Shown in pieces: positions 1-35,792 of a stretch of 35,792 nucleotides of DNA. The notes under the pieces were generated by a model. That model worked only from the letters and a program-made list of their open reading frames with translations, did not search any database and was not told the DNA's origin. The DNA lies in the IMG/VR virus record IMGVR_UViG_3300033406_000366, positions 1 through 35,792 of that record; one strand, given 5' to 3'. The number at the start of each line of letters is the position of its first letter. The first letter of the stretch is position 1. The translations under genes were made by a program, and so were the position numbers. This stretch comes from a virus (lineage: Duplodnaviria; Caudoviricetes).

Positions 1-78
1 TTAAATTTCAGACTGCGCTCGGAGAAACTTATGCAGCAAGGCCTTTGGACAGGGGTTCGACTCCCCTCGCCTCCACCA
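1..78 (+). ncRNA. ssrA: 3' part of tmRNA (host gene, truncated by the window edge); prophage integration target
   Basis: GGACAGGGGTTCGACTCCCCTCGCCTCCACCA (47-78) gives a T-arm (AGGGG-TTCGACT-CCCCT), the acceptor 3' strand CGCCTCC with U at the G3:U alanine position, discriminator A and an encoded CCA. The upstream sequence does not form a tRNA anticodon arm and resembles the Firmicutes tmRNA 3' region. Confidence 0.88.
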
Positions 79-1536
79 CTCAAAAGACAAACTTAACTGA
101 ATATCTATGTCGTCTTTTGACACAATTACATAGTCAACAAACGTTTCGATAATGGCCTTGATTTCTTCAGGGCCTTTTTCCATTGTTGCGAACTGATCCA
201 GGACCGACACGACTTGTTCCGGCGTTAGCATGGCGCCGATCGCGGCCTGGATCTTTTTTATTTTCGCGTCAGCATCAGCAATCAATGCCTTGTTTTCGGC
301 GATCCTGGTTTTGACAAAGTCGTCGACTTGACCATCTTCGGCCAAAGAAAGTAAATTGTCGATCTTACGGAGCGCGTCTGTTTTCTGTTTTTCCGCCGCT
401 TTTATTTCTTTTGTTCCGGATGATGTTAATTCTTTCAAACGGCGGTCAATTTCCTGCATGACTAACGGGATCATTTTTCTGTCCAAGATTTTTGTATCAA
501 CATGATCCAATACGACTTTTTCGAGCATTTCCTTTTTGATCTGGACGCCGCTGCAATTGCGCTTTTGCTTGTAATTCGCGCAGCGGTAATAGCTATAGCG
601 CGATCCTTTCGAAACGAAGGTTCCGCCAACCATAGCTCCGCCACATTCGGCACAACGTATTTTCCCTGAAAGGTAATAGGTTTCTCTCGCTTTTGTTTTT
701 CCTGGCGCGTGTTTCGCGTCTTTTATTTTTTTCTGCACCTTTTCCCATATGCCCATGTCGACAATAGGCGGAATCGCGCCGGCAATTTCAATCACTTCGC
801 CGCTGTCTTTATGATTATTCCGCCGCGTCGAACGGCCGCCGGAGACACGGCCAAAAACATAGGTCCCGATATACTTTTTATTTTTCAATATATCATGAAT
901 AGAATTCTTTCCAAACCGGCCGCCGCGCTTTGTCCGGTACCCGCGCGAATTCAATTCGTCGATTATTGGACCATAACCGACGCCGTCGGCCTTCCGGCCG
1001 AAGATCAATCGGACGGCAGCGGCCTCTTTTTCGTTGACGATATAATCGCCGTCTTTGTTCACATCGTAACCCAGGGGCGGCGTTCCGCCGTTATGCTTTG
1101 CCTGGTAGGCCGTTTCACGCATACCTTTCATTACTTCGCGGGCCAGGTTTTTTGAATAGTATTCGGCCATGCCGACCAGGACACTTTCGAGGATAATACT
1201 TTCCGGCGAACCGTCGATATTTTGTTCGCAAAATTCAACCGTGACACCGGCCTTGTTAAGCTGCCGTTTGTAAAAGGCGTCGTCGTACCGATCGCGGGAA
1301 AATCGGTCTATTTTATGGCAAATCAGGACGTCAAAAAGACCGGCTTTCGCGTCGTCGATCATGTTTTGAAAGGCAGGCCGTTCGTCGCTGCGGGCGCTTA
1401 GCGCTTCGTCCGTATATTCTTGCGCCACATCATAGTTTTTCCGCCGGCAATAATCGGAACAGGCACGGATCTGGGCTGATATGCTTTCTTCACGTTGGTT
1501 GTCCGACGAATATCTTGCGTATATTGCTGCTTTCAT
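1..1536 (-). CDS. Large serine recombinase (phage integrase)
   Basis: YARYSS catalytic motif, KIDRFSRD, recombinase domain (PPLGY), zinc ribbon LSGKIRCAECG...YYRC...C and coiled coil. Start placed at ATG 1536 after AGGTGA. The last ~25 codons lie antisense to tmRNA. Confidence 0.95.
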   Translation of the reverse strand: MKAAIYARYSSDNQREESISAQIRACSDYCRRKNYDVAQEYTDEALSARSDERPAFQNMIDDAKAGLFDVLICHKIDRFSRDRYDDAFYKRQLNKAGVTVEFCEQNIDGSPESIILESVLVGMAEYYSKNLAREVMKGMRETAYQAKHNGGTPPLGYDVNKDGDYIVNEKEAAAVRLIFGRKADGVGYGPIIDELNSRGYRTKRGGRFGKNSIHDILKNKKYIGTYVFGRVSGGRSTRRNNHKDSGEVIEIAGAIPPIVDMGIWEKVQKKIKDAKHAPGKTKARETYYLSGKIRCAECGGAMVGGTFVSKGSRYSYYRCANYKQKRNCSGVQIKKEMLEKVVLDHVDTKILDRKMIPLVMQEIDRRLKELTSSGTKEIKAAEKQKTDALRKIDNLLSLAEDGQVDDFVKTRIAENKALIADADAKIKKIQAAIGAMLTPEQVVSVLDQFATMEKGPEEIKAIIETFVDYVIVSKDDIDIQLSLSFEWWRRGESNPCPKALLHKFLRAQSEI

Positions 1537-1555
1537 GGTTTCAATCACCTTCCAT

Positions 1556-1569
1556 AGAATGTATGTTCT
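1556..1569. promoter_or_regulatory. Putative LexA/DinR (Cheo) SOS box upstream of the integrase
   Basis: AGAACATACATTCT on the minus strand, one mismatch to GAAC-N4-GTTC, 20 bp upstream of the int start. Confidence 0.5.
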
Positions 1570-1580
1570 GTATAAAGTGG

Positions 1581-1604
1581 AAAAAGAAAGGCGGTTTATC
1601 CGCC
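1581..1604 (-). terminator. Intrinsic terminator between the immunity operon and the integrase
   Basis: Minus strand reads GGCGG-ATAAA-CCGCC-TTTCTTTTT. Confidence 0.55.
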
Positions 1605-1631
1605 GAGTGAAATACGTTTTGTAGTTTTTTA

Positions 1632-2207
1632 TTATTGCCCGCCTTCGACTTTTGCGGCCTCTTTAATGGACACTTGATATTCGTAGCCGGTAACTTGTTT
1701 AGCTTTAAGCCAACTTATGGCATATGTTCCCATTTTGGGCTGAACTTTGTCTATGAAAACCGTATCAGAATCTACAGTATTGTTTGCAGCATCTTTTAAG
1801 CGAACATTCACGTTACCGGAAACTACATAATCAGACTCGTTTCTTATCCAGGTAACTACTTTGTTGTTGTCTTTACTGTCCATCGTGTTTTGAACTTCTA
1901 CTTTTATTTTTAGTTGATCAGCTACTGATTTATTAATTTCTTGTTGCTTTTGCATTTCTTGTTTTTGATCCGCTTGTTGTTGTGCAACCTCTGCCGCTTT
2001 TGCGGCCCTTTGTTCTGAATATAACTTTTTATTCGGATTGGTATATCCAACTACAACAAGAGAAATTAATGCTACTGTTCCAAAAACAACAGCCGCTCTT
2101 TTTCTTGTTTTAATTTCTCCCCATCGAAGTACAATCCTGGGATTTATCAAACCAACAATCAAGCAAATTATGGAAATAAAAAACACAAACCCGAAAACCG
2201 CTGCCAT
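1632..2207 (-). CDS. Membrane protein of the lysogeny module (possible superinfection exclusion)
   Basis: Two N-terminal hydrophobic helices, a Q/K-rich linker and a beta-rich C-terminal domain; GGAGG RBS; lies between immA and int. Confidence 0.7.
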   Translation of the reverse strand: MAAVFGFVFFISIICLIVGLINPRIVLRWGEIKTRKRAAVVFGTVALISLVVVGYTNPNKKLYSEQRAAKAAEVAQQQADQKQEMQKQQEINKSVADQLKIKVEVQNTMDSKDNNKVVTWIRNESDYVVSGNVNVRLKDAANNTVDSDTVFIDKVQPKMGTYAISWLKAKQVTGYEYQVSIKEAAKVEGGQ

Positions 2208-2229
2208 TTTTTAGTCCTCCCGTTTTGTT

Positions 2230-2685
2230 TTAATTGTTCCAGTCTAAAATTTCATCATGGTTTATTATTCCTGCCAACATTTTATGAATCAATTTCGGAT
2301 CTGGCTTTTTCTTTTTTATTATCATTGTCAATAAATCGGCGTTTATATCGTGAGAATAAGAGAGAAGAAATGCTGCATACTCATTTGCCTCTTGTTCTCT
2401 TTTGCTGGGAATATAGTACGTCAAATTATTGTCGAAATGATACCCATAGCCGGAATGTAATCGGGCATGACCTATTTCATGACAGACTACGACTTTTTTT
2501 GCAAATTCATTTAACCGGCTGTTTAAGATAATGATTTTACGCCTAAGGACGCGCACTAAAAAACCCCGAATAGACGGCGGCAAGTCAAATGTTAAAATAC
2601 TAATTCCTAAGTGTTCAGCGATTATAAGAGGATCTGTTGTTCCGTGTTTTTTTACTAAATTATGAACCCGCCTTTTTATGTTCAT
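2230..2685 (-). CDS. ImmA/IrrE-family metallopeptidase (anti-repressor protease)
   Basis: TTDP..IAEHLGI N-terminus, CHEIGH zinc motif and EQEANEYAA; directly downstream of the repressor. Confidence 0.9.
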   Translation of the reverse strand: MNIKRRVHNLVKKHGTTDPLIIAEHLGISILTFDLPPSIRGFLVRVLRRKIIILNSRLNEFAKKVVVCHEIGHARLHSGYGYHFDNNLTYYIPSKREQEANEYAAFLLSYSHDINADLLTMIIKKKKPDPKLIHKMLAGIINHDEILDWNN

Positions 2686-2709
2686 CAAATAGAAACACCC
2701 ACCCAAAGA

Positions 2710-3147
2710 TCAAGTTTTCTTTCGCTTGTTTTTCTGTTTTGCGTGCCAAAAGGCAAACTCAAGGGCGTCGCGAACTTTTTGCTTATCTTCTTCGTCTAGA
2801 TTGTATAATTCACCATCAAACATCACCTCCGACTCGTCTAAGAATTTTTTTAAATCTTTAGGCTGCTGTTTCTTTTTGTCAGGAACGACTTCAACAATAC
2901 CTTTTTTTTCCTGTCCTGTTCCCCAGGCAAGAACGCCTTGCGGATGATCGGCGTTTCCCATTAAATAGTCGATTGTTACGTCAAAATAATGGGCCAGCTT
3001 TGCAATTGTTACAGAATCGGGCATTGTCCTATCAATTTCCCAATTAGCTAATGTTGCGCGATTTACAGATAAAGTTTTGGATAGGTCGTCTTGTGTTAGT
3101 TTTTGGTTTTTGCGAAGAAATTTTAGACGAGATCCGAAAGTGCTCAT
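2710..3147 (-). CDS. XRE-family HTH repressor (ImmR/CI-like)
   Basis: FGSRLKFLRK..LTQDDL...ANWE...P...IAKLAHYFDVTIDYLMG HTH; divergent from cro. Confidence 0.92.
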   Translation of the reverse strand: MSTFGSRLKFLRKNQKLTQDDLSKTLSVNRATLANWEIDRTMPDSVTIAKLAHYFDVTIDYLMGNADHPQGVLAWGTGQEKKGIVEVVPDKKKQQPKDLKKFLDESEVMFDGELYNLDEEDKQKVRDALEFAFWHAKQKNKRKKT

Positions 3148-3270
3148 AACTCACACTCCTTTATATTTAGTTTAGCACTTTTGTGCTAAAAACCAACATT
3201 TGTGCTTAAATATTACAAAAACATATTGACTGTGCTTTTAAAGCACGTTATAATTGTGCTATAAAAGCAC
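3140..3270. promoter_or_regulatory. Genetic switch: sigma-A promoter for cro plus an operator array GTGCT-N5-AGCAC
   Basis: TTGACT (3226-3231), 17-bp spacer, TATAAT (3249-3254). Full palindromes GTGCTTTTAAAGCAC (3232-3246) and GTGCTATAAAAGCAC (3256-3270); degenerate copies at 3140, 3183 and 3202, and another at 3480. Confidence 0.85.
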
Positions 3271-3286
3271 GAAAGGAGGAATTGAG

Positions 3287-3478
3287 ATGGGCGGAATATT
3301 ACTGCACAAAAGAAAAAAATGCGGTTTTACTCAGCAAGAAATGGCGGATAAAGTCGGTATTGAAAGAACTTCTTACAACCGCATTGAGCGCGGAAAACGA
3401 AAGCCAAGCGTTGATATTGCCATTAAAATAGCAAATGTTTTAAATGTAAAAGTTGACGACATTTTTTTTGCCAATTAA
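3287..3478 (+). CDS. Cro-like XRE HTH regulator
   Basis: AAAGGAGG RBS then ATG 3287; TQQEMADKVGIERTSYNRIERGKRKPS HTH. Confidence 0.9.
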   Translation: MGGILLHKRKKCGFTQQEMADKVGIERTSYNRIERGKRKPSVDIAIKIANVLNVKVDDIFFAN

Positions 3479-3514
3479 TGTGCTTAAAAAACACAAAAAA
3501 AGGAGGCTGTGAAT

Positions 3515-4258
3515 ATGGGAAGTTTAATTGCAAATTCTAACGTCCGAGGGTACCTAGATAAAAATGGTACAGCACATTTGAATTTAGAGGATGTTGCAAG
3601 AGGGTTAGGTTTTACGACCGTTGCCACAAGTGGCAACGAGTGTGTTCGGTGGGAAAGAGTCAGGGGATATTTAGTCGATATGAAGTTTATTCCTGCAAGC
3701 GGAGATGCGCCGGAATTCATTCCCGAAAATATCTTTTACCGTCTTGCCATGAAAGCAAAAAACGAAACTGCCGAGGCATTTCAGATAAAAGTAGCAGACG
3801 AAATTCTCCCATCTATCCGAAAAACTGGCCAATATACCGCCAAACCGCTTTCCCAACTCGAAATTCTGGCCCAGGCTACCCAGGCGCTAGTTGAACAGGA
3901 CAAACAACTGAAAGCCATTGCGTCGGTCCAGGCAGCCGTCAGTCAGGAAGTAACGACCATAAAACACCGGCTGGACAGTCTGGATACCATCAATATCGAA
4001 GGAACGTTAAAACAGCGCCTAAACGCCATGGTTCGTAAATATTCCCATAGTAATGGCGTCCTGTTTAACGTAGCCTGGCGCGATTTCATCAACTCTTACA
4101 ACATGGCCTACACAACCAACCTGCGCGCCTTGATTAACAACTACAAGGCGAAACACGGACTAAAAGAACTGACTGTCCCGCAGTATCTTTCCCTTTCAGG
4201 GAGATTAGAAGACGCGGTTCGCGTAGCAGATAAGCTGCTGAATGTGAGGCAAGCATGA
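3515..4258 (+). CDS. Phage antirepressor (BRO-like N-terminus)
   Basis: LNLEDVARGLGF, FIPENIFYRLAMKA, FQIKVADEILPSIRKTGQY; AGGAGG RBS 8 nt before ATG 3515. Confidence 0.85.
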   Translation: MGSLIANSNVRGYLDKNGTAHLNLEDVARGLGFTTVATSGNECVRWERVRGYLVDMKFIPASGDAPEFIPENIFYRLAMKAKNETAEAFQIKVADEILPSIRKTGQYTAKPLSQLEILAQATQALVEQDKQLKAIASVQAAVSQEVTTIKHRLDSLDTINIEGTLKQRLNAMVRKYSHSNGVLFNVAWRDFINSYNMAYTTNLRALINNYKAKHGLKELTVPQYLSLSGRLEDAVRVADKLLNVRQA

Positions 4259-4410
4259 TTATTGTAAAGATCGACCGCAAAACCGGCAAAACAATTTCCG
4301 TAGAACGCAGTAATTCCCCTGCTGATCAAGGTATGGATAAAATGGCTGCAATCGTCGCTAAATGGGCAATACGAACAGGGAGAATTAACGTGGGAGGAAT
4401 TAAACAATGA
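4255..4410 (+). CDS. Small hypothetical protein (51 aa, MIIVKIDRKTG...)
   Basis: Read from the sequence; ATGA overlap with both neighbours; below the ORF-track size cutoff. Confidence 0.6.
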   Translation: MIIVKIDRKTGKTISVERSNSPADQGMDKMAAIVAKWAIRTGRINVGGIKQ

Positions 4411-4535
4411 AAAGCAGACCAACAAAGCTAGACTACTTTGTCAACGACCTGACGAAATACACCCTGCTACTCGGAACAATTTACGTCCTGGCCCACCTGT
4501 TGGCCGCCTTTCAATCCGGCCGGCTGCCACTATAA
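4407..4535 (+). CDS. Small hydrophobic protein (42 aa, MKSRPTKLDY...)
   Basis: GGGAGG RBS, ATGA coupling, one hydrophobic segment. Confidence 0.6.
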   Translation: MKSRPTKLDYFVNDLTKYTLLLGTIYVLAHLLAAFQSGRLPL

Positions 4536-4553
4536 AAAAAGGAGTGATTTTTC

Positions 4554-5456
4554 ATGAAAACAAGCGATCAAATCAACGAATTGGCCGGCGCTTTGGCAAA
4601 GGCCCAGGGCGCAATGAACGCCGCCGTCAAGGACAGTAAAAACCCACACCTGGGGAACAAATACGCCGATCTTGCCAGCGTATGGGACGCCGCCCGCAAA
4701 CCGCTTTCTGACAACGGCCTGGCCGTTATTCAGTCGCCGGAAAACGTCGTCGTCAAAAGTCGGCAATATGTCGAGCGCAAACGATACGACAAAAACAAAG
4801 GATCCAGCTACACCACGACCGACGAGGTTATCGACGCGACGATCACTATTTTAACCAGGATCACCCACGCATCAGGCCAATGGATCGAAAACGAACTGGA
4901 AATGCCGATCCTGGAAATGGATCCGCAAAAGGTCGGCAGCGTTATCACCTACGGCCGCCGCTATGCGCTGGCTGCAATGGTCGGGATCACCCAGGACGAC
5001 GACGACGGCAACGCCGGCAGCAACGTCAACGGGCCGCGATCCAATCAGCAACAGCAGCAAAAACCACCGGCAGCGCAGCCGTCAAAACCGCCGGACAACA
5101 GCGGACAAAAACGGACAACAGCGGACACGAAACCGGCCGCACCGGCACCGGCAACGAAACCGGAAACGCCGCCGGCCGAAAACAACGGATATATCAACGC
5201 GATCCTTCAATCGGCAAAAGACCTGAACATGAGCGAACTAGATCTGAAATACGCGGTCAAAGAATTACTAGGATCATCGACCTTGAAGGGCCTGGACAAT
5301 ACGGCCTATAGAAAACTAATCGTCTTTTTGAATGGCCTGGCCGACGACGGGATCACCTTCGCCGACTGGAAGGCGCAGCGCCAAACAGACGACGACGCCC
5401 TGGCTGCCGAGATCGGGAAAAATATGCCGGACTTGCCGGACTTTCCGGTTGCATAG
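4554..5456 (+). CDS. ERF-family single-strand annealing protein
   Basis: ALAKAQ..KDSKNPH...YADLASV and DPQKVGSVITYGRRYALAAMVGI.QDDDDGN motifs. Confidence 0.92.
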   Translation: MKTSDQINELAGALAKAQGAMNAAVKDSKNPHLGNKYADLASVWDAARKPLSDNGLAVIQSPENVVVKSRQYVERKRYDKNKGSSYTTTDEVIDATITILTRITHASGQWIENELEMPILEMDPQKVGSVITYGRRYALAAMVGITQDDDDGNAGSNVNGPRSNQQQQQKPPAAQPSKPPDNSGQKRTTADTKPAAPAPATKPETPPAENNGYINAILQSAKDLNMSELDLKYAVKELLGSSTLKGLDNTAYRKLIVFLNGLADDGITFADWKAQRQTDDDALAAEIGKNMPDLPDFPVA

Positions 5457-5468
5457 GAGGGAAAGAAA

Positions 5469-5711
5469 ATGATCGTCAGAGTAATTGATCGGGCCGCAAT
5501 GGATCAAAGAGATGGCCTGTCTTACGGCGCCCTGATCTTTCGCACCGTGGAAATATCGGACACCTGCCCGAAATGCGGCGGGCCGCGCGGGATCCCTTAC
5601 CTGGCGCAATATTGCGAGGACGGCGACTGGTACCAGGTTCACAACTGGAACAATCCCTGCGGACACCCTGACAAATATCGGGACGTAATAAAGGAGGCGG
5701 AAAGCAAATGA
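5469..5711 (+). CDS. Hypothetical zinc-binding phage protein
   Basis: CPKC...CGH; AGGAGG RBS; overlaps the next gene by ATGA. Confidence 0.7.
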   Translation: MIVRVIDRAAMDQRDGLSYGALIFRTVEISDTCPKCGGPRGIPYLAQYCEDGDWYQVHNWNNPCGHPDKYRDVIKEAESK

Positions 5712-7477
5712 AAATCACACGGGTAAAAATGGCCGGCTTTAAACAATTCGCCGATCCGATCGAGATCAGTTTTCAAAACGGCGAAAATATCATCAGCGGC
5801 GACAACAACCAGGGCAAGACGACGATCGCGGAGGCGATCTGTTACGCGCTGACGGGCCGCGACTTATTCGGCGCCATCACCGTCGACCATTTAATGACGG
5901 CCGGCGGACGGTCGATGGAGGTCGAAGTCGCTTTCTGGACTGGTGAAGAAACTCATACAATCATCAGGTCCCGCGAGTACAACAAGAAAGGCGACACGGT
6001 CAATACGGTTATCCTGGACGGAGAAAAGGCCACCCAGACCAAGATTGACGCGATCGTCGGCGATTACCGTTATTTCCTGGCCTGTTGGAACCCGAATTAC
6101 ATTCATACCCTGGACGACGCGAAAGCATCCGATCTGCTGCGATCGTTGACCACGCCGCCGGCAAAAGACGTCATTCTGGCCGCGCTGGATCCGGCGACGG
6201 CCGAAACATTGGCCACTCTGTCCGATCTTCACCTGGCCGATCCGGCCGGTACCGCCAAAAAGCTGCGGGCCGAAATCAAGGCCGACGAGTCCAAGATCCT
6301 AAAACTGACTGGCCAGGTCGACGTATATAAGGCCGAGATCAAGCAAGAGATCCCCAACGAGGCGATCACCTACGACGACGCCGTCGCCGATCTGGAAAAA
6401 GAGATCGCGGCGGCAAGGTCCGGCCGGCCTGGACTGGATCAACTGCCAAAGCTGAAACAGCGACACGGGAAGCTATTAACCAATTACAACGCGATACGCA
6501 GCCAGATTGAACTGATCCCGCCAGAACCTGATCCGGAAACGTCAATCTGCCCGACCTGCAAGCAGCATCTAGACGAAATTGGTTTCGTTGCCGTGACAGT
6601 CGCCCACGCGGCAGACGCGAAACGTGTCCAAGTCCGTAACGAGCAGCGCGTCGAGCAAATCAACAAAATCGTCGCAGAGGCGAAGGACGTCGCCGGCCAG
6701 ATCCACGCGATCGAGGCGGCCGAGTGGTTTAATGACGGTACCGACGAACTGGCAAATCTAGTCGAAACGCTGGACGGATTGCGGTCCGAGAATGACGTCG
6801 CCAAGGCCCACAATCAAAGACGTGCCTTTATCCTGGCAAAAGTCGAGGACGCGAAAAAACAACTACAACAAACCCAGGAGACGATCGACACGGCCCGCAA
6901 GGCGATCCCTGGCAAGGAGAACGAAATCGCCGCCCTGGGCGCGTATGCCGAGAAAAAAGAAGAATTGACGATCGGCCGCCTGACGTCGCAGCTTGACCGG
7001 TTGTCTGTCCGCCTGTTCAAAGTAATAAAGGAAACCGGCGAACTAAAACCGTCGTTTGACCTGATCTATGACGGCCAAACCTATAAAACCATGAGCAATT
7101 CAAACCGGATCCGCGCCGGCCTGGAACTGGCGGCCGCGATCAACACGATCACCGGCGCCGAATATCCGACCTATATCGACAACGCGGAGGCGATCGGCGA
7201 CTTTATCAAACCGGCCGGCCAATACTTTCGGGCGATCGTCCAATCTGGCGATCTGGCGATCAATGGCTTTGCCGACGACGAGGACCAGCCGGACGAAAAA
7301 CCGGCCTTGACGCTGTTGCCGGAACCGGAGGAAAAACCCAAACGGCGCCGCGAAAGTCCGCCGCAATTCCTGGGCGAACCGGAAAGCCTGCCGACAATAG
7401 CGGCGCCGGCCAGCGGACCGGACGACGGAGAAAGCCTGTTGAATTACCACAAACGAATGACGGCGCGGATCCGCTAG
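5708..7477 (+). CDS. SbcC/Rad50-like coiled-coil ABC ATPase
   Basis: Walker A GDNNQGKTT, long coiled coil with central CPTC hook, MSNSN signature-like motif and YIDNAE Walker B. Confidence 0.85.
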   Translation: MKITRVKMAGFKQFADPIEISFQNGENIISGDNNQGKTTIAEAICYALTGRDLFGAITVDHLMTAGGRSMEVEVAFWTGEETHTIIRSREYNKKGDTVNTVILDGEKATQTKIDAIVGDYRYFLACWNPNYIHTLDDAKASDLLRSLTTPPAKDVILAALDPATAETLATLSDLHLADPAGTAKKLRAEIKADESKILKLTGQVDVYKAEIKQEIPNEAITYDDAVADLEKEIAAARSGRPGLDQLPKLKQRHGKLLTNYNAIRSQIELIPPEPDPETSICPTCKQHLDEIGFVAVTVAHAADAKRVQVRNEQRVEQINKIVAEAKDVAGQIHAIEAAEWFNDGTDELANLVETLDGLRSENDVAKAHNQRRAFILAKVEDAKKQLQQTQETIDTARKAIPGKENEIAALGAYAEKKEELTIGRLTSQLDRLSVRLFKVIKETGELKPSFDLIYDGQTYKTMSNSNRIRAGLELAAAINTITGAEYPTYIDNAEAIGDFIKPAGQYFRAIVQSGDLAINGFADDEDQPDEKPALTLLPEPEEKPKRRRESPPQFLGEPESLPTIAAPASGPDDGESLLNYHKRMTARIR

Positions 7478-7489
7478 GAGATCGGCCTT

Positions 7490-8536
7490 ATGTACGCAAA
7501 AGTGGAATGTCAATTCTGGGCGGATCCTTTGGTCCGCAGCTTATCGGAGGACGCCAGGATCTTGTTGTTTTACTATATCACGACGCCGGCCAGGAACTTC
7601 ATCGGCCTGTACCACCTGCCCGAACCGCTGGCCCTTTATCACTTGCATTGGCAGCCGGTCCGGTACCGAAAGGCACAAAAGGAACTTTCCGAAAAATGCC
7701 GGATCCTGGTCGACTTCGACGCCGATCTGATCCTGGTCGTCAATCACTTTAAACACAACAAGCCGGAAAATCCGAACCAGGTCAAAGGGGCCGTTAAGGT
7801 CCTGAATGAACTTCCAGACACCAAGCTATTTATTACCCTGTACGATCTGGCGAAAACATACATCGAGCCAGAACCGGAACCGCTACTAAAAGCCTTGAAA
7901 AAGCGTATTGAAACCGTTTCGAAACCCTTTCTAAACCCTTTCGGAACGGGTAATCGGGGCAGCGGCCTGGACGATCAACCTGGTAAAAATGGGGAAAATG
8001 TGGATAACTCGCAAGAACCAGCGCCAAACCTGGATCTTGAAACCGTTTCGGAACCGTTTCGGAACCCTTTCGAAACCAATAACAATAGCAATAACAATAG
8101 CAATAACAATAGCAATAACAATAGCAATAATACTATCGTCGAAAAATCGACGGAGGGCGCGCCGAAAAAAAAGACGGTAACGAAAGCAGAGGCAATGGCA
8201 GCGATTGACGAATACAACGCAATTTTAACCGGATCGCTGCCGGCCGTGAAGTCGATCACCGAAAAGCGGATCGAGGCAATGAAAAGGATCTTGACCAGGT
8301 ACGACGCCGAAACCTGGAAGGCCGCCCTTTACGAAACGAAAAACAGCGCCTTTTTGACCGGCGGATCCTTCTCTTGTTCGTTCGACTGGATTGTCCAGGA
8401 AAAAAACCTGGTAAAAATCTTGGAGGGGAATTACAGGAATAAGACCGGACCAAGAAACACAACGCCGCCGCCGCGCGGGATCGCTGGCCTGGCCGAGATT
8501 ATCAACGGATCGGAGGAAGAAGAATGGCAGCATTAA
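7490..8536 (+). CDS. Phage replication initiator
   Basis: N-terminal FWADP...LSEDARILLFY wHTH-like region, internal DNA repeats and C-terminal FDWIV..NLVKILEGNY motif; lies upstream of a helicase-loader-like gene. Confidence 0.8.
   Translation: MYAKVECQFWADPLVRSLSEDARILLFYYITTPARNFIGLYHLPEPLALYHLHWQPVRYRKAQKELSEKCRILVDFDADLILVVNHFKHNKPENPNQVKGAVKVLNELPDTKLFITLYDLAKTYIEPEPEPLLKALKKRIETVSKPFLNPFGTGNRGSGLDDQPGKNGENVDNSQEPAPNLDLETVSEPFRNPFETNNNSNNNSNNNSNNNSNNTIVEKSTEGAPKKKTVTKAEAMAAIDEYNAILTGSLPAVKSITEKRIEAMKRILTRYDAETWKAALYETKNSAFLTGGSFSCSFDWIVQEKNLVKILEGNYRNKTGPRNTTPPPRGIAGLAEIINGSEEEEWQH
7910..8131. repeat. Putative replication origin: two clusters of 11-bp iterons, a DnaA box and 4x12-bp AT-rich repeats
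   Basis: GAAACCGTTTC-like units at 7910, 7921, 7932 and at 8039, 8050, 8061; TGTGGATAA at 7999-8007; (AATAACAATAGC)x4 at 8078-8125. Confidence 0.8.
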
Positions 8537-8766
8537 AACGACTGTTACCGAAAAACACGGATCGGACGCCGGAAAAGACAAGCGAATTTACTTATGTTTT
8601 TCGTTGTTCTTGCGGGGCCGAGATCAAACGCGACCTTTGGCCTGGAATGATAAACGAAAACCGACGGGCCAGATCAGACCTAAAAGATTTTAGCGCCAAA
8701 CATTCCGAGTTTTTCAATCGTGGCCACGCGACCAAAGTTATACAAGAGGGGAGGATCCCATTATGA
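8524..8766 (+). CDS. Hypothetical protein
   Basis: GGAGG RBS; overlaps both flanking genes. Confidence 0.65.
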   Translation: MAALKRLLPKNTDRTPEKTSEFTYVFRCSCGAEIKRDLWPGMINENRRARSDLKDFSAKHSEFFNRGHATKVIQEGRIPL

Positions 8767-9272
8767 CCATAAAAGAGGCCGCGCAACTTATCGCGATCGT
8801 CGTCGGGGCCATGCCGCAATACCAGGACAAAGAGCTGACGCCGACGGCCCGAACATGGGCCTTGATCCTAGGCGACATTGATTACAAAACGGCAGAAATG
8901 GCCCTGTTTTCCGTAATGCGGACCTGGACGTCGTCGTTTTTTCCGCCGCCTGGCCTGATCGTCGAGGCGGCGCACAATATGAGAAATACAACACCGGCGG
9001 CGGAAATCGCCTGGCAGGAGGTAACGAAAAAGCTAAATCCTTACCAGGGGCCAACCTGGTCGGATCCTCTGATCGGCGAGGCCGTCCGCGTCCTAGGTTA
9101 TCGGAACCTTTGCAGCAGCGAAAATCCTGTTGCCGATCGGGCGCATTTTTTCAAGGTTTATGAAAGCCTGCAGAAACGGCAGCGGGCGGATCGGGAAACC
9201 GAAACCGTCCGCCGCCTGGTCCAAAAAACGACGATATTGATAGGGGGAAAAGAAAATGGCATCAGACTTTAA
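8763..9272 (+). CDS. Helicase loader/inhibitor (SPP1 G39P-like N-terminus)
   Basis: MTIKEAAQLIAIV...W..ILGDIDY..A..AL...FFPPP pattern; located after the initiator. Confidence 0.7.
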   Translation: MTIKEAAQLIAIVVGAMPQYQDKELTPTARTWALILGDIDYKTAEMALFSVMRTWTSSFFPPPGLIVEAAHNMRNTTPAAEIAWQEVTKKLNPYQGPTWSDPLIGEAVRVLGYRNLCSSENPVADRAHFFKVYESLQKRQRADRETETVRRLVQKTTILIGGKENGIRL

Positions 9273-9669
9273 CCAGGTAACAATTACAGGGCGCCTTACT
9301 AGGGATCCAGAGGTCCGGACAACGTCGACCGACAAGATCGTCGCGAATTTCAGCGTCGCCTGCAATCGCATGAAGGACGGACAGGCCGATTTTATCGACT
9401 GCGTCGCCTGGGATAAGCTAGGCGAGATTGTCGGCAACAACCTGGCGAAAGGGCGCCGCGTGTTAGTGTCCGGCCGCCTGCAGGTCCGCAGCTACGAAAC
9501 GAACGATGGGCAAAAGCGCAAGGCGACGGAAGTCCTGGCCAACCAGGTCCAGTTTTTAGACAGCAAGAACGGCGGATCCGAGCAGCAGGCAAAAAGCAAT
9601 GAGGCCGGCGGCAGCGTAATGGACGGCTTTGGTAGCAACGTGTTTCCAGGGGAAGAAATTCCTTTTTAG
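9256..9669 (+). CDS. ssb: Single-stranded DNA-binding protein
   Basis: NQVTITGRLTRDPEVR, ADFIDCVAW, GRLQVRSYE and C-terminal EEIPF. Confidence 0.96.
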   Translation: MASDFNQVTITGRLTRDPEVRTTSTDKIVANFSVACNRMKDGQADFIDCVAWDKLGEIVGNNLAKGRRVLVSGRLQVRSYETNDGQKRKATEVLANQVQFLDSKNGGSEQQAKSNEAGGSVMDGFGSNVFPGEEIPF

Positions 9670-9707
9670 AATATTCTGATAAAAACTCGAGTATGGGAGG
9701 GCAAACA

Positions 9708-10136
9708 ATGACAAAAGACTACCCGCAAAACGTAAGACCGACAACAAAATTCGTAAGGCCAGGGCAAGATCCCTGGCCTCAAATCTGCCACATGATCGAA
9801 GAATTGGGCGAAATTGCAAAGGCAGCCAGGGAAGGAGATCTGTTTTCTGCCGGACTAGAGGCCGCCGATCTGCAGCTTTCGGCCGAAACACTAATCGCTG
9901 ACCTGCAACTAGACGGAAACGAACTTCGCGCCCTGGCAATCGAAAAGAACGAGGCGCGCGGCTATTACCAGGAAGAACGATCCTTAGAACGGCGCATGAT
10001 CGACGACGTTATCGCCCAGATCGCCCAGGAAACCGGCCGGAGAGTAAAGGCCGTCTATATCATCGAACAGGAGGGAATGAACGATGAAACCGGAGACAGT
10101 GACGACGCCGATCGGCGTAATCAAAAGCTGCAATAA
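9708..10136 (+). CDS. MazG-like all-alpha NTP pyrophosphohydrolase
   Basis: HMIEELGEI...EAADL (EExxE...ExxD) and KNEARGYY; GGGAGG RBS before ATG 9708. Confidence 0.65.
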   Translation: MTKDYPQNVRPTTKFVRPGQDPWPQICHMIEELGEIAKAAREGDLFSAGLEAADLQLSAETLIADLQLDGNELRALAIEKNEARGYYQEERSLERRMIDDVIAQIAQETGRRVKAVYIIEQEGMNDETGDSDDADRRNQKLQ

Positions 10137-10461
10137 CGGAAACATCGAGATCGTACACGCGGAAACGGCAAATCTGCTGCAATCAATCGCTGCAAACCCG
10201 AAACGATTTTTAAAATATACCACAGAACTTGAATTCGCGCTTTTAACGATCCATCAGGCCGTCGTCGAAAAACCGTTCAACAGCGCGCCGGAAACGGCCA
10301 GTCTGGCCGTCAATATTGCCGGTACCATGCAGGTAAAGCGCAACCAGGACCGGATCGGCCGGCTGCAGCTAGACAATGACAAGCTGCGAACGGAAAACAA
10401 CGGACTGCGTCGTCAACTGGCCAAAGCGGTCGGAGTATGGAAGGAGGACGAAGTCGAATGA
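10084..10461 (+). CDS. Hypothetical protein with C-terminal coiled coil
   Basis: GGAGGG RBS; co-oriented within the early operon. Confidence 0.65.
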   Translation: MKPETVTTPIGVIKSCNNGNIEIVHAETANLLQSIAANPKRFLKYTTELEFALLTIHQAVVEKPFNSAPETASLAVNIAGTMQVKRNQDRIGRLQLDNDKLRTENNGLRRQLAKAVGVWKEDEVE

Positions 10462-10577
10462 AAAACGCGTTTATTGCGATCACGGTTATTTTTATTGTCT
10501 TGAAAATCGGGATATTCGGCGCTAATCAGTTTTTCTATAACATCTTCGACCTGCTTACGCCGTTTAGAAACCTATGA
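10458..10577 (+). CDS. Small membrane protein (39 aa, MKNAFIAITVIF...)
   Basis: AAGGAGG RBS, ATGA coupling, hydrophobic helix. Confidence 0.6.
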   Translation: MKNAFIAITVIFIVLKIGIFGANQFFYNIFDLLTPFRNL

Positions 10578-10741
10578 AACCGGCCGCGCAGCTTGTATAT
10601 TTCTGCGACTATTGCGGGGCCATGTATATGACCGAACAGGGCGCAAATCAGCACGAAAAACGGTACTGCAAGAAAAACACGAGCCGGAAACCGGCACAAA
10701 AGCCAGAAAAAGGCCAGGATCTTTTCGCGGAAATACTGTAA
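10574..10741 (+). CDS. Small zinc-finger-like protein (55 aa)
   Basis: YFCDYCG...HEKRYC; ATGA-coupled to the previous ORF; read from the sequence. Confidence 0.55.
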   Translation: MKPAAQLVYFCDYCGAMYMTEQGANQHEKRYCKKNTSRKPAQKPEKGQDLFAEIL

Positions 10742-10758
10742 AAACAGGAGGGAGAGAA

Positions 10759-10884
10759 ATGATATTTGTGATTATCTGTTTTGCCTTTCTAACCGGTTTA
10801 TTCAGCGGAATGATCGTAATATCGAGGTATTACGACAAGAGGATCCGCGCGGCGAATTGGGGGCAAAATCCGTATGTCGACTAA
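10759..10884 (+). CDS. Small membrane protein (41 aa, MIFVIICFAF...)
   Basis: AGGAGG RBS before ATG 10759; single hydrophobic helix. Confidence 0.6.
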   Translation: MIFVIICFAFLTGLFSGMIVISRYYDKRIRAANWGQNPYVD

Positions 10885-11353
10885 AATCGCCTTCACCTAC
10901 TTTGGCCGCGAACACGGCCAGCAGCGCAGCGGGAACCAAATCAAGCAGCGGCCGGACGGCACCAACTACGTCAAGCACTACGACCAACCGAAAAGCGCCG
11001 CCTTTAAAACGGAAATAAAATACCTGTTTATCAACGCGGCCAACAAGCAGCGAGGAATAACCTGGCCGATCGACGGGCCGGTCGAATTATGCGTCACCGT
11101 GTACCGATCGACGCCGACGTCTTGGTCGAAAAAGAAAAAGGCCGAGGCGGCAGCCGGCTTTATCCTACCAACGACAAAGCCGGACCTGAAAAATATTATC
11201 TGGGGAATAGAGGACGCTTTGAATGGCCTGGCATACAAGGACGACGGTCAAGTTTGCAGCTTTGGGCGATCCTGCAAGCTATACACCGACGGCCCGCCGA
11301 GAATTGAAATCGAGGTCGAGCAACTTGTCACGACTGGCCCAAATGACCATTAA
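10874..11353 (+). CDS. rusA: RusA-family Holliday junction resolvase
   Basis: PTTKPDLKNI...IEDALNGLAYKDDGQV motif. Confidence 0.9.
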   Translation: MSTKIAFTYFGREHGQQRSGNQIKQRPDGTNYVKHYDQPKSAAFKTEIKYLFINAANKQRGITWPIDGPVELCVTVYRSTPTSWSKKKKAEAAAGFILPTTKPDLKNIIWGIEDALNGLAYKDDGQVCSFGRSCKLYTDGPPRIEIEVEQLVTTGPNDH

Positions 11354-11510
11354 CACGTTTACCTGCGATTGTTGCGGAAATGCGTTTCCGCTGCCGCGCA
11401 AGGAAAACGAGCGACGCCCAAAAAACCATATTAAACACCTGTACTGTATTAAATGCCACGACGTAACGCCGCACTTGGAACATTACGAAAGGGGGATTTT
11501 TAGAGGATGA
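11343..11510 (+). CDS. Small zinc-ribbon protein resembling ribosomal protein bL33
   Basis: 55 aa; FTCDCCG...KHLYCIKCHDVTPHLE resembles the C-x2-C...KKYC-x2-C-x2-HT-x-H-x-E pattern of bL33. Confidence 0.55.
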   Translation: MTINTFTCDCCGNAFPLPRKENERRPKNHIKHLYCIKCHDVTPHLEHYERGIFRG

Positions 11511-12013
11511 CGACAACCAACGGAGGACCAACGATTGCAGACTGCGACCGCCAGAACCGGATCGCCGGCGGCTGGCTATTATACTACGACGACCGACTGG
11601 AAGAATTAACGCTGCAGGTCCAGGACATTCAGGAGGCCAGCGCAGCCAGCATGAACAGCGCGCAATGTCGGAACGGATCCGGAATTTCTGATCCCACGGC
11701 CCGCAAAGCCCTGGCCCTGGCGACACCGGAACTAATTCAACAGGAAAATTGGCTAGCCCTGATCCGCGAGGTCGAGGCCAAGCTACCGGACCAATACCGA
11801 ATATTCCTTTTCTGGCGCCGGAAATACCGGTATTATCGAGGCCGAAAAGGATGGATCCCTTTAGTACAAAGAAAATTCGCGGCGGACATGGCGAAAATAG
11901 CCGGTCAAGACGAAGAAGAAGTATGGCGCAGCGAACGAACTTTAGGCGTATATTGGGACAAGATGGTCGACTATACGGTCCGCCTTGCTATAAAAAGGGG
12001 ATTGCTAACATGA
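11507..12013 (+). CDS. RinA/ArpU-like late transcriptional activator
   Basis: SGISDPTARKALAL motif, helical C-terminus, position near the end of the early region. Confidence 0.7.
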   Translation: MTTTNGGPTIADCDRQNRIAGGWLLYYDDRLEELTLQVQDIQEASAASMNSAQCRNGSGISDPTARKALALATPELIQQENWLALIREVEAKLPDQYRIFLFWRRKYRYYRGRKGWIPLVQRKFAADMAKIAGQDEEEVWRSERTLGVYWDKMVDYTVRLAIKRGLLT

Positions 12014-12495
12014 TCGGGACAGAGGAAAAAGAAAGAAGGTCCAGGGCGATTACGTCGTCTTGGACCTATGTGGAGGCAGCAAAGAAGTGTCCAGGACTTT
12101 CAGCAAGCGCCCTGCGAAGATATGCGATCTGGAATAAAATCCATTTAAAAAGCGGGGATAAGCCGAAAGTTAAACGAGCAAAAAAAGACACGAATAGGCG
12201 AATGGGACTGTATCAACAAGGGTTAAGCGATAAGAAAATCGCCGAAATAGAAGGATTGACAGAAAACACGATATTTTTATGGAGAAAGCGCAACGGATTA
12301 CCGGCCAACCGCAAAGGATCGAATCGAATGGCCAGGCGAAACATAACTGAACCCATACGGAGTTTTTTCCGTGAATTCGCCAAGGAGTATATCGAACGGA
12401 AATTACGCGAAAAACGACTGGCCTTTCACGACAACATTCTGAAAGGGGGAGGAATATGGCCAACACTAAACGCGGCTACGGCAGCGGGAAAATGA
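12010..12495 (+). CDS. HTH DNA-binding protein
   Basis: LYQQGLSDKKIAEIEGLTENTIFLWRKRNGL HTH; start moved to ATG 12010. Confidence 0.7.
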   Translation: MIGTEEKERRSRAITSSWTYVEAAKKCPGLSASALRRYAIWNKIHLKSGDKPKVKRAKKDTNRRMGLYQQGLSDKKIAEIEGLTENTIFLWRKRNGLPANRKGSNRMARRNITEPIRSFFREFAKEYIERKLREKRLAFHDNILKGGGIWPTLNAATAAGK

Positions 12496-12572
12496 AATAT
12501 ACCCGCGCCGAGGTCAATCACTGGACGGCCTGGCAGCGGAAAGAGAAAAAGCGCCATGAGGCCAAGAAATGA
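12456..12572 (+). CDS. Small basic protein (38 aa, MANTKRGYGSG...)
   Basis: GGGGGAGG RBS; stop overlaps the next start. Confidence 0.5.
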   Translation: MANTKRGYGSGKMKYTRAEVNHWTAWQRKEKKRHEAKK

Positions 12573-12799
12573 ATAAAATGTTAGACAGGGTTTTTTGGAC
12601 CATTGCGGCGATAATGTGGACCATAGTATTTTTCGGCTCAACGGTGAATGATCTGGCGGCAGCAAGGACCGAGATCGCTGCGCTGCGGGCCGAGGTCAAG
12701 CAATTACGGACTGACCTGGACCAAAGAACGCACCCGCGCACCATCCAGGACCGGACGATCAACTGGATCCTGCGGACGGGAGAATTTGAGGGGGATTGA
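12569..12799 (+). CDS. Small membrane-anchored coiled-coil protein
   Basis: N-terminal hydrophobic helix followed by a heptad pattern. Confidence 0.65.
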   Translation: MNKMLDRVFWTIAAIMWTIVFFGSTVNDLAAARTEIAALRAEVKQLRTDLDQRTHPRTIQDRTINWILRTGEFEGD

Positions 12800-12800
12800 A

Positions 12801-12971
12801 ATGGATATCGACGAAAGAATTCAAGAGATCAGTGCGGTTGTTAATATAATTCACGATCTTTGTATAAAGTCGGACATTAGTTTATTCGCAAAAAACAACA
12901 AAGGGACGTTGCTTGTTTGTGTTAAAGATCATAACAATGGCAAAGAATACGGATTAAAAAAGGGGCGTTAA
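12801..12971 (+). CDS. Hypothetical protein
   Basis: GAGGGGG RBS then ATG 12801; AT-rich. Confidence 0.6.
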   Translation: MDIDERIQEISAVVNIIHDLCIKSDISLFAKNNKGTLLVCVKDHNNGKEYGLKKGR

Positions 12972-12973
12972 TT

Positions 12974-13240
12974 ATGAATAAAATACAAATAAACGCATCA
13001 AAAAACGTGTTTGATAGAAAAATACTGATTGACGGAAAACCCGTTTTCGCCAGCGCGGCGATCCTTCAACTTGACACAAGGGGACTTCCGACATTAGCGA
13101 TTAGTATTCCGATTGTAACTGAGTGCGAGGTTGAAGGAGAGGCGGAAATAAAAATCAACGCCGCACCTGTTAGCGACGAGATCGGCCGGAAGGTCTACGA
13201 GGCGTTAAAGGAAAGGTATGAAGGCGGGAAAGAAAAATGA
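12974..13240 (+). CDS. Hypothetical protein
   Basis: Tightly packed co-oriented ORF with RBS. Confidence 0.65.
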   Translation: MNKIQINASKNVFDRKILIDGKPVFASAAILQLDTRGLPTLAISIPIVTECEVEGEAEIKINAAPVSDEIGRKVYEALKERYEGGKEK

Positions 13241-13440
13241 TAACACCGGAAGAAAGATATTGTAACGATGTTCTTTTTCGTTCGTTGGTCGATTTTTTGA
13301 CGCAAACGCTTTTAAAAACGCATATAACTATATCTGACATAAGGGACGCTGCCGAACTGGCGGAATTTATAAGCAAAGCCACCAAGCCAATTGAAAATAA
13401 TATTTCGCCGCTGCAGCACAACACAGAAAAACAAGAATAG
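13237..13440 (+). CDS. Hypothetical protein
   Basis: ATGA overlap with the previous gene. Confidence 0.6.
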   Translation: MITPEERYCNDVLFRSLVDFLTQTLLKTHITISDIRDAAELAEFISKATKPIENNISPLQHNTEKQE

Positions 13441-13457
13441 AATATACACTAGGAAAG

Positions 13458-13530
13458 GCGGCAGGGAAATCCTGCGGGGATCGCGGATAATGGCGGACTT
13501 GTTTCTTGCCGATCGGGGCGGGGATAATAT
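13458..13530 (+). promoter_or_regulatory. Putative activator-dependent late promoter
   Basis: GCGG direct repeats at 13474, 13483 and 13493 (about one helical turn apart), then a weak TTGTTT-18-GATAAT. Confidence 0.4.
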
Positions 13531-13551
13531 TCGCGACTTTCCAAGTGAGAG

Positions 13552-13579
13552 AGGACCGGAGAGGCACCGGTCCTTTTTT
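13552..13579 (+). terminator. Intrinsic terminator
   Basis: AGGACCGG-AGAGGCA-CCGGTCCT-TTTTT. Confidence 0.85.
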
Positions 13580-13582
13580 ATT

Positions 13583-13654
13583 CGGCCGCGCTATGGAAAG
13601 CGCCGGGCGACGCACAAGCCAGGAACCCAGGATCGAAACCTGGGCGGCCGCCCA
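13583..13654 (+). ncRNA. tRNA-like element (degenerate tRNA or tRNA mimic)
   Basis: Perfect 7-bp acceptor CGGCCGC/GCGGCCG plus C plus CCA; T-arm CCAGG-ATCGAAA-CCTGG; short D-like hairpin GCT-ATGGAA-AGC; imperfect anticodon arm. Confidence 0.65.
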
Positions 13655-13674
13655 AAAGAAAGCGAGGCGATTTT

Positions 13675-13896
13675 GTGAGATTGGTACCGGTTATAACGTC
13701 AAAACCGTACAACTTGATGAAACAAATTAAGCGGAGAATTGAGAAAATCGGCCTGACTGATATAAAGTATCTAGCGACAGAAATAAACCTGGCAGACGGC
13801 ACGATTGCGACTGTTTGCGTGATAAGTGACCAAGGAGGCGCATATACGGCCTTCAACCAAAAGCCAGATATTATTTTTAAGATCGTTGACGATTAG
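13675..13896 (+). CDS. Hypothetical protein
   Basis: GAGG RBS, GTG start, directly upstream of terS. Confidence 0.55.
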   Translation: MRLVPVITSKPYNLMKQIKRRIEKIGLTDIKYLATEINLADGTIATVCVISDQGGAYTAFNQKPDIIFKIVDD

Positions 13897-13911
13897 AGAG
13901 GGGGAAACCGA

Positions 13912-14430
13912 ATGGCATTGAGCGACAAACAAGAAACTTTTTGCAGGGAATATTTGGTAGATTTAAACGGGACACAGGCAGCCATTCGGGCGGGATATTC
14001 GGCCAGGACGGCCAGAGAACAGGCGACGCGACTGTTGGCAAATGTTCACATACGCGCCCGCGTCGACGAAATGATGGCGGCCCGCAGCATGAGGACAGAA
14101 ATCACGGCCGACGTTGTTATCAGGGAACTGGCCAGGATCGCGCTAGTTGATCCGCTGGATATTATAGACGCTGACGACGCCACCGTCACCGACAGCGCAA
14201 CCAAGGACCAACGGGCAGCCATTCAGTCGATCAAGGTAAAAAAACGGCCCACAGATTACGGCGACGAGATCGAGCGCGAAGTAAAGCTGCACGACAAAGT
14301 CAAGGCCCTGGACCTGCTAGGGAAACACCTGGGAATGTTCACCGATAAAAAAGAAATCACCGGCCCAGGGGGCGCGCCGATCCCGCTGGCCATATCTGTC
14401 GAATATGTCAAACCTGATCCAACCGATTAA
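13912..14430 (+). CDS. terS: Terminase small subunit
   Basis: LSDKQETFCREYLVDLNGTQAAIRAGYS and DKVKALDLLGKHLGMF. Confidence 0.95.
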   Translation: MALSDKQETFCREYLVDLNGTQAAIRAGYSARTAREQATRLLANVHIRARVDEMMAARSMRTEITADVVIRELARIALVDPLDIIDADDATVTDSATKDQRAAIQSIKVKKRPTDYGDEIEREVKLHDKVKALDLLGKHLGMFTDKKEITGPGGAPIPLAISVEYVKPDPTD

Positions 14431-15673
14431 CGTCAAGCTGAATTACGTTTTCGCGCCGGCCAACGAAACGCGAAAGCGGTACCGAATGATGAAAGGATCG
14501 GCCGGATCCGGCAAGAGCCAAAATATCGCGACCGATTACATACTGAAACTTTCTAGCGCCTTGTATAAGGGCGCTAATTTATTGGTATTACGCAAGATCG
14601 AGGCATCCAATCGCGATAGCACTTACGCAGAACTAACCGGCGCAATCAATCGGATCTACGGCGATAAGGCGGACGTCGTCTGGAAGGCCAGTATAAACCC
14701 TATGCGGCTATACTGCCGGCAGAACGGATCCGAGATTATTTTCCGAGGCATGAACGACGCCAGGCAGCGCGAGAAAGTGAAGTCGATCAACTTCGCAAAA
14801 GGGAAATTGACTTGGATCTGGATGGAGGAGGCCAGCGAATTTGAGGCCGACGACCTGGAAATCCTGGACGACCGGCTGCGGGGCGAAATGCCGAATCCGA
14901 ATTTATACTATCAGATCACCGGATCATTCAATCCGATCAATGCGGAACATTGGCTAAAGCAGCGATTTTGGGACTACCAGGACGCGGACACGTTCACACA
15001 CCACAGCACCTACAAGGACAACGTCTTTTGTGATCCTGCGTTCCTGCGCCGCATGGATCGACGCCGGCGCTTGGATCCGGAGGGGTACCGCATTTATGGC
15101 CTGGGCGAGTGGGGAACAACCGGCGGCCTGATCCTGACGCGCTGGCAGCTAAAAGACTTCGATCGCAGCCCGCACCTGTTCGACAGCCGGATCCTGGCGC
15201 AAGACTTCGGCTTTAACCATGCAAACGCCTTATTGGAAATCGGCTTTAAGGATGGCGACCTGTACGTCCTGCGCGAATTGTATGTCCACGAAAAAGACAC
15301 GGCCGAGATCATCGACCTGGCCGAAGGCGGCGGATTTGATAAGTCACTGACCATGTTTTGCGATAGCGCCGAGCCGGACCGTATCGCTATGTGGCAAAAA
15401 GCCGGTTGGAACGCGCGGGCGGTAAAAAAAGAACCTGGCTGCGTCAAGGCCCAGATCGACTATTTAAAGCAGCGGGCCATTTATATCCATCCTGTTTGTG
15501 CCAACACGGCCAAAGAGGCGGGCGCCTGGCGCTGGAAAAAAGACCGGATCACAAACAAATACTTAGACGAACCGGTCGAGATCTTCGACGACGCTATGGC
15601 TGCGCTGCGGTATGGAATAGAAGAAGTGAGGAACCCAGAAGGCCGGCCCTGGTCCGGCTATATTGATTTTTAG
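14405..15673 (+). CDS. terL: Terminase large subunit (PBSX/SPP1-like)
   Basis: KGSAGSGKS Walker A, WMEEASE Walker B, SFNP, QDFGF, CDSAEP and DDAMAALRYG. Confidence 0.95.
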   Translation: MSNLIQPINVKLNYVFAPANETRKRYRMMKGSAGSGKSQNIATDYILKLSSALYKGANLLVLRKIEASNRDSTYAELTGAINRIYGDKADVVWKASINPMRLYCRQNGSEIIFRGMNDARQREKVKSINFAKGKLTWIWMEEASEFEADDLEILDDRLRGEMPNPNLYYQITGSFNPINAEHWLKQRFWDYQDADTFTHHSTYKDNVFCDPAFLRRMDRRRRLDPEGYRIYGLGEWGTTGGLILTRWQLKDFDRSPHLFDSRILAQDFGFNHANALLEIGFKDGDLYVLRELYVHEKDTAEIIDLAEGGGFDKSLTMFCDSAEPDRIAMWQKAGWNARAVKKEPGCVKAQIDYLKQRAIYIHPVCANTAKEAGAWRWKKDRITNKYLDEPVEIFDDAMAALRYGIEEVRNPEGRPWSGYIDF

Positions 15674-15683
15674 GAGGCGAACA

Positions 15684-17210
15684 ATGGCAAAAGCGACGTC
15701 CTTAACGCTATTAAGCAATTGGGAAAACTACAACCTACTGCATGACGCTTATTTTGGGACTGGCGGCTTTGCCGACGGGACCTATTTAGTCAAGCACAAG
15801 CGCGAACGCGTGACGAACTACGACAACCGGCGGGAGATTGCCTATTACCTGAATTACCTGGCCAGCGTCGTAAACAGCCACGTTGATCCAGTTTTTCGCG
15901 AACCACCGCAGCGGGAATGGACCACGCAGGGCAAAGGATCAGACCTGTACGGCCTATTCCTGGACGACATAGACACGGCCGGAACGGCAGCGAATATCTT
16001 TTGGAAAAGGGCCGGCCTTGTCGCGAAACTGTACGGCGTCGCGCCGATCGTCGTCGACAACCTGGCGGCAGCGGACCAACCGGCCACGCTGGCCGGCGTC
16101 CTGGAAAAGCGGGCGATCCCTTACGCCTATATCGTAGAGCCTGGCCGCGTGTATTCGTACCAGGTCAACCGGTTCGGCCGCCTGACGCAATTCGCTTACA
16201 AAGAGATTGCCGACGGCCTTATCAACGACACGACGATTGTCCAGTACAACACCCGCGAATGGACGGAAACCGGCTGGCGCCTATACGATCCTAGTATGAC
16301 GCTAATCGACCAGGGCGATCATAACCTGGGCCGCGTCCCTGTCGTACTGTTTAAGTCGCGCCCTGCGGCTGCAGAGGTCGTTTTGCCGCCGTCGGAATTC
16401 GGGCCGATCGCAAAAACAAACCTGCATTTATACCAGGTTACGTCCTGGCTGGCCGAGATCATGCAAAATCAAACCTTTTCGATTTTGGTCTATCCGTCGA
16501 AAGATCCGTCAAACCTGGTAATCGGGACAAACAACGCGATCGGCTACGACGGCACGACGGCGAAAAATCCGCCGGCCTTTATCGCGCCGCCAGCCGATCC
16601 GGCAACGATCCTGGCCGATCAGATCGACCGACTGATCCAGGAGATCCACCGGATGGCCAAACAGACCTTTGCCAATGGCACGAAGGCGGCCAACAGCGCC
16701 GACAGCAAGGCCTGGGACTTCGAGAAAAGCAATCAGGTCCTTGTCGACTTTGCCGTCAACGTCGAGACGGCCGAAAAGGACGTCGCCAGGCTATTCGGGC
16801 AATGGACGCGGACGGACGTCGGCCTGCAGGTCGAATATCCGCGCGACTTTTCGATCCTGGACGTCGGCGAAGAACTGAAAAACGCGCAGCAGGCCATTGA
16901 CCTGAACCTGGGCGATCGGTTCCTGATTGAAGTCGCGAAAAAGATCATCAGCGCCTATCTGCCGAACCTGGAACCGGAAACGGCCAAGGCAATCGTTGAC
17001 GACCTGGAACGCGGCGCCGTCGATAAAATGCAAAGCCAAAACGGCGACTATTTCACGCCGGCCGGCGACGACACAACCGGCGGCAGCGCAGCAGCGGCCA
17101 ACCTGGACAGCAAGGTCCAGGCATTGATCGCGGCGATTGACAAACAGGATCCCCAGATCAAGGCGGCCCTTGTCGCGGCCCTGACCAAACAGGCCGGCGG
17201 ATCCGATTAG
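15684..17210 (+). CDS. Portal protein
   Basis: Follows terL; ~508 aa; HNLGRVPVV portal-like motif; AGGAGG RBS before ATG 15684. Confidence 0.85.
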   Translation: MAKATSLTLLSNWENYNLLHDAYFGTGGFADGTYLVKHKRERVTNYDNRREIAYYLNYLASVVNSHVDPVFREPPQREWTTQGKGSDLYGLFLDDIDTAGTAANIFWKRAGLVAKLYGVAPIVVDNLAAADQPATLAGVLEKRAIPYAYIVEPGRVYSYQVNRFGRLTQFAYKEIADGLINDTTIVQYNTREWTETGWRLYDPSMTLIDQGDHNLGRVPVVLFKSRPAAAEVVLPPSEFGPIAKTNLHLYQVTSWLAEIMQNQTFSILVYPSKDPSNLVIGTNNAIGYDGTTAKNPPAFIAPPADPATILADQIDRLIQEIHRMAKQTFANGTKAANSADSKAWDFEKSNQVLVDFAVNVETAEKDVARLFGQWTRTDVGLQVEYPRDFSILDVGEELKNAQQAIDLNLGDRFLIEVAKKIISAYLPNLEPETAKAIVDDLERGAVDKMQSQNGDYFTPAGDDTTGGSAAAANLDSKVQALIAAIDKQDPQIKAALVAALTKQAGGSD

Positions 17211-17228
17211 TAAAGGAGGCGGACCGTT

Positions 17229-19322
17229 ATGGCGTTTAATAAGGCCGATTATCGCGACACGATCGAACGCCTGACGGCGACCTGGTCGGGCGCCTGGAAA
17301 GCCTGGGGCGATCGAGTGGCCAATGAGATCGAATTCCTGCTGGCTGCCGGCGAACCGGTCGAGGATGCCATTACTGCGGCCATGAATGGCGTACCGGACA
17401 ATATCGCTGCAGCTACCAGGGCGGCCGTCGTCAACGCTGCGGCCGCTGGCTTTGGGATCAAGCCGGCCGAGATCGGCGTCGAGCAAAAGGCGGCGATTGT
17501 CAACAAGCTAAACACGACGCCCTGGGCGCCGGATCGAATGATCCTGTCAGATCGCCTTCACCGGCTGCCGCCGATTATGAAGGACGTTATCAGTCACACG
17601 ATCACGCAGCAAATGAAGGCAGGAACGAACTGGATCGACCTATCGCGGCAGCTTTACGAAGGTTATGGCTACGGCAGCAAGATCCGCAAGGCAGACCTGC
17701 CGCCTTACCTGGACAAAATACAACAGGCCGCGCGGCACAACCTGACGCCGGAGGACTTCGCGGCCTTCCGCAAGGACCTGGCTGCAGCGCGCCGCATGGT
17801 TGACCGCCTAGGCGCAAACGACGCGCCGAATGTCGCCTTAAAGGCAGCCTATCAGAAATTGCTGAAAGCGGCTGAAACCGGCAGCGACAAGGCCCTGAAA
17901 ACAGCGATTGACGTCGCCGTCAACGAAAAGGCCCGCTATCACGCGGAACGGATCGCCAGGACCGAGATCGCCCGCGCCTGGGCCGACGGCTTTTTCACGC
18001 AGAACCAAAACGATCCGGACGTTATCGCCTACCGTTGGCGACTGTCCAGCCGGCACCTGACGCCGGATATATGCGACGTACACGCGAAAGCGGACCTGTT
18101 CGGCCTGGGGCCTGGAACGTACCCGAAAGACCGCGTCCCGCCGCAACCGTCGCACCCGCATTGCACCTGCCACTTTGAGCAGGTTTTTCAGGGCGAACTG
18201 GACGGCCTGACGCCGATCTACCGGCCGGACTTTTTGGAGGCGCGCGGGCGAATGTTTTTTCGATCGCTGGATCCGGACGTCGCCAGGAAGATCATCGGCG
18301 AGGACGGCATGAAGGCCGTTTCACTAGGTCAGGACTGGCGGCCACACCTGCCAGGCTGGCAAGGACACGAAAATCCGGCCGCGCGATTGAAACCGGCCGA
18401 CTTTGTCAAATCGACGCCGCCGGCCATTCCGACGCCGCCGCCGGCACCAAAACCGAAACCGGTACCACAACCGGCGCCGCAACCAAAACAAGCGCCGCAA
18501 CCGGTCAAAAATGATATACTGAAAGCAGAACCATATAAACCAGTAAACAACGTCAAAAAGGCGACGGAATGGGCGAAAAACAACCTGCCAATAGATTTTG
18601 TCGAATTCAAAGGATATGCGCCGGAATTGGCCGACAAGGCGAACGCTTTGTTCCAAAAGCTATATCAGCGTTATCCAGAAATGATTGGCCGGACGAAATT
18701 CCTGGGAACCGGCCAGGAACGAAACCGGCAATATCTGGACCGCGTCGTTCAGGAAAGCATTGACGCCTATATCGCGGCGCATACCGGCAAGCAATTACCT
18801 TTCACAATAGACCAATATCGCCAGGCGGCTAAAAAGCGACTGAAACCGAAAAACATACCGGCCAACGTATTCGCGCAAAGCAGCAACAAGTCCTGGAAAG
18901 CGCAGGAAGGGATCGCCTTTAATGAAAATTGGTCAAAAGACATAAGTAAACTAACGACGGCGACAGAACGCTGCGTGAATTCTGGCTTTCATCCGTTAGG
19001 AACAGACGATCCCGTCAGTATTGTTACGCACGAATTCGGCCATCAAATCGACAACTTGATTATCGAAAACAACCTTCGCAAAGAACTAGACAACCTATGG
19101 GATCAATGGTCAAAGGAAAACCTAAACCACCGGAAAAACGGTTATCACACCTTCCGGCAGGACACGTTGAGCGAATACGCCAGCAAAACATCGGCTGAAT
19201 TCATCGCGGAAGGTTTTGCCGAGTATATCCACAATCCGACACCGCGCCCATGGGCGCAGAAGATCGGTCAAGCGATCGAAAACGCCTTTGTTCAGATCCG
19301 AGCGAAAGGAGGGCAACCATGA
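17229..19322 (+). CDS. MuF/SPP1 gp7-like minor head protein with C-terminal zinc metallopeptidase extension
   Basis: AERIARTEIARA, YRWRLS..H...DICD and P.HPHCTC MuF motifs; Pro-rich linker; THEFGHQID...SEYA....EFIAEGFAEY. Confidence 0.85.
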   Translation: MAFNKADYRDTIERLTATWSGAWKAWGDRVANEIEFLLAAGEPVEDAITAAMNGVPDNIAAATRAAVVNAAAAGFGIKPAEIGVEQKAAIVNKLNTTPWAPDRMILSDRLHRLPPIMKDVISHTITQQMKAGTNWIDLSRQLYEGYGYGSKIRKADLPPYLDKIQQAARHNLTPEDFAAFRKDLAAARRMVDRLGANDAPNVALKAAYQKLLKAAETGSDKALKTAIDVAVNEKARYHAERIARTEIARAWADGFFTQNQNDPDVIAYRWRLSSRHLTPDICDVHAKADLFGLGPGTYPKDRVPPQPSHPHCTCHFEQVFQGELDGLTPIYRPDFLEARGRMFFRSLDPDVARKIIGEDGMKAVSLGQDWRPHLPGWQGHENPAARLKPADFVKSTPPAIPTPPPAPKPKPVPQPAPQPKQAPQPVKNDILKAEPYKPVNNVKKATEWAKNNLPIDFVEFKGYAPELADKANALFQKLYQRYPEMIGRTKFLGTGQERNRQYLDRVVQESIDAYIAAHTGKQLPFTIDQYRQAAKKRLKPKNIPANVFAQSSNKSWKAQEGIAFNENWSKDISKLTTATERCVNSGFHPLGTDDPVSIVTHEFGHQIDNLIIENNLRKELDNLWDQWSKENLNHRKNGYHTFRQDTLSEYASKTSAEFIAEGFAEYIHNPTPRPWAQKIGQAIENAFVQIRAKGGQP

Positions 19323-19510
19323 CAGGAACACGGCCGAAATTTTTAGACAGTCCTTTTTTTGTTGGCGATCCTGGCAACTGGCACTTGAAAGAAGGCGCGC
19401 CGCCTGACGTCGTCGCCGAATTTACCGAATTCATGGCCGAACAGCAAGACGCGCCGCAGACAGCAACGGTCGGCGACATTCTAGGCGACCTGGTAAAGCA
19501 AAATAAATAA
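19319..19510 (+). CDS. Small acidic protein, candidate immunity partner of the MuF extension
   Basis: 63 aa from ATG 19319, overlapping the muf stop (ATGA); GGAGG RBS. Confidence 0.6.
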   Translation: MTGTRPKFLDSPFFVGDPGNWHLKEGAPPDVVAEFTEFMAEQQDAPQTATVGDILGDLVKQNK

Positions 19511-19523
19511 ACAACCATTACAG

Positions 19524-19552
19524 AGGTCGACGGATCAATCCGGCGGCCTTTT
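19524..19552 (+). terminator. Possible terminator/attenuator hairpin
   Basis: AGGTCG-A-CGGAT-CA-ATCCG-G-CGGCCT followed by TTTG. Confidence 0.45.
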
Positions 19553-19569
19553 GTATTGCAGGAGGTATT

Positions 19570-19884
19570 ATGATCCCAAAAGTCAGGATCGACGCCGTGA
19601 CGTATGACGTCGAGATCAAAAAAGGGCCGATTATTGTTGATAGACACGACTGTAAGGGTATGATTGATTATAACGAAAACCGGATTGAATTACTGGACAC
19701 CGTTGGCGCCAGTCAGCAAAAAGTCACGTTGGCGCACGAAATCGTTCACGGCATTGTTTACGAACGCGGCCTAGTGAACATGATAAAGTCTGATGATTTT
19801 GAAACGCTTACGGACGAAATTGCAAAGGCGTTTATTAACCTGGTCCGTGACAATCCTGACCTTATCGAGTATATCAATAATTAA
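19570..19884 (+). CDS. Small HExxH (zincin-like) protein
   Basis: TLAHEIVHGI motif; AGGAGG RBS. Confidence 0.7.
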   Translation: MIPKVRIDAVTYDVEIKKGPIIVDRHDCKGMIDYNENRIELLDTVGASQQKVTLAHEIVHGIVYERGLVNMIKSDDFETLTDEIAKAFINLVRDNPDLIEYINN

Positions 19885-19941
19885 TTATTTGGGCCTGGCG
19901 CCCTGATAAATACGGCCCTGACGGCCACAAGGAGGCACTCA

Positions 19942-20595
19942 ATGTATAAACTTGAACAAATATTCGCGGCCCTGGCGACCGTGGAAAATGGTCCGCAAAT
20001 GATCGTCGACCTGCAAACCGAGTTTGGAAACATTCGCGGCGAGGCGGCTAATCATAGGACCAGCAAAAACAAGATTCTGCAATCGTTAGGCATCCAAGAG
20101 GGAGACGACGCCGAGGCGAAAGTTTCGGGCATCGTAAAAACCCTTGACGCGCTGAAAAACGCCGGCGATCCTTCTGGCCTGGGCCGACAGATCGCGGACC
20201 TTACGGCACAAGTCCAAGAGGTAACAGGGAAATTAACGGCCAGCGAACAAAAGGCAGCGGCCGAGCGCGACAAGCGGATCGGCGCGATCAAACATTCGAG
20301 CATTACGACGGCCCTGGCGGCCGGCAATGCGTTATCACCGGAAACCTTTGCAAAAGTAATCATGGATAATATTGTCGTAAAAGACGACGACAGTCTGGCC
20401 TATAAGGGCGCGGACAGTAAGGAAATCAGCGTCGAGGACGGCGTCAAATCCTGGCTAGAGGCGAACCCATGGGCCGTAAAAAATCAGCAGCAGGCCGGCG
20501 GAGGATCCGGCAGCGGCGGCGCCGGCGGCGGCGGGACAGACCTGTCGAAAATGTCAACCGCTGACTATGTCGCAACGCGCGAGGCTAAAAAATAA
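19942..20595 (+). CDS. Capsid scaffolding protein
   Basis: Coiled-coil protein with a Gly-rich C-terminal tail, immediately before the capsid gene. Confidence 0.75.
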   Translation: MYKLEQIFAALATVENGPQMIVDLQTEFGNIRGEAANHRTSKNKILQSLGIQEGDDAEAKVSGIVKTLDALKNAGDPSGLGRQIADLTAQVQEVTGKLTASEQKAAAERDKRIGAIKHSSITTALAAGNALSPETFAKVIMDNIVVKDDDSLAYKGADSKEISVEDGVKSWLEANPWAVKNQQQAGGGSGSGGAGGGGTDLSKMSTADYVATREAKK

Positions 20596-20610
20596 GGGGA
20601 GGTTTTATAA

Positions 20611-21717
20611 ATGGGAAATACATTGTTAACACCGTCCGTAATTGCGAACGAGGCAATCGTCGCATTACGGAAAAATTGCGTCATGGCGCAATTAGTCCAC
20701 CGTGATTATAGCGCGGAATTCATTGCCAAGGTCGGCGACACGATCACCGTCCGCAAGCCGGCGACCTTTGTCGCGAACGAATACGTTCAGGGCAGCGGGA
20801 TCACCGTCCAGGACGGTGTCGAGGGATCCGTCAGCGTGAAAATGGACAAACTTCTGGACGTTTCCTTTGCCGTGACCACGAAAGAAATGTCGCTGGATAT
20901 TAAAGACTTCGGGACGCAATTCCTGGATCCGGCCCTGGCAGCTTTCGCCGAGAAAATCGACGGCTATTTGACTGGCCTTTATGCCGACGTGCCTTTTTAC
21001 GCGGCAATCAGCGGGACGCCGGCGATCGGCGACTTTTCGGCCATGTTGAAAATCCTGAACGACAACAAGGCACCGTTCGCAAACCGGAATATTGTTTTCG
21101 GTACCGCAGCACACGCCGCCTTTGTCGTGATGGAACAATTCGCCAACGCTGACAAGGCCGGCAGCACCGAGGCATTGCGTAACGCCAACGCGGGCCGCAT
21201 CTTTGGACTGGACAGCTACGTCGACCAGTCGATCGCGACGCACGTCAACGGTACCCTGGGGACCGCCAAAGTAAAAACCGGCGTCGCCGCTGGCGCATCG
21301 TCCGGAACGCTTTACAATACGTCTTTGACTGGCACCTTGAAAGCAGGCGATCTGTTCAAAATCGCCGGCGACACGACGACCTACGTTATCACCAAAAACG
21401 CGACCGCAGCCGCCAACGAAATCGCGATCGAATTCTATCCGGCCGCTGCCGTTTCCTGGGCCAGTGACGCTGCCGTAACGATGGTAACGGCCGGCGAAGT
21501 TTCCCTGGCGTTCCACAAAAACGCGTTCGCCCTGGTTACGCGGCAGCTTGAATTGCCGCTAGGTACCGACAAGGCCGCGATCGTCAACTATGACGGGTTC
21601 GCGATCCGCGTCGTCGAGGCGTATGACATTACCAACAAAAAAGACGTTATCTCGTTGGATATGCTTTGCGGCGTCAAAACCCTTACGCCGGAATTGGCTT
21701 GCCGGTTAATTAAATAA
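20611..21717 (+). CDS. Major capsid protein (P22 coat-like)
   Basis: NTLLTPSVIANEA...RDYSAEF..KVGDTITVRKP, LAFHKNAFALVTRQL and DMLCGVKTLTPELACRL. Confidence 0.9.
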   Translation: MGNTLLTPSVIANEAIVALRKNCVMAQLVHRDYSAEFIAKVGDTITVRKPATFVANEYVQGSGITVQDGVEGSVSVKMDKLLDVSFAVTTKEMSLDIKDFGTQFLDPALAAFAEKIDGYLTGLYADVPFYAAISGTPAIGDFSAMLKILNDNKAPFANRNIVFGTAAHAAFVVMEQFANADKAGSTEALRNANAGRIFGLDSYVDQSIATHVNGTLGTAKVKTGVAAGASSGTLYNTSLTGTLKAGDLFKIAGDTTTYVITKNATAAANEIAIEFYPAAAVSWASDAAVTMVTAGEVSLAFHKNAFALVTRQLELPLGTDKAAIVNYDGFAIRVVEAYDITNKKDVISLDMLCGVKTLTPELACRLIK

Positions 21718-21732
21718 CAGGAGGCAGACTGA

Positions 21733-21972
21733 ATGGCGAAAATTGAAACGATCGCCCTGGTACAAGGCGACGAGCGCATCGTCGTCAACCTGGGCGATCA
21801 AGAAACCTGGCTGGCCGCTGGCTGGCTAAAAGAAGGCGACGAGGGCATCGTCGAAGGGGCAAAGGCCGTCGGTGGCGGATGGTATGAACTTCCGGACGGC
21901 ACCCGCGTCCAGGGAAAAGCGAAAGCCGTCGAGGCTTTGGCCAAACTACAAGCTGCCAATTCGCAGCAATAA
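21733..21972 (+). CDS. Small head-associated hypothetical protein
   Basis: Follows the capsid gene; GGGWYELPDG motif; AGGAGG RBS. Confidence 0.7.
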   Translation: MAKIETIALVQGDERIVVNLGDQETWLAAGWLKEGDEGIVEGAKAVGGGWYELPDGTRVQGKAKAVEALAKLQAANSQQ

Positions 21973-21982
21973 CCGAAAGTGA

Positions 21983-22019
21983 AGAAAGCGGCTGGCCGAA
22001 GGGCCGGCCCTTTCTCTTT
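21983..22019 (+). terminator. Intrinsic terminator after the capsid genes
   Basis: GGCTGGCC-GAAG-GGCCGGCC then CTTTCTCTTT. Confidence 0.7.
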
Positions 22020-22034
22020 ATTCGGAGGTAAAAA

Positions 22035-22526
22035 ATGAACATCAAGGTCGAAGTAAAGAACCTGGAAAAATTGACGGCCGCCTTTCAACGGGCGCCTGAC
22101 GCCGTCAAAAATCAAATGCGCCTGGCGCTGCGCGTTTCGCTGCGGAACATTCAGCGGCGGGCCAGATCCGAACATCGTTTCCGCACCAGGACCGGCAACC
22201 TGGAACGATCCATCGACACGCAGGTCCTTACTGACTGGCCGCCGTCCGGCCGCGTCTTAATTGATCCGGCCATCACCAAAACGGCAGACGGCCGATCTTA
22301 TGGCGTCATGCAGCACAACGGGACACCGGACCACCGCGTCAAGCCGAAACACAAGAAGGCGCTGCGCTGGCCGGTAAGCGGCGGCTTTGCGTTTAGTCGC
22401 GGGCATACGGTCCGAGGGATCAAGGCGGATCCGTTTTTATACAAAGCCGGCGAACACGAACGCGCCGAGATCAACAACATTTTCAGCCGCTACGCCGACG
22501 CGGCAATCAAGGGGGCGGGACTATGA
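22035..22526 (+). CDS. HK97 gp10-like neck/tail-completion protein
   Basis: RTGNLERSI, HNGT and GIKADPFL motifs. Confidence 0.75.
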   Translation: MNIKVEVKNLEKLTAAFQRAPDAVKNQMRLALRVSLRNIQRRARSEHRFRTRTGNLERSIDTQVLTDWPPSGRVLIDPAITKTADGRSYGVMQHNGTPDHRVKPKHKKALRWPVSGGFAFSRGHTVRGIKADPFLYKAGEHERAEINNIFSRYADAAIKGAGL

Positions 22527-22906
22527 CGACAAGACTGGCCAAGGCGGACATATTGGACGAACTGATCACGCCGCTTGTCACGGACGGCGACCTGGCCGAA
22601 ACCGATCTTTATTTGAACGACCTGGCGGCTGCGCTGGACGTCGACGTCGATCTGATCGCGTCGCCGTTGCCGTACAAAGTGAAAAAGCTGGCAATCGCCT
22701 ACACCTGCCAGGAAATCGCCAAGCGCAAGGCATCCGGATCGGCAGGATCGTCGTATAAATTCCAGGACAGCGTCGATAAATTCACGACCAAGCTGGCGAT
22801 CTTCCAGGCCGACGTGATCCGCCTGGAAGGGCAAATCACGGCCGACGTTCTGACTGGTACCACGACGCCGACGGCGATCGGAACGATCGAACTGGAAAGG
22901 GGTTAA
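22523..22906 (+). CDS. Putative head-tail adaptor
   Basis: Size, helical pattern (PLPYKVKKLAIAY) and position. Confidence 0.55.
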   Translation: MTTRLAKADILDELITPLVTDGDLAETDLYLNDLAAALDVDVDLIASPLPYKVKKLAIAYTCQEIAKRKASGSAGSSYKFQDSVDKFTTKLAIFQADVIRLEGQITADVLTGTTTPTAIGTIELERG

Positions 22907-22909
22907 ACA

Positions 22910-23350
22910 ATGGCGGCATGGTATACAATCATTAACGCGCTGCGGACGTACCTGCGCGCGCAGACGGCCTTCCAGACGGTAATCGTCGAGGCCGGCGCCA
23001 TGGATCCGGACGCCTACGATCTGGCCACAGCCTACGCAGGCGGCGCCGTTTTCCTGATCCGCGACCGCGAAGGGCAGGACAATCCGCTGGCGCTATCCGG
23101 CCCAAACGGGCAGATCGACTTTTTTGTCGAGTGCTGGATCCGCGACGACGGGACCGATCCGCTGGATGGGTATGGCGACCTGGCGACGTTAGAGGACAAT
23201 CTGACGGACGCCTTGACGGCGTTCGTTCGCGCTGGCGTCAGCGGCCTGACAATCACCGATATGCAGATCGACGAAACGATCGGCGACGCGGACGCGCGCC
23301 GGCCCATGGTCGGATCGCGCAAGACCATTTCGATTACCTGGGGACAATAA
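22910..23350 (+). CDS. Putative tail terminator
   Basis: Acidic 146-aa protein immediately before the tail tube gene. Confidence 0.55.
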   Translation: MAAWYTIINALRTYLRAQTAFQTVIVEAGAMDPDAYDLATAYAGGAVFLIRDREGQDNPLALSGPNGQIDFFVECWIRDDGTDPLDGYGDLATLEDNLTDALTAFVRAGVSGLTITDMQIDETIGDADARRPMVGSRKTISITWGQ

Positions 23351-23369
23351 CAACAAAGGAGGCTAAACA

Positions 23370-24326
23370 ATGACACAAGCAAGGGGCATGAATACCCATT
23401 TTTGCCTAGACTTCGAAGATACATTCGGCGCCGCGCCGGCCGTCAAGGCCGGTAAATTGCTGCCGTTTAACAGCCTGGAAATCGGCGGGACGCGCAACCT
23501 AATCACGCCGGCGACCATCACCGGCACCAGGAACCCCGTCGAGCCGGCCAGCGGGAACATCGACTGCAAAGGCAGCCTGGTCGGACCGCTGGACTATAAC
23601 GCGATCGGCTGGATCCTTACCTGGTTATTCGGCAATCCGACCACGACCGGAACGACAGACTACACCCATACCTGGAAGGTCGGATCGAGCGCGCCGTCGG
23701 CCCAAGTCGAGAAAGCAATTAAAGACCTGACGAATAAATTTTTCCTGTCGTCCGGCGTCAAAATATCGACGCTGAAAATCCCGTTCGGCGGCGACGGAGA
23801 GGCAACCTATCAGGCGGACCTGATCGGCGCTAACGAGGCCGAACCAGGCGCCACACAATACGACGCCGCAGCTACGGCCGTCACGTTGAACAGGGCCAGC
23901 AACTTCCATGCTGCCATCAAAGAGGGCGGCAGCGCGATCGCCTATATTAAGTCGGGCGACTTCACGATCGCGACGAACCTGGACGCGAACCAGTACACCG
24001 TCGGCGGCAATGGCGGACGCGGCGGCCTGCCCGAAGGGATCCTGGGCGTCAACGGGACCTTGAAAGCATTACTGCAGGATACGACATTGATCGAAAAAGG
24101 CGCCAACGAAACAATCAGCAGTCTGGAAGTTATCTGGACGAAAGCGGCGAATATTTCCCTGGGTTTTGAATTCCCAGAGATCCGCTATTCGCGCGTGTCG
24201 CCGAAAGTAACCGGACCGGCCGGTCTGGAAATCGACCTGGATTGGCAGGCGTTTTACAAGTCCGACGCTGACGCGTCGGCCGTAATCGTCACCTTAAAAA
24301 ATCAAACGGCGTCCTACGCCAGCTAA
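23370..24326 (+). CDS. Major tail (tube) protein
   Basis: 318 aa, beta-rich; FEDTFG and YTHTW motifs; precedes chaperone and tape measure; no sheath gene in the window. Confidence 0.8.
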   Translation: MTQARGMNTHFCLDFEDTFGAAPAVKAGKLLPFNSLEIGGTRNLITPATITGTRNPVEPASGNIDCKGSLVGPLDYNAIGWILTWLFGNPTTTGTTDYTHTWKVGSSAPSAQVEKAIKDLTNKFFLSSGVKISTLKIPFGGDGEATYQADLIGANEAEPGATQYDAAATAVTLNRASNFHAAIKEGGSAIAYIKSGDFTIATNLDANQYTVGGNGGRGGLPEGILGVNGTLKALLQDTTLIEKGANETISSLEVIWTKAANISLGFEFPEIRYSRVSPKVTGPAGLEIDLDWQAFYKSDADASAVIVTLKNQTASYAS

Positions 24327-24347
24327 TAATGAGGGGGAAATAAGACC

Positions 24348-24623
24348 ATGAAAAAAGACGTCAAAACAGCCGAAACCTTCGCCGTCCGATCGTTGACGCG
24401 GGGCGAAATCAAAAAACTACGCGCGGCGGGCCTGGATCTGTCGATCGCTGCATTTGATAGCAAACAGGAGGCGGCCGTAGCTACGGCCAAACTGATCGAC
24501 TTTGTGCTAGAAACCGTATACCCAGAAACCGACTTTGACGATATGCCTTACAATGAGGCCGTCGCCCTGGCAATGAAGATCTATAAAAAAACCTTCGGAT
24601 CGGAAGAAGAAGAAAAAAACTAA
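24348..24623 (+). CDS. Tail assembly chaperone (gpG-like)
   Basis: Ends EEEEKN* on the slippery heptamer A AAA AAC. Confidence 0.85.
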   Translation: MKKDVKTAETFAVRSLTRGEIKKLRAAGLDLSIAAFDSKQEAAVATAKLIDFVLETVYPETDFDDMPYNEAVALAMKIYKKTFGSEEEEKN

Positions 24624-24991
24624 TTGACGTCTGGACATGGTACCTTGAAGGGCGGGCCGAGTATTGCGAAATGTGTTTGACGGTACAGGCCGAAAACGCA
24701 AAGCGCGGGATCGGCCCGCTTATTTCATGCGACGGCTGCCAGTACGCGCGGCCGGAAATGGACCAGGCGAATAATGAAATCTGGCATATCTGGGGCCTGA
24801 TCCGGACGCAATTCCGGACGGGCGGCTTTGGTCCGACGGGCCTGGACTTTTCGGCGGCCAAGGAGATCCTTGACGTTCACGCGGTCGACGTCACGCCGGC
24901 CCTGTTCCGCAAGATCCGGCTGTTGGAGGACTTGACGATCGCGGCCAGCCGCAAGGCTGCCGAAACGAAAAACCCGAAAGGAGGGACCTAA
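24614..24991 (+). CDS. -1 frameshift extension of the tail chaperone (gpGT-like)
   Basis: The -1 frame is open from the slippery site (LIDVWTWYLEGRAEYCEMC...) to 24991; contains W..IRTQFR.GGFGPTGLDF. Confidence 0.85.
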   Translation, partial: KKLIDVWTWYLEGRAEYCEMCLTVQAENAKRGIGPLISCDGCQYARPEMDQANNEIWHIWGLIRTQFRTGGFGPTGLDFSAAKEILDVHAVDVTPALFRKIRLLEDLTIAASRKAAETKNPKGGT

Positions 24992-27694
24992 TTGGCGAAT
25001 AACATTGATATTCTAATCAACGCCCACGATAACGCGACGGCAGCGATCAAGCGCGTCGGTTCCGCCTTTACTGACATTGCCCGCCAGGCGGCCGGCTTTA
25101 CCCTGGCAACGGCCGGAATGGCCGGTCTGTCCGCAATCGCCGAAAAGGCCGGCGCCGCGTTTATCGGCTATAATGCCAAGATGGAACAAACCCGCGTCAG
25201 CATGGAAACCATGCTTGGCAGCGCCGAGGCCGCACAGACCTTTATCGCGCAGATGGCCGACTTTGCCGAGAAAACGCCGTTCGAATTCAAAGACGTCAGC
25301 GACGCGGCAAAACGCTTTCTGGCGTTTGGCTTTGCGGCAAATGAAATCATTCCGACCTTGACGGCCGTCGGCAACGCAGCGGCCGGCCTGGGGATCGGCA
25401 AGGAGGGGATCGACCGCGTCACGTTGGCCCTGGGGCAAATGAGCATTAAGGCCAAGCTGTCCGGCGAGGAAGTCATGCAGCTAAACGAGGCCGGCATCGG
25501 CGCGCAGAAGTATCTTGCTGACGCCTTCAACCTGACCGGCGACGCCTTTAACGATCTATCAAAAACGGGGATTACCGGCGCCCAGGCCGTCAAGGCAATC
25601 GTCGACGGCATGGCCAACGATCCGAAATTCAAAGATATGATGGAAAAGCAAAGCAAGACGGCGATCGGCCTATGGTCAACCATGAAAGACCAGGCATCAA
25701 CGATCTTCGGCGCGCTTGGACAAACGGCCTTCGAAGGCATGAAGGGCGCAATGGAAAGCATCACAGGCGGCCTGTCTGACCTGGTGAAGAAGATCCGCGA
25801 GGGCGGCGTCGAAAAGGCGTTTCGTGAAATGGTACCGGAGGAATGGCAGGTCCGCATTGAAAAGATTTTCAACTATGTCGCGAGTTATTACGAGAGTTTT
25901 ATCCAGATCCTTTCCCAAGGATCCGAAGGCGGATCAAACGCCCTGGCGCTGTTGGGTACCGCGATCGACATTTTAATTCCCGTCTTTCAGGCGTTGGGCG
26001 AGGTTGCTTTATTTATTATCGACGTAATGGTCGGATCCTTTAATAATGCAATGGCCGTATGTCGGCAATTTGTCGACGATATAACGACCGGCTTTACGGA
26101 GTTATACGACAGCACAATCGGGATCTTTACGTCGCTAGGATCGGCCATGGAATGGATCTGGGACAATATCGGCGCGTCGATCGTCCAGAAGGTTAAAGAC
26201 TTTGTGTATGGGATCCTGGACGCCCTGGGACCGATTGGCCAGATCGTCAAAGGCGTCGGCGACGCGATCGAAAGCGCCTGGGGCAAAGCGTCGGCCGGTC
26301 CGCGCATCACAACCGGCGGCAGCGCGTTTTCAAGCTTTATCGGCGGCATGAAGGGCCAGGGCGGCGTCACACAGGCCGGCCTTGACGCCCTGGCGGGCCA
26401 TGCCGGATCGAAAATGAACCTGGAACCAGGCGACAGCGGCAGCGGATCCGGATCCGGCGATAAGTCCGAGCGGCGCCTGGAACGGTCCGAAGAAAAAATG
26501 CGGGATCTAGTCGCCGACCTGACGACCAAGATCGCCGAGGACACGCAGGACGCCCTCACGGCCAACCTGGCGAAGATGGCCGCCGAGGTCGAAAAATGGC
26601 AGGGCGATATTAACGAGGCGGCCGGCAACGGCGCCGACGTCACGGCCGCACAAAAGGCCCTTGACGATTACAAAAATGTTCATGAGGCCAAGATCCGCGA
26701 CGACATTAAAAAGACGCAGGACGCCCTGATCCGCGACACCCGCAGCATCAACGCCGACCTGGTCCAAGATTACCGGCAGGCAGCGGATCAAAAATATCAA
26801 ATTGCCGTCGAGGCCGCACAAGCGGAGGCCGTCGAAAAACGGAAGGCCGGCATGAGCGAGGCGGCCGTCAATGATTGGTTAACGGCCAAAACGGCCGAGG
26901 CCGCGCAGCAGCGCCGCGACGCCCTGGCGTCCGGACTGGAAACCGAATACACGGACGAGCTGCAGCACATTAATAATATCGCGGTCTTGGAGGGAAAAAA
27001 CACGGCCTGGATCGAGCAGCAGACGCGGATCGTCTTAGAGACCAAAATCAACGCCTTGAAGGCCGAACTGGCCGCTGCCGAAACCACAGCCGAACGCCGG
27101 AAGGCCATCGAAAAAGAAATCGCCGACGCAACCGGCCAAATCAACACCGCAAACCGCCATAGTCTTTCAACGGCCTGGAAAGAGGCGTCGAAGGACATTC
27201 AAAACACGCAAATGGATTATGCGACGCGCATCAAACAGTCATGGGACGAAATTTCAACGTCGATCCATGACAACCTATCCGATATTCTAAACGGAACGCA
27301 ATCGCTAGGCGACGGCATGAAGGCCATTTTTAGCGATATTAGCCAGAGTATCACGCAAATGTTTCTTGACATGGCGATCGAGCAGCTTGTCATGGCACCG
27401 CTGCGAAACTGGTTTTCTGGCGTTCTTAGACGCATCAGTGGCAATATTGGCGGACATAACGCCCTGGGCGGCCGCACTTTCGGCGGGACACCTTACGTCG
27501 TCGGTGAACACGGGCCGGAGATTTTTACGCCGGACCAAAACGGCCAGATCAGTCCAAACGGCGCCCTAGCAGCAGGAGGATCGCCAATTAATATGTATAT
27601 CACAACGCCGGACATCGGCAGTTTTAGGCGATCGCGGGGGCAGGTTTTATCCGAACTGAATTTAGCCATGCGCGGCGCGGGGAGGTTAATGTAA
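24992..27694 (+). CDS. Tape measure protein
   Basis: 900 aa, Ala/Gly-rich helical; FAEKTPFEF and ALGQM...KLSGEEVMQLNE tape-measure motifs; C-terminal VVGEHGPEIF. Confidence 0.92.
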   Translation: MANNIDILINAHDNATAAIKRVGSAFTDIARQAAGFTLATAGMAGLSAIAEKAGAAFIGYNAKMEQTRVSMETMLGSAEAAQTFIAQMADFAEKTPFEFKDVSDAAKRFLAFGFAANEIIPTLTAVGNAAAGLGIGKEGIDRVTLALGQMSIKAKLSGEEVMQLNEAGIGAQKYLADAFNLTGDAFNDLSKTGITGAQAVKAIVDGMANDPKFKDMMEKQSKTAIGLWSTMKDQASTIFGALGQTAFEGMKGAMESITGGLSDLVKKIREGGVEKAFREMVPEEWQVRIEKIFNYVASYYESFIQILSQGSEGGSNALALLGTAIDILIPVFQALGEVALFIIDVMVGSFNNAMAVCRQFVDDITTGFTELYDSTIGIFTSLGSAMEWIWDNIGASIVQKVKDFVYGILDALGPIGQIVKGVGDAIESAWGKASAGPRITTGGSAFSSFIGGMKGQGGVTQAGLDALAGHAGSKMNLEPGDSGSGSGSGDKSERRLERSEEKMRDLVADLTTKIAEDTQDALTANLAKMAAEVEKWQGDINEAAGNGADVTAAQKALDDYKNVHEAKIRDDIKKTQDALIRDTRSINADLVQDYRQAADQKYQIAVEAAQAEAVEKRKAGMSEAAVNDWLTAKTAEAAQQRRDALASGLETEYTDELQHINNIAVLEGKNTAWIEQQTRIVLETKINALKAELAAAETTAERRKAIEKEIADATGQINTANRHSLSTAWKEASKDIQNTQMDYATRIKQSWDEISTSIHDNLSDILNGTQSLGDGMKAIFSDISQSITQMFLDMAIEQLVMAPLRNWFSGVLRRISGNIGGHNALGGRTFGGTPYVVGEHGPEIFTPDQNGQISPNGALAAGGSPINMYITTPDIGSFRRSRGQVLSELNLAMRGAGRLM

Positions 27695-28302
27695 TGGCAG
27701 CAGCGTTTCACGAAGTCCTTTTCCCTGTCGATATATCCTACGGCGCCAGCGGCGGGCCGGAGTATTCGACCGACCTGGTCAAGACGGCCAGCGGCGGCGA
27801 AACTAGAAACCAAAATTGGGAATACCCGCTGCACAAGTACGACGTCGGCCACAATGTGAAAACGCGCGAACAGATTATGAAACTAAGCGCGTTTTTTCGC
27901 GGCCGCAAGGGCAAAGCGTTTGGTTTTCGGTTCAAGGATTGGATCGACTACGCAGCGACCGGCCAATATTTAGGCACCGGCGACGGCGCAACGGCAACCT
28001 ATCAACTGATAAAAAAATACACCGACGACGGCGGCTATTCGGAAACCAGGAAAATCACAAAGCCGGTCAACGGTACCGTGAAGGTTTATCTTGACGACGT
28101 ACTGCAGATAGCTGGTTATACGGTCGACTATGCGACGGGGATAGTCACGTTTGATGTTGCGCCAGCGGCCGGCGTTATTGTCACGGCAGACTTTGAGTTT
28201 GACGTCCCTTGCCGGTTCGACACGGACGGCATGACGGCCAGCATTGACAATTATAATGTGTTTTCCTGGGCGAGTATTCCGATCGTTGAAATTAAGGTTT
28301 AA
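27694..28302 (+). CDS. Distal tail protein, DUF2460/TIGR02217 family (RcGTA g12-like)
   Basis: FHEVLFP.DISYGASGGPEYST, FRFKDWID, RKITKPV.GTV and FEFDVPCRFDTD. Confidence 0.9.
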   Translation: MAAAFHEVLFPVDISYGASGGPEYSTDLVKTASGGETRNQNWEYPLHKYDVGHNVKTREQIMKLSAFFRGRKGKAFGFRFKDWIDYAATGQYLGTGDGATATYQLIKKYTDDGGYSETRKITKPVNGTVKVYLDDVLQIAGYTVDYATGIVTFDVAPAAGVIVTADFEFDVPCRFDTDGMTASIDNYNVFSWASIPIVEIKV

Positions 28303-28316
28303 GGAGGGGAAGAATT

Positions 28317-29750
28317 TTGTCTTATCTTTGGTATAGCGCGGGGCTGCGAAAAGATTTTGATATTTATGGTAATTTCGTTGGACAAAACACGGGACACCGA
28401 ACCGGTTTTTATGTTGGTGGAAATGTGGGTGACAATGCGTATAAAGTTTTACCCGAAACAGGAACAGAATTCTGGGCGTCGTCATACCGTGGCCTGAATA
28501 TCTCGTCAAATGGCGACGCGCTTCAGCTACGCGGCACAGACAACACAACAGTATTGGCATACATAACCGTTGTTAGCGGTTATGTGAAAGCATATGCTTC
28601 TGTTGGCGGAACATTAACTCTATTAGCAACCGGAACAACTGTTTTACAATCATCATCGTTTCACCAAATCGAATATCATTATAAACGGCATTCGACCGAT
28701 GGTATTTTCGAAGTATGGGTTGACGGTATTTTAGAAATATCTTTTTCGGGAAACACGGGCAGCGAAGCAACTGTGATAGGATGTTTTGCACATTCACAAA
28801 TCGCTAATGGCAACACGGCGAACGTTGGTTCGTCCGAATTTATTGTCACAAATAAAGGTCGAATCGGGAAAAAGCGAATGCAAATCCTTTATTTATCCGG
28901 ATCGGGAGACACAAACACAACAGACGGATTTATGGACGTGATCGGCAATGATACAACAACAACATCAACTACCGTCAAAACAGGAACCTATATTCTCCCG
29001 TCCGCGATAAAAGCGTCCGGAACATTAAAAACAGTCGCGTTTAATCTATACGCAGCAGATACAGTCAAAATCGGAGTTTTTACTAAAAATGCGTCTGCCG
29101 TAAAATTCACACCGGACGCAACACGACAGGCGTCTGTCGCTTGTTTAGCTGGCGCCGTGACGCTGAACGCCGGCACAGATTTTACAGAATGGGCCGTTGC
29201 CGCTGGCGAATACATCGGGATTTATACGACTGCTGGAAAATTAATTTACACGGCAACGTCGAATAATGGCGACGATCTGAATTTAGGTTCGGCCTATTAT
29301 ATTTCTGGCGACGCCTTCGCGCTAGGAACAGAACAAAGTTATTCCACCGACGGCAGCGGTAATTTTATTCGCGCCTTTGCTCAATATTTAACAGCAACAA
29401 ACCTAATGTATTTATACAACGGAAATTCTAATGTAATCACAGAAAGGCCGTGGCTTGAAAGCAAACGGTATGTGTCTATGAGCGCGAACGGACAAGAATT
29501 TTTAAATAGCTGCACCGACTTGACCGATGGCGAATGCACCGCTGTCAATGCGCTAAAAATAACCTTGCGCGGCGAGGCTGGAACGACTATTACTAACGGG
29601 CAAACTTGTATTAAGGCAGGCGGATCGGTAACGTATAGTGACACAATTGCAATGCCAACTGTAATAAACCAGCGGCACACAATTTTCGACGGTACTTGGT
29701 CGAAAGCGCAAATAAACGCCCTGCAGATCGGGTTTAAGGCTTTAACATAA
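28317..29750 (+). CDS. Putative receptor-binding/lectin-like tail protein (lower-GC insert)
   Basis: Thr/Gly/Ser-rich beta protein; FHQIEYHY....DGIFEVWVDG ConA/LamG-like segment; TTG start after AAGGAGG. Confidence 0.65.
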   Translation: MSYLWYSAGLRKDFDIYGNFVGQNTGHRTGFYVGGNVGDNAYKVLPETGTEFWASSYRGLNISSNGDALQLRGTDNTTVLAYITVVSGYVKAYASVGGTLTLLATGTTVLQSSSFHQIEYHYKRHSTDGIFEVWVDGILEISFSGNTGSEATVIGCFAHSQIANGNTANVGSSEFIVTNKGRIGKKRMQILYLSGSGDTNTTDGFMDVIGNDTTTTSTTVKTGTYILPSAIKASGTLKTVAFNLYAADTVKIGVFTKNASAVKFTPDATRQASVACLAGAVTLNAGTDFTEWAVAAGEYIGIYTTAGKLIYTATSNNGDDLNLGSAYYISGDAFALGTEQSYSTDGSGNFIRAFAQYLTATNLMYLYNGNSNVITERPWLESKRYVSMSANGQEFLNSCTDLTDGECTAVNALKITLRGEAGTTITNGQTCIKAGGSVTYSDTIAMPTVINQRHTIFDGTWSKAQINALQIGFKALT

Positions 29751-30823
29751 TGGGCGCTGAAAAATATTCTTATAATCCATTCATAACATCACTATATGAA
29801 AAAAACTTGGAACGGGCGCCGTCAGCATTTGTTACGGCACTATACGGAACGGACATATTAAAGTCCGAAGGCGCGGCAATCGAATTTATTACGCCAATAT
29901 TTGACGTAGTCGATCAGTCGAGCGTACAAACGGCGTTTGTTACTGCACTTTTTACCGAACACCCTTTCCCTTGGCTGTGCGATCCCGTGACGGCGATTGC
30001 CTGGAATTACCGCCTGGAACTGACTGACGGGACGGTTTTCGGCTTTACGAGCCACGACCAGGATCTTGTCATCGACGGCCTGACCTATGAGGCAAACGCC
30101 GGTTTTTCGCCGACGGCCGTCGAAACGAGCAACAATCTAGCAACCGACAACATGGAACTAGAAGGCGTCATGGATAGCACGCGCATTGATCCGGCCGACA
30201 TTATGGCCGGACGGTTCGATCATGCTAAAATCACCGTTTTCCTTTGCAACTGGAAAAACCTATCGGATCCCATGCTGACGGTCCGCAAGGGATTTATCGG
30301 CGAAATCAAATACGGACCGAACCGGTACCAAACTGAGGCGCTAGGATTGACCACGGCGCTGCAACAAGACGCCGGCGAACTGTATCAAAAAATCTGCCGC
30401 GCCGATCTGGGGGATAGTAAATGTCAGGTCAATATGACGGCGCTAACCGTTTCCGGTACCGTCGCGAACGTCTATTCTGACGCCTATTTTTCGACGGATC
30501 TGGCGCAAGCGGACGCCTTTTTCGACTATGGCAATCTGACGTTTACTAGCGGCAATAACAACGGCCGCAAATGCGAGGTCAAGGCGTATGCTGACGGCGA
30601 AGTCAAACTGTTTATCAAAGCGCCGCAATCGGTCCAGATCGGCGACACGTTCACGATTGCGGCCGGCTGCGATCGCAATTTTTCGACCTGCCGCGACCGG
30701 TTCGCGAACCAGGTCAATTTTCGCGGCGAGCCGTCGGTCCCTGGCAACGATTACGCCAGCGGCTACGCGGCCAAAGGGACGGTAAACGTCGTCAGCAGCG
30801 GCACCAGCCCGAAACTAGGATAA
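29750..30823 (+). CDS. Baseplate hub, DUF2163/BR0599 family (RcGTA g13-like), with N-terminal extension
   Basis: DGTVFGFTSHDQDL, CRADLGDSKC and AGCDRNFSTCRDRFAN.VNFRGEP with four conserved Cys. Confidence 0.9.
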   Translation: MGAEKYSYNPFITSLYEKNLERAPSAFVTALYGTDILKSEGAAIEFITPIFDVVDQSSVQTAFVTALFTEHPFPWLCDPVTAIAWNYRLELTDGTVFGFTSHDQDLVIDGLTYEANAGFSPTAVETSNNLATDNMELEGVMDSTRIDPADIMAGRFDHAKITVFLCNWKNLSDPMLTVRKGFIGEIKYGPNRYQTEALGLTTALQQDAGELYQKICRADLGDSKCQVNMTALTVSGTVANVYSDAYFSTDLAQADAFFDYGNLTFTSGNNNGRKCEVKAYADGEVKLFIKAPQSVQIGDTFTIAAGCDRNFSTCRDRFANQVNFRGEPSVPGNDYASGYAAKGTVNVVSSGTSPKLG

Positions 30824-30836
30824 AGGAGGCCTATCT

Positions 30837-31271
30837 ATGACAATCAAACGCGACACGATCGTCGCGATCGCACGGTCCTGGATCGGGACGAAGTGGCAGC
30901 ACCAGGCCAGTCTGAAAGGCGTCGCGACCGATTGCGTCGGCCTGGCGCGCGGGGTATACGCCGAGGCAACCGGCCAGGAGATCGTCGGAACCTGGGACTA
31001 TCCGGCGACCTGGCACCTGTTCAAAAGTGACGAGCGCATGATCGCGGAACTAAAAAACTACGCGACCGAGATCGACAAGGCGGACGCGCTGCCTGGGGAT
31101 CTGTTGATTTTCGGCTTTGGCAAAGGACCGGCGCACCATATCGGCATACTGGCGACGCCGGAAACCTTCGTTCACGCCTGGGCCGACGTCGGCCAAGTCG
31201 CCGAAACGCGCCTGGACGCCTTTTGGACGAAGAACCTGCGGACGGCCTTCCGGCTGCCGGAGGTCGACTAA
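30837..31271 (+). CDS. NlpC/P60 tail peptidase (RcGTA g14-like)
   Basis: ARSWIGTKWQHQAS.KGVATDCVGL.RGV, HIGI and FVHA. Confidence 0.92.
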   Translation: MTIKRDTIVAIARSWIGTKWQHQASLKGVATDCVGLARGVYAEATGQEIVGTWDYPATWHLFKSDERMIAELKNYATEIDKADALPGDLLIFGFGKGPAHHIGILATPETFVHAWADVGQVAETRLDAFWTKNLRTAFRLPEVD

Positions 31272-33553
31272 TGGCGACGCTGGCCGTTTCAATGTATCTG
31301 GCGGCAAATCCTATGTCATATCTGGCAATGGGGTTAATGTATGCCGGCGCCAGTTATATCGACGCGAAACTGTTCCCAGGCCCGAACGTCGACAGCGGCA
31401 AATTAAGCGATCTAAACATTCAAGTATCAACCTACGGCAATCCAATTTCCCGCGCTTACGGTACCATTCAGACGGCGGGGAATATTGTCTGGGGAACCAA
31501 TTTTGTCGAACATAAGAAGAAATCCGGCGGCAAGGGCGGCGGAGGCGGGACGGTTACAAGCTATACCTATTCCGTCAGTTTTGCCGTGATGATCTGCAAG
31601 GGGCCGATCAGCGGGATCGGCCGGATCTGGGCCGACGGGAAATTATTTGCCGATCTGACCGGACAAACTTTTGCCGACGGAACGATTACTGGCGAATACG
31701 AAGGCAACGGCGGCGGGACCTTTACCGTTTATCAGGGTACCGAAACGCAATTACCGGACGCCTTCATGGAGGGAATCGAGGGCGCTGGCAACGTGCCGGC
31801 CTATCGACCGTATGCATATGTGGTTTTTAAGGATCTGTACGTCACCGACTTCGGGCAGCGGATCCCGACGTTCACCTTTGAAATTATTTCACCGGTCAGC
31901 GCGGTCGACGCGATCGTCCGCGAGATCTGCACCGAGGCTGGCCTGGCGGAAAGCGATTTTGACGTCACGGATTTAAGCGGAAGCGCAATCACCGGCTATT
32001 TAACGGATGGCGGCAAAACCCACCGCGCGAAAATCGAACCGCTGCAAAGCGTTATTGTATTCGATGGCGTCGAGAGAAACGGTAAATTAACTTTTTTGCG
32101 ACGTAAAAATAATCTGTTGTCTGTAATGGTCTACGCATTAGACGAAAGTGAATTATCCGCCTATGAAAATGACAAGGGCGAACAGGAGGCGTTCGCGGCC
32201 ACCAGGACGCCCGAACAGGAATTGCCGGCGCGTGTCGTCTATGCGTACCTGTCGAAAGATCGTGAATATCAGACTAATGCCATGGGCGCCAACCGGCTGA
32301 ACACGACAAGCAAGAATTCCAAAAAGGTCGACCTGCCCGTCGTTTTGACCGACAGCGAAGGAAAAACCCTGGCCGAAACGGCGCTATATGCCGCCTGGAA
32401 CGCGCGGACAAGCTACGAACTGAAACTGGCGACGAAGTACGCCTGCCTGTTCCCTGGCGACCTGGTCAAGCTGCCGATCCCGAACGCGAGCGAAATTTTC
32501 CTGTATGCGAATAAAAATTCATACGGCAAACCAGGGATCACAACGATCACGGCCGAAACTGTCGACGTCGAAACTTACGACCGGAAGATCCGGACCGCCG
32601 ACGCCAGCCATGTGCAAACCTTTCCGGATCCACCGACGGCAATCACGGCGCATTTTCTGGACCTGTTCTACAAATACGGTGACACCGACGAAACACCGCT
32701 ATATGTCACGACAACGGCGGCGCGGTTCATCGACGCGAATATTTTCCGCAGCCACGACGACGGCCTGACCTGGGAATATGTCGCAACGAGCAACGCCAAC
32801 GCAGAGGCCGGCGCAGCCGCGACGGTCCTGGCAGCCGGTCCGGTCGACTTCTTCGACGAGGCCAACACGGTTGACGTTGTACTACTCCAAGGGACTTTGT
32901 CGAGCCGGTCCGAGGCGGATATCCTGAACGGATATAATGCCGCCCTGATCGGCGACGAAATTCTGCAATTCAAAACGGCGACGCTAATCGCCGCCAATAC
33001 TTACCGCCTTTCCGGTCTGCTGCGCGGGCGCAATGGCACCGAAAGCCTGGTCGGATCCCACGCGATCGGCGACCGGTTTATTTTGCTATCGAGCGAAAAC
33101 CTGGTCAAGCTGCCGACGTCGACGGCCGACTGGTTCCATCCGGTCCAGTACCGGATCGGGCCGTCAGTCTGTGCGATCACTAGCGACTATTATTCAACCG
33201 TCAGTTATACGAGCGACGGCACCGTCGCGAAACCGTTCGCTCCCTGCCACCTGACCGGATCACGCGACGGCAGCGGCAACCTGACAATCAACTGGATCCG
33301 CCGTAGCCGCAAGGATTTTTCCTGGCAACCGTATGTTGACGCGGCTTTGAGTGAAGGATCTGAACGGTACGAAATCGACGTCTATAACGGCGCGGCCGTC
33401 GTCCGGACGATCAGCGCGACGGCATCAACGGCCGTCTATACGGCGGCGCAACAGACGGCCGACTTTGGCAGCGCCCAGGCAAGCGTCAACGTAAAAATTT
33501 ATCAATTATCCGATATTCGCGGCCGAGGCTGGCCGGCAGAGGGGGCAATATAA
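31271..33553 (+). CDS. Central tail tip protein (RcGTA g15/megatron-like, shorter)
   Basis: STYG.PI.RAYGT...AGNIVW, YSVSFAV..C.GPI.GIGRIWADGK, PAYR..AYVVF, LSGLLRG.NGTE and WIRRSR. Confidence 0.88.
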   Translation: MATLAVSMYLAANPMSYLAMGLMYAGASYIDAKLFPGPNVDSGKLSDLNIQVSTYGNPISRAYGTIQTAGNIVWGTNFVEHKKKSGGKGGGGGTVTSYTYSVSFAVMICKGPISGIGRIWADGKLFADLTGQTFADGTITGEYEGNGGGTFTVYQGTETQLPDAFMEGIEGAGNVPAYRPYAYVVFKDLYVTDFGQRIPTFTFEIISPVSAVDAIVREICTEAGLAESDFDVTDLSGSAITGYLTDGGKTHRAKIEPLQSVIVFDGVERNGKLTFLRRKNNLLSVMVYALDESELSAYENDKGEQEAFAATRTPEQELPARVVYAYLSKDREYQTNAMGANRLNTTSKNSKKVDLPVVLTDSEGKTLAETALYAAWNARTSYELKLATKYACLFPGDLVKLPIPNASEIFLYANKNSYGKPGITTITAETVDVETYDRKIRTADASHVQTFPDPPTAITAHFLDLFYKYGDTDETPLYVTTTAARFIDANIFRSHDDGLTWEYVATSNANAEAGAAATVLAAGPVDFFDEANTVDVVLLQGTLSSRSEADILNGYNAALIGDEILQFKTATLIAANTYRLSGLLRGRNGTESLVGSHAIGDRFILLSSENLVKLPTSTADWFHPVQYRIGPSVCAITSDYYSTVSYTSDGTVAKPFAPCHLTGSRDGSGNLTINWIRRSRKDFSWQPYVDAALSEGSERYEIDVYNGAAVVRTISATASTAVYTAAQQTADFGSAQASVNVKIYQLSDIRGRGWPAEGAI

Positions 33554-34095
33554 TGGCAGATACGCCGAGACTGATTTTTCCGTATTTATCAACCAACCAG
33601 GCGCAAAAGGAAACCACCCACAACCAGGCATTAAACAAACTGGACGCCATGGTCCAGACGGCCGTCGAAAGCATGACCTTGACCACGCCGCCGACCGGCG
33701 TCGAAGGCAATTTGTATATCGTAGGCACCGGCGCGACGGGCGCCTGGGCCAGTAAAGACAAATACCTGGCGCAATATATCGGCGGGGCCTGGGCCTTTTA
33801 TACGCCGTTCGAAGGTCTACGGATCTACGACAAGGCCACGACGACCGGCATGGTCTACAAATCGGCTGTCTGGGTACAAGAGGACACGGCCCGCGCGAAG
33901 ATCGGATTTTTCGGATCCACGCCGGCGACGAAAACGACCGTCACCATGACCAATACCGACGGCGCGATCGGCGGCCTGACCATCAGCGCGACCTACACAC
34001 AGGCCGAGATCGTCGCGCTGCGTGACGGTACCGAAACCCTGGCCGACGACGTCCGCGCGATCAAGACGGCCCTGTCGTCCTACGGGATCATTTAA
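33553..34095 (+). CDS. DUF2793-domain short tail fibre-like protein
   Basis: TPRL..PYL...QAQKE.THNQAL..LD and YIVG.GATGAWA. Confidence 0.85.
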   Translation: MADTPRLIFPYLSTNQAQKETTHNQALNKLDAMVQTAVESMTLTTPPTGVEGNLYIVGTGATGAWASKDKYLAQYIGGAWAFYTPFEGLRIYDKATTTGMVYKSAVWVQEDTARAKIGFFGSTPATKTTVTMTNTDGAIGGLTISATYTQAEIVALRDGTETLADDVRAIKTALSSYGII

Positions 34096-34123
34096 CAAAA
34101 ATACAGTTTCAAAAGGGGGTAAA

Positions 34124-34582
34124 ATGAACTATTCAAGCCTTGAAATCAATGTCGGCGTAATCTGCGCCGCCCTGGGATCGTTTTTTTGCGTCGCCGTCGG
34201 CGGCTTTGACGTCCCTGTAAAAAGCCTGCTGGCGCTAATCATAACGGACTACGTCAGCGGCGTATATGCCGCCTGGCGGACCGGAACACTAAGCAGCGGC
34301 GCCGCGTTTATCGGTATTCGGCGCAAGTTATTTATTGTCGCCGTCGTTGTTTTTGGCAATATGCTGGACGGCGCAATGGGCCTGGATCATACCTTCCGGA
34401 CAATGATCGTCTGCGGTTACGCCGGCATGGAAGGATTGTCAATCGTCGAGAATGTCGATCGCATGGGGTACGGCCAATATATCCCGTCCTATTTGCGCGA
34501 CAAACTACTGCAGCTACGCCAGGAAAAGGAGGGCGCCGTCAATGCAAATAGTGAACCTGGCCGAAGTCAAACGGGCGGCTGA
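34124..34582 (+). CDS. Phage holin
   Basis: DYVSGV..A, GI.RK, EGLSIVEN and IP.YL.DKL.QL motifs with hydrophobic helices; start at ATG 34124. Confidence 0.9.
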   Translation: MNYSSLEINVGVICAALGSFFCVAVGGFDVPVKSLLALIITDYVSGVYAAWRTGTLSSGAAFIGIRRKLFIVAVVVFGNMLDGAMGLDHTFRTMIVCGYAGMEGLSIVENVDRMGYGQYIPSYLRDKLLQLRQEKEGAVNANSEPGRSQTGG

Positions 34583-35108
34583 ACAGGCCCGCGATCGGAT
34601 CGCCGAACTGGCGGCCGGCTGCGATCGGCCGGTCCGGATCTTCTTCCATTGGACGGCCGGCCACTATCGGCAATACTTCGACGATTATCATTTTAACATT
34701 GACCAGGACGGGGCGATCGTCGCCACGACCGGCGACCTGGCCGAAGTCAAAGCGCACACCTGGCGGCGCAACACCGGCGCGATCGGCGTCGGCCTTTGTT
34801 GCGCCTACCAGGCCAGATCCGTCGACGACCTGGGGCCAGAGCCGCCAACGGCGCAGCAAGTCGACGCAGCGGCCCAGGCTGCGGCCGTCCTTTGCATGGT
34901 CTGGGATCTACCGGTCGACGGATATCACGTTTTGACACATTCGGAGGCCGCCGACCTGGACGGTTACGGCCCGAAATCGACAAGCTGCGAACGATGGGAC
35001 CTGTACGTTATCGCGGCCGGCGATCCGCCGGACAGCGGCGGGGATCTGCTGCGGGCGGCGATCATGGAACATATCAGCAGCGGAAAGTTAAACTGGTTGT
35101 TTAACTAG
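34542..35108 (+). CDS. Endolysin, N-acetylmuramoyl-L-alanine amidase (Amidase_2-like), catalytic domain only
   Basis: HWTAG, YHFNID.DG, AHTWRRNTGAIGV and VLTHSE; AAGGAGG RBS before ATG 34542. Confidence 0.9.
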   Translation: MQIVNLAEVKRAAEQARDRIAELAAGCDRPVRIFFHWTAGHYRQYFDDYHFNIDQDGAIVATTGDLAEVKAHTWRRNTGAIGVGLCCAYQARSVDDLGPEPPTAQQVDAAAQAAAVLCMVWDLPVDGYHVLTHSEAADLDGYGPKSTSCERWDLYVIAAGDPPDSGGDLLRAAIMEHISSGKLNWLFN

Positions 35109-35195
35109 ACCGCTAAAACGTCACCAGGCGGTCAGAATGGCATCAAATTCGCGAGAAGCGGCCGCCTGGTACAAATAGAGAAAGGGGCAAACGAA

Positions 35196-35792
35196 ATGGA
35201 TCAAAACAAAACGCTGCGCGTCGGCCTGATCGCGGCGCTTATTCTTTTTCTGATCGGCTTTGCAGCCGGCGCGTTTTTCTGGGACCGATACGAGGCCGCC
35301 GGCCAGCGGTCCGCCCTGGTCGACGCGCTGAATAAGGCGCCGATCATAACGACGGTACAGGGCGCGACGGAAACGAAAACCGAGATCGCCTATGTCCCGA
35401 AGGAAATCATCAAGTACATTGACGCCAGCGGCCAGGAAGTCGCCGCGCCGGAAAAGACGGATCTGGACGTCCGGATCGCAAAACCGGACTTTATTGTCAA
35501 CGTCAACGGCCAGCAGCAAACATTCGCCAGGGCCGACAATGAAAACTATTTATTCGATAAAAACAAGATCCTTTTCGACCAGTCCAGCAAAATCATTATC
35601 ACGGTCGACGATAGCGCAATGATCGCCGCCCTGGCGAAAGCGCAGCAGAAACACTTTTCGGCCGGCGTCGATCGGATCGGCAGCAGCACGACGGCCGGCG
35701 TCGGTTATTCGCCAAACAATACGATCGACTATAAAATTCATAAAGAAATAGCCGGCGACAAAATCGGCGCCGGCCTTTGGATCCGTTTCTAA
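35196..35792 (+). CDS. Lysis-cassette membrane protein with N-terminal TM helix and C-terminal outer-membrane-type beta strands (candidate spanin analogue)
   Basis: Hydrophobic residues ~9-29, no Cys; C-terminus HFSAGV/TAGVGYS/IDYKIH/IGAGLWIRF ending in Phe. The CDS is well supported; the function is inferred. Confidence 0.6.
   Translation: MDQNKTLRVGLIAALILFLIGFAAGAFFWDRYEAAGQRSALVDALNKAPIITTVQGATETKTEIAYVPKEIIKYIDASGQEVAAPEKTDLDVRIAKPDFIVNVNGQQQTFARADNENYLFDKNKILFDQSSKIIITVDDSAMIAALAKAQQKHFSAGVDRIGSSTTAGVGYSPNNTIDYKIHKEIAGDKIGAGLWIRF

Follow-up and report, generated by a model that had tools for sequence, protein, structure and literature searches.

One-strand loss of the trinucleotide CTC from a phage genome, and the host defences that may have selected for it

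Across most of a 35,792-nucleotide stretch of viral DNA (the window, analysed at full length), about 95% of CTC is gone from one strand of the phage while most copies on the other strand are retained. On the + strand of positions 4554-35792, which carries the early, replication, head, tail and lysis genes, CTC occurs 18 times (an earlier note had estimated about 20) and GAG 298 times, the first-order Markov expectation for CTC being 317. The longest stretch devoid of CTC, 7.3 kb at 12640..19937 (+ strand), holds terminase, portal and MuF, the last with an extension that looks like a zinc peptidase. A second, of 4.5 kb at 22017..26554 (+ strand), covers neck, tail tube and tape measure, and the tape measure gene does contain a single CTC where one had been noticed, at 26555, with 33 GAG for the roughly 30 estimated. 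Four of the 18 remaining copies lie in a tail-region gene of 44% GC (28317..29750, + strand) that, by inference, is possibly a recent arrival. The remaining copies are not in GAG-poor surroundings, and no local pairing signal with GAG was seen. The phage is a temperate prophage, and its host is likely Sporomusaceae-like.

Protein- and codon-preserving shuffles of the core ORFs (n=300) do not reproduce the counts, yielding 148 CTC where 14 are observed (z -14.8). Under a second null model, the host codon usage of 14 host ORFs, with the tmRNA end at 1..78 left out of the strand test, CTC stands at 14/248 observed/expected and GAG at 270/321 (84% kept). The avoidance extends to all reading frames, as had been proposed, with 7 and 4 off-frame copies against 36 and 109 in the shuffles, and with 3 in-frame CTC codons among 764 for Leu. 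The accompanying idea that Leu is encoded via CTA, TTA and CTT is mistaken, the main codon being CTG (370 of 764, followed by TTG 104, CTA 103, TTA 98 and CTT 86). GGTG is a one-stranded loss as well: its 9 copies, close to the ten or so first estimated, compare with 113 of CACC (at the trimer level, GTG 93 vs CAC 331), or 8/91 and 110/95 observed/expected under host codon usage. GATG is not a one-strand word; it is rarer than CATC, as claimed (32 vs 60), but with the same null both are low (31/195 and 59/102), and its clearly polar sub-word is GATGC (1/20 vs 22/30 for GCATC). Other polar words on this strand, GATGC among them, are AGTTC, AGTTG, TCGTG, GATTTC and GGTCGC. In base composition this strand is rich in A (27%) and poor in T (18%).

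The loss of CTC is uniform across its 16 flanks (G=17.1, p=0.31, at the low power of 14 events), and the losses of GTG, GAG, CAC and CCC vary with flank (p<=2e-7). Observed/expected values are 0/40 for CTCGA and 2/27 for CTCAA and, by 5′ base, 5/72 for ACTC, 3/130 for CCTC, 4/60 for TCTC and 2/106 for GCTC. The base change that removes CTC differs from frame to frame: among 127 four-fold codons before TCN none ends in C and 6 end in T, with replacement by A or G, and Ser following a C-ending codon is AGY 118 times vs TCN 4 times. In alignments with relatives, not all of them independent, CTC is kept at 0 of 71 positions and GAG at 38 of 125, the background being 29.5%. Since all frames are hit, the flanks are even and the base changes differ, the loss is selection on CTC as a word, specific to this phage lineage. 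Avoidance of Shine-Dalgarno sequences was rejected because GAGG is retained (131/150 observed/expected), and C-to-T deamination is refuted by the A or G that replaces lost CTC. Strand-biased mutation or host composition in general, to which the skew in A and T and a mild CTC deficit in several relatives (O/E 0.37-0.6) lend something, is exceedingly improbable, given that the replacements are not deamination's T, that each frame has its own change, and that the host flanks use both CTC (48/82, 45/67 and 73/105 observed/expected) and GGTG (43/44).

The depletion is not shared by host genes, the 14 host ORFs making normal use of CTC (59 of 582 Leu codons); the host side consists here of 10 kb of flank, in which no defence gene was seen. 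The purge is absent from the host flanking genes and from 146 related phage loci, and in 22 further loci (21 with the same tmRNA end, one a tail relative) CTC O/E is at least 0.69. Inheritance from similar-tailed phages was rejected on O/E values of 0.69-0.83 in seven annotated genomes (PA73, KL1 and RcTitan left out). Megablast against phages gave no match and no close relative, capsid scans produced hits of 31-32% only, and scans with the DUF2460 and SbcC-like proteins found no relatives. A phage-encoded cause was likewise rejected: Pfam/PHROGs scans of 50 ORFs and PADLOC scans of 20 revealed neither a methyltransferase nor a defence nuclease, many of the ORFs being without a family. An incomplete search of the literature turned up no report of CTC being purged from a single strand.

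Whether DNA strand or mRNA is at issue can be judged from the serine integrase (1..1548, - strand), the sole reversed gene with the + strand polarity. GAG makes up 3 of its 37 Glu codons vs 195 of 584 in the core (p=0.0008), few as had been noted, if not the 2 of about 35 then given, and CTC makes up 4 of its 30 Leu codons vs 3 of 764 (p=5e-5), so in this gene the bias does not flip with orientation. In the integrase, the one informative reversed gene, the purge tracks the DNA strand rather than the mRNA. Its sense words stand at 4/18 for GAG, 2/8 for CAC, 15/17 for GTG and 4/11 for CTC, the last also low. The + strand of the integrase region has nine CTC, five of them at 18-81, in or adjoining the 3′ end of the host tmRNA (1..78, + strand), a likely attachment site where CTC copies are host-constrained. 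The three remaining minus-strand genes (35-40% GC), a low-GC immunity block of an unknown ORF, an ImmA-like protease and a repressor (1632..3147, - strand), are without the purge (sense GAG 12 vs 13 expected). The earlier claim that the bias follows the DNA strand thus stands for the integrase and does not extend to these three. An agent acting on RNA that shaped lytic mRNAs, whether a nuclease cutting at CUC or a codon or tRNA effect, would agree with the + strand location of every strongly purged gene, the unpurged reversed genes and the low sense CTC of the integrase. It is nevertheless very unlikely, as the integrase uses CTC codons and avoids GAG codons, the opposite of the core, and as an effect in all three frames is not a codon effect.

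Among the classes of explanation a strand-sensitive defence, as first suggested, still ranks first, and some of the polar words coincide with published Type III sites, with the qualifications that the strand evidence is from one gene, that GATG is not polar and that CTC is a bare trimer. Our preferred reading, held tentatively and at somewhat less than even confidence, is a host defence in which one strand is marked and CTC is recognised as a word of just three letters; the candidate is BREX type 4, with its phosphorothioation at NCTC. A double-strand reader that is blind to orientation is excluded by a purge confined to one strand, and one-strand-marking systems (Type III and ISP, and MANTIS in graded form) tell self from foreign via inverted sites; restriction at inverted unmodified sites is proposed for type I BREX and, in a preprint, shown for MANTIS (bioRxiv 10.64898/2026.09.23.753747). 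The defence would attack unmarked DNA mainly at oppositely facing CTC copies, and nearly every GAG/CTC copy would be kept pointing one way along the phage DNA. A BREX type 4-like system may be the selective agent, and its restriction would be graded and orientation-sensitive, in which case cutting reverse copies to ~5% pays despite the remainder. Longer, flank-dependent words would come from ordinary enzymes of Type I, Type II and Type III/IIG.

For brxPCZL of Bacteroides salyersiae, a BREX type 4 system, the relevant passages place a phosphorothioate on one strand at NCTC, list ACTC, CCTC and TCTC as sites, with GCTC unlisted, and deal with modification without phage restriction or an orientation rule (PMC12914056). 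The purged word matches this consensus, and the core word, the one-strand mark and the loose 5′ base are shared; unlike there, GCTC is equally empty here, phage avoidance is not part of those passages, and in this host the system is a candidate only (PMC12914056). Among the entries listed, the BREX type 4 label is borne by 1 of 20 from Negativicutes and 0 of 8 Sporomusaceae-like ones, and a brx cluster is listed for the Negativicute Selenomonas infelix. The effector of Ssp, a related system, recognises the site as modified in the host rather than its unmodified counterpart in the phage. MANTIS, BREX-related and hemimethylating, is similar in its graded inverted-site preference and in one-strand depletion in phages; it differs, going by the same preprint passages, in being methylation-based, in occurring in Pseudomonas and in that the depletion is in virulent, not temperate, phages (bioRxiv 10.64898/2026.09.23.753747). 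More generally, and a shade more cautiously, we suggest a three-base, orientation-sensitive bacterial defence, probably phosphorothioate BREX type 4, to which phages respond by deleting CTC/GAG from both strands or aligning it on one. If so, the way such systems separate self from foreign DNA can be read off this natural genome, strand-polar phage trimers (CTC in this phage; in loci L110 and L034, CTT and CCA) map defence specificities, and the case bears on self-recognition by BREX, phosphorothioate and other one-strand-marking defences.

Less probable, and on balance unlikely, is that many Type III, IIG or ISP enzymes, with one methylated adenine per 4-6 bp GAG-core site, drove the co-orientation and that their overlap mimics a three-letter purge. 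Heavy restriction pressure is visible in the phage genome, one-strand depletion from Type III is reported in temperate phages in passages of the preprint (bioRxiv 10.64898/2026.09.23.753747), and GAG is the commonest trimer of 61 distinct Type III m6A motifs (14 vs 7.7 +/- 2.2 in letter shuffles). Several Type III sites are strongly polar, with observed/expected values, kept vs reverse, of 43/58 vs 0/33 for ccgAg, 32/34 vs 0/18 for gcAcc, 65/52 vs 1/29 for gAggc, 22/30 vs 1/20 for gcAtc and 69/201 vs 3/91 for ggAg, and in Type III-motif polarity the window ranks first among 104 sequences. However, dropping the 14 GAG motifs erases the polarity (47 motifs, z=-0.3), so the test is largely circular, and with the GAG and CACC motifs taken out it was rejected as support in its own right. 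The 13 GAG-containing motifs tested cover 625 of 1148 (54%) reachable CTC sites and uncovered flanks are equally empty; TGAG flanks are absent from the motif list, yet CTCA is at 4/93. The test was of Type III only, the part of the methylome table covered having 28 of 133 IIG rows, none of them in the test. Independent enzymes, moreover, need not polarise in one direction, the bare CTC is shorter than all 84 Type III rows of that table, and strict Type III logic fits poorly with 18 reverse copies remaining. A flank-specific 4-6 bp site without reverse copies holds for GCACC, CCGAG and GAGATC and fails for CTC; an asymmetric word lost from one strand and kept on the other holds for CTC/GAG. In T7 all 36 six-base EcoP15I sites are in one orientation, according to the preprint passages (bioRxiv 10.64898/2026.09.23.753747). 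The likeness is an asymmetric word running one way along a phage genome, together with several polar words that are published Type III sites; here, by contrast, the word has three bases, is at 298:18, is flank-even and belongs to a temperate phage, and its enzyme is hypothetical.

Improbable, too, is a DarT-like single-strand DNA enzyme that hits CTC on the lagging-strand template, which is the + strand if one-way replication runs with the genes. EPEC DarT has a three-letter single-strand motif, TTT/TCT, and the lagging-strand template as its proposed substrate (PMC7003065), and such an enzyme would give graded, strand-bound loss with no need for zero reverse sites. The characterised DarT motifs, TNTC and TTT/TCT, are, however, not selectively lost from one strand (TTTC 120/120; TCT 177/260 vs AGA 343/486 observed/expected), and a literature search found no single-strand DNA enzyme that reads CTC. 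The likely origin, marked by 11-bp and 12-bp direct repeats within the replication initiator gene (7886..8136, no strand), has identical CTC polarity on either side, so that replication would have to run one way.

Strong two-orientation Type I avoidance, missed by the earlier note, is present in the same genome, bipartite A..T sites being depleted in both orientations. If Type I enzymes have GAG as a common half-site, bipartite sites are destroyed when the A-rich strand loses their T-half, CTC. A..T pairs at spacing 8 are at 0.84 of expected (GAC 57/125, CAC 28/56, GAG 28/49), and CGA-N7-TC is at 8/34 and 8/33 in its two orientations (log10 p -12.8 among 30,216 tests). The avoidance is real but disfavoured as sole cause of the CTC asymmetry, in which role it is most unlikely: CTC loss is not confined to sites with an upstream partner A, GAG is not lost comparably, and the 513 of 1154 reachable CTC sites that lack an A at -7 to -9 hold only 9 CTC, while 9 of the 18 survivors have the A. 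A count-only model of nine genes gives 14-84 CTC, and 14 only with GAG down to 48 (neutral CTC 124 and GAG 145; observed 6 and 136). A large survey detected no systematic avoidance of the Type I, IIG or strand-asymmetric kind, and in temperate phages it found elimination to be weaker (Rusinov 2018, PMC6286503), unlike this temperate phage, which has both Type I and strand-asymmetric avoidance. In line with the survey, Type II-like words are lost from both strands: CCSGG 1/100, GACCC 0/77, GAAGC 5/82 and CCGCGG 0/27.

On the + strand of the core (4554-35792) there are 18 CTC against 298 GAG, its reverse complement, and this one-strand purge is real. The core ORFs hold 14 CTC, where 148 are expected from codon-preserving shuffles, 248 with host codon usage and 369 under a third-base model, and both off-frames are depleted; the avoidance in all reading frames described in an earlier note is thus confirmed, and the shuffles do not reproduce the counts. 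GAG numbers 270 against 375, 321 and 568 under the same respective nulls, a reduction of 16-52% depending on the null and far less than that of CTC. The same note's pairing of rare GGTG with common CACC is borne out (9 versus 113 on the + strand of the core; observed/expected 8/91 and 110/95 with host codon usage). Its one-strand loss of GATG does not hold: GATG is less frequent than CATC (32 versus 60), but both are low against the host-usage null. Further polar words, each with its A-containing complement kept, are AGTTC (0/24), TCGTG (4/29), GATGC (1/20), AGTTG (1/17), GGTCGC (0/7) and GATTTC (0/6), and a few weaker ones are polar in the opposite direction (CATAG 4/26, AGATA 8/33). Separately, the core + strand has 3 CCCC versus 79 GGGG, with CCC and GGG both low in a flank-dependent manner.

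The gene content of the window is that of a temperate tailed phage: the - strand encodes a serine integrase, an ImmA-like protease and a repressor (1-3147), followed on the + strand by antirepressor, ERF, SbcC-like ATPase, replication initiator, SSB, RusA, terminase, P22-type capsid, GTA-like tail, holin and amidase. Because a metagenome contig (L095) joins the window's first 10 kb, at 100% identity, to 10 kb of host DNA, it is a prophage. Proteins on that flank are labelled Bacillota, and the best named matches of one host gene are Sporomusa (62-65%), with Desulfosporosinus at 60%, the host being likely, though not certainly, a Sporomusaceae-like Negativicute. The 3′ end of the host tmRNA lies at 1-78 (Rfam, 58.5 bits), and the integrase reading frame passes antisense through it to reach its stop codon; since the window yielded no other exact copy of this tmRNA end, the right attachment site is apparently beyond it. 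The MuF-type head protein (17229-19322, +) carries a C-terminal HEFGH zinc-peptidase-like extension, with weak, below-cutoff Pfam matches to ATLF and Peptidase_M90; the Atlas look-alikes of this extension are extensions of other MuF proteins. The GTA-like tail module (27694-34095, +; DUF2460, Gp84/BR0599, NlpC/P60, Rcc01698, DUF2793) is found here in a Bacillota prophage, its database relatives infecting mostly Proteobacteria.

The purge is absent from the host flanks (CTC observed/expected 48/82, 45/67 and 73/105; GGTG normal), and CTC makes up 59 of 582 host Leu codons. Among the 146 of 160 fetched phage loci that are at least 5 kb, CTC observed/expected has a median of 0.89 and a minimum of 0.37, versus 0.06 in the window. 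In nucleotide alignments to eight of the nine relatives tried, CTC is kept at 0 of 71 sites and GAG at 38 of 125, with a background of 29.5%. CTC is also scarce, though less so, in the closest relative, L008 (7 CTC among 203 Leu codons), so the purge may be the extreme end of a tendency in the lineage.

The loss reflects selection, not mutation. Four-fold codons preceding TCN never end in C (0 of 127; A 64, G 57, T 6), Ser after C-ending codons is AGY 118 times and TCN 4 times, and NCN codons preceding C end in T in 7 of 396 cases versus 206 of 2151 elsewhere. As removal of CTC requires a different base change in each frame and T is not favoured, deamination is excluded.

That the bias follows the DNA strand, also proposed earlier, holds for the minus-strand integrase, where GAG is 3 of 37 Glu codons (core 195 of 584, p=0.0008) and CTC 4 of 30 Leu codons (core 3 of 764, p=5e-5), with sense counts outside the tmRNA of GAG 4/18, CAC 2/8, GTG 15/17 and CTC 4/11 (observed/expected); this is one gene, and its own sense CTC is also low. 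The three low-GC immunity genes lack the purge (sense GAG 12/13). The replication initiator gene contains repeats of 11 bp and a tandem repeat of 12 bp (7886-8136), likely iterons of the origin, and polarity is identical on both sides of them.

Type II-like words are gone from both strands (CCCGG 0/43, CCGGG 1/57, GACCC 0/51, GGAGC 0/54, GAAGC 3/58, CCGCGG 0/27), and bipartite Type I-like sites are depleted in both orientations in the core, mostly at an A-to-T spacing of 8, with CGA-N7-TC, CGA-N6-GT and GAC-N5-GT (spacing 8) and GCA-N8-TG (spacing 9) strongly avoided. Type I half-site avoidance fails as the cause of CTC loss: 513 of the 1154 positions that a single silent change separates from CTC have no partner A upstream, yet CTC lacking such an A number only 9, and a count-only model is unable to give 6 CTC with 136 GAG.

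Marking of a single strand, coupled to a requirement for sites on opposite strands, is established for Type III and ISP enzymes (PMC11842806), a rule of which MANTIS is a graded version (preprint, bioRxiv 10.64898/2026.09.23.753747), and MmeI-family enzymes mark a single adenine (PMC2731913). A union of Type III/IIG/ISP enzymes was weighed with motifs from a methylome table (Blow 2016, PMC4752239; covering its full set of 84 Type III rows and 28 of 133 IIG rows). After merging duplicates, dropping 3 rows and keeping 8 m4C motifs apart, the Type III rows gave 61 different motifs with a modified adenine, for one of which the modification is listed as unknown. GAG is their commonest trimer (14 versus 7.7 by chance), GCACC, CCGAG, GAGGC, GCATC, GAGATC and GGAG are strongly polar in the window, and thirteen GAG motifs cover 625 of 1148 reachable CTC sites; the polarity signal is lost once GAG motifs are removed (z=-0.3). 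CTC loss is even across 16 flanks (p=0.31, with low power), and losses of GTG, CAC, GAG and CCC are flank-dependent, so CTC looks like one short word and GTG like a union of ordinary sites.

The three-letter precedents found are phosphorothioate systems, with CCA (PMC9646914) and, for BREX type 4, NCTC (PMC12914056; family overview, PMC12839542), and EPEC DarT, which reads TTT/TCT on ssDNA (PMC7003065). DarT motifs show no selective loss in the window, whereas NCTC matches the word avoided, which points, tentatively, to an orientation-sensitive host defence that would read CTC as a three-letter word, with BREX type 4 as candidate reader. Against that candidate, no host defence gene was seen in the 10 kb of flank, its cluster is in 0 of 8 Sporomusaceae-like rows of a table in PMC12914056, and in the literature covered neither restriction nor a dependence on site orientation was found described for type 4. 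A union of Type III/IIG/ISP enzymes is somewhat less likely than this reader, and a single-strand enzyme acting on the lagging template less likely again. A one-strand-marking, orientation-sensitive defence, comprising this reader and the enzyme union together, is probable, and the earlier proposal of strand-sensitive defence survives as a class. Strand-bias escape as such is already known; a literature search found no paper on a three-letter one-strand CTC purge, and its occurrence on a three-letter word, in a temperate phage also avoiding Type I sites, departs from the findings of Rusinov 2018 (PMC6286503).

Other skews occur in further loci. Strand-skewed trimer loss is seen in L110 (6.7 kb; CTT 9/72 versus AAG 36/110) and L034 (13.5 kb; CCA 28/134 versus TGG 126/215, CTC 32/87), and the phosphorothioate motifs already published include CCA and GAAG/CTTC. 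L151 (16.5 kb) has 11 GGTG versus 87 CACC, A..T spacings of 7-8 at about 0.8 and normal CTC, and L185 (5.2 kb) has A..T spacing 8 at 0.60.

Follow-up and report, generated by a model that had tools for sequence, protein, structure and literature searches.

A candidate single-chain, lipoprotein-free spanin in phages of double-membraned Firmicutes

The last gene of a prophage-like viral record encodes a 198-residue protein, P0001, for which we favour, as a reasonably likely reading, a role as a single-chain, lipoprotein-free spanin of reversed polarity. In this reading, an inner-membrane helix, a beta-rich stalk and an oligomeric beta anchor would join the two host membranes and collapse after removal of the wall. 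To our knowledge, all described spanins depend on an outer-membrane lipoprotein, and Negativicutes are reportedly unable to deliver one, raising the question of how their phages breach the outer membrane. The P0001 family supplies named, testable candidates for this step in a group for which Veillonella parvula offers a genetic model.

The third lysis gene and its protein family

The window, by which we mean the whole stretch of DNA analysed (35,792 nt), is a complete prophage-like record that opens with a serine recombinase (1-1548), continues with packaging, head and tail genes and closes with a lysis cassette. The features of the cassette and of its third gene are as follows.

34124..34582 (+): holin (Phage_holin_4_1; PF05105, E 3.4e-26; phrog_199 holin)
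34542..35108 (+): endolysin, N-acetylmuramoyl-L-alanine amidase (PF01510, E 5.4e-11)
35181..35187 (+): ribosome-binding site of the third gene, AAAGGGG, 8 nt before the ATG
35196..35792 (+): third lysis gene, P0001, 198 aa, candidate single-chain lipid-free spanin (open reading frame, family, genome comparison)
35220..35282 (+): hydrophobic helix, residues 9-29, with conserved G21-x-x-x-G25 and an aromatic end; predicted uncleaved inner-membrane anchor (alignment, AlphaFold2)
35337..35612 (+): conserved beta-rich stalk, residues 48-139, predicted periplasmic (alignment, AlphaFold2)
35613..35642 (+): short helix, residues 140-149, a variable linker and not a conserved YadA-type pore helix (AlphaFold2, alignment)
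35655..35789 (+): four Gly-rich amphipathic strands and the terminal Phe; predicted outer-membrane anchor (AlphaFold2, hhalign, alignment)

A preliminary description of the window had placed this frame third in a holin–endolysin cassette, and this stands. The gene starts at 35196, after an 87-nt gap from the end of the amidase gene (35108), and its stop codon forms the last three bases of the record (35792); a lipobox pattern scan of the entire window up to that position revealed no open reading frame for an Rz1-like lipoprotein. No embedded partner was found within the gene, where the longest stretch in another frame is 90 aa and carries no signal, and promoter and terminator scans of 33900-35792 gave results at about chance level. 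Elsewhere in the window, the tail module (27694-34095) matches DUF2460, phiJL001 gp84, NlpC/P60, Rcc01698-like and DUF2793 proteins and resembles gene-transfer-agent or alphaproteobacterial types, whereas the host suggested by the lysis genes belongs to the Negativicutes. A 697-aa head morphogenesis-like protein (17229-19322) has weak Phage_Mu_F and zinc-peptidase-like matches, all under the cut-off (among them ATLF, E 0.0014, and Peptidase_M90, E 0.0016).

Neither Pfam nor NCBIfam names P0001. A search with the single protein gave 8 matches, the profile of these gave 359, and a 62-sequence profile defined an unnamed family of 223 clusters at 50% identity; lengths among the 150 best cover 67-235 aa. 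Our alignment (A3) has 145 rows: 118 profile matches, with 17 short and 9 broken-looking ones dropped, and 27 earlier proteins. A tblastn search of 50,697 GenBank phage records with a relative as query returned zero matches, sequence searches of the PDB gave no credible match, and a literature search with limited coverage of subscription journals turned up no published account of such a family. At one locus (L143:1774-2388), the start of an amidase is fused in frame to a family protein, apparently through a deletion.

P0001 contains no cysteine and ends in Phe. A first monomer model based on 62 sequences was poor (pLDDT 60); with 145 sequences, AlphaFold2 (mean pLDDT 76, pTM 0.34) predicts a helix (3-47), two beta hairpins, a second helix (140-149) and four strands (154-161, 164-174, 177-182 and 192-197). 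Sequence and model together bear out the hydrophobic helix, the four C-terminal strands, the terminal Phe and the lack of Cys given in the preliminary description. The extended monomer, a form that cannot test the fold, had zero Foldseek matches in the PDB and BFVD at E<=0.001, and VIA-align returned long-helix matches only (Z<=5.5). Conservation extends over the whole chain: G21 and G25 are kept at the end of the helix, and in the stalk T62, Y66, K69, D89, N104, E116 and F120 are at least 90% conserved in the 145-row alignment, E116 being invariant.

BamA substrates carry a C-terminal aromatic residue, typically a terminal Phe, and a last strand of alternating hydrophobicity. The same pattern is seen in the alignment of 145 family members. 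The C-terminal residue is Phe in 112 and aromatic in 121 of the 145, and large hydrophobic residues occupy positions -1, -3 and -5 in 88, 85 and 76% of members, compared with 93, 93 and 71% of 14 OmpM-like controls; judged from the sequences, the Phe and aromatic features are beyond chance. An ending of the form G-x-x-hydrophobic-x-hydrophobic, which we take to be the beta-signal pattern, occurs in 85/145. The last residue is not aromatic in 24/145; a large clade (QFPIMK) ends in Lys or Arg, and in five members (L133, L138, L140, L148 and L249) the strands are replaced by a Gly-rich hydrophobic tail. Lipobox-like patterns occur in 12/145 members, always inside the hydrophobic helix.

The proposal that the C-terminus has the layout of a YadA anchor holds in part. 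The four strands and the terminal aromatic residue stand, and the strands align weakly: against five YadA anchors from Negativicutes-type hosts, hhalign paired the family profile one to one over the strands only, with probabilities of 20% and 48%. The Ala/Gly helix, however, is not conserved. Only one member of 145, P0001 itself, has at least five Ala/Gly in the 16-residue stretch that precedes strand 1, and Pro occurs in this stretch in 121/145, whereas the best 16-residue window of five real YadA anchors holds 7-10 Ala/Gly. The strand domain is also shorter (median 45 aa in the family versus 57 aa in one YadA anchor), and PF03895, the YadA anchor model, has no Pfam match to P0001 or to the family.

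At the other end of the protein, the helix is probably an uncleaved inner-membrane anchor, as had been supposed. Under a permissive cleavage rule of our own, an SPase-I-like site follows the helix in 33/145 members compared with 13/14 OmpM-like controls, which come from five genomes and include paralogues. On a hydrophobicity scale, the family helix is the more hydrophobic (median -0.37 versus +1.92). One site in P0001 satisfies the permissive rule, though few helices of the family are as hydrophobic as that of P0001 (-2.95).

Host range and genomic context

The family profile matches 60/401 genomes of the class of G001 (Sporomusaceae) at E<=1e-5, 57 of them at <1e-10, and one of 399 scored genomes (two unscored) of the class of G005 (labelled Eubacteriales); we read these classes as Negativicutes and Clostridia. 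The single match in the second class comes from G005 itself and lies on a contig of 35 kb that also carries phage head genes. Forty genomes with weak matches (E > 1e-5) were rejected as spurious, most of them representing an N-terminal helix inside frames of 369-378 aa. Named genome matches comprise one Sporomusaceae, four Phascolarctobacterium, two metagenome-assembled genomes labelled Alphaproteobacteria and one labelled Eubacteriales. Phage-sized contigs carry the family genes in two of the genomes with the latter labels (L038 in G002 and L044 in G005), and misbinning is the likely explanation of both labels. By these sequence searches, the family is confined almost wholly to double-membraned Firmicutes. 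Relatives of the window's endolysin occur in 82/201 Negativicutes genomes and 1/201 Clostridia genomes, which supports the diderm-Firmicute host assumed earlier; from this sequence evidence, the host of the prophage appears to be a member of the Negativicutes.

The premise that Negativicutes do without the Lol route agrees with published statements (in passages of PMC5491611, PMC10665443 and PMC13018214) and with our searches, in which Omp85 was found and LolA was not matched in all three Negativicutes genomes tested (G001, G003 and G004). Within the same sources, PMC5491611 calls its own lipoprotein data inconclusive, and PMC13018214 predicts one outer-membrane lipoprotein, SonB.

We sorted by hand 90 of the 92 genome loci above the weak group, leaving out one duplicate and one partial locus. 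At 39 of them, the family gene lies at most two genes from a wall hydrolase or holin named by Pfam, and a further 4 loci have it beside a putative one; the linked endolysins belong to five Pfam classes (Amidase_2, Amidase_3, GH25, M15 and glucosaminidase). The rest comprise 3 loci among packaging genes, 24 solo genes among housekeeping genes, 14 unclear or decayed loci and 6 contig ends. Among 36 viral loci, the neighbours of 14 were scanned with Pfam, and here the gene follows the endolysin in most distinct lineages; in a Phascolarctobacterium-type phage clade it lies among packaging or head genes. The proposed link to lysis genes is thereby supported, and the stricter idea that homologues are confined to lysis cassettes is not, given the solo copies and this phage clade.

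Other occupants of the third slot and host-borne copies

Our sample of 70 holin loci, made up of the 30 best and another 40 from those listed next, came to 69 once a duplicate was removed; 52 of these, counted as independent, have an endolysin. In these 52, the slot after the endolysin holds a sister family (B) at 20 loci, an overlapped two-frame pair at 12, a small helical protein at 11, a P0001-family gene at 1 and nothing recognised at 8. The first three types are located as follows.

L223:1589-2215, L246:1279-1932, L194:2423-3034 and 17 more: sister family B (phrog_10797), with an N-terminal helix, a part-helical stalk and four strands
L209, L220, L228, L238, L241, L243, L245, L247, L248, L250, L251 and L252: fully overlapped two-frame pairs, after the endolysin
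L213:1283-1764, L219:2008-2301 and 9 more: small helical proteins of 55-100 aa with no membrane helix (phrog_18996), after the endolysin

Family B, which fills the third slot more often than any other type in our sample, has the same two predicted anchors as the P0001 family (hhalign against A3, 89%). It was absent from the five Phascolarctobacterium-type records, three of which have a holin and an M15 endolysin followed by no recognised third gene. In all 12 pairs checked, which belong to other Negativicutes cassettes, the two frames overlap fully, in the layout of Rz/Rz1. The first encodes an N-terminal helix and a coiled coil, with weak matches to Rz-like PHROGs in 2 of 6 tested (E 9e-5 and 0.006); its partner has a signal-peptide-like start, a coiled coil and, as its ending, a hydrophobic tail, which in L251 is replaced by four strands with a final Phe. 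A pattern scan showed no lipobox in the partners, and the pairs are, on sequence, candidate lipid-free two-component spanins. The small helical proteins, which occur at loci with no visible spanning protein, are possibly membrane-disrupting peptides.

Two membrane-spanning types never occur together in the 52 holin–endolysin loci, and a second spanning type was seen at 0/134 P0001-family loci, the search seeds having been taken from those same loci. Moreover, the same two endings, four strands or a hydrophobic tail, alternate both in the P0001 family and in the partner of the overlapped pair. This exclusivity of the slot and this swapping of endings form our strongest comparative argument that the C-terminus of P0001 is an outer-membrane anchor and that the protein probably works like a spanin.

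The 24 solo host genes fall into four clades amid lysis-linked members, and phage copies behind endolysins fall inside the largest, mostly host-borne QFPIMK clade; these clades come from a quick unrooted tree of 98 rows with long branches, from which the direction of transfer is not readable. Two copies (L157:6149-6781 in G090, and L149) lie directly upstream of genes that, by inspection, resemble ftsA-ftsZ-spoIIGA-sigE. A motif, GTTTAA-N14-GGAATGTA, lies directly upstream of 11/24 solo copies with 0-2 mismatches, the other 13 being without it. With zero mismatches it precedes, in four genomes, the following cassette.

L153:9914-11750 (G086), also L105, L107 and L126: four-gene host cassette of a small membrane protein, a holin-like protein, an Amidase_3 and a family gene

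By inspection, no phage genes lie in the 20 kb around the G086 cassette; the other three cassettes were viewed over 4 kb only. The motif also precedes a lone amidase in G028, and 2 of 14 additional amidase loci have it as well; in six genomes it stands before a DUF1659-like gene (sigma factor, DUF1659 and DUF2922 were confirmed for L091). Exact matches number 0-4 per genome, compared with 0-2 for reversed controls, and the window's own cassette is not preceded by the motif (best match, 4 mismatches). The DUF1659/DUF2922 pair sroAB of S. aureus is a direct transcription target of SigS, as stated in 10.1101/2022.10.19.512975. We infer that a SigS-like sigma factor reads the motif and that its regulon lyses cells. 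Because solo copies, a phage-free cassette, lone amidases and a SigS-like locus have the motif in common, the sequences suggest a host self-lysis programme under SigS-like control, for which some Sporomusaceae-like hosts would appear to retain copies. A reading of the motif as a sporulation sigma site is not supported: passages of PMC3789822 give no matching consensus, and the motif goes instead with the sigma locus of DUF1659/DUF2922. Several solo copies (L065, L068, L069, L073-L076 and L079) have upstream of them a second element, of the CATAnnnT type, that resembles in sequence the -10 boxes of mother-cell sigma factors.

These observations lead us to a broader and more tentative idea, which may be correct but in which we place less trust than in the reading of P0001 itself: that Lol-less diderm Firmicutes possess a lipid-free spanin toolkit of their own, made of interchangeable parts, with the single-chain form also serving, beside holins and amidases, in a SigS-like self-lysis regulon of Sporomusaceae-like hosts. 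The parts meant are, on the one hand, bridges of a single chain type whose oligomeric barrel is assembled by BamA and, on the other, overlapped pairs in the Rz/Rz1 style, in which the C-terminus of the partner serves as its anchor.

Proposed mechanism, alternatives and known systems

Gene position, family range and slot-sharing with Rz/Rz1-style pairs are direct observations; the membrane steps, which we infer, would run as follows. Sec would insert the helix with its N-terminus inside, and the remainder of the chain would enter the periplasm. BamA would then recognise the terminal Phe as a signal and insert the strands, with several chains contributing to each barrel; three chains, hence twelve strands, is our guess, and four are also possible. 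The segment between the anchors measures 84-146 aa across the family, and the beta-rich stalk of P0001, which might extend to about 29 nm (a rough maximum), would cross the wall and be caged by it; the periplasm of V. parvula is given as 24.2 nm in PMC10665443. Once the amidase has removed the wall, the stalks could cluster and collapse, pulling the membranes together and fusing or tearing them, by analogy with lambda Rz/Rz1 and T1 gp11.

The C-terminal end admits two other readings. P0001 could be a lysis protein anchored in one membrane only, either i-spanin-like, its C-terminal sheet being soluble and gripping an outer-membrane protein of the host, or itself an outer-membrane protein after cleavage. 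The short strands, the weak YadA match and the possible cleavage site in P0001 and 33/145 members all speak for this, but the other 112 members have no such site, 121/145 end in Phe or another aromatic residue with OmpM-like alternation at -1, -3 and -5, and the four-strand end also caps the signal-peptide partner of the overlapped pair L251; we think it unlikely. A still more improbable variant, the least probable of those weighed here, makes the protein a fusogen, its C-terminus not pre-inserted by BamA but plunging into the outer membrane like a viral fusion peptide once the wall is gone. Gly makes up 16% of the last 45 residues compared with 4% elsewhere, five members have a Gly-rich hydrophobic tail instead of strands, and the QFPIMK clade does without the terminal aromatic residue. 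Against this, most members keep strictly the terminal Phe that marks BamA substrates, and both kinds of ending, tail and strands, might be permanent anchors.

A non-lytic envelope protein (a membrane tether, a superinfection block or a stress protein), which phages carry as cargo in the last position of the late operon, would account for the solo host copies (24, spread over four clades, with one copy directly upstream of ftsA-ftsZ-spoIIGA-sigE-like genes) and for the phage clade that carries the gene away from lysis genes; moreover, holin–amidase or holin–endolysin pairs can serve non-lytic export (on record in PMC9527704). Yet the gene stands behind five unrelated endolysin classes, alternates in its slot with Rz/Rz1-style pairs, shares a motif with amidases and the holin cassette in its host-borne form, and, for the phage copies inside the mostly host-borne QFPIMK clade, sits once more after endolysins. 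We regard this account as doubtful, less so than the fusogen and more so than anchorage in a single membrane. If the spanin reading is right, a beta-anchored, reverse-polarity protein would imply that membrane fusion requires just two anchors and a collapsible stalk, and spore-forming diderms would, through the host-borne cassettes, gain a self-lysis programme.

Among known systems, the T1 gp11 u-spanin (PMC6139136) has much in common with P0001: it too is a single gene ending the lysis cassette, with a beta-rich periplasmic part, and P0001 likewise has no periplasmic Cys and is predicted to join both membranes. In contrast to gp11, P0001 has no N-terminal lipoprotein signal, lacking Cys altogether, and no C-terminal inner-membrane helix, ending instead in four strands, with a hydrophobic tail in five relatives only. 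Its polarity is opposite, the membrane helix being N-terminal and the predicted beta anchor C-terminal. Passages of PMC6139136 (Kongari et al. 2018) allow that an outer-membrane protein could act as an o-spanin, outside the criteria used there, and a 2025 survey describes filtering spanins by lipobox and helix (PMC12596118). With lambda Rz/Rz1, P0001 shares an Rz-like N-terminal inner-membrane helix and the slot after the endolysin (passages of PMC6139136 and PMC13123898); it has neither the embedded lipoprotein partner nor the coiled-coil stalk, its own stalk being beta-rich. The YadA trimeric autotransporter anchor (PF03895) resembles the family in its four C-terminal strands per chain and terminal aromatic residue, whereas the family has no conserved Ala/Gly pore helix, shorter strands and a stalk predicted to be periplasmic and tied to the inner membrane. 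As P0001 departs from the defining features of gp11-type spanins, Rz/Rz1 and YadA anchors, we file it under none of them.

Among sequence collections, PHROG 37316, to which no function is assigned there, overlaps the family (E 2e-50 for the tail-bearing member L133 and weakly for other members; P0001 itself, E 0.056), and the nearest named Atlas neighbours are Pfam DUF6808 clusters (score 0.91-0.92 on 15% of members), which we note as a lead. The closest precedent for the proposed topology in the host group is V. parvula MlaD, which, by fractionation as described in PMC10665443, joins both membranes through an N-terminal helix and a C-terminal barrel. MlaD and P0001 (the latter by prediction) thus share an N-terminal inner-membrane helix and a C-terminal outer-membrane barrel in a Lol-less class. 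They differ in that MlaD has an MCE domain, for which Pfam gave no match in the P0001 family, a helical tunnel and, in each chain, a complete barrel of ten strands, and serves in lipid transport.
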